From the NCBI GenBank assembly GCA_003427395.1, contig BFEA01000022.1, positions 2,629,608-2,693,607 on the forward strand: DNA of 64,000 bases. The letters run 5' to 3'. Shown one piece after another: positions 1 through 64,000 of this stretch; within the stretch, counting starts at the first letter, position 1, and each line of letters opens with the position of its first letter. The translations under genes were made by a program, and so were the position numbers. Origin of the DNA: Chara braunii. Lineage: Eukaryota > Plantae > Charophyceae. The notes below the pieces were generated by a model, which made no database searches, was not told the DNA's origin, and worked only from the letters and a program-made list of their open reading frames with translations.

Positions 1-3000
1 GCCTGTTCGTTGGGCCGGCGGGTTCCCGCCACGACCTGCTCCGTGAACCGGCGCGCCGCCCGTCGCAAACACGCCGCCCCTCCCGGCCTCCCCAAACCTT
101 CTTGCCCTCCTGGAAAGTACCGGGTCTCGCGTGTGGGACCCTGCCGCCGCGGGCGGTGTCTCGCCTGGGCCCGTCACGCGAAACCCGCCTTTTCCTTTAG
201 GGTATTAGAGAAATGAAACAATGAAACAAAATACTCGTACGTTCCGTAACACATTGCAGGGGGAGGCCTCTGATATACAACTGCAAACACACGAGAATCA
301 ATGCGAGCGATCGATCACCCACCAAAAGGAAATCACTCCGGGGAGCCTATAGTGTTTGAAGTCCCTTGGCCAGAAAACTGGTCGGTAGCAAAGTCCAGGA
401 AAACTCGCCCCGTACCCCATGCTCGAGACAGCGACCGAGACTTCATCACTCCACTCCTTAGTTTGAAAACGGGGGCTATCCCCCAGCATACGCGGCCGAA
501 TCCACGACCCGTGAGTGCCGTGGAGCGAAGCGAATACGAGGAGCTCCATCAGGGGGGCAAACGACACACATTCGAAGCTTCCAGCAGGCCTCTCCGCAAG
601 TGAAAACAACCCAAGCTACCCATCAGGTATCCACCCAAGGTGATAGTGCGAGGACGGTCGCTAGATGTCAGTTTAAACATACCAATGGACCGATACACGG
701 GGCGGTCGAGGCCAAAGAGCAGATATCAACAAGACGAGGAAAAGGCAAAGATCCACCCAATCATCATTACTCCACCGACCGCCCAAGGCAACAGCGGCTC
801 CAGAGGCATCGCCCAGCACACATCGGGAGGCCGTGAGTGTGAGGTCCATATCAACCAAGCAAGAAAGGATGTGGGGAGGATGGATAGAAGGGCTGGGCCG
901 AGGGAGAAGAGGAGGAGGATACATGGAAGAGGGATTCGAGATAAGTGAATGGCTAGGACATCCATCTCCCCCACTCTACAATCACCAAGGCAGCAAGCCT
1001 CCCCCACAAGCAACACAATACGCTTGCAGCAGGTTGTATCCTTCAAAGTCGAAACGACCCCTACCCAAGATTCAAAACTAGTTCTCAACACACCCTGCAT
1101 CTCTTCTGGATAGCAGAGGACACATTCCTGCAGACATCAGACTGCGGTAGCGAACGGACCGCGTGTAGATCAAGGAATGACAGAAACACTAGATATGCCA
1201 TAAATGCAATAAAAAAGATCACGGCCATGTGGACGAAAGCGAGCAGCTCCATGATGAATCAACTGACGAAGCTTCGGGAAGCAACTTCAAAATTCCAAAG
1301 ATGAAGCATATAAAAGGGCCTACGAACGCAACCACCCATCAAAAACATCACAAGTATGCAGAGCAAAAATGCAGACCGTTAAATCCATTCACGAATACGA
1401 GGTAAACAAAGTAATCAAGAGGCACATATAATTAGGGGGGGGCGAGGGAGGGTGGAGGGAGGCAAGGGAAGGAGATAAAGTCCCAGTTGAGTGAAGCGAC
1501 TCAAAAAATGCCGACACATGGAAAGAGGGTGATGGATCGCGCCCGTAAGTACTTTTCACCGGCCTCCATCCAGCCGGATCCTCAGAGAACATAATCACTT
1601 CCATAGTGTACCGAAAGGGACATAGATCCATATGGACATGACCGAGATCCTCGAGAGACATGCATAGGTGTAGTATGGAGTAGCCCGAGAGCAAGGGACA
1701 TGTAGGAACAGGGAGACTCGTTATCACACTTAGCGCGGAAGGGGGGGGAAATGGGGGGGGGGGGGGGGTTCAGGGGCTTAGCGGGTGCTTTGCCATTCCC
1801 GGCGCCATGCTTTGTCCGATGCAACGACAATGTCCGCGGCTCAGAGTTTGAAGGATCAGTCAGCAGCCAACACAATATGGTCCGCTTGTGAGTGTCCCGT
1901 AATCTATCCACTAGGCGGATGATGCGTTATCAGTGTCCACTCCAATACCTCGGGCCAGCAGTGCCGGCGACGACAAAAGCAAGATTCGTCCGCAAGGAAG
2001 CAAGCCAGGCCCATATATTCGTCGCCACGGTTGCCGAGCGAACAGATTTGCCAAGGCAGGAAGCGGGTACTCGATGCGCTTATTGCGGCGTCAACAGCTT
2101 GGGCAAGCGGCGCATGGCGATGGCGAGAGCCTCGGCTCGTTGGCGAAGGTTGCCCAAGGCACAATGCGCGAGGCATGGAGCAAATCAGGCGCGCGTTCTT
2201 CGATGCTACAGCAGCGCAGCGTTCCGAGTTGTCAACTTCAAAGAGAACCCGGATGGGGCAAACAGACATGCAGGCAGGCGGGGCGAAGGCGGGAGCAGAA
2301 ACAAGGCGGAAAGAAGGACGCGTCCCGTGGGCGGGCTATCCGGATTCGCAGTCTGTCCCCCGAGAGTATCAGGCGCACTAGACAGATGAGGACGAGCAGC
2401 ATGCTCCGAGGGCGTTGAAGTCGGAGAGGGAGGGAGCTGTCAACTACCAATGCTATATAATCCTCCGGGTGATGCACGGACAGTGTCCCACTGGTTTCGG
2501 GAGGGGGCGAAGGCTGGATCCGGGTTTGAATCCACGCCACTCGTTCCCGCCTCCCCAAACCAGGTTGTCAATGAGGCGGTTTTTTTTTTTAGGTCACCGG
2601 GCTACCCGTGGGGGTCCCCGTTAGTCCTAGGTAAATAGCCGATCTTAGTCGGCGGTTTGTCGGCGCAGGGAAGGGTCCCTGTTTTTCCACAGGCTGGTTC
2701 TGAGTCTCGTGCCTCGCCCTTGCGAAGTCCTTTTTTTTCCCGTCATTCATGGCTCCCAGGGTCCCATTCCTAGGGTGGCTCATGATTTTGGAGGGGACGG
2801 CACAGGGGCACCCTGTTCGCGTTTCCGCAAAGGGCCATTCCATAGGTGGGTCCCATGCCGCTGTCGGGACAGAAACCCCTGTAAGGGTTTCTGCCCGTTT
2901 TTTTCAAGGTCAGACGCTGCCCGACCCTTGCTTGGATTGAAAGACTTGATGAGATTGACGTTGCCAAAGGTTATTCAGACCAACCCAATAACTAAGAAAC

Positions 3001-3415
3001 CTAAAGCCTAACGTCGATGACGTAGGACGTCGTTGACGTGTGACGTCATTGACGTTCGTTCGAAACAGCGGGAGTCGGCAGTGCGGCCTGTCATCCATGG
3101 TTTTCGACAGGGCCGCGGTGGTGCGCGGTCATGAAAAGACTAAAGTTAGACCTATTCTAGGCCTAAGCGGGCTAAAAAGGAGTCGTTGCGACGAGGTTGG
3201 GACCCCAGCGTGAGGGACAGTTAGTTTTAGGGCCCGCATGATTTTTGCGCCAAGGACCAGGGGTGATGGCATTGGGGCCGGCTGGGTCGGGTAACCGTTA
3301 AGGCTGTCGGCCGCTAACCCAGCCAGCCAGCCATGGTGGTATACAGGCTTAGCGGGCAAAGCCTGCTAAGCGCCGTACGGGGACCTGCTGGGCGGCAGAA
3401 GCCCTTCATATAGAA

Positions 3416-3541
3416 GGGCTGCTCCTTTCTGTATGTGAAAAGGAGCTAGCCCAGTAGGTACCATAGCCAAGCTGTTACCCCGTGGATATAGGGATCGAAC
3501 CCGACAACAGGCAACTGGGCTAGTTCCTTTTGGAGCAGCCC
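3416..3541 (+). other. Long hairpin inside copy A
   Basis: GGGCTGCTCC pairs with GGAGCAGCCC; AAAAGGAGCTAGCCCAGT (3438-3455) pairs with ACTGGGCTAGTTCCTTTT (3514-3531). The same stem with a different loop occurs in copy D (~38612-38717). Confidence 0.75.
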
Positions 3542-3596
3542 AACCTTTTTGCGCGGCTGTTTTCGGTCGTGCGATCGCTGAGATTCGGAGGTCTAT

Positions 3597-3655
3597 ATGG
3601 CCCTGCGCAAGGATGACACGCATAAATTGAGAAATGGTACAATTTTTTTTTTTTT
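3597..3655 (+). ncRNA. U6: U6 snRNA 3'-half fragment inside copy A
   Basis: ATGGCCCTGCGCAAGGATGACACGCATAAATTGAGAAATGGTACAATTTT matches the plant U6 ISL/3' region and is followed by a T-run. The 5' half, including the ACAGAGA box, is absent. Confidence 0.85.
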
Positions 3656-4290
3656 CGATCCCTGGGGGATCGAACTTGGGTCTGGATTTCATCAGTTCGT
3701 GGGCTCCCCCATGAACGTGATGTGACCGTTGGCATAAGCCAACGGAAAAAAAANNNNNNNNNNNNNNNNNNNNNNNNNNNNNNNNNNNNNNNNNNNNNNN
3801 NNNAAAAAAAAAAAAAAAAAAAAAGAGCTAAAACGAAGTGCCACTTGGCACACCTGGATGTGACTGGGGCATTTCAAGCCCCAGTGCTTCGACAGTGCCC
3901 GCCCGTTTAAAACGGGCAGCTATGGGCCTCGCTGCACCACTCTCGAAATGGGCAAAACGAGAGTGAATCGTCCACTAGAATATGGAAAGATACACGGCCA
4001 TGATTTTTGTCTTTTGTGCATTTCAAGATTAGTGCAGTGAGGCCCTGTCTTAGGTAGATTTCCTTTTTTTGTTTTTCTTTTTATTTGTTTTAGATTCTGT
4101 CTAGATTTTATTCTTATATTTTGTTTAGATTTTTCTTTTTCTTTCCTTTTGAGTACCTGTTCGTTTTTGAACGAACGGGCAGCTCAAAAGCTCGACTGTT
4201 TCGTCGGACTTCCACCGACTCATCAGGAGGTTGTACCCCGACAGTCTGCTGATCGGGGTGAACCTTCAACCAGAACATGGAGACATACAC

Positions 4291-4295
<5 letters not shown>

Positions 4296-4357
<62 letters not shown>
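4296..4357. repeat. (AG)n microsatellite inside copy A
   Basis: Direct dinucleotide run; the homologous (CT)n run in copy D is at ~37612-37694. Confidence 0.95.
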
Positions 4358-4361
<4 letters not shown>

Positions 4362-5264
4362 AAAGCCCATCAGAGAGTGCCCGTTCGTTTTGAAACGGGC
4401 TGCTCTCTTGGGCCACCGCGCGCCTGTATCAGACGCCCAGCTTGCACCAGATACAGGCGCAGGGTAGGGGGCAAGGAAACCCTTTGAGCTTGACTCCAGT
4501 CCGACTCCGATAAATAACTGGGGTGGGGGCAGCCATTCGTTTCGAACGGCGAGTTGGCCCTCACAAAGAAATGAAGGGGTTAGGAAAGAAAAAAAAGGGG
4601 GAAAAGAGAAGGAGAAGAAGGAGAAGTTGGGAAAAAAAAACGGCCACGGATTTAACCGCGGCCTCAGTCCAGATGCAGGTTTAGAAGCATCTGGACTTTG
4701 ACAAGACAGCAGACGGTTGGATTCAACAGTCTGCTGAAAAAGGCTTTGTACAGCCTTTGGTAAGCTGCGTCTGGCCGCGAGTGAAGGCCAGATGCATTAC
4801 CAAAGGTCTGAACTTAGTTTCCTTAGGGGAACATCAGACTTTATGGCCCTTGATGGCGATCTAGATCAAGGGCCAGGCTCAGATCCGAGTTTTAGCTGGG
4901 GCAAGGCAGCTGCCCTCAGCCTTCAGCCAGCTATAAAACAGCCAGCACCTAGCCAGCCAGCATTCATTTGTGGCTGGTGCTGCTGGCATTCTGCTTAGTT
5001 GAATGCTGGCTGCTGGTGTGAGGAAGCTGCTGGAGAATGAGAGAGGGCTGAGCGGAGGTCTGCAAGAGAGTGAGGGAGGAGAACTGCTGGAAGTGGCCAT
5101 AGCTGTGGAACACAGCCATAGCCGCCATCTCAGCGAGGGGGAGAGAGGGAGAGAAGTGTTGGAGGTCTGCAGGGAGCATGAGAGTGAGGGCAGCCATAGC
5201 TGCCGCTGCACTTGGTGGAGCGCGGGGGAGGTGCTGTTCGTTCAGCACGGCGACGACATCGGGT

Positions 5265-5610
5265 TTATCAACGGTAGTGGGGAAGCGCTGCCGAAATTTT
5301 GTGGCGGCGGCTATGCCTTTTCAACGGTGGTGCGGAAGCGCTGCCGAAATTTTGCGTTGGCGGCTATGCCTTTTCAACGGTAGTGCGGAAGCGCTGCCGA
5401 AATCTTGCAGCGGCAGCTGTTTTTTTCAACGGTAGTGCGGAAGCGCTGCCGAAATTTTGCAGCGGCGGCTATGCCTTTTCAACGGTGGTGCGGAAGCGCT
5501 GCCAAAATTTTACGGCGGCAACTGATTTTTTTGGCGGTGACTCGGAAGCACTGCCAAAATTTTGCGGCGGCAGCGGTGTTTCTTTTAGTGGTGGTGTGGA
5601 TGTGCTGTCC
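5265..5610 (+). repeat. ~57-bp tandem repeats (TTTCAACGGTRGTGCGGAAGCGCTGCCGAAATTTTG...)
   Basis: About 5-6 degenerate tandem units. A degenerate counterpart lies at ~36520-36760, and the core GGGAAGCGCTGCC recurs on the minus strand at ~19902 and ~19988. Confidence 0.85.
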
Positions 5611-7904
5611 AGTTTTTACGGCGCCAACGACAATTTTGAGAAGTGTCGTCAAGAGGGGGCGTGTTTTGAGGTGGTGTTGACGTTGTGATGTCCGCATATT
5701 GCGGCGGCGACGCCTCGACACAGTGGTGACATAGTAGTACTGGTCGCAAGTGGTGACAGCGCTGAGGCACTGAGGGGATTGCGTGCCAGTGGGCGATCCT
5801 TGAGGGAGTGGTGTGTATCACTTTTCTGACAATTTACTGCGGCGATCTTCTCGTCTGGAGCGTGATCTTACACGGTTTTGTTGAATGAGCCACGTCCATC
5901 TCAACTTCACTCAAGGTTAGTTGAATGACTCAGATTTCCCTTCACACCTGTGTGAACCCACACTTGCTTGACCCTGTTCTTTGAATGTTCACTGAAAGGG
6001 TAGAGGAAGTTGTGTTTTGTTTGCACGCGTGAATGGAAGTCTGACATGAGTTCGGGGAGTGCATTGTTTTCGTTTGAACCTATTGTTTGATTTGATGTGC
6101 AGGTAAGTAGAAGGATGCTTGAAATGATGATTGTTTTCTATTTTTTGCTTGCATGCATGTTGAAAGGATGGGAAGACAACTGACGACGAGAAACGGAGCG
6201 ATCACACAAAGGGGTAGAAGTGATTCGTCTAGGTTCGCCCTTGACGTCAGGCGATAAGGGTTGACCGTCTGCTATGGTAAGTGCATTACCTTTCCCTAGG
6301 AGGCATCTGAGGCGGGGGTTCGTTGCCTTAGGGGCCGACCCTGTTAGCGTCTCGGAGTGGACCGCTTAGGCGGGGGGATACCATGCTGTCGTGGTGGAGC
6401 CAGCCCGACTTCTGAGATCCGAGGCTCGCTCGGGCGAGGACGAGGGGTATCCGAGACCACCTCCTAGGGGATGGGTGTGTGCTATTCACGGGAGGTGTCA
6501 AGTTCTTGGCGGCTCACGTTAAGAAGGACCGCTATAGTTTACCCTTCTAGTGGCCGTCTTAGGAGCCACAGACGAATGGGGAACTGGTGCCATAAGAAGC
6601 CCAGTTCGTGTGTTCACTAGCTATGGATGGAGTGCGACTAGGCACTATCTTCGCGGATAGGGTTGCACCATAAGAAGTGCAAGCCTAGGACGATCAGACT
6701 AGTTGACGGAAAAAATGTAACTAAAGCATGGCCTTGAATATCTTTATATCGCAGACTGGTATTTCATCATTCGTGAAACAGAAAAAGTAATTATTGCTCA
6801 GGAGGACAAAGCGACCAACATGGATCATTCGCTGAGCTTCATCATTTGAAAATGGATCCTTGACCTCAATGAGGCATTCAACGTTCGGTCGTTGAAGTCG
6901 AGTACTGACTTGTAGAGGTGGTAGCCGAATTACTTGCATATGACATTCACGCCAAAGTTAGCGAAGTAATGAAGTCGTCACTAAAACAATAACACCCTAG
7001 AGTCTGAATTTATCTGCGTTTCTTTTCTAGCAGTCAGTATGGGGCGGAATGAAAGAACTTGGCAACGCATCTCATCAAGTCGAGAAAGTCGTGACAGTCC
7101 AGCCGTCTGGCAGGCAGAGTGCAGATGCCTTAGTCAGGCGTCATTTAAGCGTCGCATTGTGTATAGGTCATGCTTTGATTTTTTGTTGATAAGAGTTGTT
7201 TGAAGCCAAGTCAACATTTGTCGCATGCATGATTGTATTATATATAGGTTGATTTAAGAAGATATGTCAACTTACGTTGACCTGAGTCTTCTTTTGATGT
7301 TTAACTTTTGATTGTCTTTGGAAGAAGGGACTAGGATTGATTGAGGTTTTCTTACGCTTGGAATATCACGTCTTAGTCGACCGACGTTGGTCCGATTCCT
7401 GGGAGATCAGCGCCCCAGGGACAGACGGCGTTCGGGTTCACTTCGGTGTTTAACCATGCGTACCTATGCTACAGCGAGCGAGCAAACGCCCTCGGCCGGC
7501 CTACCTCTGCAATTGCATTATAAAAGTTTTCACATGTGGGTCGGTAGCTCGGCGGGGATACGCCCCTAAGGGTGGTGACAGCCCCTTAGGGAAGGTAAGT
7601 TGTGCCCCACGGAAACCTATCCTGTCGTAGGGGACCGCGGGATGTACAGCTGGCGCACTCGGTCGGAGCGGCGAAGGGTCGGCGCGGGTTACCGTGTCAT
7701 CCCCGAGTTGTCTCTAGAAAGTTAAAAGACTAAGTTTCTCCTGCGTGACGCGGCTGGGAGGGCCCTCGCTCGCGCGGGGGCCGATGCGCTCGACACCGCA
7801 AGCACGAAATGTGGGCACGTAGGTACCTGGCACCCGACCATCAGCATTCCATTGTATTTTAATAACCTCTCCTATGTTTGCCTAAGCCCAAGTGCAAGAG
7901 TGAG

Positions 7905-7925
7905 TGCGCACGCGCACGCGCGCGC

Positions 7926-7997
<72 letters not shown>
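7905..7997. repeat. (CG)n/(TG)n microsatellite
   Basis: Direct dinucleotide runs. Confidence 0.95.
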
Positions 7998-7999
<2 letters not shown>

Positions 8000-9666
8000 A
8001 ACCATCCGCGTTTCATCGGGAATAACCAGCAAAGAGTGGCCAGATGAAAGGGAAACTGGCATATTAAGAAAAAGCAACCAATGTTCTATACGTGATTCCT
8101 CTCTGCATCCCGTAGGGTATGGGCCAGTCTCTGTCTTTGTTAAAGACCTTTAGAATGTAGTCTCAGGAAACCCCCCATGGGCCACGGCATCAGCGAATGG
8201 GTTAAGGGGTGTGGCTTTCGACCATGCGAAAGTTCAGGGCCGAAAGTTGGACCTGCAGCCTCTGAAAAGTCTCTAGAAGTCCTTAGATTGGTAGGCTTGG
8301 GGTCAGGGCTCAAATTAAGGTACCCGGGGCCTCTAGAAGTCAATATTAGACCCTATGAAACTCAACAGTCAATCCCTACCTGGTCCAGAAGTCGAAGAGT
8401 CTAAGATTTCGCCAACAGTTAACCACGGCATGCATCACACGTTCAACACTCTGGAAGCTTCCAAGGCCAGCTGAGTCCACATACTCACTGGCTGTGACAA
8501 ATTGTTGGCCGTGAATTCTCAGCTGTCAGAGGAGGGGGAGGTCCCAGTGGTGGCAACACTACGAAAGAACGGCCTGCCCGGTCTGGGTGATTCATTCTGC
8601 CTTGCACTTGTTGGAGTGCTTCTAGGAGCCAGTGGAGAGAAGAAGGCCGACAGAGAGAGTGTGAGGGTGCTGTAGCTGGAGGTGCTGATGCACCCTAGTG
8701 AGAGAAGAGGAGAGGTATGATGTAGAGCCCGAGGTTTGGGGGGAAGAGGAAGCTTACTTGGAGAGTGCTTCTCCCGAGTGTTCAGGCATAGCTGGTGCAG
8801 AGGAGGCCAGCAGTTGCATGCGCTCTTCATCTTCGTCCAAGGTTCAGAGGTATGTGGACTTGGATATGTCTGGCGCCATACAGAGAAGGGTCTGTGGTGG
8901 ACATTTGTAGGAGGACGTAACCATTGTAGAGGGATTGGCAAGGAGGAGGAGGAAGCACCTTTTGGCCGGCGGCCATAGCTACCCAAAGACTCCGAAAGTA
9001 GGAGCAAGACCAGCCTTCATTGTTCAAGATTTCTGTTGGCGCATGTGCAATAGAGAGAATGTCTGGCACTGGTGTTGGTGAGGTCATGGGATGAGAGGGA
9101 AGGTTACCATAACTTCAGGGTGGGAATGTGGCCGTGATTGAAGTTGGAGCCTCCATGCTGCTTCAGAAGGTAGACATTATTCTTCAAGTTCCAGCATTAT
9201 TGCACTACAGTCTTCACACTAATAAAGCACCTGGTCATTATCGCTGTATAAACTGAAAGTTGCCCCAAATGCAGCTATAATGACCAGGCATTCTATTCGG
9301 GTGATGACGGTAGCCTGGGATAGGCCAATGCTGTAGAGAGATTGAATTGCCACGTGACATTGTGTCTAGTCTGGCGATGGAGTGCAGAGTCACAGGCCAG
9401 AAAATACATTGAGGTGGCGATACAGAATCCGAATGGAGAAGACGAAGAAGCAACTTGAACGCTGTAGCAATTGGCTATATTTTACAGATATTCACATGCT
9501 TTTGCTCACTCTTGTTGCTCATTGATGTCTCAATTTGGTGGTTATCATTGATCGTGAAGTTCTGAAGTCAGGCTCATTACAGCTGTTTCTGGTAGGAGGT
9601 ATTCAGTAAAGAACAGGTGGTGAGTGGAAAGGGGTGCCTGCTACGAATAAGAATGGTGTGGATGAC

Positions 9667-9790
9667 GTCCTCAGGGACATCCGTTAAAATTGGAACCATA
9701 CAGAGAGGACTACGGTAGCATGGCCACTGTGCAAGGATGACACACGTAAAATTTATAACTTGAGAGATGGTCCCCAAAAAAAGGGAAAAA
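9667..9790 (+). pseudogene. U6: Processed U6 snRNA retropseudogene
   Basis: Full-length degenerate U6 (GTCCTCAGGGACATCCGTTAAAATTGGAACCATACAGAGAGG...AGCATGGCCACTGTGCAAGGATGACACACG...GAGATGGTCC) with an A-rich tail. Flanked by a ~16-bp near-perfect duplication GAATGGTGTGGATGAC / GAATGGTGTGGGTGAT, typical of LINE-mediated TPRT. Confidence 0.88.
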
Positions 9791-10621
9791 CGAATGGTGT
9801 GGGTGATCGCGCTGAGGATACGATGGCACCAGCAATGTTTCTCAAGCTCATGTGAAAGGAGCTGCCCTTCAAGATGCCCTGAGCTACAGTACGAGAGTGG
9901 GTATGATGTATCACTGTATCGCAGTGCTTGGGGGGACACCAGACTGTCTTTGAACTGCAGTGCCTGAGCATCACCTGGTATTTGCCAATATGACACAAAG
10001 TATAATGGCAAAGATAGGCAAAAGGCGCTACAACATTAAACATGGCAGTGGTAGAGGCTGGTAGGAAGTAGAAAAGGGCAGTCATGCTGCAGTAGGGCTA
10101 CTACATTGTTGTTGCATTGATAATTGGAGGCGACAAGTTGGCTTTTCTTTATCAAGACGCTTCAGTGTTCTGTTTGCTCCTAATTGATATGGATTCCACT
10201 TTGGTATTCTACTTTCAACTCGGCTCAATCATGCTTGGTCTTCTATGAGATTTTGCATTCTGGAAAATTTGGTTTTCTCATTGCGTGGCTCCTTGCTGTT
10301 CTAGGTGCAGGAGGGGTTGCATTTTCAGATATATTGCAGTTCCTCTCTTGTATGTCTTTATCTTCTAAGGTGATGGACACTAAATGTATGGATATGTGGA
10401 GTACACTAGCGGATGGTGAGCCAAGAGGATGATGACATGAGGTTATTCTAGAGGTCCACAATCACCTTCTGATTCTTCAGGCCCAATAACCCCATCCACC
10501 TGGATGGATGTAACCTTGTTGCATATATGGATCACCCGAGATGCCATCAAAGAAATCAACAAATAACCTCAGTTTTTCTGTGACAATTGCCTGTTTTGTT
10601 TTATTGTACTGAGAATCGCAG

Positions 10622-10696
10622 GTTAAGAAAGACAAGAATGAGAGACCATTTCTCATGTCCGGGTGCAAAGTGGCAGATGGCCAGGGGAAGATGCTG
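10622..10696 (+). CDS. ACA: Internal exon of an autoinhibited P2B-type Ca2+-ATPase (ACA8/9/10-like), actuator domain
   Basis: cag|GTT...CTG|gt boundaries, phase 0, 25 codons: VKKDKNERPFLMSGCKVADGQGKML, matching the PFLMSGCKVADG motif of plant ACA pumps. Not in the ORF track. Confidence 0.85.
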
Positions 10697-10905
10697 GTTT
10701 GTTGATCATCATGATCTGATATCCCTTGATTCTATGTTTCTCTTTTTGAACTAAGCACGAGTTGTGCAGATTTATGTGTGGGCCTTGTCCAACCAGCTAC
10801 TGTTAGTGCTGTGTAGAATTGGCCGTCTTGCATCTCATCTATCAAAGGCCAACAAAATCATTTTGCACATCAGCTGACTAGTGTCTGAACCCAAAAAAAA
10901 AGATA

Positions 10906-11149
10906 CGTACGTTCTATTCAATTACCTCGGAAAAATGGGTTTTCTGAAATCGCCTAGGCTGGGCCGCCTATCGGCCGGGCGGGCCCAGGGGGGTCCGCCC
11001 GGGAAATCCAAGCGGCCCCAAAACCCAGCAGAGATTTTTTTTTTTTTTTTTTTTTTTTGAAGCCGGGGTTTTTCTGCGCTACCCTAAAGGACCCCGAATC
11101 TGCAATTAAAAAACTGAAGTTGGGTGTGTGGGGGGGGCGCTGGGGGCGG

Positions 11150-11217
<68 letters not shown>

Positions 11218-11222
11218 GTCCG

Positions 11223-11259
<37 letters not shown>

Positions 11260-11349
11260 CCATCGATAGGATGAGCAAAATCGAACGAATCTACCGCTAG
11301 AATATCGAAATAGACACCACTGCACGCGCGAGCGCACACATGTGTGTGT

Positions 11350-11434
<85 letters not shown>

Positions 11435-11435
11435 N

Positions 11436-11486
<51 letters not shown>

Positions 11487-12202
11487 TTTTCCAACCATTC
11501 ATGCAGAGAGATAGAGAGAGGCTACTTCCATCGATAGGATGAGCAAATCGTAGAAGAAGAAGAAGAAGCGAAGAAGAAGAAGAAGAAGCTCTTTCTCTCT
11601 CTCTCTCTCGCGCGCGCGCGCAATTTTTTTTTTTGTGTGTGTGTGCAATTGACCCACTTAGCTTGGCGGCGGCGTGGGACCGCGATGGCAGCCTTTGGCG
11701 GGCGGCAGCGTGGTGACGCGCGATGGCGGGCGTCGACGAGCGTTGGCAGGGTATTCGGAGCTGCCGGCGTCGTACGAATACGGGCGAAGGGAGGCGTCGG
11801 GTGGGTGTGTGGGGGAAAAAAAAAGGGGCCCGTAGTTCCCGCCTCGCGGAATTTAAATCGCGGCCCATCTGGGCCGTCGATCTTGGAGATCGACGACGCA
11901 GATCGGGCCCGATTTCGAATTCCAGAAGTCGAGCCTACCGGCCCCTTTTTTTTTCCATTGGCCTGGATGGTCTCCTGTGGGGGCAAAAAGGCCCTCTGCG
12001 TCGAAATTGGTCGAATCGAACCCCCCTTCCAAAATGCGTTGGGGTTGCCCGGTGGCCAACCGGCCAGGCGCCCCCCCCCCCCCCCCCCCTGGGCAACGAC
12101 CATGACGTCGGGCGGCCCGGGGACCAGCCTATAAAATCGCTGATTTTTCCCCAAATAAAACGTACGATCAAATATAACGTGCGTATTTGAATACAACATA
12201 CG
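10906..12202. mobile_element. Non-autonomous TIR element with TA TSD (Tc1/mariner-type MITE-like), microsatellite-rich interior
   Basis: ta|CGTACGTTCTATTCAATTAC ... GTATTTGAATACAACATACG|ta; 20-bp imperfect TIR with 17/20 matches. Confidence 0.75.
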
Positions 12203-12895
12203 TACATTGCATTCAAATATTTGCTAACTTCACTTTTTTTTTAAATCAGAAAATTCTGAAAAAAAAAGGGTTGTACTGTTGTAAAACGTTGCAATATGAA
12301 CAACATTTATTTGAGGGTCATGTCGAAATTCACAGCTGAATTTGAGAAAAAAAATAAAAACATGAATAAAAATATATTTAGACGTCCATTTTTTTAAGGG
12401 CATTTTGTGTGTTTTCTGATTTCTGTGAGAAATGAGCCCTCACGATGTCGCACTTTTTCCAAGTCAGGCCACATCTGGCGACCGGAAAGCCAATAGGCTG
12501 ATACGCAAGATTTTGCTGAATTTTGCAATAATTAAATAAATTAAATAATGCAAATCCCTTCCTGTTGTGTGCGTCTGGCTTTAAGCAAGACCCTTCAATT
12601 ACGGTCTTCGCCAGTCCCCGGTCTTAGGAATCTTTTATTCTGATTCAGAACAATAAAGATGATGCAAATAATAATTATAAAATTTTTGTGTGCCATGCAT
12701 GTATCAATTCTGCCAATTTACTAATTTTGAGAACTGTGACAAGATCATCAGGAAACATAACTTCAATCAAAGTCAACGCAAATGAAGCAAGACTGACCGA
12801 CTGAAGGCAAAGACGAGTAAATGAGGGAAGGTGAGAACTCGTAATAATCCAAGAAGTACAAATGAAAAAACATGGCCAACACTCGTTTAGAGTCC

Positions 12896-13519
12896 TCACT
12901 CATCCCTCTCAAGTCTAGTCCTCAATCCCTCATTTGACTGTGTGTCTTTGTGCCTTGGATGATGCCCATGTACTTCTTGAGATTGTGGTCTAGAGATGAA
13001 GAGCCACCTAAAGCCCACAAGTTCCGAATATGTCGATCCAAAACCGAAGATACGAAAGTCAACCGTAGCACGTAATTCCTCCCATAGTGTAGGAAGATAT
13101 GGTTTGGAGAAGATCCCTCGTCTGAGATGCTGGGATGAGGGTTCAGTCACTACCTTGTAGTCAATCTCTGCAGGGGAGATATACTTCTTGGTCAAATTAA
13201 TCAGGTCACCCCAACAAGAACCATCTGTGAGAAGGAAAGGATCTGGAGGCCTGGGAAAGTCAACGTAGAGCTTGGGTCCAAAGCTATGGATCAACTTTGT
13301 GACACTCTCATCAAGTGTTAGCTCTCTTTCCTCGAGATATTTGGCTGCTGCGATCCAGACTGAATCAAAGTGCTCACGAGTTTCCTTGCCTTTCTTCACA
13401 TAGATCATCAAGTCATGAATAGTACCTTCTGCAAACTCAATGAGAAAAGATTGACAGATCTTCTTGTCTGAAAACGACTGCACTGACATATCAGTACTGG
13501 AAAGCATCCTTGAGAGCAT
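12896..13519 (-). CDS. 207-aa ORF of unknown function (possibly part of a longer disrupted ORF extending to ~13860)
   Basis: ATG start and normal globular-protein composition in otherwise non-repetitive DNA. No family recognised. Confidence 0.3.
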   Translation of the reverse strand: MLSRMLSSTDMSVQSFSDKKICQSFLIEFAEGTIHDLMIYVKKGKETREHFDSVWIAAAKYLEERELTLDESVTKLIHSFGPKLYVDFPRPPDPFLLTDGSCWGDLINLTKKYISPAEIDYKVVTEPSSQHLRRGIFSKPYLPTLWEELRATVDFRIFGFGSTYSELVGFRWLFISRPQSQEVHGHHPRHKDTQSNEGLRTRLERDE

Positions 13520-16500
13520 TTTGGTTGAGACTAGTCAATACTGACTCACTGACAGGGAATGAGTGAATTGTACTCATGTGCAAAGATGGATACTGAGACG
13601 GATCTCAATGTCTTTTGATGAAAATACGGCCTTATTGATGTCAATCCTTGTGACGGTTGGAAGAAACTGAATAACGATAGACCTTGGCTGAGGGTCACTG
13701 ATAATGTCTCAGATGACTTGATGTTGTCGAGTAACAATCAATGAGAAAAATAATCCCTCCATTGTTGATAACAGTTGGCAATTCTCTTCATTGAGCCCTC
13801 TCAAGCATAAGTTTTGAGTCTACTCCCCCGTCGGATTATGAATGGTTCTCCAATCTTAGCTACTGTTTGTTTCGCTTATTGAGGCATACTAGCCCAAGTC
13901 CAAGCTCGGAAACTTTAGTTATCTCAGGTCTGCGAGTCACTCTTTAAAAGTACGACGACCCGAATTCTAAGCCTGTCTTCCTACAAGTTTTGTACAAGAC
14001 CAGACAACTTCGATAACCCTGTCTTCCCACCACCTTATCTTTGTAGCGTGTGCAAGACAAACTTAGGGAGACAGTTGACTACAAAACTGCCAACTGCGAG
14101 GTCTCTATTTTATTGTTCAGTTGATCCGAACCTCCACTCAAAGACTGCGGAATGCTAACTTTTTTCGAGAATACTGAAAATCGACTGTCCGTCAAAGCAG
14201 TAAGAACACAGCTCGGTACACACTCGGAGTAGGACAGTGCCGGACAACCCTACCGTGCTCAGCACGAGAGAATCATCAACCCCAACTTCCTGCCCATATA
14301 CAGACTAGGGTATATTTTAAGTAGAGTGCGTATTACGGTCGTACAAAGTACAAAGCGTGACTTGCATAGTCAACACTCGTCATTGTGTGTTGATTGACTC
14401 TACTCTAACCCATACATTGAGCTAGATGTTGTCAATTGTAGCCTTTGATCACTTACGGCTGTAGGTGCTATAGATCACAATCACCATTCAAGTATGGCTT
14501 TGGATGTTGTGGATCATAGTCACTGATTATGCACAATGCACAGAGTTGCCAGTTTCGACCCTTGTCCCTAAGTTGAACTGTGTACTACTGACTACAACTT
14601 TCACTCGAATACTACGCAGGGCAATGCTTGCGATGTCTCGACTCAAATGTTGCGCTATCTTTGGGGATATTCCGCAGCTCAAATAGTACACATAATATTA
14701 CTAAAAAGGTTGCTCCCCTCAACAGGCCAGCACACAGTGACAAACACTGCTCTAAATCGGATGTAGAGTGTCACTTATTGTGATCCAAGTAGAGCGGGAT
14801 GTGATTAAGCTCAGTGTCAGTTCAGCAATAAAGAAACGAGATAACTTTTTGGGGGTCTTGCCCAGAGACGATTGCATGATAGATAGTTAGATAAATACAT
14901 AAATAAATATTAAATAATAAGTAAATACATAAATAGAAAGGAGATTTGAAACGTTAGGCACCTATTACCCGAAATAAGCCCCACCAGATAACTTCAATCA
15001 GCGTATAGCTGGCCTAGTTACCCCCAGAGGAATATCCGCCTTAATATTGCTTTTGCAATTACGCACAGGATCAAAATTTTATCCTCAAGTGTTGCACTGC
15101 GGGTGATCCTGGCTCTTTTGGTTTATGATAGCCGCCTGCACTCACTTCCCATTAGAATATAATTTAGGAATAATTACAGATAAAGTACACATCAGGATTG
15201 ACGATAATTAATCACCAAACAGGCTTTTTTAGGACAGCTCATTTTTGGCTCATTGATCGTGGTCAAAAAATTGAGGGAAGGGAAAAGTTTACTCTCAATT
15301 CAATTGAACTCTCCAAACAGGCTTACTTGACTCTTTAGTTTTCACAAACACTCAATCATGCTTGATCAATTTAACACTTAGAACCTACCGACTCAGGCTT
15401 TATTTGGTAGGAACATATCACATTGATCATCGGCAAAAGGGTGAAAACGAGTGGAAACAATTGATTCGAAGTTGGGAATAGGAAGAACTCTTATCTGAAC
15501 ACTTCGATCATGGCGGCTTATTTTCACCATCAACGTTTCAGATTAGGAACCGAGTATCTCGTCGACAAGAAAGTCTAGTAACCCACTGGAAGTAATTGTC
15601 GACTGAGATTTTATTCGATGGCGCTTTGCATATTAGCATCTCACTCAAGTGTGAGGCGATTATCAAAGATATGTCTCCAATAACTCTTCTCCGCCAAACC
15701 ACAACCGAGAGTTGGTGTCTGGGGTACTTTTAACTGATAATTCATCGTACACAATCACTTGTTAGTTGAATCATCTGGCTCAGGCTCATAACGCACATTC
15801 AACATCAACACCATTTTCCATGATCGTCCGACCAAACAGAATCTGATCGCTCACTCACTTCACGTACTAGTTTCGCCCACTTCATGACCTCTTGAGAAAA
15901 AACTCCAAATCGAGAAAATTAATCAGACTGAAGTTCAGGCAACAAACAACATGTAAAGTAGACCCTATAAGGCAGTTGGTAACATCAGTACCGCGCTCGC
16001 ACAAGAGGTCTATCCCCACGGGATTTGACTTCATGTAACACTTCCTCTCGCTATACCTCTCTCACAGAGCATCTATTATCCCTGCGAGTGGATTATCGTT
16101 TTTCCCAAACGTTGTCAGTAACCACCTCTAATCCAACCACTAATGTCATAGGAAGAGTACAGATCTCCCACTCGGTGCACCAATAGACGCTAGACATGAT
16201 GCACACATGGTCCAACAGACAGAGAATTATTGTGGGAGATATTAATTAACCATTCACTCATAGTGCTCCAAGAAAAGACAGTCAGTTCCCCTTCTCAAGC
16301 GTATATTGATAGTGCTTCGATCATTGCTTCGCTCATGTCTCATCACAACAGAGATCGAGGTAATATGCAGGTAGCACAACAGGCCAAAAGGACGTAGATG
16401 ACAAAAACCACGCCAAAGTAATGTTGATACTCGAGCCTCATCGTACAAGTCCGCCCCTCTTTCATTGATTGGGATGAAGACGGTAACAGAGAGAGACATC

Positions 16501-17556
16501 ATCCTCATAATGTAAGCGCAATTCCCTCGAGCCATATGTATACACGGAGTCCAACCTTTTTTCATTCTTGTATGCCGCTGTTGTACCAAATACCCTTACA
16601 AGGGTATTTGGCGTTGTCGCGCGCATCGGTCCCGCACGGGGACCCTCCCGGCTGCGTCATGCAGGATTTGGCAGGACTTGTCGCGGAGAGCGTTTGCCGC
16701 TCCAGCCGAGTGCGCCAGCCGTACCTCTCTCGAGCCCCTACGACAGGACAGGGTCATGCGAGGCACCACTTACCTCCACCTGCGGGAGCTGTCACCATCC
16801 CTTAGGTGGGCGTATCCCTGCCGAGCTACTGAACCATATGCGAAAGCTTTTCGTATGCAATTGCAGAGGTGGCCCAACCGAGGGTGTTTCTCGTTCGCTG
16901 TAGCATAGGGGGTTACGCGTGGTCGAACGCCCAAAAATCGGACCCGTACGCGAGTCGCCGTACTGGGGGGCTGAAGTCCCAATCGCAACTCGGCGCCGGT
17001 CGATTAGGACGCACTACACACACCACGCATTACACCACAACACTCACACCTACCACTTATGACACATGGAACACACACAAACAAACACCACACACAACGC
17101 CACGATGCAACAAATCCTAGTCCCTTCAGTATCCGACCCATAACTTTGTACAGCGAAGTCAGGTAAGTATCGCGCGCTGGACTTTCGTATAAGTGTCGGG
17201 CCTGCGCATGGCCTCCTCATACCAACCAGCCATGCGGGCATATGCAAACATTCGCGCTGATGGGGTACCTTGTAGTACTCGTAGCCTCGTGGCCCTTGAT
17301 ATTTTCGAGGGTCGCGTTCGACACTCAAGTGTCAGCTGACAGGCGCTTTGAGGGGTAATCTCTCGACGCCAGACAACCATCATGTGCGTTTGAAGACCGC
17401 ACCCTCTTCTGCACCCTGTGTAGAGGGGTTGAGTAGACGGCTTTAGGCTGTCGTGGCGGTCAAACATCAAGGGGTTTGACTTTGACGGCTGCCATGGACT
17501 ATAACGTCCAACCATGAAAAACCCAAAAAAGGAAAACTCCCTCCGACTCTCATTAA

Positions 17557-18563
17557 ACCACCACTCTATGGGATAGGACGAAATTGCGCCTACCGGTAGG
17601 CCGAATTTGCGAAACGGCGTCCGGACTACCGGTACGCGAGCGTACTACTGGGTTACCCTTTTCGTCAGTCCTGTCCGTGGGCCCAGCAATTGCAAGTGTA
17701 TGATTTTTTTTATTTTTATTTTTTTTGAATGGGAAAAAAAAAAAAAAAAAAAAAATTACAAATGTCTTTTCGGATGGATCCCTGTCAGGGGCCGCTGTTG
17801 TTGCGGCGCCGTGTGCACAGAATTGCAGTTACGGTCGGATCCCCTTCGTAGGGCCTGTTGGGATGAATGTGCGAATCTGGACGCTGGGCCTGGTAGAGAT
17901 TCAGGAAAGCATATTTGCACGACGCAGCACGGGCACACAGAAACTACGAAGGGGCTTGCACACAAAAGCGACGAAGCGACGAAGGCCCTTGCTGCAACTC
18001 TTGACATGCACAAAAGACAAAAATCTTGGCGGTGTATCTTTTCGAAATGCAGTGGAAGATTCACCATCGTTTGGCACATTTCCAGAGTACTGCAGCCCTT
18101 GCCGGTGTATCTTCCCGATACCAGGGGAAGATTCACTCTCGTTTTGCACATTTCGAGAGGCCCCAAGCCAATACGGCCACGTTGGCGAAGACGTTTGTTT
18201 CTGCCCTCAACCGTTTTTTTTTTTTTTTGGCCTCACCTTCTATGCATGTGGACGCGGAAACGTGTGGCGGGACTGCAAAAAAATAAAACAAGGCCCATGA
18301 AAATATGAAAATATAAAAGAAAAAAAATAAATTGAATGTCTGTTTTTATTTTTTTGTAGACTTCGAAAGTGTTCTGGAAAGTGGCGGCCGCCACTGTTCC
18401 CGCCTTCGACAGCAGGGAAAATCACCTGACCCCGAAGGTGTCACTAGTTCCGACTTTCCCAGGGAGCTGGGCCTGCTGTTTCGCCCACCGGTCGCCGCCC
18501 TCCCTAAATAATCGCCCGGACTCACAGGAGGGGCTATTTCCTCCTGTCCCGTAGAGTGGTGGT
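17557..18563. mobile_element. Non-autonomous TIR element with TTAA TSD (piggyBac- or Kolobok-type target)
   Basis: ttaa|ACCACCACTCTATGGGATAGGA ... TCCTGTCCCGTAGAGTGGTGGT|ttaa. Confidence 0.85.
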
Positions 18564-20445
18564 TTAAGTTAGTGGCCTCCTAGAGTGAAAGGGGTAAGCA
18601 GGCCCCAAACGATGCGCGCGCGGAGGAGGCCCAAAGTCCTACCCATAGGCTATCCGACGTCCAGGATAGTGAGACCTGTATGCGGACTCCCATAGGTTGA
18701 CTGGGGCTAGTCCTTCGCCCATGTGTCGCTTCGTGATACCAAAAACCCGAGTCTGTTGGTCATATCGCGCCTTTGGTCTCGCCGCCCGACCCATAACTTT
18801 TAGTGCGAGAATCGGAGAGTGGTGCGCGAATGGACTTAGTATAAGGTCGCGTGGACGCGGCACCCACGCATACCAATTCACTATGCAGCTCTACGTGAGT
18901 GTCTGCGATGACGGCGCATTATGCGGTGCCCACACCCAAATGGCCCCTTCTGAACCATGGGGTTATTTTCGATGCTCAGGCGTCGGTTGAGGCGCGCGCT
19001 AAGGGAGGTAACCCTTTAGCGGCGCAGAACCTGCCTGAGGCCTTTCCGTCTTCTGCACCCTGAGGTGTCCCAGAGGGTGCGGGGTAAGACGGACCCTAGG
19101 GCAGGAAAGGATTTGGAGCGGTGGTGAGTTGTCTAGCGCATCACCAGCGACACGCTAACCCTTCCGCTCGAAACTTTATCGTTTCACCAAAATAAACTTC
19201 AACGAGGAAAATAAGCAAAGCTCTTAACATCATCAGACAGAACATCGTCGAGGTTAGCCCTGAGGGGGTTACCCGAACGTACGCTTACTGCATCTGGACA
19301 AGTACAGAACAGTCTCACTCAAACACATGGTTTGCCCATATGAATCCAAGACATGATCACTCAACATAACTCAAATGAGACTCTTCCATACATACTTGCA
19401 ATCACATGACAGAATCAACCAAAGATCCACGCGCTACAAGGGGTCAACTCCAACCAACCTCTCCACTCATACCCCTTGCTTTGGCCATGCAAGCCCCAGC
19501 CTCCATCCAACCATAATTAAGTACTCAGTACCTCTGTTAAATGGCCATTCAATAAAAGTCTGGGTGAAACGTCAACAAAACAATAAAATCACCATGGCCA
19601 AAGTCTTTTTAGGTTGAGTATTGAGGGTGAATTGGGGTTGAGTCGTAGACCGACAGATCGACAACCGACCTGTTATCAGTGATAACAGAAGAATGATCCT
19701 TTTGAAGGAATAGGATGAACAGATCAAGCCTTCAAGCGAAAACATGGAAGCCTGCATCACAGTACAGGCCAAAGAAGAGTACTACTTATGCTTGTGTCAA
19801 GGGGAGAACACTCCCCCTAGTCGTAACCTAGCTCCTCTATTAGTACCAAGCCACTAAGTATCACCTCTAATCAGAATGGGTCTGCTAAGTAGCCCATAGC
19901 TGGCAGCGCTTCCCGCAGGAAAAGTGCCTTTCCATAATTTCTATAAGCTCAAAATGACTAACTCTTTTCAGATTTGTAGAAATTTCGGCAGCGCTTCCCG
20001 TAGGAACAAGAGGCTGCCAAGATTTATACGACGCTGAAAAGACGAAAAGACAAAGCACTTATACTTGGGACTAACTTCTGACACCTGCTTAACGATCCAG
20101 GATCAATGATAGCCAACACAACCTCTAGGTGAGACTGAGGGCTAGTATTGGTCCTAACTCCTAGCAGGGTCAGTCCTACCTTCATCCCAAGTTCTCCCTC
20201 CCATCATCCATCTGATCTACCTATGGCTCCAGCACTTGGCGAGCATCTAAAGCAACTATCCTATCGAAAGGACGTCCTAAGTGAGAACCCACAAGCATGC
20301 ATACACATACATCTCTCACACTTCCACATCAATTCAGCTACGTAGTTCGTTACGTCACTCAATTATTTTCCCCTTTTATGTCCCCCTTTCTTATGGCATA
20401 GGATCAGGCTGACCTGCTTAAATAAACAAGTAAGGGTACTCACAA

Positions 20446-21630
20446 TTGGACTGCCCTAACCTAAGGATATGCCCAACACATGACAAAAACGTATGTCCAG
20501 ACTGCCCCAACCTAGGGGTGCGCCCAACACAACATAACCCATAACATACAGCATATGACCAAACCGCCCTAACCTAAGGGTACGCCTGACTTCTGCTTAA
20601 CTGACGACAAGAAAGCATAAGACTAGACTGCCCCAACCTAGGGGTGTGCCTAGCCAGCCTCATACAAAGTTATATATGGCATAGGGTTAAACTGCCCCAA
20701 CCTAGGGGTATGCTTAGCCTGCCTAGCACATACACGAACGACGAATGGTTGGACCGCCCTAACCTAAGGGTACGTCCAACCCACGGAACATCAACGACAA
20801 AAGCATATCGTTAGGCCGCCCCAACCTAGGGGTACGCCTAGTTAGATTACACAGTTTAAGTTACATAAGGCATGATCTGCCTGAACAAAGTACAACGACG
20901 TATGGCTAAGCCGCCCTAACCTAAGGGTACGCTAGCCTCCGTAACAACAATTTAAGCAACCACAGATACTTGCATAAACTTTATGATTTTCCTTTTCTTC
21001 TTAGGCAGATAGTCAGACCTACCCAACCTAGGGAGACATCCAATTGTACCTTTTGTTTAGAAGGGAAAATAAAAGAAGATTTATACTAACTCTCTGCCCT
21101 CTTTTTGTTATCACGTGCATATGACTGAGCCGCCCTAACCTAAGGGTACGCTCAGCCTGCCCGAGTTACCTTCATTATACTCTTCATTCATTTCCCTTCT
21201 CTTTTTGTTCTACCCGACTTACTGACTGGCTTTCCCAACCTAGGGTGCCCAGTCTGTCAGAAATGTAAGTTCAATAATATATACCAGTTTCTATACTCTG
21301 GTTATCCATTTGGTTCATAGCTTATGGCTGAGCCGCCCTAACCTAAGGGTATGCTCAACCTTATGCCTTTGTCTCCCTCAGAAGAAACACACAGGACTGG
21401 GGTCACGCAACCTAGAATGCCCCAGTTTTGTTTCCAGAACCCACAAAAGAAACATCAGGAAGCCGACCTTCCCAACCTAGGGCGCTCATCCTCCTGTTCA
21501 GAAACCCCAAAAAGAAACAGCAGCTGGTTCGTCCAACCTAGGATAGGTCCAACCCTCAAAATCATACAGTCAGTCCCACAAACATAAAATAAACACAGCA
21601 TTGAACCCACTCAACCTAGAGGGGCCCAGC
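20446..21630 (-). repeat. Array of 16 stem-loop units (consensus CYGCCCY-AACCTA-RGGGTRYG on +) with dissimilar spacers
   Basis: AACCTA loops start at 20458, 20509, 20571, 20635, 20699, 20761, 20823, 20918, 21025, 21137, 21237, 21340, 21409, 21474, 21535 and 21613. Stems show compensatory changes. Confidence 0.9.
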
Positions 21631-24600
21631 CTTTGGTTGACCCGGTCAAGACATGCAAAACACCTTCAGCACACCTTCCCCCAGTTCAACTTTGTCTGCA
21701 TTCACTCAATTGGACATCTGATCTCTCGTATACTTGTTCCTTTAGCCTTCACAAGGATTGTCCTGACATACATAACAAAAGAGAAAAGTAATAGCTTCGC
21801 ATAGTTAAGTTCAGATAGCCCAGGGATAATACATAGGGGAAGGGATCACACAGGTTATCGAAAGTATACCTGAAGTTCCCTGCCTCCTGAACCCCGCCTG
21901 GGTTCCGGCAGAGCTCCTGCAATCGGTGGGGCAACCTCACACAGAGGCCTTGGCACGGACCTAGGGGTTGCAATCCCGCCTGCCGCCTTCCTCTCGGCAG
22001 CAATAGACTAGACTGAGACTGAGAAGGGCAGAAAGAGAAGGGTCAGACTCTCAGATACAAGAAGGGTGCTCTCAGACTCCCGTGAGAGGGCCTTGAAACC
22101 TTCAGTGCCTGAGGGCCCCGCAATGGCAGCCAATAGAATGCAGTAGAACTCCTCAACTTGCAACCAAATGCAGAATACCAACCCTTCTGATGGCCCCCCG
22201 AACAGCAGCTGCAGCCCCTCTGCTGAGTCCGACTCCTCCCTCAAAATCCCCGTACTCAAGACTGCAATTACTTAGTCTAGAACGGCCGTGTTTCGAACAG
22301 ATGCAATCAGACTCGACTTATTCACACTTTTCATGCACGTGAACAGCAGAACAGCAAACTGGCGACATGCGCCCACACTGTACTCAGAGATATCATAACC
22401 AGATAAGAGTTCTCTTGTAACTGGCTATGGCGGCTGTGCTCCCAAACAACTCGCTGCGCACACTCTGGATCACCCTGGATGTCCCACACGCAATACTCAG
22501 TACGCACATACAGTATACACACTCTTCCCCTAAGCTACAGCTATGGCGGCTATGGCCGCCGCTACCCTACTGCTATGGCTACAGCATGTCACTCTCGCCC
22601 ACTTCGTCTTCGGGCCGTCTGCAGACCTCCCCGCACAAGCTGCTGAGGCAGCGCTTCCGCATGGCTTCCGCAGGAATGAATAATGGCTGGACGCAGCCTC
22701 TTGATTTATACTTATGTGCTACGTTGGTCTGCCCTGTGTCCCTTGGCCCCTGGTGCACACAGCCCCAGACGGTACTTGCTGGACAGGACCCGACTGCCTA
22801 ACTGGGACTGTTGACTCAGCGAGGTGGCCTACCACCACTTGACCACTTGCCTCTGTTCAACACAGGCTCACTCCGAAAGGCCACTTCTAGAAACCTCTAA
22901 CTTGGCCTTTCGGTACTGTAGCAGCTACGACCTTGCCCCTTCAGGTAATTAGCGGCTACGACCTTGACTCTTCAAACAACCTACAGCTACGACCTCTGAA
23001 CTGTCTAGACTCCTACCCTACAAGTCTACAGTTCGAATCCCTCCTACCCTGTGACCTACGAAAGTCTACCTACCACTGGCGATCCTACAGGTCGCAGGTT
23101 CAAATCTACGGGTGGACATCAATACTGTACACAGGTAAGATGGGGAACTTGGGATCGAGCCCTCGGATCTGCATTCGCTACTGCGAACTGGTGAATACCG
23201 TTTCACAGAGCACACCCCCCCCGTGCTCTACTCAGCCACAGGCTGTCAACAGCCTGGCGCAGCCGTGATGCACAGCGGCAGTAGCAGCCCGCACACAGCC
23301 CACCGTATGCCCGCAGAATACACCCACAGGGACTAGCAGGCCCCCAGCAGCCGGCCACAGCAAGAGTCCGCAGCGGGAAACAGCGCACAGCCTGTGTGTA
23401 GTGGCAGCTTGTCCCAGCAGCAGCAATAGCTCGTCCGCAAAGGCCTGGCTACTCTCTCAACCTGCCGCGCTCAACAGCTGGCCAGGGTGCAGATACGTGG
23501 TCTAGAATCACGCCATTCAAATTGAAGACGCTCCGTGCTCTACCCAAGACGCAAGAGAACTCAGCAATTTGGCAAAGTGTAGTCAAAACAGTAATCCGCC
23601 TAATATAAGCTCCAACAGCAGGGTCCGACATAGATCTTCAGTAAGCTTACCGCGTCCTTAACAGTTGTGTGCAACAACTGGACACTGTACTAATGCTCAG
23701 GGCCATAACAAGGTTTAGGTCCCCATATCATCCCACAAGTACATCAGCGGTATTTGCTCAATAGCTTATCATGGTGCAGCCAGAACGTAGTGCAGCCGAT
23801 CAAACCCCTTCTTACGACAGCTGACCATTTCCTCAGACTACAATTTCGCTACCTCAGGCCAATCTGTCGCTGTGCAGCCTAGAAAGGCTTGGATCGAGTA
23901 GAGCCCGCTCTGTGCTTTATTCGCGACGTAACAAAACCCTGTACACGCTACATCCGTGCCCAATAATCGAGTATCGCCGCAGTGCCCAGCCTGCTTTTAC
24001 AAATACTTTCGTGTCACTCCCGATAGTGCACAGTTCAAAGCTCAGGCAAGGGTAGTACCACAGTTGCTCAGATCAGCACAGAAATGAGCCCCCACGAAAC
24101 CCGTAAGGCCCAACAGCAACTCAGCAGGACTGCACAGTGGTTGTAGCAAGCATGACTATCACCGGAGACACAACAACCTCTGGCATTTGACTAAAAATAG
24201 GGAGCCCAGGACAGCACAGAAAAACACATCAGTAAGCGGGACTATGCTCAATACATCTGCAGCGCCTTGCGATACAGACATGTGTGGTAATAACCTCAGT
24301 AGTTGCCCGACCATTGAGAAACACGACCCACACCAGCTGAGACACGGTATCCTGCTGTTAGGAACCCAGTCGCCCTCAGTATCAGTTCAACAGAAGGAAG
24401 AAATCTCCAGCAAATTGACACTTCGAGCATTTAGCAGCAAGATCTCTCTGAGAGAAAGGGGCAACAGCCTTAGTTACTTACAGCAACTGTCGTAACGCTT
24501 TAACCTGCGAGCTGCAGCTATCGAGAATGAGACAGATAGGCTAATGACACCTTGAAACAGCTAACTACTAACATTAAACAGGGGCCAATGGGTCTGACAG

Positions 24601-26380
24601 AAGACAGCCTTTGTCGTCTTGGGGTGAGAATCTGCCCTGCCCCCCGTGGTCCCACATGTCACACGACACTCCACCACTACAACATTCAGCCAGGCCGCAA
24701 GTTATCAGAAGTGACTCAAAGCAGCCCTTTCAGCAAAGTCACAGTAGCCCACAACGAGGCACAGCGAAATACAACAAAGGTCTAGTGCAGTACCTCAAGA
24801 GAGTGCACAGCGGCGCGCGTCGCACGGGCACAACCAGATGTACAGTGGGTGCGTAATGACTTCCCTCTCTCTATAACGCCGGCGCTGGTACTAATCTGTT
24901 GTGGAAGTTGGGTTAGTGCAAGTCACCCCTCCCCTAGATCCCAGGAAGAGGTATTGGCACTCCTCTGCTACTGCATCCCCCCCTAATACTCCCCTACCTG
25001 TTCAACTCTCTCATACCTCCTCCTCCTTGCTTGTCACTCCTCCCACTAACACTTGTTACTATTACTATTATTATTTATTATTATTACTTCTACTCTCTCG
25101 ACATAACTGGCCAGTACTGATACGAAATCAGAGCCACTACTCGATATGTCCCTCACTGTTCACGATGCCTGGCTGTAATAGTGGCCAGGTTCAGGGATTT
25201 CAGCCACAACAAACCAACGCGACCTGTAATGGAGCATGACGAGCAATGGGGACGGTTGCTTGGGAACGGAGAAAACCAACCCCCATAAGGAGATGAAGGG
25301 CATGTACTGGGTTCTGGTAATGGACACGAGAACTAATGCCTAGATAGATATCACACCATGGGCAAAAAAACGAAACCTGATTCTTCACAAAAAAAAGAAA
25401 TGGAAAACTTCAATGGCTGGCTCCAAGCTCTCGGCCATGGTGGCGCAGCCCCATCCCCCTTTACCGACCAAACCGCTGTTCAGAGTGCCTTAAAACCCCC
25501 ATATAGCATCTTCCCCCACTCCTTTTCACCAAGAAATGAGAAATTTACAGCGTTTTTCCTCCTTGTCCTTCGTCTGCCCTCTCTCTTCGACACTCCCCGC
25601 GCACCTCCTTTTTTTGTTCCTCCTCTTCCTACCAATCTTCCACCCAGACTAGCTACGGGCTCCGAGTCGCCCACCTCAAAATGCCTTATCCATCACCTCT
25701 CCCTGTTCGATCCCTCGAAGGACTAGCAAGACTACCACTCTTCACTCCTCGTTTTCTCCCTCTCCACTCACCACATTTCCATGGCTCTCTTCTGATGTAC
25801 CTGGCGCAGGTCCGCGCCCAGCTTCATTTATTTCTTGTTCCAACTCCTCCGGGGGTGCGTGAGCTTTGTCCTTCTCCTGCTATTCGCTGCTATCCGCTGA
25901 GTGGCTTCAGCCCCCCTTCGCCATCTTCAATCTTCTTCCCAACACGCCTGGTCGCCCTCCCGTCCAGGTTCATACTCCTTTTGCTGTCATCCCCCTCGTT
26001 TCCCTTCACTCTTTTTTCTTTATTTCTAACTCCTCCTACCTCTTTCCCAACACTGCCACCCTCTCCCTCCTGTGAACATACGCTCTCTTTGCACGTACTT
26101 AGCGTAGTTCAATGGCCAGATTCATCCCCCCCCCCTTACTAACTGTGCCTGGCCCTACTACTCAGCGTGATACTCCGATCCCGAGCCCCGGCTCAGTCAC
26201 TTGCTGCTTGCTCCGCCATAGCCCCGGCCCTCCTGTCTGTACGCACTCGGTGGGGAAACCGCCCAGATTCAGCCCTCCTTCGCCTGTCTGCCTGCCCCCT
26301 CTGTGTAGCGCAGCGTTCAGCGTAGTCCTGGTCGGGAGGCAGCATAGCACCGACAATCATTGTTTGCAGCACCGACTGTC

Positions 26381-26473
26381 GGGCTCTCCCCGAATTTATG
26401 CGGATCGTCCTTGCGCAGGGGCCATGCTAATCTGCCCAGTATCGTTCCAATGTCCACGAATGTCCCGAAGGAC
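26381..26473 (-). ncRNA. U6: Near full-length U6-like sequence with altered ACAGAGA box inside copy C
   Basis: Minus strand GTCCTTCGGGACATTCGTGGACATTGGAACGATACTGGGCAGATTAGCATGGCCCCTGCGCAAGGACGATCCGCATAAATTCG. 5' stem-loop, AGC triad and ISL are intact; ACAGAGA is replaced by ACTGGGC; no U-tail. Confidence 0.85.
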
Positions 26474-29400
26474 TGTACCACAGTAGTGGTAGCCCAGCAG
26501 TAGCCTAGCCGTTCGCGTGTGTATCCCCTGAATGATGCCGCTGGGTTGTTCTGCAGGCCCCAACATTGGTACAGCCTTACAGGACCTTATAGCAAAAACG
26601 CAGAAATAGAAAAAATAAAAACTTAACCCAGAAAATAAAAAAAAACATATAAAAAAAAATAATAAAATAAAGAAAAACGGACGGGGGAGGGGGACTGTTT
26701 GTACCTGGTCCTACCCCACGGGCCCGTTGCTGGACTCCCCCAACAAAACCAAGGGGGATAGTCCCGTGGGACCCTCAACCCCTCGATTAGCTCCCGCAAT
26801 ACGCTCCATTGCTCCACCACACGCTGCTGGCCTCGATCCCAGGATTTGGCCGGTGAGAGTCTGGCACCGTAACCGATAGGGCTAAGCCCCAGCCTGGCAC
26901 AGTTGCAAGCCAGGTTCCCTATGAGGAGTAGTGCCTGTTAGGCCGGCCTGCGGCAGGGTACTATAGGCCATCAGTTTAACTCACTGCTTGCGCCTCAGGC
27001 CCTGCCGCGCCGCACTTGGCTGCCTTGGGGCAAAGCCCCACGCGGGCCTCCACGCAGGCCTGTTCCACCGCGGCCTGGCGGCGTGTTGAGCCTCTCATAG
27101 CCCACCACTAATGCCGTTGCCTAAGAACCCCCCCCCGGCTTGTACTCTAGTTGCGCCTCTCCTACTCGGCCTCAGTGGCGGCTCTGACCATCGGTAGGGC
27201 AAGGTCAGCCTGGCGTCTACGAACTCTGTACAGTGTGATCCCAAGCTGTCGGCTCTCATCAAGTCGGGCGGCGTTCCCCTTTTGTCATAACCCTACAGAA
27301 CCAACACTATGCCGTCCTAAATCTTGTCTGTGCGTGCGAGGTCGCGACCGCCTCAGAGTCTTCTAGCGTGACACTCACTCGTCCTACCGACGCCTCGTGG
27401 TCGTTCTCGACCCAGACTCCGTCGGCCTAACGCGTGCCCATAAAGTGCACGCTCACTCACTCTCTAATCAATACAAGTGGGACGCGCCCTCAGATATCGT
27501 CAGGCGCGTTCTTCCTGCGAGTTACAAGAACGTGCCCAAATACCCTTGTAAGGGTATTCGGGCCGACAGCGTGCTTTTTGCAAGTCACGTCGGTGCGGCC
27601 TCGTTTGAAGTTGACGGCGCGCTCGAGGGTGAGAGTTGAGTCCTCGCTCGGGTGAGTGGCGCGCGTGAGGTCTCGACGGCGAGGGGTAACCATGCGCAAC
27701 CTTGGTGTGCGCGACATCACAGGCCAGCAGGACGCCCGACCCCTCACCCCGTTGCTTTTTTTTTTTTCCTCGCATTTGTTGTTCTTCTTCTTCTTATTAT
27801 TTTTTATTTATTCCTACTTTTATTTTCACAGTTGTCGTTGACCCGGTGACGGGATCCGAGACCGACGTCGGGCACCATGGGCCAGGCTCGGCTACTACTT
27901 TGCCGGACACGGGTGGGAGATCACTTTAGAGTGGCATGAATCTTCCCATGTTTTGGGGAAGATTCATTCTCTTTTTCGGCGAGGAAAGAAATGGGGCCAT
28001 GCTGTTGCTGCTTGTTGTCCCATGCTGCTTCTGCTCGCTGTCGACATCATTACATTTGATGACTAAGTTTTGCTGATAGGGGGGAAAGGCGTGTGTGTAA
28101 GCAGAGAGAGGGCGAGGAGGGGGAATGCAGAGGGGTGTGGGTGAACTGAGAAGGAAAACAGAAGACTTACCTGCATGACTTGTGAGATGTGGTTGGCTCC
28201 TTCGCAGATGTGGCCTCCATGTTGCTCCCCTTCACAGTCTGCATCATTGTTGGGTTTGGGTCCGTACAAATCTGGCCGGTAAGGCGGCCAGATGCATCAG
28301 AAAGGAGAAGGCCGAGTTGACTAAGCGAAAGGAACAGAAGGGGCGAGGGAATACATACCTGACAGACTGAGCACAGTGGTGCAAGAGGGGTCCGACGGGG
28401 GAAATCTTTCTCGTGTCCTGATGGACGATTCATTCTGATTTTGCTCGCCCACCAATGGAGGTAGCCTCTCTCAATCCTCATGATTGGAAGGCAGTGTATA
28501 CCTGACCGCAGTCCAGCGGGATACTCAGTCGCATTTGCTTATTAACAGTCATGTTGTCGGCGGATGATGCTGCTATCTGTGCTCGTCGTCGGGGGCTGTT
28601 GCTGAGAGTAAGTGAACTGTTGTCCCCGTTTCTGTTTGTGATCATTAGTGCTGACCACGATTATTCCCCCCGCTCACGTCTTTTGTCCCTCTCGTGATTA
28701 TACTAACCCGATAGCTTTAAGGCAAGTCGGGCAACAGGGTAAGTCGTCTTGGTAGTAGAAGTGGCAGAGATGAGAGAGTTGGGGGGGACAAAGGAAGACT
28801 TACCTGTACATGGCTTGGCTGAGGCTGCTAATGATGACAGGTTGTGTCACAGCGGAGGCGTGTTGTAACAAGTCTTTCTGCACTTAGGAAGAAGGTTCAC
28901 TCCCTTCTTGAAGCTTATGTGTTGCCAGGTGGAGGTTCTAGAGAGAGAGAGAGGGAGAGAGAGGGAACTCGCCAAGCCATTAATGCAGGGGAACGGAAAG
29001 TTGAGCTATGTGCCAGATTGTGGGCTTGTAGAACATTGCTCCCGTAGCCACGTTCAAGTGTTGCTGCGTTCTGTTAGCTAAGTTGCTGCTAGACGCTCGA
29101 AGTGTTGATGCAATTATCAGTTTCTGATAAGATTGCAGCTGCTCCTGGCCTGAATGTCTGCTGCCGCAAGCCAGGAGGTTGCTACAGGCTTGTTGAGTTG
29201 CTACGAGAGGCGCGGAAACAATTTCTGCAGGCTGTATGGTTCGGCCTTTGACATTCAAAGTCGGACTTGCTGGTTGAGGCAGTAAGCACTACTATTGTGC
29301 ACTGGTATTGATGGTCTTCTAGACCAGGGCTGCCAGTTGCAAGACCGAACCACTGTTGTGGCACAGGGTGTCGGCGCTGCTGCACGGCAGGGCTGTCATC

Positions 29401-30799
29401 CTCGTTGTGTCTGCTGCTGCTGCTGCTGCTGCTGGCCACCATCTGCAAGCTGATCGTATTCGGGTTCTGGGTTGTTGTTGGTCCAGACTCTCGTGGTTTT
29501 CGGCACTGCTGGTGCTGATGTTGAAGATTGGTATTTGATGAGGCCAAGGGGCTCCTGCAGCTAAGGCCTAAGGAACCACTACTACAGTCGTGGGTAGCAG
29601 CTAATAGTTAGTAACACTATTGGTTTTAGCAGCAAAGATTATTTTGGGCCACCATTGCTAAAAGACTAATGAGACTGCTGGAGTTGCTTGCTGCTGCTAT
29701 TTGAATCAGAAGTACTATTGCGTACTATTGCAAATGTTGTGCCTTCTATTGTACCTTTGCTGCCCTCGGCTACTGAGTGTCTGATGTGTAGTTGTTGTGC
29801 TCCTCGTTCTTGTTGTTGCTGTGCACTCATTGTACGATTGTTGTGCATTACTGTGCATGGCACTAGGCCTCAACTGTTCAGAGCTGTGAATTAATGTCTT
29901 CTCTATTGTGCACTACCGCGTACCGTTGCTGAGCACACTATGTTTGCTGAGTGTATTGTTGCACAACACTGTACATTATTATAGTGTCTTGTTGTGTCAC
30001 ACAGCTGTTGTGCGGCCCACATTTGGCAATACATGTACTCCGTCACTGTTATTGTTCCCCTTTCGGGCGCTGTGTTTTGCTGCTCGCCATCACCGACTGC
30101 TATGGACCAGTGTATTTGTGAAACTTGTTACTGGCATTGCTATCTGTTAGATTACTGTGCATAACGGCAGTGTACGCCGCTGTTTGACTTAGTATCATTT
30201 GCACTCCGAATAGAGCACAAGGGTGTGCTCTATTCTAACACAGCTTTTCGAGGCTGTGTAGTGGCAATCCGGTCAGGAAGAACGGCGTTTTGCTTTCGAA
30301 GGAGCGAACAGGCTGCAAGAGGGGATTATTGTTGTGACTTGGGGGTTCGTCAAAGTGCTGCTGTTCTGCGTCTGAAGGAATCAAGGCCCTCTCACGCGAG
30401 TCTGAGCGCACCTCTCTTGTATCTGAGCGACTCAATCTCTCTCCTTCTGCCCTTCTTACTCTCAGTCTAGTCTCTTGGTTTAGAGAGGAAGGCGGCAGGC
30501 GGGATTGAAACCCGTAATCCGTGCTGAGGCCTTTGTGGGAGGTCCGCCCCACCGATTGCAGGAGCTCTGCCGGGGTTCAGGGAGGACCTTGGAGGCAGGG
30601 AACTTTGAAGTAGGTCGACACGATCTCCCGTAGGATCGTGTATACCCCTCTCTATATCTCCTTTCATTCAGTTTGCTTGAGTTTTGACTTTTTGTATATT
30701 TCCTTGACTTAATTCAGGACTTTAACTTAATCAGAGGAAATTTACTATATTTGTCTAAATTTATCTGTCTTAAATGAAATCCACGATGTTTGCTTGCGA

Positions 30800-31135
30800 T
30801 GATTTGAATGGGGCTGGAAATGAGGTCCTTCTGACTGATCCGGTCGCCTTGCTCGTTTTGCCTAAGACATTGAACTGGGGTTGGAGATAAGGTCGTTCTA
30901 ACTGATTCGGTCGCNNNNNNNNNNNNNNNNNNNNNNNNNNNNNNNNNNNNNNNNNNNNNNNNNNNNNNNNNNNNTCGTTTTGCTTAAGACATTGAACTGG
31001 GGATGGAGATGAGGTCCTTCTGACTGATCCGGTCGCCTTGCTCGTTTTGCCTAAGACATTGAACTGGGGCTGAAGATGAGGTCGTTCTAATTGATTCGGT
31101 CGCCTTGCTAAGTCTGTCAGATTGCATGGGGTTGG
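30800..31135. repeat. ~70-bp tandem repeats spanning an assembly gap (inside copy B)
   Basis: Units of GACATTGAACTGGG...GAGGTC...CTGAT.CGGTCGCCTTGCT; copy number is uncertain because of the N-run. Confidence 0.75.
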
Positions 31136-33991
31136 CTGAGAACAACTTTGAAAGATAATCAACCGAGTAAGATACAGGACAAATGTTTCTATGATCAAGA
31201 CAAGCGAAAGATGAACACGTTGGATGAATGAACACTTGTTTTTGAACTGGCTGAATGAGTTGTTGACATGACATGCTTGTTAGCAAAGCCTCGTCTTTTG
31301 TTCAAGTTTTGTCTATTTCAGCTGCTTAATAGGGTAGTTTGTTAGTGCTCGCCACGTGCAGGAGCTATAGGAGTTAGTTCAATTCTTGCATTTTCTGAGT
31401 TAAGTTTTACTTAGTTTAAGTTATCACATTTTTTTGGATCATTTATTTTACTTGGCTTTGGCGGTTGTCTTGCGTCGAGAGATTAATCCCTCAAGTCGTG
31501 TGTCAGCCGACACTGGAGTGTTGAACGTGACCCTCGAGACTATCAAGATTAACCCCTCAAGTCGCGTGTCAGTATGGGTACCACATAGTATGCCATCATT
31601 GCGACTGCTTGCGAATCGTTGCATGGCTAGTCGATATGAGAAATCCTTGCATCCGTGCAGTTTTATATTAAGACGCTCGCGCGATGCTTAACCGGTTTCC
31701 GTATGAGAAGGTTATGGGTTGGATACTAAAGGGACTAGGAGTGTTTTTGTTTTGTGTGATTGATCCGACTTTTGTTTTGGCGTGGTGTAACGTGTGGTAA
31801 GAAGGATGCGTCCTAGTCGACCGACGACGAGTCGCGCTTGGGACTTCAGCCCCCCAATGCGTCGGTTTGCGTACGGGTTCGATAAAGGCGTGGAACCGCG
31901 CGTACCCCCTATGCTACAGTGTACGAGAAAACGCCCTCGGTTGGTCCACCTCTGCGATTGCATGTAAAAGCTTTCGTATTGTGGACTGGTAGCTCGGCGG
32001 GGATACGCCCACCTAAGGGATGGTGACAGCTCCCGCAAGTGGAGGTAAGTTATACCTCGCGTGACCCTATCCTGTTGTAGGGGTTTGCGAGAGGTATGGC
32101 TGGCGCACTAGGCCGGAGCGGCAACGCTTTACGACTAAAGTCCTACCGAATCCTGCATGATGCGGCCGAGAAGGTCCCCTCTCATTGCGGGGACCGTGCG
32201 AGCGACACCGCTATACAATCCACACATCCCCTCTTGATTACCCATACACCAGGGATGGAGGATAATATGAGTAGCTCATTGAAGCTAACGACACAAGCAA
32301 TGTGGGAGAGTTGACGTCAACGGTGAGCCCATGAGTAGTGCTTTTACGCAGAACTCAATTCTTTCTTTTGTGCAAATCGTTCTCGCACATTCCCCCTTGC
32401 TCTTATCCATAACTGTCTCGAGAGCTCAGTGTCCTTGCCGAGGCGAGCTGGTCATAGCACTCATTGGGCGAGATGTCTCAAAAGGCACGGGTCAAGCAGG
32501 AAAACATGGACCATGCGATTGGTACCCGCTATGAACACACACACCTCGTTCATGAGAGAGACTCACATGCTCCTCCGAGCCATACTCGTAAAAAAAAAAA
32601 AAAAAAAAAAACTGATGACTTTGATTGCCCTTCCCATAACTGTCTCGCCACCACACGCACTCAGTCCCTCTGGCGTCGCGAGATGGCTTTCGGACCGTCT
32701 TCCACAGACGCGATTGGCGGGAGGTCCTTCCGCCACTGTTACAGATTGTGCCACGACGTCTCTATGCTGCTAGCTTCAGAGTCAGGCCCTAAGCCCCTGC
32801 CCATGCATTGTTCTTACGGTCTGTAGCCCTCTCGCAGACTCGACGTTCTCTGTTAGTAGCATTGTGTCTGGAGGGGGAGTCTCAACATCATTTGCATCTC
32901 TCTTGCGCGGGTTGCATGTCGCATACACGAGAGGTCCCTTTCTCTCTCTCTCTCTCACTCTCTCTTCTCTGAATGCCCCCTCTCCCTGTCTTGCCCGCTT
33001 CTCTCTCAGAGACCCCGTCGAGGCGAGTTGACCTTTGGGCCCTCCTCTACCTGCTCTGTCGGATGGTGGTCCCTTCGCCATTGCTCTCGCCCGTGCCAGG
33101 ATCGGGTTTCAATGTCGCTCTCTTCACTTTCCGCTTCAGAGTCTCGGTTCAGATTTATTTGTTCCCGCTCTGTAGTACCAGTTGAAGACTTTGTCTCATG
33201 ATAGGCAATCGTAACTTCAATGCACGCAGTAACGTGGTCATGTCGACGTCTCCTTTCCACTCTGTTTTTTTGCTTCGGTGATAGCTGCCTGCAACTTTTG
33301 GTCCTCCCTTATCTCAGCATCTCTACCTCCTTCGACATTAATCTTCAGTCTCGCATCATCTCCATCAAAATTCAGGATCGTTGTGATCCAAGGGCCCTCC
33401 CCAGATGCTAATGACGAACGGGTTAGTAACCTCCAACAGTTAGGCTTGTAACCCTCTAGCCCTCTTCGGCATGCCATTGTCGCACACTTTGAAATAGCCT
33501 CAGCTTGGCAGTAGCCTGCACACTCACACTGTACGTTCGGAGCACTGGACAGTGAAGTCCTGATAGTGTTGGTCGGAGTGTGTCGCCGCCTAACACGGCT
33601 ATTTTAACTTACAGCGAGAGTGTACCCGACCATACGGAATTAGCGGTGCACCAGCACATGCTTCACACGCGCTACCACAGGACTGAAAGTCCCCGATGAC
33701 TACGCAGTTAGCTATTACCTTTGTAGAGCCCAAAAGGCCACGATCCCAGTGTACTACATGAGATACTTTAAAAACGTTTTTGAATTAATATCTAACGTGG
33801 GGCTGCATAAGAATAATATTCTAACCAATAATAACTAAGAAAAGGAAGGCAGTCACGACTCAACGGTCACAGTGCCCGCAGTCTTCGAATTATCTTGGGG
33901 GCTCGGCGCGCAGTGGTCCCATAACTGGACACCGATCGGTTTCTCCCTCCCTTTTTAGGGGGCTATCAGACTAATCCTAATGGGTACCCGT

Positions 33992-36900
33992 TGTCGAGCG
34001 CATCGGCCCCCGCGCGAGCGAGGGCCCTTCCGACCCCGTCACTCAGGAAAAACTTAGGCTTTCAACTTTTTAAAGACAACTCGGGGACGACACGGTAACT
34101 CGCGTCGACCCTTTGCCGCTCCGGCTGAGTGCGCCAGCTGTACATCCCGCGGTCCCCTACGACAGGATAGGTTCTCACGGGGCACAATTTACCTCCCCTA
34201 AGGGGTTGTCACCACCCTCAGGGGCGTATCCCCACCGAGCTACCAACCCACATGCGAAGGCTTTTCTGATGCAATTGCAGAGGTAGGCCGACTGAGGGCG
34301 TTTGCTCGTTCGCTGTGGCATAGGTACGCATGGTTGAACGCCAAAGTGGACCCGAATGTCGTCCACCCCTGGGGCGCTGATCTCCCAGGAATTGGAACGT
34401 ACGCCGATCGAGTAGGACGTGATATTCCAAGCGTAAGGAAAACTTCGAGCGATCCTAGTCTTTCAAAGACAATCAAGAGTTACTCAGACAAAACAGTTTC
34501 AAATGAAGAAGACTAAGGTCAACGTAAGTTGACTTATCTTCTTAAATCGATTTATCCATAATAGGATCATGCATACCACTCGTTCAGATTAAATGTACGA
34601 AGGCTGACTTGACTTGTCATCCAACGACGAGCCAACATGAGTTGACTTGACTTCAAATAACACTTATCAACAAAAGGATAAAAACATGATTAACATCCAT
34701 AACGACGCTCAAATGGCGTCTGACCAAAATATCTCCACTCTGCCTGCCAAATGGCCGAGTTGATGAGATGCGTTGCCAAGTTCTTTCATTCCGCCCCATA
34801 CTGACTGCTAGAAAAGAAACGCAGACATCCTCCAACTCTCAAGTAGAGCTAGTATATCATTGCTTTAATGGTGACTTCACTATCTTTCTAACTTTGGTGT
34901 GAATGACTTCCGCAAGTAATCCAGCGACGACTATTCAAATTAGCGGCCGATTTAGACAACCGACGCATTGGTTACCCTGCCGAGGACGGGGTTCTGGTTC
35001 TAAATTTTATTAGTCGCTTTGTCCTCCTAGGTAACAATGGCTCTTTCCATCCCACGAATGATGAAGTATCCATCTTCATCATAAGATTGTTCAAAGCATC
35101 GCTCTAGTCGCTACTTCCTATCAACCCATCTCAACTTCCCCAGGTTTGCACTTCTTGTGGAGCGAACCTATCCGCGAAGGTAGTGCCTACTCGCACTCCA
35201 TCCAAGACTAGTAATTACACGAACTGGGCTTCTTCTGGCGCCAGTTCCCCATACGTCAGTGGCTCCTAAAATGGCCACTAGAGGGGTATGCTATGGCAGT
35301 TCCCCTTAACGCGAGGTGTCAAGAAAACTCAAGCCCCTTCCATGAATCGGCGCATGTCCTTTCCCTAGGAAGTGGTATGGGATACCCCTCGTCGTCGCCC
35401 GAGCGAACCTCGGATCTCAGAAGTCGGGCGGGCTCCACCACAACAACATGGTATCCCCCCGCATAAGCGATCCACTTCGAGTCGATAGCGGGGCCGGCCC
35501 CTAAGGCAACGAACCCCCGCCTCAGATGTCTCCTAGGGAAGGGAAAAACGTCTACCACGGTGGGCAAAACGATCCCTCGACGCCTAACGTCAAGGGTAAA
35601 TTAGACAAAAAAAGAGATCACAGAAGAGAAAATCATTCAGACAGACGGGCATAGACAGGGAGGGTCATTCGAGGAAAAACGGGTAACCTCAGAAAAAAAA
35701 TCTATGTCCGATTGATTTCTTCTTCTTTGTGTGATCAAATTCCTTTTCGTCATCTACTGGTTGTCCTTCCCTTGAACATGCATGTAAGTGAGAAATAGAA
35801 AACAACCATCCTTCTATTCATTTCCATTAACATGGATAGGTTCCTCTTTTCCAGGCATCCTTCTACCTATCTGCACATCAGGACAAACAACGAGTTCAAA
35901 AAAAGACAATACAATCCCAAACTCATGTCAGACTTCCATTCACACATGCAAACAAAACACAACTTCATCTACCTCTTCAGTGAACATTCAAAGAACAGGG
36001 TCAAGCACGTGTGGGTTGCGAAGGGTTATGAGTCAAACTGACTGACCTTGAGTGAAGTTGATGTACGACTCACTCAAGAAAATCGTATGAAATCTCGTTT
36101 CAAATGAAAAGATCCCCTATAAAGCGATCCACACCACACCCTGGTGGTCGTTCATCACAAGAAGCCGTTAGCAAAGTGATCCACACCACTCTCTACAACG
36201 ATTGCATGCCGCAATACTCTCTCAACACACAATCACCTCCCAATAATCTGACGACGTCTTAGCATCACCGTTACACCAACCGCGCCACCACGCAGTTGCC
36301 GTCAATACCAGAACACCCTGCCACAGAATGTCCCTCACAGCCAAGACAACCCGGCCAGTCTCACGCACCACTGCCGTTAATGCTGCCATCAACCACCACT
36401 AGCGTCACTGCGACACCATCACCAGCGTCAACATGTTGCCCCCGCGCTATACGGACAACATAACACCAGCACTAACTTAAAAAAACATGCCACCACTTTG
36501 ACGACACTTCCCCTGTGTCAATGCCTCATCACCGCAAAAAACGGGCAGCGCTTTCGTGCCACCATCCAAAATGCACTACTGCCACCGTGCAAAACGGGCA
36601 ATGCTTCCGCGCCACCACCTAGAACACACTGCCGCCTGCCGTAAAAAATGGGAAGCACTTCCACTTTGCACCTCACCACAATCGGCTGCCGTCGCCGCAA
36701 AAAATGGGCAACACTTCCTCGCCACCGCCAAAACGTGCCGCCGTTGCCGTGCCGAGCGGACAGCACCCCTCCTGCGTTTCACCAAGTGCAGCGGCAGCTA
36801 TGACTACCCTCACTCCCGCGGTCTCTGCAGACCTCCAACGCTTCTCTCTCCCCTCGCTGAGATGGCGGCTATGGCTGTGTTTCACAGCTATAGCCACCTC

Positions 36901-37608
36901 CAACAGTCCTCCTCTCTCTCTTGCAGACCTCCACTCAGCTCCTTCTCACTCCACCAGCATCTCCTCCTCCAGCAGCCAGCATTCACCCAAGCGAAATGCT
37001 AGCAGCACCAGCCACAAATGAATGTTGGGCAGCTGGCTGCTGGCTGTTTTATAGCTGGCTGGAGGCTGAGGGCAGTTGCTTTGCCCCCAGCCAAAATTCG
37101 GAGTGAGGCCTGGCCCTTGATCTCAAACGCGATCAAGGGCTGGGAAACTTGATGTTCCCCTAGGGGAACCAAGTTCCAGGCCTTGGTAATGCATCTGGCC
37201 GCAACCCCCGACCAGATGCAGCCTTAAATGGCTGTATAGAGCCAAGTAGAGCAGACTGTTGAAGTTCAACAGCCTGCTGTCAACTCAGAGTCCAGATGCT
37301 TCTACCCCTGCATCTGCCCTACGTCGTGCTTAGATTCGAGACGTTCTGTTTTTTTTTTTTTTTTTTTTGTTCCCATCTCCCCCCCTTCATTTCCTCCCTG
37401 TGAGGGGCCGCTGGTTTTTCGAAACGAGCGGCCTGAAAATTGTGTCATTTCACAGAGGCGAACTAGAGTCAAGCTCAACTGGGTCTTCTTTCCCCTTTCA
37501 ACCGTGCGCCTGTATCTGGCACGCAAATTGCTCCTGATCCAGGCGCAACAGCTGCCCACCAGATTACACTGCAGCCCGTTTTCGAACGGGCACAGTCTTG
37601 GTGGGGGA

Positions 37609-37697
<89 letters not shown>

Positions 37698-39324
37698 AAC
37701 CCGACGGTCGCGACCGTCTGCCGCGAACTGGAAACCATCCCAAAGCGTGTGCAGAGAGTGCCTCGTAACTCAAGTACAAGGTCCCAAAACCCACACCCGG
37801 AACATAGCCACTTTTTGTGGCAGATTCATCCAGTTTTGCTCATCCTATACAAAAATGGTTGCCCGTTCGTCAAAAACGAACGGGCAGTTTACTAATTTCA
37901 CTAATAAAACGAAAAAGAAATCAATAGACTCTTTAAAAAATCTAAAGCAAATCTAAAAAGAAATCTAAAAAAGGAACAAGGGAAAAAAAAAAAATGAAAA
38001 CTTACTTTTAAAACAAAGAGACTGCCCGTGAAAACGGGCGTCTGCAACAACCTTTGGGGACCTTAAGTCTCCTCAGTGGCGCCTCGGTTGTGGTTTTAGT
38101 TTTTTTTTTTACTATTCCGTTGTCTTTGCCAACGGTTACGTCTTCACGTGGCTGAAAAAACACGACTCTGGTGATACAGACCCAAGTTTGAATCAACGAA
38201 AAATTTGAACTTTTTTTTTTTTTTTCCCCTCGATTATGCGTGTCATCTCTGCGCAGATAGATGACACAGATCGCGCGGCCTGAAACGGCCGTATCGGATC
38301 CGAGCGGCTGATTTTCAGCCGTATGATCTTACAGATCGCGCGGCCTGAAACGGCCGTATCAGATGACTTTTCCGCATGGCCGCTCCCAAAAGGAGTTAGC
38401 CCAGTGGGGCCTTCTGGCTTTGATCCCTGCGTCCCCGAGGTGAGAAGTTGGTGCAGTTCCTACTTTTTTTTTTTTTTTTTTTCCCCTCGATTATGCGGGT
38501 CATCTCTGCGCAGTAGGTCACATCGTATCCGAGCGGCTGATTTTCAGCCGTGTGATCTTACAAATCGCGCGGCCTGAAACGGCCGTATCGGATGACTTTT
38601 CCGCATGGCCGCTCCCAAAAGGAGCTAGCCCAGTGGGGCCTTCTGGCTTTGATCCCTGCGTCTCCGAGGTGAGAAGTCGGTGCAGTTCCTACTGGGCTAG
38701 CTCCTATTACGGGAGCTATAACCGCAACTCTTCTACCTGAAGGGCTGCACACAGTAGGCCTCCCATTTTCTGGCCTAGGCAGGCTCGATCCTGGCTCCCG
38801 TTCAACGTCGGCATCCCACCACCTAACTGGTTGGAGCCCAACCCAGAAGCGCGATAAGGCATCCTTTTAGCCATATATACGACTTCGGGCTCCGAACGGA
38901 GTCAAATCACGCAGCCCACAAAAATCAATAGACCCCTTATTCTTTCCGTGTCGTGGCCCCATACCCGGCGCGATCACTCTTTTAAGCCTACTCAGGTCCT
39001 GGATCGCGAGGCTGAGCAGCCGCGCGATATTATTTTAGGTAGACGAAGTCTAGCTTTAGTCTTTCCATGATCGCGCACCCCTGCGGCCTTGTCGGGAACC
39101 GCAGGCGACAAGTCGTACTGCTGACTCCCGCTGTTTCGATCGAACGACAATGACGTAATACGTCAACGACGTAAGGTTTTAGGTCTCTCAGTTATAGGGT
39201 TGGTCTGAATAAACTTTGGCAACGTCAATCTCATCATATTCCTCAAATCCAACGAAAAGAGTCGGACAACGTCTGACCTTGAAAAACTCGAGCAGAAACC
39301 CTCACAGGGGTTTCTGTCCCGACA
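33992..39324 (-). mobile_element. NCGY family copy D (~5.3 kb), diverged inverted homolog of copy A
   Basis: TGTCGAGCGCATC ... CTGTCCCGACA; exact TSD CCGT (33988-33991 / 39325-39328). Confidence 0.9.
38210..38705 (-). repeat. Tandem duplication (~240-260 bp) carrying two degenerate U6 3' fragments
   Basis: Minus-strand CTGCGCAGAGATGACACGCATAATCGA (38230-38256) and CTGCGCAGAGATGACCCGCATAATCGA (38487-38513), each followed by GGGG and an A-run. Confidence 0.75.
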
Positions 39325-39899
39325 CCGTGTCTGATGGCAAGCAGGGGGCTTATGACGTTCCATGGAAGGTGATAAACCTCCTACTAAAGCGGCTGCGGGT
39401 TGGCCCTCTTTTGGGGGTCTACTATGGGGCACTCAGTAGGTCATGTCTGCGAAAGAGCAAAATGCGAAGAACTGGCCAGTCTAGGCCACCTGCTTACGAA
39501 CACGGTTTGGAATTGAGTCGTTCGTTTCCCCGCGAAGTGACAGGGGCAACTAAATGTTTTTAAAAGACTAAATAATAAGAAGAAAACAAAAAAGAAAGGA
39601 GAAAAGGAATCCCTAGTGTCGCGTCAGGATCATCCGATTTGACATTTCTAAAAGTAGTGGTCCGAATCCGAACGCAGGCATGAAACGTAGAGTTTTCATT
39701 TTTTTTTTCTCCTCCCCTTTTTATTTTATTTTTCTTACCTTCTTCTTTTCGAACCTTTTGCAGATAGCGTACCTATCCCATAACCCGCTTGGAGGGAGCT
39801 CGGCGCGCAGTAGAAAAGACTGCACCGGTCCCTCTACCTTCCCCTGGGCGAGCCTGGCGGCTACCACGAGCACAGGTCAGTTGTGCTCTGCTGTACAGT

Positions 39900-41440
39900 A
39901 GGGCGCTGTAACAGCGTGGACCAAAAAGGAAAGTCCAGTGGTGCAACGGGAGCACCGATTGGACCTTGGCCACCTTGACCCTTGGACCGGCCTACCTTCT
40001 GCTTCCCAGTCCCCCTAGCCTTTTCTTTGATGGACGCTATGACTCCCCCGTTCAAATTCTCGCTAGCCGCAACCTGCTCTGTGTCTTCCCCATAATCAGG
40101 GAAGTAGTCAATCTCAGTTGCCTGAACACTATGGTCGACAAACATGAGATTGCCCTTCTTCCTCCAATCCTGGGGAAGTTTCTTCTTCCTACCGTCTGCT
40201 GCTCCCTGATGAGCGGTCCCAAGCTTAGCCTCTATATCTAAGGCTTTCTTGCAGAATGTAGCAAAGTTATGTACGTTGATGGTGGCCACATTCACCAGCT
40301 TGTTCTTGACGTCTGTGGGCAGACATTGCAGATAAGTTGTGAGGAGTACCTGAGGGTCATAGCATACACCAGGCACTACGATCAGGTGTTCTATGACGTT
40401 TGTGACTTCCCACACTGAACAGTACCGTTTGAGGGTCATGCCACCTATTGTACACAGTGTATACAAAGTCCTCCAGTGTTTGGGCCTGGGCCCAAGCATC
40501 GAAGTTCTGACCATAGCTTTGTTGTTGAACTAGATCATTCAACCATCGTGTTGTTGAACCCTCTAGAAAGGAGGAAGTGACTATAACTTTCTGCTCTGGC
40601 CTTGTGAACTTGTGCCTCACATAGGTAGGCACAGTCCTCGCCCAAGTGTCCAGGTCCTCATCCTTTTTCTTGTCGCCAAAAAAAGGTTTAGGACTCAGCA
40701 AGGGAATCTTGGGCATCCACTGCATGGATTGGATTGGCCCCGGTGATTATTGCAGTGGCTGCATAGCCACGATGATTATTGCAGTGGCATGCTAACTTGA
40801 GCCTGCCCTGACAATGGGACTGTAGCTGCCACCATCATTGATGGTACAGGAGAAGTGCTAAGAACCGGACCACTAACTGCTGCTAAACCACTTGAAGGAG
40901 GCATGCCAAACATAAGGGAAAAGGAGGGCCCTACCAGCGACGGCGTCACTGAGGGACCTGCAACCGAAGGGGGAGATACAGAATACTGAGGCTGCCTCAT
41001 CATTGGGCGAGGAGCCTACAGTGCAGCCAGAATTCGGTTCTGGTCGGCCACTAGTTCAGCCAGCACCTCCTGCTGAACAACCTGCGTTTCTGCCACGCAA
41101 AGAAGCGAGTGACGCAACGACTGAATCGCAGGATCCAGTGTTGACTCGTTCAATGCTTCTAGTCGTCCTAACTCTTGCCTCCTAGTTCCTAGTCCAACTT
41201 TTCTCAGTATTGCTTTTTTTCTTCTCATTGCTGCTTCCCTCAATTCTTGCTGCAACTCATCATGAAGGGCTTCTGCTTGGAGGATTTCATAATCCTCTGG
41301 TGTGAGAGGAGACTGTTGGCTGACTTGCGAACAAACAAACTCACTAACGGGACCTTGAGAGACACCCTTACTAACTCTTGACGAAGAGGACTGGGATAAG
41401 GCATGCGACATGGTAGAGGCGGTAGCCATTGCGGCCTCAA
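39900..41440 (-). pseudogene. gag: Decayed Ty3/Gypsy gag (element 1), inverted relative to its pol
   Basis: ORF fragments 41016-41555, 40776-41003, 40357-40725 and 39861-40514 are homologous to the + strand gag at 53098-54881 (e.g. DEDLDTW, KKALDIEAKLG, LPQDWRKKG). Confidence 0.9.
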
Positions 41441-44239
41441 CGTTGACGGTGATGATGACGAAAGGTCCTAGAGGTGAATATATCATGGTAGAAGTCGATG
41501 TAGGTGGCCGTAAAGTTGGTGCCTTCGTACACATAGGCACTACACGGTATTTCATCGATTGTGCTTGTGTGAAGAGGCTGCAATTAGGGGATCAAGTGCA
41601 GCGGCTTAGCATATCAGTAGCATCCAGTTGTGACATATTATGTCGAGTCCCCTATGAAGGAGGGGAACTAAGACATAAAATCTCGTTCCTGGTTAGCGAT
41701 GAGCTTCCATTCGATATGTTGCTAGGTATGTACTACCTCGAGGTTGCTAAGCCTCTGCTTGACTAAGAAAGAAACTTGGTGCTNNNNNNNNNNNNNNNNN
41801 NNNNNNNNNNNNNNNNNNNNNNNNNNNNNNNNNNNNNNNNNNNNNNNNNNNNNNNNNNNNNNNNNNNNNNNNNNNNNNNNNNNNNNNNNNNNNNNNNNNN
41901 NNNNNNNNNNNNNNNNNNNNNNNNNNNNNNNNNNNNNNNNNNNNNNNNNNNNNNNNNNNNNNNNNNNNNNNNNNNNNNNNNNNNNNNNNNNNNNNNNNNN
42001 NNNNNNNNNNNNNNNNNNNNNNNNNNNNNNNNNNNNNNNNNNNNNNNNNNNNNNNNNNNNNNNNNNNNNNNNNNNNNNNNNNNNNNNNNNNNNNNNNNNN
42101 NNNNNNNNNNNNNNNNNNNNNNNNNNNNNNNNNNNNNNNNNNNNNNNNNNNNNNNNNNNNNNNNNNNNNNNNNNNNNNNNNNNNNNNNNNNNNNNNNNNN
42201 NNNNNNNNNNNNNNNNNNNNNNNNNNNNNNNNNNNNNNNNNNNNNNNNNNNNNNNNNNNNNNNNNNNNNNNNNNNNNNNNNNNNNNNNNNNNNNNNNNNN
42301 NNNNNNNNNNNNNNNNNNNNNNNNNNNNNNNNNNNNNNNNNNNNNNNNNNNNNNNNNNNNNNNNNNNNNNNNNNNNNNNNNNNNNNNNNNNNNNNNNNNN
42401 NNNNNNNNNNNNNNNNNNCTGGTTAGCGATGAGCTTCCATTCGATATGTTGCTAGGTATGTACTACCTCGAGGTTGCTAAGCCTCTGCTTGACTAAGAAA
42501 GAAACTTGGTGCTTTACAAGTTGCCTAACGGGTGGATCGTTAGTCTGCAGAAGTACAAGGNTAGCAGGCTAGTAGAGTCCTATGGTTGCATGCGCGCACC
42601 ANCTTTCTACANCTATTACNAGCAGAATCNCAAGNAGGGTATGTACTTGGTCTTTGTCTCTGATAAGGGGGAGGGCGTAAAATCACATAAAAGAAGTCGC
42701 CGCTAGATATCCAGACCTTTTTTAGGAGCCTTCTGGAGTTGTTGAGAGGGATGTTGTCCATGCTATNGAAGTCATTCTGGGTAACAAAGTGCTTGGAGGA
42801 CGGATTTAGAAGATGTCAGATNAGCTTCGCTGATGTCTTAAGGACCTAACAAAGAAGGGATCGATCCNGCCTAGTACATCCCCCTATGGTGCGCCAGTTT
42901 GATTTGTTCCCAAGAAAGGGGGGACCCTGAGGATGTCCATTGACTATAGGGGCCTCAATGTTGTCACCGTTAAAAATGNAGAGGCCCTACCCCACATCGA
43001 TGACCTATTGGACAGAGTGCANGGATGCCAGTACTTCACCAAGATAGATCTGAAGTCTGAATACCATCGGATTGCAATTAGGCTTGCGGATCAACACAAA
43101 TCCGCTTTTCAGACTAGGTACGCTTTGTACGAGTTTGTGGTTGATGCGTTTCGGTCTTTGCAGTGCTCTTGGGAAATTCNGACACGCAATGGATAGTTTT
43201 TTTCATGACTACTTAGACAAGTTTGTTGTCGTGTACCTCNATGACATCCNTATCTTCAGTAGGAGTGTGAAAGAGCACGCCAAACATGTAGACTTGGTGT
43301 TGAGTCTCCTTCATCAGCACCAATACAAGGTAAACTTGGAGAAATGCGAGTTTNNNNNNNNNNNNNNNNNNNNNNNNNNNNNNNNNNNNNNNNNNNNNNN
43401 NNNNNNNNNNNNNNNNNNNNNNNNNNNNNNNNNNNNNNNNNNNNNNNNNNNNNNNNNNNNNNNNNNNNNNNNNNNNNNNNNNNNNNNNNNNNNNNNNNNN
43501 NNNNNNNNNNNNNNNNNNNNNNNNNNNNNNNNNNNNNNNNNNNNNNNNNNNNNNNNNNNNNNNNNNNNNNNNNNNNNNNNNNNNNNNNNNNNNNNNNNNN
43601 NNNNNNNNNNNNNNNNNNNNNNNNNNNNNNNNNNNNNNNNNNNNNNNNNNNNNNNNNNNNNNNNNNNNNNNNNNNNNNNNNNNNNNNNNNNNNGTAGGAG
43701 TGTGAAAGAGCACGCCAAACATGTAGACTTGGTGTTGAGTCTCCTTCATCAGCACCAATACAAGGTAAACTTGGAGAAATGCGAGTTTGGTCGCACCAAG
43801 ATCTTGTATTTGGGTCATGAAATTTCAGCAGATGGGCTGAGGCCTAACGATGTGAAGGTGGCCAGCATACCCCATTGACGGACCTCGCGCGCCTTGACAC
43901 CTCATGGGAGTGGACAAATGAGTGTGAGGCAGCCTTCAAGGAATTGAAGTATGCTCTCACACACGATGGAGTCTTGAAGCTTTCGGATTCTGAGAATCCT
44001 TTTGTTGTGACGACGGATGCCAATCAATATGACATTGGCGTCGTCCTTGCGCAGTAGGAGGGGAAAGAGTTGGGGCCGATCGAGTACATGAGTAAGAAGA
44101 TATCGTCTCAAAAGCTAGCTAAGCCCACCTACGAGTGGGAGCTCTACGCTCTATACCAAGCGTTGACTCACTGGAGGCAGTACCTCGTTGGCAGATTTTT
44201 CTACGTGAGATCTGACCATAAGACTCTTCGTTGGATTAA

Positions 44240-45044
44240 CCACCAGTTCGCACAATGCTAAATTGACAAACTGAAAATTGCACGTTTCCTAGCCTGCTAC
44301 ATTAACAAGCTGAAAAGAAAAATCTCGGGATACTGGTACCAGCCTACCTTGAAATTCAATTGTTGTACCTCGTGCCAACAGATGGCACCGATAAGCCAAA
44401 AAAAAAAAAAAAAAAACCCTACTAAATCCAGATCAATGATGAACAGAAAAGAGATGTGGGGAAAGCCATTTCATGAAAGAAACAAAAAAGAGATGTGGGG
44501 AAAGCCACCTGACTTGTCCATAATATATTTGACCACTATCACTGGCAAATCATTGGAATTCCTTCTTCTTTCTTGCAATGCCCTACCTGTGAGGCAGGGC
44601 ATATTCCACGTTCGCCGGAAAGACCCTCACTGAGGGCATACTCATACTAGTACTTTTGAGACTGTATCTGACCGCTATCATGGCCATATCTTTTATTCCC
44701 GTTTTCTTTTTTTCGTATTCACATTCTTGGGAATGCCTTCACTCAGGGCATACTCACAGAACTATGTTCCAGAACGTATCAGATGGATATTATATCCAAA
44801 TTCGTTTTGTTTTCCTTTTGTTTTTTTCTAAGATTAGTGCCCTACCAGCAAGGCAGGACGTCTGAGTTAATAGTGCAATAAAGCCCAATTTCTCATTTTT
44901 TTCTCAATTTTGCTTTCAATCCATTCTTCTTGGGCCCACCAGCCTTTTCCCTCCGAACCTGCATCGTGTCGGATCGCTGTTCACCTTGCCACGGTCGCAG
45001 TGTAGTGCGTTTTGGTGAATAGTAGGGGTTCGTGAACTGGCGGC
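44240..45044. mobile_element. Non-autonomous TIR element inserted at TTAA in the RNase H region
   Basis: ttaa|CCACCAGTTCGC ... GTGAACTGGCGGC|ttaa. Removing it restores the pol frame (LRWIK-MQP). Termini resemble those of 17557-18563. Confidence 0.75.
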
Positions 45045-45423
45045 TTAAGATGCAACCTGCTGTCTCTGACACACTCAAGAGGTGGATTGAAGTCATAAAT
45101 ATGTACGACTTCAAGTTGGACCACCTCAACGGAGAGTACAATAAGGTAGTGGATGCTTTATCTAGGAGAGAGGACTATCTGGGCGCGCTAGTGACTAAGT
45201 TTGGTATATCCGATGATGTAATTCGATCCATGGTGGAAGCCTATCGAGAGGACACATTGACGTTTGAGATCATGCACAAGCTCGAGGTCAAAGATAAGGT
45301 AGCATTCGATGCATTTGTGCTGGTCAATGGCTTGCTGTTTCTCGAGAATGCCCGGAATAAAAGATTGTGTATACCGTCTTAAGAATCTTTGCATATTTTA
45401 TTTCTAGGTGAATGTCATAACGC

Positions 45424-46325
45424 TTTTGAGCGTATCGGTCCCGCAGGGGGACCCTTCCGACCACATCACGCAGGATTATGCAGGGCTTGTCGTGGAGAGC
45501 GTTTGCCGCTCCGGGCGAGTGCGCTAGCCATACCTCTCACGAACCCCTACGACAAGATAGGGCACGCGAGGTACAACTTACTTCCATCCGCGGGAGCTGT
45601 CACCATCCCTTGGGCGGGCGTATTCCCCCCGAGTTACCGAACCACATGCGAAGACTTTTCGTATGCAATCGCAGAGGTGGCCCAATCGAGGGCGTTTCTC
45701 GTTTGCTGTAGCATAGGGGGTACACGCAGTTAATGCCTCGAATCGGACCCGTACGTGAATTGACGCATTGGGGGGCTGAGGTTCCAAGCACGACTCGTCG
45801 TCGGTCGACTAGGACGCATTCCACTCACCACGCGTTACACCACACAATAATTAAAAAAAATGCACACAAAAACAAAACTCTCCTAGTCCCTTCAATATCC
45901 AACCTTTAACCTTTTAACACGAAAATCGGTTAGGCGCCGCGCACGAGACTCAAGATAAAACCGCGCGAGGGCTTTTCTCATATATACTAGCCATGCAAGC
46001 ATACGCAAACAGTCGCAACGATGGAGTACTGTGTAATACCCATAATTACGCGATCCTCGATAAACTCGAGGGTCACGTTCGACACTCAAGTGTCAGCTGA
46101 CACTCGCCTTGAGGAGTTAATCTCTCGACGCTAGACAACCGCCAAGGCGGTTGATGACCACACCCTCTTATCTGATCAAATTGCGTGTCTGTCATTCCCA
46201 AAGTCCGAGAGTTGGTTGTCATTACGCAGAAATGAGACACTCTCTCGAATATCACCAGAAATGCATCTTCTGCCAGATGCAAAAAAATGTGCACAAATAC
46301 CCTTGTAAGGGTATTTGGGCCGACA
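45424..46325 (-). mobile_element. NCGY family copy E, minimal 0.9-kb form, inserted in the integrase zinc-finger region
   Basis: Ends palindrome + GGGCCGACA; TSD ACGC/ATGC (one CpG transition). Excision restores ECHNATGH. About 750 bp is homologous to the end of copies B and C. Confidence 0.85.
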
Positions 46326-47393
46326 ATGCAACCGGTCATTTTCGTTACAAGAAAACGTCAATGAGTTTGGTGCAGCATTTTGGTGGCCCATGATGATGGA
46401 AGACGCCAAGAAGTATGTAGAGACTTGTCTGGTTTGTCAAAGCGATAAACCAAGGACACAAGTGCAACTTGGGCTTATTAAGCCCTTGCCTACTCCTGTT
46501 GGCGCTGGCCAGAGTGTGTCCATGGACTTCATGGATACCCTGGTGACCAGCAAAAGGGGAAAAAAGGTTTAAAAAGCACATCTTCGTCATCATGGACAGA
46601 TTAGTATGTACGCTAGACTGATTGCTATGCCAGAGACTGCCAAGACTGACCATGTAATCAAGCTGTTCATGGATATTCGGGTGTGTGACTTCAGTCTTCC
46701 TAAGTTCATCGTTAGTAACAGGGACGTCAGATTCACAGGTAAGCTGTGGCAGAGCACGGCCCAGCAGATGGGGACCCGGCTGCAAATGACATCAGGTAAT
46801 CACCCTGAGTCGAATGGCCAAGCTGAGCAAATGAACCGTGTAGTGCGGCACTTGCTCAGGCATTACGTCAAGCCAAGCCAGGACGACTGGGATTGGAAGT
46901 TACCTCTCATTGCTGGCCTGTACAACAATGTTGTGCACAGCACTATCGGCATGACTCCCAACCAGCTTCATCTTGGTTGGAGGCCCAGATCGGCTCTTGA
47001 TTTTCTGCTGCCTGAGAACCAGGCCACAATAGCACCTGACAGCATTGAATTTCCTGTCAAGTACGACAGAATGCTGCAGCAGGCTGTTGAACAGATTAGG
47101 AAGGCTCAAGATGCTATGGTAGCATCTGAGAACAAGCACAGACGGCCATCTGCATTTCAGGTAGGTGAAAGAGTGTGGGTCAAGTCATACGTACTGGGAC
47201 AGGGACTGGGTATATCTAGAAATCTCATACGTCAGTACTTTGGACCATGGGAAGTCTTAAGACATAGTGGGAGATGAACCAGACGGACTGTCGTATGTTG
47301 TTCCAATACCTGGGCACTTGTGCACACAACCTGTTTTCCATGCCTCCAAACTCACTCCTTTTGCTTAGACAGACATATTTCCTTCAAGAAGAT

Positions 47394-48743
47394 TGTCGCA
47401 TGCTGAGGCCTGTACACGGGCCCTTTTTCTTAGGGCCCAACGGTTGTTAGGGGCCCCCAGGCCGCACGCCATTTTTTGCCTGTGCAACCTGGAGGCCCAC
47501 AGCCATTTCCAGACCAGGCATGTTTTTCTGCCTCATGCAGGTTCTTTTTTTGAATCAGCATTAATTTATGGAATTTTATTCCCTTATTTTTTTTCTTTTT
47601 GCTGAGTCTTGCTGTCGTTTTTCGAATTAGCATTAATTTATTCCCTTATTTATCTTTTTGCTGAGTCTTGCTGTGTTTTTTTGATTCAGCATTTATTTAT
47701 TTCTTTATTTGCTGAGTCTTGCTGTCTGGTCCATTTTTGTTGGTTCCAGGTGTGTCACTACAGACTTTCCCCTAATAGGTAGGGCCTGCTTTAGCAGCAG
47801 GATACCACCAGGAGGAGGATTTGGGCCTGCATTCAGGGCCTTCGATCGAATCTAGATCTGGACGCTCCTGGTTGCAGACCGTGGGCTGCCCAGCCAGGCC
47901 CAACACTATATCTAGTGGGAGGGCAGTCCAGTTCGACATATTTCAGTTGGGCAACATTGTGAGCATCACGCTGTTGGAGCAGCATGCGACTCTGGAGTGC
48001 TGCGCTTGAGGTAGAGGTAGAGGAGTAGGAGGTAGTGGGAGAGCAGAGGCTGGAGAGCCATAGCCGCTGGCTGGAGGACGACTTACCTGGGCGCCGTAGG
48101 TTGGACTGCACTTCAGCGACCTGCATCGGAGAGCACCATTCCACCAGTCAGTGTCGGCAGGAGTTCAGCAGTAGCAGGTGAGCGAGAGACAGAGGAGACT
48201 TCTCTTTTTCTTCTTCTTCTTCTTCTTCTTCTTACTCTTCTTCTTCAGAGAGAGAGAGAGAGAGAAAGGTTACAGGCAGAGCTATTACGGGCTATGGGGC
48301 CCAGGATCTGATTCGGCATTCTTGGGGCAGACATTGGTTGGACACTTGACAGGGAGACTATTTTTTTTTGACAGCAGTGTACTCGACTCTGGTCTACTCC
48401 CTCGCGTCCATCTTTGTCTCGTTCCTTTCTCTCCCATCATCTGTGGTATACAGCCCATGTGCGAGCTCAAAGGGGGGAACCTTCCTCTGTGTATGCGGCC
48501 TCCCTTCTCTCTCACATGTGTGATGATGATGGTACGAGTCAGGTCTGTCCATTGAGTCAGGTCGTATGTTTGAGTCTTCCGCTGTGCTACGTTGTATCAT
48601 TTTATGATTGTATGGATACACATTGTCTCTCTGATGTCATCATGTATGTCATTGATCTCATTGTGTATGTCTGAGTTCTTATCACCACCTCGCTGGTCCT
48701 TTTGCTTCTTTGCATTGCTCACCTTGTCTATGAGCATGCATCA
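47394..48743. mobile_element. Solo LTR of an unrelated family (5-bp TSD)
   Basis: TGTCGCATGCT ... AGCATGCATCA termini; TSD AAGAT/GAGAT. Excision restores FPSRRSMLPP of the integrase C-terminus. Confidence 0.75.
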
Positions 48744-49001
48744 GAGATCCATGCTGCCCCCAACCATGGACGGACACGCTGACATTGATGACATCATCGA
48801 GCACAAGGTGATGCCTGTACCAAAGCCTCCAGGCGGGGGTCGACCTACGAAACCGCAAATGCAGTAGCGACATCATGCTGATCCGAAGGAAGATCGGTGG
48901 TTCACAAGAGAAGAACTAATGTTGCTCGGCTGGTTATCTCTGGGTATGAAAGCAGACTGAAAGGGAAGCAGCCTGCCGATTAACAACTTCTGAAGAGGGA
49001 G

Positions 49002-50587
49002 TGTGAGGATCTGTGTCCTCGGCATGCCCATACGGCCCCCTCTGCTACAAGCCTTGTGCCCGCCCTAAGTGACGGCGGGCCCCTGTATCTCAATGAGGCC
49101 TGACTATTGCAAATTTACAGGCCCTGGGGGGCGCCAGACAGTTACCACGTGCCACTTGGTTACATGAGCCCTGCTCGCGAGCATCGGAATCTTCCATGAG
49201 CCTTCCAGGCTCTTCTGGCCTTGTCGTGGAAGCACGCCTCTCGGCCTATCACGATGCAGGGAACACCTCAGGGCGCGCGGGGTCGTTGGGACACACCTAA
49301 CTGCTGCGGGCCCAGGCCACTGTCTAAACGGGCCTGCACGAAGACAGTTTGGCCCAACGTGAAGCTACTGGGCACACGGGCCTCCCAGTCCAGGCAGCCT
49401 ACGGGCCCGGCGCTAGTCCATATCGGAAAGAGCCAGGCCGCAGGGAGCTTATTCGGGCACTTGGCTGACTGGCGGCATCACAGCTGTGTTGTATGGGAGC
49501 GGTGCCACAGCCCAGGCTTTATAGCCAGACTGGAGCTTGGAGTGGTCAGCGGGGCTGGTGGTGGCTCTTTGGTGAGGAAGCAGTGGGTGGAGTCGGGGGT
49601 GAGCATAGAGAGGGATAGTGAAGGAGAGNGTGGGTGGAGTCGGGGGTGAGCATAGAGAGGGATAGTGAAGGAGAGGACGTGAGTGCTCGTTACCTCGTAG
49701 GTGTAGGCTAGTATAGAAGCTGTACGATTGTAGTCTGGGCGCTGGGCACCAGTAGGAGGAAAGACTTTGGATACATTGTTGATGGTGGCCAGAGAGGGCT
49801 TTCATTGACAATTGAGTTCGGTGCATTTCTGCTTTCTGGACAGCTCACGACTATCTGGCTTTCAATGTGATGTTGCAATTTGGAATTCTGTCATTTTAAA
49901 TGACAGACCAGCAACCGGTCGGTTGGACCGGCCCGGATCCAACCGGGGCGGATCAGCCCAGGTCCTCCAACAAGAATTCCGGTTGGGCTCAAAACCAGTC
50001 CAATTTTTTTTTTTTTGGTTATTTTTTGAAACCAGGGTTTGACTGCGCTCGCTGAGAACAGTCAGAATCCGCGAAGAAAACCACAAAATCAAAAACTTTT
50101 CTCTGCTGGGTGGTGGGGGGGGGGGGGGGGGGGGGGTATGGGGGGGGTAGGGGTGTTAGTGGCGGTGTCACAGCAACCTGTGGGGTGAAGAAGGAGAAGA
50201 GGAAGGAGTAGGAGGCAAGAAGAAGAAGAAGAACTGATGAAGGAATTAGAAGGATAAAAAAGGACGGCTGTGGCTATGGCTACAAGAAGGGGAAGAAGAG
50301 AAACAACAGGAGAGGAGGAAAGGATGGGATGAAGAGGAGAGGATGAAGAAGACGAAGAAGAGGAGGAGAAGAAGAAAAAGAGGGGGTATGGTGGAGGTAG
50401 GGGTGTTAGTGGCGGTGTCCTAGCAACCAGTGGGGTGAAGGAGAAGAGGAAGGAGTAGGAGGGAAGAAGAAGAAGAAGAAGAAGAAGAAGAAGAAAGACG
50501 AAGAAGAAGACGACGACGAAGAAGACGACGAAGAAGACGACGAAGAAGACGACGAAGAAGACGAAAGACGACGAAGAAGACGAAGAA

Positions 50588-50634
<47 letters not shown>

Positions 50635-52781
50635 AGAAGAAGAAGAAGAAGAAGAAGAAGAAGAACGAAGAAGAAGAAGAACGAAGAAGAAGAAAGAAGA
50701 AGAGGAAGACGAAGAGGAAGACGAAGACGAAGACGAAGGAGAAGACGACGAAGAAGATGACGAAGAAGAAGACGGCGAAGAAGACGATGAAGAAGACGAC
50801 GAAGAAGATGAAAGACGACGACGACGAAGACGAAGAAGACGAAGACGACGAAGAAGACGACGAAGAAGACGAAAGACGACGAAGACGAAGACGAAGACGA
50901 AGACGAAGACGAAGACGAAGACGACGACGACGACGACGACGACGACGAAGAAGAAGAAGAAGAAGAAGAAGAAGAAGAAGACGAAGACAAAGAAGACGAC
51001 GAAGAAGACGACGAAGAAGACGACGAAGAAGAAGGTGACGAAGAAGAAGACGAAGAAGACGACGACGACGAAGATGACGACGACGACGACGACGACGACG
51101 AAGAAGAAGAAGAAGAAGAAGAAGAAGAAGAAGAAGAAGACGGCGAAGAAGAAGAAGAAGACGGCGAAGAAGACGCCGATGGCGAAGAAGAAGAAGAAGA
51201 AGAAGAAGAAGAAGAAGAAGAAGAAGAAGAAGACGGAGAAGAAGACGAAGAAGAAGATGAAGACGAAGACGACGACGACGATGATGACGACGACGACGAC
51301 GACGACGAAGAAGAAGAAGAAGAAGAAGAAGAAGAAGAAGAAGAAGAAGAAGAAGAAGAAAAAGAAGAAGAAGAAAAAGAAGGAGTAGGAGAAGAAGAAG
51401 GAGAAGGAGCAGAAGGACGAGAAGAAGAAAGAGAGGACAGGTGTGGGTGTAGACAGGGGATAGGTGAAGGATGATGATGATGATGTGAGGGTTCTTACCT
51501 TGTTTTGGCGATGGTCTGCGTGGGCGACATCTTCAAGTACTTCGGTTTGCTGCTGATGTCAATAGTTGCATTGTCATTTTGTAGTCTGTAGTAGCTGTGT
51601 AGGAGTAGGCTGGGCGCTGAGCACCAAGTGTGAGTGTGAAGGAACTGGACTCTTGTGTTGAGAGGAGAGAGTATGCTCTCCATGAACATTGGTTTTCAGT
51701 GCTACGAACCTCCATTGGTGTATTATTGGTGCAATGCTGCTCTCTGGACACGGTGTGACCATCTGGCTTTCAATGTGATGGTGTGAACTGGAATTGTCAT
51801 CTCGGTGTTGCTTATTCTCCTTGCAATTTGGTATCGGAGCTGGTTCATATTGCGCTTCATTGGTTCTTCGCAATAGCTATTGGTGCTTCGCATGAGGTGT
51901 GGGGCAGTGATAAGGCATTGCCGTTGAACATTGGGCGGCCCAAGGTAGAGTGGGCGCGCCAGGGAGCTATGTGGTGACATACGGGGTGTATGCTGGATGA
52001 TGAGAGCTCGCTGATGTGGCATATTAAGCTGAGGTGGAACGACATTCTGTTGTTTGTTGTACCGAGGCAAAGACCGGTCATCATAATTGCACATCAGGTT
52101 GCCGGTGATAAATCTGTGGTTGGGGGCAACATTTATGAGGTACGTTGCTCTCTTCCTTATCTACCCTCTTCATCTCTTCTTACCGTGAGGAAGTGAGTTC
52201 TGTCTTGAGAGTCCTCTCTATGTGAGGTGTCACGAGCACTCAACCTTGAGAGTCGACATTCTTCCTGGGCAGCAAGCTGGTGGGAGACGGGCGAAGCCTC
52301 TGAAGGGCCCTGGACGAGGCACTCGGGTCACGGTCACCATGCCAACCCGCTGGGACTAGTACACGCATGCTTTGCCGCAAGTCCTTGGTTCTGCTGCTTG
52401 CGCAATAGAGGTCATGCAGGGCATGCCAACCCTTTTGGACAAACGCTTCCCAGACCGTCTTTAAACATTTCTTGCTTGGGACTCAAAGTTGAATCTGGTT
52501 GTGATCGTCGTCCTGTCTGCGATGTTAAATAATTCCTGAGGAGATGGGGGCTCTCCTTAAATCCCTCCTGATCAGCCAGATCAACCGGGTGTAAGGCTCG
52601 TTGCATGCGAGGGTAAATAAAAGTGCAGGGGCTGGCATTTTCGGCGTTGACTTGGGGCACAGGGGTGGGCCGGATTGCACACCTTCAGACACGCTGCTCA
52701 ACCAGATGCTCAGGACGTCGACACAAAGAGACCACTCAAGAAGGATACAGGGGGAGGGGGGGATTCCGGTGACTGTTCACA
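49002..52781 (+). mobile_element. LTR between Gypsy elements 1 and 2, apparently expanded by internal insertions (~49800-52200)
   Basis: Preceded by PPT GAAGAGGGAG; starts TGTGAGGATC (homologous to the minus-strand LTR start at 58501); ends GTTCACA, followed by PBS-like TGGTAATC and then gag. Confidence 0.65.
50430..51430. repeat. ~1-kb (GAA/GAC)n trinucleotide low-complexity tract
   Basis: Direct observation; it accounts for the spurious poly-K/R/S ORFs. Confidence 0.95.
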
Positions 52782-53097
52782 GTGGTAATCAACAATCAAT
52801 CTGTCATCCAGCAGGAGAAGTTATTTCTATCTTTGATTAGTTAGTCGTTACAGACTTTGCTGACAACTGACAGACAGCTACAGACAGACTAAACTCTTTG
52901 CTGTAAGGCGATCTGTATTAGACTAATCTAAAAATAGATGTAATATATCCTGTAGGACTCGACATTAGTTGTTCTTACATCACCTAACTGTTTCTGTTCA
53001 GGCCGACCGGAATTAGTTGTGATTTATAATTGGTTGTGTGTCAGGCTAAGGTAGGATTCAGTGTGGATTCTAGTTTAGATCACACACACTGTAGCTC

Positions 53098-55027
53098 ATG
53101 AGTGATGCAAGCACAAGTGAGGAGGAGTTGTTAGTGGACGACCGTAGGACTACTCATGGGACTGCTCGTTGTCGACCCTTTACGTTCTTGGAGTTAGGTC
53201 CAGGAGACGAGAGAAGATTGCAGAGAGAGGCTAGAGAGAGAGCAGCGGCAAGGAGAGTGAGGGCAGCTGAGGGTAGTGCTAGGGCTAGAGTTTCAGCTAG
53301 CATCAGCGCAGCCATGACTACTTCATCTATGTCACAAACCTCTTCACAGTCCACTTCCGCAGGAGTCAGTCAGAGTGGTTCTCAGGGGTCCATTAGTCAC
53401 AGTGCTAGCTTGCAAGTCAGCCAGCAGTCTCCACTCACGCCGGAGGACTTAGAAATCCGACAAGCAGAAGAACTTCAGGATGAGCTACAACGGCAGCTGG
53501 ACGAAGCAGCAGAGAGGAGAAGAAAAGCGATACTTAGAAAGGCTAGACTAGGGAATAGAATGCAGGAGCTAGGCAGGCTGGAAGGACTAGATGAGGCGGC
53601 ATTAGACCCTCTTGTTCGTATACTGCGTGGTGCTTTACTTTCAATGGCTGAAGCGCAGAATGTCCAGCAGGAATTGCTGGCCGAATTAGTGGCAGGCCGA
53701 AACAAATCCTGGCTGAACTTCGGGCTCCTCGCACAACGGTGAGGCAGCCGCGGTTTGCTGTAGTTCCCCCTGCGCGTGCGGGTCCTTCATCGATGCCGCA
53801 ACACACAGGGTCAACTTTCTCTCCTATGTTTGGCATACCCCCTCTAGGTGGTCTAGTAGCAACTAGTGGTCTGGTTCATTCAGTCTCAGTCGTACCATCT
53901 ACGACAGTGGTCACTACAGTCCCATTGTCAAGCCAGGCTCAGGTTAGTGTGCAACAGCCTGTTTCAGTGGCTATGCAGCCGCTGCAGCAAGCCCCTGGGC
54001 CCATGCAGCCTATGCAGTGGATGCCCAAGATAGCTTTGATGAGTCCCAAGCCCTTCTCTGGCGACAGGAAGAAGGATGAGGACTTAGACACCTGGGTGAG
54101 GATTGTGCCTACTTATGTGAGGCACAAGCTCACCAGGCCAGAGCAAGAAGTTGTAGTGGCTGCCTCCTTTTTAGAGGGGTCAGCAGCCCGCTGGTTGAAT
54201 GGCTTAGTGTAGCAGCAGGGCTACCGTCAAAACTTCGATGCTTGGGCACAGGCCCAAACATTGGAAGAGTTTGTACAGTCCGTCTGCAACAGGTGGCATG
54301 ACCCGCAAGGGGCTCAAAAGGCCACCGATGCTATCAACAATCTTTGTGCGAGAAGGTACAAAAATGTTAGAGAGTTGACGGACACCGTAGAACGCTTACT
54401 CGTGGTACCTGGTGTGCGTTTTGACCAGCAGGTTCTCCTAACGGATTACCTAAGTTGCCTACCTGCAGAGGTAAGGACCAAGCTGGTTGACGAGGCCTAT
54501 GTCGAACAGCACACCTTCGCTTCTTTTAGTAAGAAAGCTTTGGACATAGAAGCAAAGTTGGGATCTGCGCATCAGGTGTCCCATGATGGTAGGAAGAGAC
54601 TCCCCCAGGACTGGAAGAAGAAGGGTCAGTTAATGTTCGTTGACCATGATGGTCAAACGACGGAGATTGACGATTTCCCAGATCTTGGGGAGGTGACAGA
54701 GCACGAAGGGGCCAGTGAGACTACGGATGGGGGAGTCGTGGCACCTATCAAGGAAAAGGCTAGGGGGACCGGGAAGAAGAAGGTAGTACGGTCCACGAGT
54801 CAGGGCGACCAAGGGACACCCGCATGGGTGAAAATTGGCTTAGATTACGAGGTGTGGAGAGACCCAGGGGTACATGCATGAACTGTGGCAACTATGGCCA
54901 CACGTCCAGGACTTGCCGCAACAAGAAGGTCACCACGAAGGTAGCCTCACCAACGGTGGTGGGCTTATCTTCGAATCCTGGGAGTGCTTCTGCGAGCAGC
55001 TCACAGGGGAACACCTCGGGCCAGTAG
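53098..55027 (+). pseudogene. gag: Ty3/Gypsy gag (element 2), frameshifted and with a stop, with CCHC zinc knuckle
   Basis: ORFs 53098-53742, 53739-54212, 54261-54881 and 54824-55027 (CMNCGNYGHTSRTC). Confidence 0.9.
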
Positions 55028-55592
55028 GAGAGTTAGCCGCTCTTACTCGTGCTGAAGTGGTAACGTTGCCTTCCCCACTTCAGGCGTTGGCCAAGGCTAG
55101 TGACCCACACATCGCCCCGCATACACATTCAGACCCACTGACGCTCTGTTCAAGAGATGTGTCTGAGGCCCTAGAAGAGTTAGAGACTGAGTGGTCAGGG
55201 AAGGACCTCAGGGACTCTTGGGCGATGATCAGTAGAGGTCCAAAGGGTGAACATTTCGTGGTAGAAGTAGATGTAGGTGGCCGCAAGGTGGGCGCCTTCG
55301 CAGACATAGGCTCTACACGAAATTTCATCAGTTGTGCTTGTGTGGATAGACTGCGCTTAGGGGACCAAGTGCAGCGGCTTAGCAGAACTGTAGCTTCTAT
55401 GCTAGCCAACAAGCACCAAATGGTTGTCAAAGACTATGTCAAGGACGTAGCCTGCACCTTCTCCTATGGAGGAGGGGAAGTGATCCACAAGATCGACGAA
55501 TTGCCATTCGATATGCTACTAGGCATGTACTACCTCGAAGTCTCGCAACCTCAGTTTGACTGGGATAGAAAGTTGTTGATCCACGAATTGCC
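55006..55592 (+). pseudogene. pol: Gypsy aspartic protease region (pol, -1 frame relative to gag)
   Basis: VGAFADIGSTRNFI and DMLLGM motifs; interrupted by a LINE insertion. Confidence 0.85.
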
Positions 55593-57160
55593 TAGAGGTA
55601 CGCGCGGAAGAAACCCTGGCCGCCCTTTTCCACATTGGAAAGAAGAGCGCGCTCACCCGGTATACCCCGGAGGTGATAAGATGCTGGAGGAACTCTGAGC
55701 TGCACAGGATCCGTGTGATACAAGACAAAGAACTGTGGATCGCATACCAGCCTAACACCCCCGTGGCAAAGCTCCCAATGGACCCTGAGGAATGGCAGTG
55801 GTCCCCCCAGCACAAACGCAGAAGCGGGGAGAACAAAAAGCTGCACACCCTAACGATGAAAGCCACCTATCGGCTGCTGCGATCGAAAGTGAATATAAAG
55901 GAAAAGGTGAAACATCGATGGAGGTCCCACCTGAATCTAGGAACTGAAGCAATCCGGCCCATCAGATGGTTCTCCACCACCAAGTCCAGGCCGGCGAAGA
56001 TGGCCTCACTGCAATCGCAGATCGAACACCGATGCCTGCCCACCAATGACTGGTTAATTGACCGCACTTATCTAGAACAGAAGGGACGGGCGCTGCCATG
56101 GTGTACATCGTGCCACACGGCCTTTCCCTCCCGCAAAATCCCAGAAACCATCGAGCATATCTTTATGCAATGTCCTGGAGCGGTGCTTACATGGCGGTGG
56201 TGGGACAGGATCTGGACACGGCTTGCCACAGGCTCCAGATGGCCATGGGATTGGAGAGTCATTCTGTGTGAAACATGGTCCTCCCCCACGGACAGCACCT
56301 TTGAAAACAATGTGTTCAAATTGGGGAGGAGAGCTGTCATGTGGGCCCTCTCGAGAAAACGTTGTATCCTTGCAATAGAGGGGGTCCGCATAGCTGGAGA
56401 AGAAGTAACAGACACGATCAAACAGTTCATCCAACAAGAACTCAGGGTGCAGTGGCAAAAAACAAAAAATAACTTGGATCGGTTTCAGACAGCCAAAGAT
56501 ATAAAAAAAGCAATTCAACAATTCTCCGGGGACTGGTTGGGCGGAGAGGACGGTGGCTGGATTGCAGCGGTTCGATGGGACAGCGCACCCGAGCAGGAAC
56601 AGCACCAGGATGAGCTGAGGAGAGATTATTCTATCAACTTCAGAGATTGGACCACGGTGGGACAGGAGGTCCCATTGCGACCGCCCACTGACTTCCCGGA
56701 CCCTTTCCCGCCCCACCAGCTGGCCATGGTTGACATGCAATGGTACGGAGCAGAGTGAGCAGTGCGGGAGCAGAAGTCCTTTTTAGTTCAGTTTCAGTTC
56801 AGGGACGCTGGACCCGGTTTCCAGCAGCACAGGAGATTGGGCGGGTCGACGGAGGGAGGGACTAGTCTGTTGTAGTAGGTATCTGGCGCCGGTTCTAAGG
56901 TGAAGAGGTCCCCCCTCCCCCGCTTCCTGCGCAGTCAATCCCCTGGATACCAGGGTAATCAATGCTGGCAGGAAAACTTTCACAACTGTATCTTTCTGAC
57001 ATATTCCAGTTTAAATTGTATAAGGGACGTTGGGCCTGGTTCCCAGCAGGTGATGCTCCCCACCAATAGATGGAGCCTCCCCCCAGGTGCTAGTGGTGTC
57101 TTCTCTTATCAGCACCACTAACACTGGTGGGGGCGTTTCTCAAAAAAAAAAAAAAAAAAA
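55593..57160 (+). mobile_element. 5'-truncated L1-like LINE with poly(A) tail inserted between PR and RT
   Basis: ORF 55673-56758 with zf-RVT-type motif (CTSC...ETIEHIFMQC), 3' stem-loop at ~57079-57133, and poly(A) at 57142-57160. Pol resumes afterwards (IVRLQKYK). Confidence 0.88.
55673..56758 (+). CDS. LINE ORF2 C-terminal fragment (zf-RVT)
   Basis: CLPTN...C-x2-C...ETIEHIF-x-C...W-rich pattern typical of plant L1 ORF2 ends. Confidence 0.75.
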   Translation: MIRCWRNSELHRIRVIQDKELWIAYQPNTPVAKLPMDPEEWQWSPQHKRRSGENKKLHTLTMKATYRLLRSKVNIKEKVKHRWRSHLNLGTEAIRPIRWFSTTKSRPAKMASLQSQIEHRCLPTNDWLIDRTYLEQKGRALPWCTSCHTAFPSRKIPETIEHIFMQCPGAVLTWRWWDRIWTRLATGSRWPWDWRVILCETWSSPTDSTFENNVFKLGRRAVMWALSRKRCILAIEGVRIAGEEVTDTIKQFIQQELRVQWQKTKNNLDRFQTAKDIKKAIQQFSGDWLGGEDGGWIAAVRWDSAPEQEQHQDELRRDYSINFRDWTTVGQEVPLRPPTDFPDPFPPHQLAMVDMQWYGAE

Positions 57161-58363
57161 ATTGTTAGATTGCAGAAGTATAAAGCTAGCAGTCTAATAG
57201 AAAATTGCGGGTGTATGTGTGCTTCATCCTTCTATAACTACTATAAGCAGAATCGAGAGGAGGGCATGTATCTAGTCTTTGTCTCTAAGAAAGGGGAGGC
57301 TGTTAAATCACCCCCAAAGATAGAGAAAGTCGTCGCACAATATTCAGACCTTTTTGAGGAGCCCAAAGTCGTGATGGAAAGGGAGGTTGTACATGGGATA
57401 GAGATTGTCCCAGGTAGCAAGGCGCCTAGAGGACGGATCTATAGGATGTCTCCCGCGGAGTTAGATGAGCTTCGCCGCCAGCTCAAGGAGCTCACAGAGA
57501 AGGGATGGATACGGCCTCGTACCTCCTCTTATGGTGCGCCAGTCTTATTTGTCCCAAAGAAGGGAGGTCTATTAAGGATTTGCATTGACTATAGGGGTCT
57601 CAATGCCATCACCGTTAAGAACGCTGAGCCCCTACCTCGCATTGACGACCTCTTGGATAGAGTGCAGGGATGCCGGTACTTCACAAAGATAGATCTGAAT
57701 TCCGGATACCATCAAATTGTCGTTAGACCTGAGGACCAGCACAAAACCGCATTTCAGACCAGGTACGGTCTGTACGAGTTTGTGGTGATGCCTTTTGGCC
57801 TATGCAATGCGCCTGGTACATTTCAGCACGCGATGAACCGGATATTTCATGAGTACTTGGACAAGTTTATCGTCGTGTACCTCGATGATATTCTTATCCT
57901 TAGTAGGACTGTAGAGGAGCACGCTGAGCACTTGAAAACAGTGCTAGGTCTCCTAAGACAGCACCAGTACAAGGTAAAATTGGATAAATGCGAGTTTGGT
58001 CGCACCAAGATCTTGTACTTGGGTCATGAAATTTCAGCAGATGGATTGAGGCCAGAAGATGCGAAGGTGTCCAGCATACGTGACTGACCCAGACCTCGGA
58101 CTGTTACTGAGGTCAGATCGTTTTTGGGGATGACGGGCTACTATCGTCCGTTTGTGAAGAACTATAGTACTATAGCTTCCCCATTAACAGATCTAGCTCG
58201 ACTTGACACCCCTTGGGAGTGGTCTGAAGAGTGTGAAGCAAGCTTCAAGAAATTGAAGTATGCTCTGACACACTACGAAGTTCTCAAACTTTCGGATCCT
58301 GACGAGCCATTTATTGTGACCACATACGCTAAGCCAATATGGCATAGGCGCGGTCCTTGCGCA
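57161..58363 (+). pseudogene. pol: Gypsy reverse transcriptase and start of RNase H (element 2), truncated
   Basis: ORF 57170-58087 has IDYRGLN, FTKIDL, MPFGLCNAP and YLDD. In-frame stop at 58085-58087; ends abruptly after GIGAVLAQ. Confidence 0.93.
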
Positions 58364-59292
58364 ACGTGTCGCAACTGCCTGGACCCCAAATATGAAATTG
58401 ACAGTTGAGGGCCTCTTGCGTAAGCCAGGCCCGCCTTCACTTAGGGCGGGCAATGCTGCAAACAGGGCCCCATAGGCCTACCGAGGACCCTGATCCTCGC
58501 ATTCCCTCCTCCTTTACTTCGTAAGTCCTTTGAGAAGTCTCTTATTCTGCAGGCATCTTCCCCTTGAGTGCTCTTTCATAGCCTGCGATCACTTGCGGTG
58601 CTGTTCTCACGAGTTCTTCTCGTGTGAACCACTGGTCTTCTTTAGGATCCAGATGATGTTTGAAGCTCACACGATACTGCATTCTCAGTTTAGGTGGTCG
58701 CCCTCTGCCTGATGGTCGAGGGACAGGCATCACTCGATGCTCGGCGATCTGGTCAATGTCCACTTCGCCATCCATGGTTGGGGGCAGCATTGATCTTCTG
58801 GAAGGGAACTGATCAGTGGCAGTGAAAGGTGCCAGCTTGGAGGCATGAAACACTGGGTAGGTGCGTAGGTGTGCAGGAATACGGATCACGTATGAAGGCC
58901 CATCCGGTTGATCCCCTACAATGGCCAAGATCTCCCAGGGTCCAAAATACTGCGCATCAGTTTTCTAGAGATCCCCATCTCCTGACCTAGTTCAGATGAC
59001 TTTACCCAGACTCTATCACCTACCTGAAAGTTAGAGGGCCGTCTATGCTTATTCTCGGATGTGATCATAGCATCCTGAGACTTCTTAATATGTTCAACGG
59101 CCTGCTGCAGCAAAGTCTATGCTGCCAGGTGCTGCAGTGGATTGTCTTTCTGGTAGCAGGAAGTCAAGGGCAGTTCTGGGCTTCCAACCAAGATGTAACT
59201 GGTTGGGAGTCATACCGGTAGTACTGTGCACAGCATTGTTGTACAAGCTGGCGACGAGCGGTAACTTCTCATCCCAGTCATCCTGACTTGGC
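58364..59292 (-). mobile_element. pol: Inverted Gypsy 3' fragment: integrase C-terminus, chromodomain, PPT and first ~140 bp of LTR
   Basis: ORFs 59094-59366, 58916-59113 and 58542-58928 (PVFHASKL, chromodomain). PPT GGAGGAGGGAA, then LTR start TGCGAGGATC at 58501. Confidence 0.88.
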
Positions 59293-61086
59293 TTAAACCA
59301 CCAGTACCTTCCGGAGCACTCTGCCGAACCTCTCTTTTTTCCATCCGACAAACCTCTTTGTCTCATTGGAATGCAACTGATAATTGGTCGTGGTACGGGG
59401 AGCTACCGGTCCTTCGACACGGGCGACCAGTACTGTGCTGGTTTCGTTTTTTATTTTTCCTTTCTTTTTCATTTGTTTCCCCCCTTTTTTTTTTTTTTTT
59501 ATTCTCGTGGTTTTCCTTTTATCCCATTGGGCACTCTGGTACTGGCAGAGGAGCTGTAGAAGGCATGAATAACGGGCTCTTTGCCAGCAAAAAAAACGGA
59601 AAAAAAAAAAAAAAACGAGCTTGGAAGTTGGGGGCACGAGGGAGTTAGGGCCTCGCTCCACTACAATCAAAATGCTCGAAAGACAAACTTTGGGGGCGTA
59701 TATGTGCTGTTTTTTTTTTCCCCCTTTGTCCTTTTCCCCATTGGGCACTCGAGTATTGGCAGGCGAGCCGCAGAAGGCATAAATGGCGGACTCGTTGTCA
59801 GTGCTACGAACTGGACTCTTGTGTTGATAGGAGAGAGTATGTTCTCCATGAACATTGGTTTTCAGTGCTACGAACCTCCATTGGTGTATTATTGGTGCAA
59901 TGCTGCTCTCTGGACACAGTGTGACTATCTGGCTTTCAATGTGATGGTGTGAACTGGAACTGTCATCTCGCTGTTGCTTATCAGCAAAGATCAGCGGTGA
60001 AGATCGGACACTTTTTTTTTTTCTGAGTAGAGGGGCCTTACCAGCCCCGGTTCTTCTTTCTGGTACCAGCGGTGGGGTCTTTGAGGGCCAAAAAACGAAC
60101 CAGGCCCCCCCTAAAAGAAATCCTGCCCTCCCCTGCATATGCAGGCCGGTCAAAGTTGTAGTTCGACTGTCTAGCCGGAAATGGCTTCGCTCGCCATTCG
60201 AGTATCCCGGGGTCGACGCTGTAAGGCATGGGGGCAGCTGTCCGTAGTAGGGGAAGATGGCCTGTGGCCGGGGTGTTGGGCCAAAGCGAGGATGGAACAT
60301 AAGGAATGCTGATGTTTGGGGTGAAGAGCGGCGATTACTAGCTTAGTGCAAGCTTAGGCTTCCACAGGAAGAATAGCAGAAAACTTCTTGTATTTCCAGG
60401 CGAACTTAGGCTGTGGTGAGGGGTGGTAAATCCCTCCCGAGGTAAGTAATCAATGCTGTGCACTTGGGCCTCCCAGCCATAATGGGGAGAAGCGTGTGTG
60501 AGTAACTGTTGTATCTCTTTTGTCAGGGGAGGAACCAGACTGCTGCTCGCCAGAATGGATATGGAGCCATAACCCTGAGGTTCTGTTTCGAAAGGGGGGG
60601 AGGGGGGGGGGGGCNCCCTGGCCCCAACAAAAATGCACTGGGGTTAGGGAGCAAGGTACATAGAGACAGTAAATGACATGGGAGTTAGGTGAGGGATGGC
60701 AAGGTATCCCAAACAGGTTAAAACATATAGCATGATAGCTGGGTAAAGGTAGATTAAGTAGGAAGTGATGATACAATAGTCTGTGGAGTTTGATAGGCGG
60801 CCTGAAAAACTGCAAGGTAGGCCCCTCCCCTCGCCCTGTCTCTCTGAGGATCCTTCTTCTGTGTGTCTGCGTGCTGCTAGGAAGCCTCCCGGCCAGCAGG
60901 GTGGCCCCCAGAGAAAGACCATGGTTTTGGGGGGTGGGCCCCCTTTAGCAGGTTCCCCCTTGGTAGACGATCAATGCCACAAGGGTTGGGCTGTTCCCCT
61001 CTCTGATCTGATTTCCCCCCTTTCTTTGGATGTACAAACATGCTTGCCGGTGACAAGTAACTGCTGGCCCGCAGAATAGAAGGGGC

Positions 61087-61309
61087 TTTGTTTGTTTGTT
61101 TGTTTGTTTGTTTGTTTGTTCGTTCGTTCGTTCGTTCGTTCGTTCGTTCGTTCGTTCGTTCGTTCGTTCGTTCGTTCGTTCGTTCGTTCGTTCGTTCGTT
61201 CGTTCGTTCGTTNGTTCGTTCGTTCGTTCGTTCGTTCGTTCGTTCGTTCGTTCGTTCGTTCGTTCGTTCGTTCGTTCGTTCGTTCGTTCGTTCGTTCGTT
61301 CGTTCGTTT
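61087..61309. repeat. (TTTG)n/(TTCG)n tetranucleotide microsatellite
   Basis: Direct observation. Confidence 0.95.
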
Positions 61310-62397
61310 GTAAACAGAACCTCTCGGTTCTGGCTCCTGCCATTCTGGGGAGCAACAGTCCAGTTCCTATTCCCCCGGCAAGTCAAATATGGATACAATA
61401 AAGACACCCGCACGCTCCTCCCCATTATGGTTGAGAGGCCCGAGTGGACGAAATTGATTACTTCCCTAGGGAAGGATGTACCACCCCTCACCCCTGCCCA
61501 AGTTAGCCTGTATCTTCTACCTTCTGATTCTCTGAGCCACCTGGCTCCTAGCTCCTCTCAACTGAGAGCTGTCGGATGAACCTGAATGCTAGAGCTGATG
61601 TCCAGGGGCGAGGTCCCACTAGCAACGGGATAGGATTTGAGTGACCCAAATCCTGTCGTGCACTACTCGTGATCCCACCGTTAGTATTTTACATGTATTA
61701 CCCGAAAAAGTAATGAGATCTTCGTTCCCCTCCTCCTCTCCTTAACACTGGGCATGCCCGTGCAAAGACAGCTTCCCGCCAGAATCTTTTCAATCGGTTG
61801 GGGTTGTGGCCAACCCCAAAAGAGGTTGGGGTCGGCCTTAGCCCACTGGATAGAAGATTTTCAGCATTTTACTTGCTGTTGTGCAATTATCTCATTGGGT
61901 GGAGCCCTCCTTCAATCACGGAGTATATGGAGGGTGTCAGGATGACTGCTGTCAGAAGTCGAGTTTTATTCCAGAAAATGTGGCGGTTACTTTGTTCACT
62001 GTTTTTGCAACCACCACCATCAGATTATTTGTGATCTGATGGCTGGGAAGCACTCTACCGTGACTTCCTGTGGGAGGTTGCTGGTTTTTTTTTTTTTTTT
62101 GGCCTTTTTCCTGCTTTCCCAGCCCAAAAATTCGTAATGAACTTGTCTGGCCGCTGCCACTCAGTGTCACACTGGATCGGCCACACTCCTATCCAACTGC
62201 TAATGGGACCTCGTCCCAGGGCTGGCGTCTAAAAAAGTTTGCTAGACATGTTTCTAGTACTTTCTACCCATCTCGACCCTGTTTTAACAAATAACATATT
62301 CGTATCTTGATTAGAGCACGGATTTTCTAGACCGCGTTTGTGGTAAAAAAGATCTGCTCCATTTTTTTTATTATTTTTGGGGGGAGCGACAGTCCTG

Positions 62398-64000
62398 TTT
62401 TTTTTTGTTTTTTTTTTTTAATAATTAAAACTGTAAAACCCTAAACCCTCATCCGGTAACCATTACCAACGCCTTTGGGACTCTTGGAATCCCCTCCTAT
62501 GCTGGGTTGTGTTGCTACGTTTCTAGGCCCTTGACTGTTCTCCTTGAGTGTCCTACCCATTTTTTAATTCCCTTAAAAAGTATCACTAGAACCCTAAACC
62601 CTAAAACCCTCATCCTGTGTCCTTTGACCAATATTTCTGATCTGTCCTTTCTATACTGCCTCCCCGTTTACCCTCTCTTCCTCTTCACCCCTCTCTCCAT
62701 TTGAAAATCAGATGTGGTCCTTGAATAGTTGCTACTGCCCCATTGCCTAGCGTATTCTGCTTGAAGCGTTTCATGATGGCTTCCTCTTGCTCGGGCTGTT
62801 GACGTACTTGATTCTTCACTACTTTCCACTGAGCCTTGAGATGAGTTTCGAGCAGTGTGAGGAGGATCTCCTTTGCCTCTTGTTCATGCATTAATGCACC
62901 GTCCAGTGTGGCTTGGCATCGACGCTTATAAATAGTCCAGAGACAGTACTGACGTATCAACTGGAACATATGTTTCTAAAAAGGTTGCCACTGCTTGGGA
63001 CCCCGCACTCCCAACAATAAAGATAACTTCGAATCCGGGAAGGCAATCTGGGCTACTTGGCCCCAGATACCCTTGACTTTGTACCACATCGCAGATGCCT
63101 CTACGCATTCTATTAGGCAGTGCTGCATTGTTTCTGGTATTCCTTCCTGACACACCCTGCATATCTCACTCTCCTCACTTCTCTGTCTGTGGCTTCTTCT
63201 TTCGTTGAGCCATACGTTCACTGGGAGTGCTACGTGCGCTATTAGCCATTGCATACTCCTGATTGGTCCCAATCTTATCGCTCCTATGTTTGCCCAAGGA
63301 ATTTTTGACAGCTGTCCTCTGGGGACCCCTACCCTCTTCTCCCATCTCTTTAGCAGCGTGGGTGTCGTGGAGAAAGATGGGCTCCTCAATCTATAACCTA
63401 TTCTCGTGGTGTAGTGCAAAATGTTTATTCTCCTAGACGCTCCTGTTTGACCAATTCTAATGTTCCATGCCCATTCCGCCGGGTCCACTTCCAAATCCGC
63501 AATTGGAACCGCCGAGTTGTATACCGTGAATTCCTCCGTCTCCACCACCCTCACCTTCCGCAAGTAGTTTTTCAGAACGAGTAACTGTATTTTGGACTCG
63601 CTATCCAATTTAGACGTGGTAATGGTTGGATTGAGGATGTCATACTTATCCGCTATTAGGCAATCCGGTCTGTAAGGCTGTAGTCCCCAGATCCTGAAGA
63701 CCTCCTTAGGTTCTTCGTCGTCTTCCCACGTGGCCCAATCTCCCAGCCCCCACTGTGTCCTTGATTGCAGCAGTTGTTTCCATGCTTGCGGTATGGCTCC
63801 CAAGACAATTCCCAGGTTTTGTGATAATTTGTGACTTCCTTTCAGTTGCGTCTTTATTTCTGAGACCGTTTTCCACCTCCTCTCTCCCTCTATCCAAAGA
63901 TGTTTGACCTTCCACACCCCGTGCTCCAACCACCTTCCCCACTTCGTATCCATCGCCGAGAGCATCAATGGTTTTCCCTGTCCGTCTTTAATGCCCGAAT
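62398..64000 (-). mobile_element. L1-like LINE 3' region (ORF2 C-terminus, frameshifted), continuing beyond the window
   Basis: ORFs 62976-63968 and 62685-62969 with CRVC...ETMQHCLIEC. T-run at 62398-62419 corresponds to the poly(A) tail. Confidence 0.85.

What the first reader, a model, noticed from the sequence alone, without database searches (positions are those of the whole stretch)
2862..46325. Five copies of one non-coding element family (0.9-11 kb) with conserved ends and variable RNA-like cargo
Seen: copies A-E have TGTCG...CGACA-type termini, 4-bp TSDs, a palindrome near one end and a shared ~400-750-bp opposite end, but different interiors and no pol or transposase. Each has two different ends and a TSD. 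Inference: they are either solo LTRs (an ~10-kb LTR would be exceptionally long) or non-autonomous elements moved in trans by an integrase. Copy E looks like a minimal deletion form that carries its own TSD.
Basis: partly seen in the sequence, partly recalled or inferred. Interest (0 to 1): 0.85.

Follow-up and report, generated by a model that had tools for sequence, protein, structure and literature searches.

The report
Giant solo LTRs carrying RNA fragments
Five non-coding repeats of 0.9-11 kb in what is likely a stonewort (Chara) alga genome share two different ends and CG-centred 4-base target duplications, and three carry pieces resembling U6 or ribosomal RNA; they are likely the leftover single ends (solo LTRs) of a retrotransposon with unusually long ends, probably present in thousands of copies.

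Summary
The five units are A 2862-7795, B 33992-39324, C 16615-27568 (nested in D), D 16579-32207 and E 45424-46325. Each has one palindromic end (P), one conserved ~400-750-bp end (Q), a 5-bp terminal inverted repeat (decayed in D and E) and a 4-bp NCGN target duplication. Public contigs show the empty sites of E and C, and unrelated flanks at both ends in about 50-70 contigs per end. Depth ratios suggest roughly 10^4 copies. No pol or transposase was found. The only named relative is a Chara braunii gene model.

Best reading (0.62): solo LTRs of a Ty3/gypsy family with 5-11-kb LTRs. The one plant lineage reported with 4-bp NCGN TSDs is moss Phygy. The termini are LTR-like, not Ginger1-like (40-270-bp TIRs). 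The Q end is predicted to fold as RNA on one strand, carries a splice-donor-like motif, and U6- and 28S-like pieces lie on that strand.

The link to gag-pol is not shown, because no genome was available. Trans-mobilised DNA elements (0.2) remain possible. A and B are one collinear subfamily, so the 'variable cargo' is partly subfamily divergence. E is not shown to have moved as a mini-element.

The parts
2862..7795 (+). Element A (4934 bp, P to Q on +), TSD CCGC; AB subfamily
33992..39324 (-). Element B (5333 bp, P to Q on -), TSD CCGT; collinear with A
16615..27568 (-). Element C (10954 bp), TSD GCGT, inserted 36 bp into D's palindromic end
   Evidence: 50-61 contigs per run continue from 16614 into D-like sequence matching 27573 onward
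16579..32207 (+). Element D (4671 bp of its own, interrupted by C), TSD CCGC; has a 60-bp N gap
45424..46325 (-). Element E (902 bp; P end plus Q end, interior missing), TSD ACGC/ATGC
   Evidence: empty-site contig joins 45418 to 46326, net 906 bp = E plus one TSD
2866..2896 (+). P-end palindrome (12-13-bp arms; two paired positions differ in both arms between AB and CDE); same structure at each P end
7380..7795 (+). Conserved Q end (inferred R/U5), predicted structured on the P-to-Q strand; donor-like GTAAGT/GTAAAT at 7595 (A), 34192 (B), 16773 (C), 32045 (D), 45581 (E)
26374..26473 (-). Full-length diverged U6-like sequence in C, sense to P-to-Q
   Evidence: Rfam U6 60.6 bits, above gathering score 44
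3597..3648 (+). U6 3'-half-like piece in A; degenerate duplicated copy in B (38212-38257 and about 38490-38515)
   Evidence: A 37 bits, E 8.9e-6; B only 11.9 bits, E 0.86; alignment
3441..3533 (+). ~90-nt hairpin with 13-14-bp closing stem, A/B-box-like motifs (recalled consensus) and T4; also in B; not called as tRNA
   Evidence: fold z -3.9 and -3.1; ARAGORN 0
37430..37495 (-). 28S/25S rRNA-like fragment in B (model positions from 2399), sense to P-to-Q; decayed ortholog in A at 4468-4540
   Evidence: B E 5.3e-5; A E 8.8, weak; both from 101-bp searches
4193..4247 (-). Type III hammerhead ribozyme-like motif in A only, antisense to P-to-Q
   Evidence: Rfam Hammerhead_3 48.5 bits (equal to the gathering score), E 9.5e-8
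20455..21350 (-). Ten copies of a short near-palindromic unit in C's interior
21873..22105 (-). 235-bp block shared by C and D (D: 30372-30605), 82.5% identical

Best explanation
These five non-coding units with TGTCG..CGACA-type ends and 4-bp NCGN target duplications are likely solo LTRs, left by inferred LTR-LTR recombination, of an abundant Ty3/gypsy retrotransposon group with unusually long LTRs, likely related to the non-chromovirus Phygy lineage. Inferred orientation: P end = U3 start, Q end = R/U5. A full element would be transcribed P-to-Q from inside the LTR, reverse transcribed, and integrated by an integrase that cuts 4 bp apart at NCGN. The short terminal inverted repeats would be its att sites. 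The long interior would be fast-evolving U3, which grew by duplication and shuffling and picked up abundant RNAs (U6, 28S, a Pol III-like hairpin), either by template switching or by SINE-like insertion into an ancestral LTR that then spread. Recombination between the two long LTRs would leave one LTR with the original TSD. E would be an internally deleted LTR. Shown: borders, TSDs, target preference, high copy depth, non-coding state, RNA-like pieces. Inferred: LTR identity, orientation, the Phygy link and the capture route.
For: (1) Terminal inverted repeat only 5 bp in A, B and C, LTR-like; Ginger1 has 40-270-bp TIRs (PMC2836005 passages). (2) TSDs are NCGN in 5 of 5. Loose-end majority letters next to both termini end in ACGT or ACGC in all three DNA runs. 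Phygy is listed with '4 bp (100%) (NCGN)' TSDs and is the only plant lineage with that preference (PMC6317226 passages and Additional file 5). The same paper gives non-chromovirus LTRs up to about 5 kb, the size of A, B and D. (3) Strand asymmetry: the P-to-Q strand is G+T-rich in 5 of 5 (0.544-0.576). RNAalifold covariation term is -3.44 on it and +2.84 on the other strand. The last 200 nt fold better P-to-Q in 5 of 5, though only A, B and D reach z below -2. A donor-like GTAA(G/A)T sits at one aligned site in 5 of 5. (4) U6-like and 28S-like pieces lie sense to P-to-Q. Small-RNA pieces inside LTRs have precedent: Cassandra, Helenus, Ajax (PMC10886601 passages). (5) Interiors share motifs in the same orientation (A-C 38 vs 3 shared 12-mers, C-D 48 vs 2) but in different order, as in U3 turnover (recalled). 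(6) The solo-to-full ratio is reported to correlate with LTR length (PMC7251063 passages citing Du et al.).
Against: No copy was seen beside a PBS, PPT or pol: 0 of 5 in the window. Flanks of 47-68 contigs per end agree only 0.37-0.40, though a shared internal region would collapse into few contigs and be outvoted in that count. 5 of 5 units are single. Phygy elements are short (7.7-10 kb in total), so these cannot be typical Phygy. The hammerhead is antisense and in A only. RNA reads lie on both strands with no piled starts or ends. Structure support comes from 5 related sequences, with a structure fitted to them. Protein searches found no gene model joining these ends to gag or pol.
Confidence: 0.62

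Rival explanations
1. Non-autonomous cut-and-paste DNA elements with asymmetric ends, moved in trans by a Ginger1-like integrase-type transposase. The P palindrome and the Q hairpin would be transposase binding sites, and the interiors captured or expanded DNA.
For: Ginger1 has TGTNR termini and 4-bp CCGG or CCGT/ACGG TSDs, and B's TSD is CCGT. All 5 units are single with unrelated flanks. Both ends carry a hairpin a few bases in. The P palindrome keeps pairing through changes on both arms. P and Q terminal depth ratios are of similar size (about 9,000-9,900 vs 6,400-6,600).
Against: The TIR is 5 bp, not 40-270 bp. No transposase remnant. The Ginger1 examples in the passages read are animal. 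The plant integrase-like superfamily GingerRoot has 6-bp TSDs and 100-150-bp TIRs. The one-strand RNA-type structure and the donor pointing out of the Q end are not expected of a DNA transposon end. The short form E is not amplified, unlike a MITE.
Confidence: 0.2
2. Single-unit retroelements: the unit is copied from its own (perhaps circular or Pol III-started) RNA, or from one-LTR DNA circles, and integrated by a Gypsy integrase in trans without ever needing a two-LTR parent, as proposed for retrozymes.
For: Retrozymes have type III hammerheads, 4-bp TSDs and a proposed route to solo-LTR-length cDNA from circular RNA (PMC4918200 passages). A holds a type III hammerhead motif and a Pol III-like hairpin. 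Only single units were seen.
Against: The hammerhead is in 1 of 5 copies, antisense, and mid-element. There is no PBS or PPT for priming. Retrozyme LTRs are 300-400 bp. No abundant discrete RNA: 131 of 16.7 million reads on the terminal stretch, on both strands.
Confidence: 0.1
3. One ordinary, already annotated LTR family of about 1-5 kb whose size differences come from unrelated nested insertions.
For: The window is full of nested elements, and C sits inside D. Old LINE/PLE pieces lacking TSDs could hide in C. Repbase/Dfam and the Chara repeat library could not be searched.
Against: A and B are collinear across the interior. C shares same-strand motifs with A and a 235-bp block with D. No Pfam transposon hit inside. 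A TG..CA plus 5-bp TSD scan gave scattered hits with no convincing nested element (not controlled against shuffles).
Confidence: 0.08

Closest known systems
Phygy (non-chromovirus Ty3/gypsy of Physcomitrella; PMC6317226)
   Same: 4-bp TSD with NCGN preference; streptophyte host
   Different: Phygy totals 7.7-10 kb and is mostly polyprotein; here single units reach 5-11 kb; no pol or tRNA-Trp PBS seen here
Ogre/Tat/Athila large-LTR non-chromoviruses (PMC6317226)
   Same: LTRs up to about 5 kb, expanded non-coding regions with tandem repeats
   Different: mostly 5-bp TSDs without sequence preference (TatI 4 bp); C is about twice as long
Ginger1 DNA transposons (PMC2836005)
   Same: TGT termini, 4-bp CG-centred TSD (CCGG, CCGT/ACGG), non-autonomous copies known
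   Different: 40-270-bp TIRs there, 5 bp here; no transposase found
Cassandra / Helenus / Ajax TRIMs (PMC10886601)
   Same: small-RNA-derived sequence inside an LTR
   Different: those are 0.3-1.3-kb two-LTR elements with 5S or tRNA pieces; 'snRNA' does not occur in that paper's text; here U6- and 28S-like pieces sit in multi-kb units
Retrozymes (PMC4918200)
   Same: type III hammerhead, 4-bp TSD, non-coding
   Different: hammerhead in each 300-400-bp LTR with PBS and PPT there; here in one copy, antisense
GingerRoot/IS3EU (PMC6839031)
   Same: integrase-related element in a plant that carries host fragments
   Different: 6-bp TSD, TA..TA ends, 100-150-bp TIRs

Membership tests
Solo LTR of Ty3/gypsy | TG..CA termini with short inverted repeat | tested here: met
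   TGTCG..CGACA in A, B, C; one change in D; decayed in E
Solo LTR of Ty3/gypsy | 4-6-bp TSD around a single non-coding unit, no PBS/PPT outside | tested here: met
   empty sites
Solo LTR of Ty3/gypsy | same sequence occurs as paired direct repeats flanking PBS-gag-pol-PPT | not testable with these tools
   no genome held; collection scans empty or chance; contig flank majority cannot reveal collapsed internal regions
Solo LTR of Ty3/gypsy | U3-R-U5 with transcription start and polyadenylation site | tested here: inconclusive
   strand-biased structure and donor-like motif; no conserved TATA or AATAAA; no piled read starts or ends
Phygy lineage | 4-bp NCGN TSD | tested here: met
   5 of 5; flank majority in contigs
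Phygy lineage | RT/RH/INT phylogeny and tRNA-Trp PBS | not testable with these tools
   no linked pol; the paper's sequence file is too large to read
Phygy lineage | total length 7.7-10 kb, mostly polyprotein | tested here: not met
   single units of 4.7-11 kb imply much longer full elements; not filed as Phygy, only integrase-like in behaviour
Ginger1 | 40-270-bp TIRs | tested here: not met
   5 matching bases, then mismatch
Ginger1 | 4-bp CCGG or CCGT/ACGG TSD | tested here: inconclusive
   1 of 5 is CCGT; all share the central CG
Ginger1 | integrase-like transposase in autonomous copies | not testable with these tools
   none in these 5; genome not available
Retrozyme | hammerhead in each of two 300-400-bp LTRs, with PBS and PPT | tested here: not met
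   one hammerhead motif in 1 of 5 units; no PBS/PPT
GingerRoot/IS3EU | 6-bp TSD, 100-150-bp TIRs | tested here: not met

The most novel reading that the evidence does not exclude
A family of about 10^4 copies that moves as one non-coding unit with two different integrase-type ends, with no paired LTRs and no TIRs. It would be mobilised in trans by a Gypsy/Ginger1-type integrase and keep a functional U6-derived module across subfamilies: a living intermediate between an LTR and a Ginger1 DNA transposon. A milder version is a true LTR of 11 kb, about twice the longest in the plant survey read here.
Probability: 0.22. Interest if true: 0.78.

Novelty: new variant of a known kind. Interest (0 to 1): 0.46.

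Why it matters
If they are solo LTRs, they extend LTR size to about 11 kb, beyond the 6-kb cap of the structural search used in the plant LTR survey (PMC6317226). They would place an NCGN-targeting, Phygy-like integrase in a charophyte alga and add U6 and 28S pieces to the list of RNAs carried in LTRs. The five units fill 42% of this window, so the family may explain a sizeable part of the genome's repeats. If they move as single units, they would bear directly on the proposed link between Gypsy integrases and Ginger1 DNA transposons.

Tried and rejected
No whole genome was held. Pattern scans found nothing in viral contigs or metagenome contigs. The single prokaryote-genome hit, L001, matches only about 22 bp and is taken as chance. 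Earlier-findings look-ups were empty.

Coding remnants: no codon-position bias and many non-triplet indels between A and B; no Pfam transposon family. Only ORFs of 88 aa or more were scanned, so a heavily broken gene could be missed.

Searches for gene models fusing element peptides to gag/pol: 0 hits, and one Chara model, CBR_g57072, that reads into a Q end from an unidentified upstream sequence (the Atlas gave no family). P0001 and P0004 are repeat-driven false hits.

A purine-rich majority line before the P end in 17 RNA reads (agreement 0.55) was considered as a PPT. It was not accepted, because it ends in an NCGN site like a TSD and may be one expressed locus; it is not excluded. No RNA holder was listed for the stretch searched.

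miRNA and snoRNA Rfam hits are microsatellite or low-score noise. The structured-looking stretch at 17400-19400 has no Rfam family. A tRNA call for the hairpin was rejected. Blastn of the 28S-like piece against plasmids was uninformative. The short-LTR Gypsy at about 51.6-60 kb has different LTRs and is not the partner.
Full report
Host. The window is eukaryotic and repeat-dense, with Gypsy RT and LINE zf-RVT pieces. No whole genome was held. A phmmer search with a peptide translated from D's Q end gave 4 hits. One is named: hypothetical protein CBR_g57072 [Chara braunii], whose last ~70 residues follow a Q end. I therefore take the host as likely Chara; this rests on that one named hit.

Anatomy. 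Self-comparison and end alignments define five units: A 2862-7795 (+), B 33992-39324 (-), C 16615-27568 (-), D 16579-32207 (+, 4671 bp without C) and E 45424-46325 (-). Together they are 26.8 kb, 42% of the window. Each has a P end (TGTCG, then a palindrome with 12-13-bp arms; z -4.2 and -5.3 in A and C) and a Q end conserved over about 400 bp among all five (68-88%) and about 750 bp among C, D and E. Profile searches find exactly five of each end. The terminal inverted repeat is 5 bp. TSDs are CCGC, CCGT, GCGT, CCGC and ACGC/ATGC. Motif-plus-TSD pairs by themselves occur at chance level (26 of 5987). These, however, fall on the homology borders, and 5 of 5 are NCGN.

Borders confirmed elsewhere. 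Laying public DNA contigs on E gave 9,145-12,779 contigs per run at 80% likeness. One contig joins 45418 to 46326 with one letter between, a net 906 bp, which is E plus one TSD copy. On 16545-16700, 50-61 contigs per run continue from D's first 36 bp into sequence matching 27573 onward (27 of 30 letters by eye), which is C's empty site. Outside the P and Q termini, 47-68 contigs per end and run carry long unrelated flanks (agreement 0.37-0.40). Their majority letters end in ACGT or ACGC, so the NCGN preference is genome-wide. Summed depth over flank depth is about 9,000-9,900 for the CDE-type P end and 6,400-6,600 near the Q end. The tool warns that this is not a copy number, so read it as order 10^3-10^4. 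These DNA runs come from one study and may be the assembly's own source. E's junction region shows only about 1-3 copy depth (position 46189), so E is not an amplified mini-element as far as seen.

Interiors. There was no transposon Pfam family in 73 of 73 element ORFs of 88 aa or more, no tblastn match from the window's Gypsy or LINE ORFs, and no codon pattern between A and B. A and B are collinear, with blocks at 63-85%. C and D share 235 bp at 82.5%. A and C share motifs in the same orientation (38 vs 3 12-mers) but in different order. RNA-like pieces: a full-length U6-like in C (60.6 bits), a 3' half in A (E 8.9e-6) and a weak one in B (E 0.86), all a short way after a shared CTGGGCTA motif; a 28S-like fragment in B (E 5.3e-5 on a 101-bp search) with a weak ortholog in A (E 8.8); a ~90-nt closed hairpin ending in T4 in A and B (not a tRNA by ARAGORN; the A/B-box likeness is recalled consensus with mismatches); and a type III hammerhead motif in A only, on the opposite strand. 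A further U6-like copy lies outside all units at 9667-9771, so U6 pieces are not unique to the family.

Strand signal. The P-to-Q strand is G+T-rich in all five. The Q-end consensus fold has a favourable covariation term on that strand (-3.44) and an unfavourable one on the other (+2.84). 17 of 107 pairs change on both sides, against a shuffle mean of 10.4, but the structure was fitted to five related sequences and this is only suggestive. Single-sequence z-scores for the last 200 nt are -3.7, -2.0, -1.4, -2.6 and -0.1 P-to-Q, against -1.1, +1.0, +0.4, -2.0 and +0.2. The 200 nt further in show no signal. A donor-like GTAA(G/A)T sits 158-201 nt from the Q end in 5 of 5, pointing outward; exact AGGTAAGT occurs 9 times in the window on both strands. 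RNA reads are few (37 of 8.9 million on E; 131 of 16.7 million on the termini), lie on both strands and mostly run on into unlike sequence. They do not give a direction.

Comparison. In PMC6317226 (passages and Additional file 5 seen; Additional file 1 and the sequence file were too large to read), Phygy is the one plant lineage with an NCGN preference and 100% 4-bp TSDs. Phygy elements themselves are only 7.7-10 kb. Ginger1 (PMC2836005, passages) has TGTNR ends and CCGG or CCGT TSDs but 40-270-bp TIRs. GingerRoot (PMC6839031, abstract and part of the results) has 6-bp TSDs. IS481EU (PMC10045372, passages) has TIRs and is confined to parabasalids. Small-RNA-bearing LTRs (PMC10886601, passages) and retrozymes (PMC4918200, passages) are precedents for RNA modules in LTRs but are ten times smaller. 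PMC7251063 (passages) links LTR length to solo formation, and PMC6911290 (passages) confirms 4-bp TSDs for Phygy. Nine paper searches listed no description of this family. The Chara genome paper, Repbase and Dfam were not seen, so it may already stand in a repeat library.

Mechanism and verdict. A single non-coding unit with two unlike ends, 5-bp terminal repeats and an integrase-type TSD is by default a solo LTR. The strand signals fit P = U3 start and Q = R/U5, with a long labile U3 (0.62). The missing piece is any copy linked to PBS, gag-pol or PPT. 0 of 5 here have one, and the contig test cannot see collapsed internal regions, so trans-mobilised DNA units (0.2) and single-unit retro-mobilisation (0.1) stay open. 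Real feature, new variant of a known kind, interest 0.46.

Noticed in passing
window 51657-59981: Separate Ty3/gypsy element with short LTRs (174-bp match at 96.6%) and a TGGTATC-type PBS. It holds gag-like, protease, RT and an integrase-region piece that lies on the opposite strand from RT, plus a LINE zf-RVT-like insert at 55580-56758.
   Followed up: partly
window 39921-47393: Second, decayed copy of that Gypsy family, with gag on the minus strand and protease/RT on the plus strand, and two N gaps; inversion or misassembly. Element E lies between its RT and integrase pieces.
   Followed up: partly
window 9667-9771: U6-like copy (57.7 bits) with a 5-nt insertion outside all five units, in otherwise unclassified sequence.
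   Followed up: partly
window 11145-11960: Cluster of (CT)n, (GA)n and (TG)n arrays with local inverted repeats, including a 143-bp palindrome at 11814-11956; MITE-like.
   Followed up: no
window 18380-19150 (inside C): About 800 bp rich in short hairpins with UUCG/GAAA-type loops on the P-to-Q strand; no Rfam family.
   Followed up: partly
window 3897, 4379, 37574, 37861: Recurring palindrome GCCCG..N..CGGGC around the (AG)n tract in A and B.
   Followed up: no
window 5264-5628; 36555, 19913, 19998, 22658: 53-bp tandem array in A whose core motif recurs in B and three times in C.
   Followed up: partly
window 50437-51429: 1-kb (GAA/GAC)n array next to the Gypsy LTR.
   Followed up: no
window 62976-63998: LINE C-terminal zf-RVT ORF on the minus strand, running off the window.
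   Followed up: no
window 16575-16579 (RNA run X7): RNA reads crossing the P terminus show two partly shared upstream sequences (11 and 17 reads), one purine-rich. Either expressed loci or a hint of a PPT-side junction.
   Followed up: partly

Follow-up and report, generated by a model that had tools for sequence, protein, structure and literature searches.

The largest LTRs in a broad survey of plant LTR retrotransposons measure about 5 kb, and a preference for NCGN target sites was there unique to Phygy, a moss non-chromovirus Ty3/gypsy group with mostly tRNA-Trp primer binding sites (PBS) and whole elements of 7.7–10 kb (PMC6317226). Athila has a tRNA-Asp PBS and a 5-bp target site duplication (TSD), and TatII a TSD of 5 or 4 bp with no NCGN bias (PMC6317226). 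Tandem arrays are common in plant non-chromovirus retrotransposons, and their origin and function have been described as unknown (PMC11963269). The LTR family from Chara braunii described here resembles Phygy in its 4-bp NCGN TSD, but has an Asp/Asn-type PBS, and one of its LTRs, E1, is alone (9–11 kb) larger than a whole Phygy element. With Athila and TatII (OTA clade) the family shares a TGGCGCCGTTGCC PBS, long LTRs and tandem repeats in non-coding regions, but its TSD is a 4-bp NCGN sequence in five of five copies, whereas that of Athila is 5 bp. Judged on TSD, PBS and size, the family fits neither Phygy nor Athila.

E1 carries an array of 16 hairpins that also has partial parallels. No covarying loop-display array is reported for Athila or TatII in the literature examined (PMC6317226, 10.64898/2026.03.20.713144). 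The palindrome region of Sirevirus LTRs is similar in its repeated hairpin motifs, in conserving structure more than sequence and in being family-specific (PMC4728375); Sireviruses, however, are Ty1/copia elements with few loci in a cis-regulatory region, whereas E1 has 16 units with an invariant loop, 3′ of the predicted transcription start. Ty1 and plant pararetroviruses have packaging signals in the 5′ leader (PMC6844567, PMC5902531). Ty1, retroviral and pararetroviral signals are comparable to the array as parts of a structured 5′ leader with exposed purine-rich loops for Gag or coat protein (PMC6844567, PMC5902531), but consist of one to a few unique structures rather than a 16-fold tandem array within an LTR. 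Cassandra, Helenus and Ajax, like E1, contain sequence derived from small RNA genes within the LTR (PMC10886601). These are tiny TRIMs with internal 5S or tRNA Pol III promoters, whereas E1 has a U6-like piece in a giant LTR. The bacterial CsrB and RsmZ are free small RNAs with many short hairpins and GGA loops. They share with the E1 array the display of one loop motif on many hairpins; the E1 array is eukaryotic, lies in cis and has no Rfam match.

A family of probable solo LTRs

The window analysed is a stretch of 64,000 nucleotides of C. braunii DNA (contig BFEA01000022.1, positions 2,629,608 to 2,693,607). Five non-coding elements related to one another (A, B, E1, E2 and E3) emerged when the window was compared with itself. 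One end of some 430 nt is common to all of them (76% column identity), and they share a small hairpin at the opposite end. All five have TG..CA-type ends and a short TSD, although the 3′ end of E3 is decayed. The TSD is 4 bp with a central CG (NCGN) in every copy; NCGN makes up 4.5% of 4-mers. A sixth NCGN flank was found at another C. braunii locus, L012.

The shared-end pattern led to a further locus (L004, contig BFBZ01010409.1), 87% identical to A, in which GG and then TGGCGCCGTTGCCGGGGA come directly after the terminal CGACA; TGGCGCCGTTGCCGGGGA matches the tRNA-Asp/Asn PBS of Athila (10.64898/2026.03.20.713144). This junction comes from an A-type LTR end rather than from E1 itself. Because a PBS follows the homologous end, the shared end is the U5 end, which makes all five elements solo LTRs, and for E1 the minus strand is the sense strand. 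The G/T-rich strand is the sense strand in every LTR copy. The conserved U5 (window 16768–16830, minus strand, and the homologous U5 ends) carries GGCGGGGAUAC and GGUGACAG, which should be able to pair with the plant tRNA-Asp anticodon arm, so that an extended primer contact is possible. A search with the 44-aa frame of L004 using HMMER returned a single spurious tandem-repeat protein (P0121, from L005, eukaryote), which was excluded from further analysis. A Ginger1 or GingerRoot DNA transposon, which would have long terminal inverted repeats and, for GingerRoot, a 6-bp TSD, was considered and dropped once the PBS was found; the elements here have ends inverted over only about 5 bp and a 4-bp TSD.

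E1 (16615–27568, minus strand) is 10,954 bp long, starts with TGTCGG, ends with CGACA, and is flanked by GCGT on the left (16611–16614) and on the right (27569–27572). A hairpin about 8 nt inside its 5′ end (27536–27561, minus strand) is common to all five family copies, as is the conserved U5 end (16615–17045, minus strand; 76% column identity). From its ends, its TSD and the PBS at the homologous end, E1 is very probably a solo LTR. Recombination between the LTRs of a giant Chara retrotransposon of non-chromovirus Ty3/gypsy type would have left it behind. E1 includes a small nested MITE-like insertion (17983–18160), also seen in A and at L002, L011 and L013, and about 1.9 kb that is missing from its relative L012; its core is therefore about 9 kb. 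A block at 19386–19700 (minus strand) is shared with that relative, another E1-type LTR (L012 1–319, 78%), and one at 21873–22105 (minus strand) with E2 (82.6%). The latter contains a pyrimidine tract and CAG near 22022, which resembles a 3′ splice site and may serve as one, and a donor-like AG/GUAAGU lies in the U5 end (16775–16768). On the antisense strand, positions 21900–21990 (plus strand) of the E1/E2 block look loosely tRNA-like by eye, with an acceptor-like stem and a T-loop-like arm; neither ARAGORN nor Rfam reported a tRNA there. The open reading frames of E1 gave no significant Pfam match and no exact database match, and a single U5 frame was searched without finding a homolog, so that E1 is non-coding as far as tested. 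Rfam found only U6 in E1. The preliminary description of an 11-kb non-coding mobile element is correct, though it leaves out that E1 is the solo LTR of an LTR retrotransposon.

E2 (16579–32207, plus strand; TSD CCGC) is a solo LTR of 4.67 kb without E1, which is inserted in its 5′ end, 32 bp inside that end. A (2862–7795, plus strand; 4.9 kb; TSD CCGC) carries a U6 3′ half and an array of 53-bp GGAA-loop hairpins, and B (33992–39324, minus strand; 5.3 kb; TSD CCGT) is its sister; both are solo LTRs. E3 (45424–46325, minus strand; 0.9 kb; TSD ACGC/ATGC) is internally deleted, has E1-type ends and is inserted in a chromovirus integrase region. Decayed chromovirus-type Gypsy elements (pieces of gag, protease, RT and integrase with stops and frameshifts), together with a LINE zf-RVT fragment, occupy 39860–47400, 52700–59300 and 62976–64000; B adjoins such elements and E3 sits within one. 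All best matches of the Gypsy RT in the window were C. braunii proteins.

No gag-pol, polypurine tract or two-LTR element of the family was found in the window or in 256 kb of other loci, a small sample, and the LTR–PBS junction was not found in IMG/VR. Among eleven C. braunii loci retrieved via chromovirus RT genes, four LTR fragments turned up; none of these loci supplied the array, a PBS or a non-chromovirus RT. E1-type pieces are present at three other C. braunii loci, L007 (70%), L008 (79%) and L012 (75–78%). Just past the truncated E1-type fragment of L007, a unit of about 390 bp occurs three times in tandem (22880–21873, 91% identical).

Other features were noted in passing. A type III hammerhead ribozyme (48.5 bits) lies in A (4193–4247, minus strand), with near-identical copies at L002 (25786–25841 and 42788–43465), L006 (16402–16457), L007 (20908–21133) and L012 (7242–7319), often adjoining (CA)n/(AG)n tracts. 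Since it is absent from B and E1 and present elsewhere, the copy in A is a separate insertion, likely of an abundant Penelope-like or retrozyme-like retroelement. An AT-rich element contains a 207-aa open reading frame (12896–13519, minus strand) with no Pfam match and no exact database match, and its part at 12460–12660 resembles L007 12080–12290 by eye. Microsatellites, namely long (GAA/GAC)n and (GTTC)n runs, and short tracts of telomere-like CCCTAAA were seen at 50437–51429, 61090–61308 and 62430–62610, and at L013 23090–23250.

Anatomy and covariation of the hairpin array

The array (20438–21638, minus strand) is real. As first described, it contains 16 AACCTA hexamers (UAGGUU on the minus strand) between 20458 and 21618, spaced 51–112 nt apart, with 7 of the 15 gaps measuring 61–65 nt. 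On the plus strand the loops start at 20458, 20509, 20571, 20635, 20699, 20761, 20823, 20918, 21025, 21137, 21237, 21340, 21409, 21474, 21535 and 21613. Dinucleotide shuffles of the region contained 1.0 such hexamers on average and never more than 8. The minus-strand units align without gaps around the invariant UAGGUU, and each consists of a lower stem of 5–8 bp, a 3 × 2 internal loop, an upper stem of 3–4 bp and the loop. Identity to the consensus is 70% in the lower stems and 40% in the 5′ flanks, and the hairpins are only 58% identical to one another. A covariance model of the array recovered exactly 16 units and none elsewhere in 376 kb, with no degenerate extra units above noise. An H/ACA snoRNA cluster was considered and rejected. 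In H/ACA snoRNAs the pseudouridylation pocket lies 14–16 nt before the H or ACA box; the array units have a 3 × 2 internal loop, an AUA motif about 10 nt from the upper stem, and no Rfam match.

The stems covary. Paired cells amounted to 79.5%, against 69.1 ± 1.8 in shuffles, two-sided changes to 26 cells against 12 ± 3, and the covariation score to 0.46 against 0.30; none of 500 shuffles reached the observed value in any of the three measures. Ten of 11 stem pairs covary. Sliding the register reduced pairing to 24–56%, and swapping arms with a free register gave 106 ± 5 against 138 observed. As relatedness of the units and strand-biased mutation could mimic covariation, neutral decay of ten core units was simulated on star and duplication trees, with 3–5-fold strand-biased transition rates included. 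The 48 Watson–Crick pairs and 12 two-sided Watson–Crick changes of these units exceeded every neutral null tried (P ≤ 0.004), while total pairing alone was not significant under a strongly sense-strand-biased transition null (P = 0.15). The covariation of the stems noted at the outset therefore withstands the arm-swap, slide and strand-bias controls.

The preliminary description also read the wobble pairs as pointing to the minus strand. G·U pairs do outnumber A·C there (15:4 in a fixed register, 13–17:0–1 in a free one), but composition alone would give about 2:1. In partition-function folding, the sense strand did no better than the antisense strand in the upper stems (means 0.53 and 0.62), because the units cross-pair. 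The covariation and simulations support the proposal that what the minus strand conserves is a structure and not a sequence, and the array has probably been conserved as an RNA-level structure.

The spacers had been described as largely unrelated. This was mistaken: they are decayed copies of tandem units, with shared remnants in two groups. An ACGAC..GCATATG remnant is common to spacers 1, 3, 5, 6 and 7, and a CAGAAACCC..AAAAGAAAC remnant to spacers 12–14 (pair z up to 6.8). A CAUAUGC-like motif lies 3′ of most hairpins. Because of these shared remnants the array is a diverged tandem duplication, and the spacers align in part as a decayed minisatellite. It grew as a unit of about 62 nt was duplicated in tandem. 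About 320 kb of Chara DNA contained no further match to the spacers.

The array was seen in one copy. A second was not found among 256 kb of further C. braunii sequence, where the E1-type fragments of L007 and L008 end short of the array position and that of L012 begins about 750 nt past it. Searches for the pattern in JGI metagenome contigs, in IMG/VR and in GTDB genomes were likewise negative. A cluster of loop-complementary receptors on the sense strand was not found. The sister LTRs carry different repeats. E2 has a tandem array of a 67-bp unit (30804–31109, plus strand, crossing an N gap) at the position matching the E1 array, and A (5265–5633, plus strand) and B (about 36500–36750, minus strand) have arrays of 53-bp hairpins with GGAA or GAAA loops. 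The A and B leader hairpins are much more stable when folded on the sense strand, and they show no covariation. No stem-closed UAGGUU was found in A, B, E2 or E3, so that the UAGGUU array is not essential family-wide.

Position of the array within the LTR

A TATAAAT box and a CATTCATT-type initiator lie at 22675–22710 (minus strand) in E1. The spacing, TATA–24 nt–CATTCATT, and motifs downstream are alike in A and B. Since the TATA/initiator layout is common to E1, L007, A and B, we place the predicted start, and with it the U3/R border, near 22680. The 31-bp repeats 5′ of the TATA box (22919–22995, minus strand), shared with L007, look enhancer-like. If E1 is transcribed from this start, on the minus strand, the array would fall within the R/U5 leader, at +1.06 to +2.22 kb. 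A candidate poly(A) signal, comprising a UG-rich tract and AAUAAG with predicted cleavage near 22300, was located at 22295–22330 (minus strand), and the similarity of two other copies, L007 and L008, to E1 is lost near 22300, just past a UG-rich tract and an AAUAAG-type hexamer. Position 22300 may, on these two copies, be the R/U5 border; the array would then lie in U5, and the genomic RNA would carry it at its 5′ end alone.

The U6 snRNA-like sequence of E1 (26374–26473, minus strand; Rfam match, 60.6 bits) had been linked with the array by strand. It does lie on the same strand, but in U3, 3.8 kb upstream of the predicted start and thus outside the leader that would hold the array. Its ACAGAGA box is changed to ACUGGGC, the U tail is missing, and no upstream plant snRNA promoter element (USE) was seen by eye. 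A functional U6 gene was rejected on these grounds, and the sequence looks like a captured, diverged copy. Plant U6 has, to our knowledge, no internal promoter. Pairing of the altered box with the donor- and acceptor-like sites of E1 did not rise above background (−18.4 against −18.0 kcal/mol for the next best) and was discarded. Of the five copies, three (E1, A and B) have U6 pieces in their U3. Those of A (3597–3650, plus strand) and of B, where the piece is duplicated (38211–38262 and 38468–38520, minus strand), are 3′ halves with U tails. Further full-length U6 pseudogenes were noted in the window (9667–9771, plus strand) and at L013 (24496–24606), and U6 copies seem frequent in the C. braunii genome.

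Possible roles of the array

Sixteen variable stems that each present one unpaired, invariant hexamer have the look of a multivalent binding surface. Our preferred reading, held tentatively and at somewhat less than an even chance, is that the array acts in cis as a multivalent RNA platform for a protein, probably the element's own Gag, in packaging. With transcription as predicted, the array would stand in the leader of the genomic RNA, and selection would have preserved the hairpin fold together with its UAGGUU loop, whereas the stems and spacers would have drifted. The array would present its exposed, G-rich loops to an RNA-binding protein, and Gag or its nucleocapsid, by binding them, would mark full-length RNA for particle assembly. 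Different G-loop arrays in the sister leaders are what coevolution of each array with its own Gag would produce. Because E1 is a solo LTR, a packaging signal or cis scaffold is the most natural interpretation, and a free CsrB-like sponge is less likely. Zinc-knuckle proteins bind loop guanines, and nucleocapsid domains prefer exposed guanines. Gag is favoured by this preference, by the variation of the loop among subfamilies, which fits a partner evolving with the element, and by the 5′ leader position of the Ty1 and plant pararetroviral packaging signals. If the array is a protein platform, the chance that Gag is the partner seems slightly better than even. Against the platform stand the single copy of the array, the failure to find gag-pol, a polypurine tract or a two-LTR element in the DNA searched, the PBS junction coming from an A-type LTR, the upper-stem folding, the lack of covariation in the A and B hairpins, the absence of the UAGGUU array from the sister LTRs, and a U5 of about 5.7 kb, which would require a very long strong-stop cDNA.

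The same loop could instead be read by a UAG-binding protein of the host (hnRNP A/B-like, Musashi-like or U2AF35). That protein would regulate the 6-kb leader at the level of splicing, 3′-end choice, export or stability, or would be sponged by it. UAGGU is an hnRNP A1 site, also within hairpin loops (PMC3683929), and a crystallised U2AF1 ligand (PMC7505975), and the LTR has donor-like and acceptor-like sites as well as U6 pieces. A host target would, however, be expected across subfamilies, whereas A, B, E2 and E3 are without stem-closed UAGGUU, and in the Mag example the hairpin reduces hnRNP A1 binding (PMC3683929); we regard a host partner as rather unlikely. The array might also be a neutral decayed minisatellite of the kind found in the non-coding regions of Athila, Tat and Ogre, in which template switching or arm conversion at the DNA level keeps the pairing. 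The mutual relatedness of the spacers, the single copy seen, the non-significant total pairing under the strongly strand-biased null and the frequency of family-specific tandem arrays in non-chromovirus elements (PMC6317226, PMC11963269) are all in keeping with this. Arm correction nevertheless predicts perfect palindromes, and what is observed instead is a retained 3 × 2 internal loop, a non-palindromic invariant loop and G·U pairs on one strand; the two-sided Watson–Crick changes, moreover, beat all simulated nulls. We therefore consider neutrality improbable.

We think it quite improbable that the array works like the Sirevirus palindrome region, as DNA (an enhancer or factor-binding repeats) or as a source or decoy of small RNAs. 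Sirevirus LTR palindrome arrays do conserve structure and not sequence, and are siRNA hotspots (PMC4728375), but the E1 array lies 1.1–2.2 kb downstream of the predicted TATA box, with separate 31-bp repeats upstream, and a DNA-binding site leaves the G·U asymmetry and the covariation unexplained. Stems of at most 11 bp with an internal loop appear too short for Dicer-type processing and would make poor substrates. The repeat–spacer look had suggested a precursor of guides, as in CRISPR, and TGT..ACA ends with a 4-bp TSD would also suit Ginger1, that is, a non-autonomous Ginger-like DNA transposon making a free sponge RNA. The precursor is unsupported, since the spacers are interrelated and without outside matches in the Chara DNA searched, the hairpins are only 58% identical where a CRISPR-like array would have identical repeats and unique, foreign spacers, and the stems appear too short for Dicer-type processing. 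A Ginger-like element is opposed by the absence of long terminal inverted repeats and by the PBS after the homologous end. Both are highly improbable.

Gag packaging, the reading we prefer, can be set in a wider proposal to which we give a modest chance. The family would be a novel charophyte Ty3/gypsy lineage with NCGN target sites, a tRNA-Asp primer and LTRs of up to 9–11 kb, in which the array of loop-display hairpins inside the LTR is an RNA-recognition signal, subfamily loop codes (UAGGUU, GGAA and others) fit Gag or recruit splicing factors, and the U6 sequence in U3 is put to use.

Long LTRs are known already, as are tandem arrays and palindromic LTR regions. A limited search of the open-access literature found no report of a 9–11 kb LTR, of this Chara family, or of covarying stems combined with an invariant loop in an LTR array. 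The E1 LTR is about twice the upper size of about 5 kb in the broad plant survey (PMC6317226). The invariant loop and compensated stems of its array point to selection on RNA structure. With its mixture of Phygy-type target site and Athila-type primer, the family is relevant to how non-chromoviruses evolved early on among the algal relatives of land plants.
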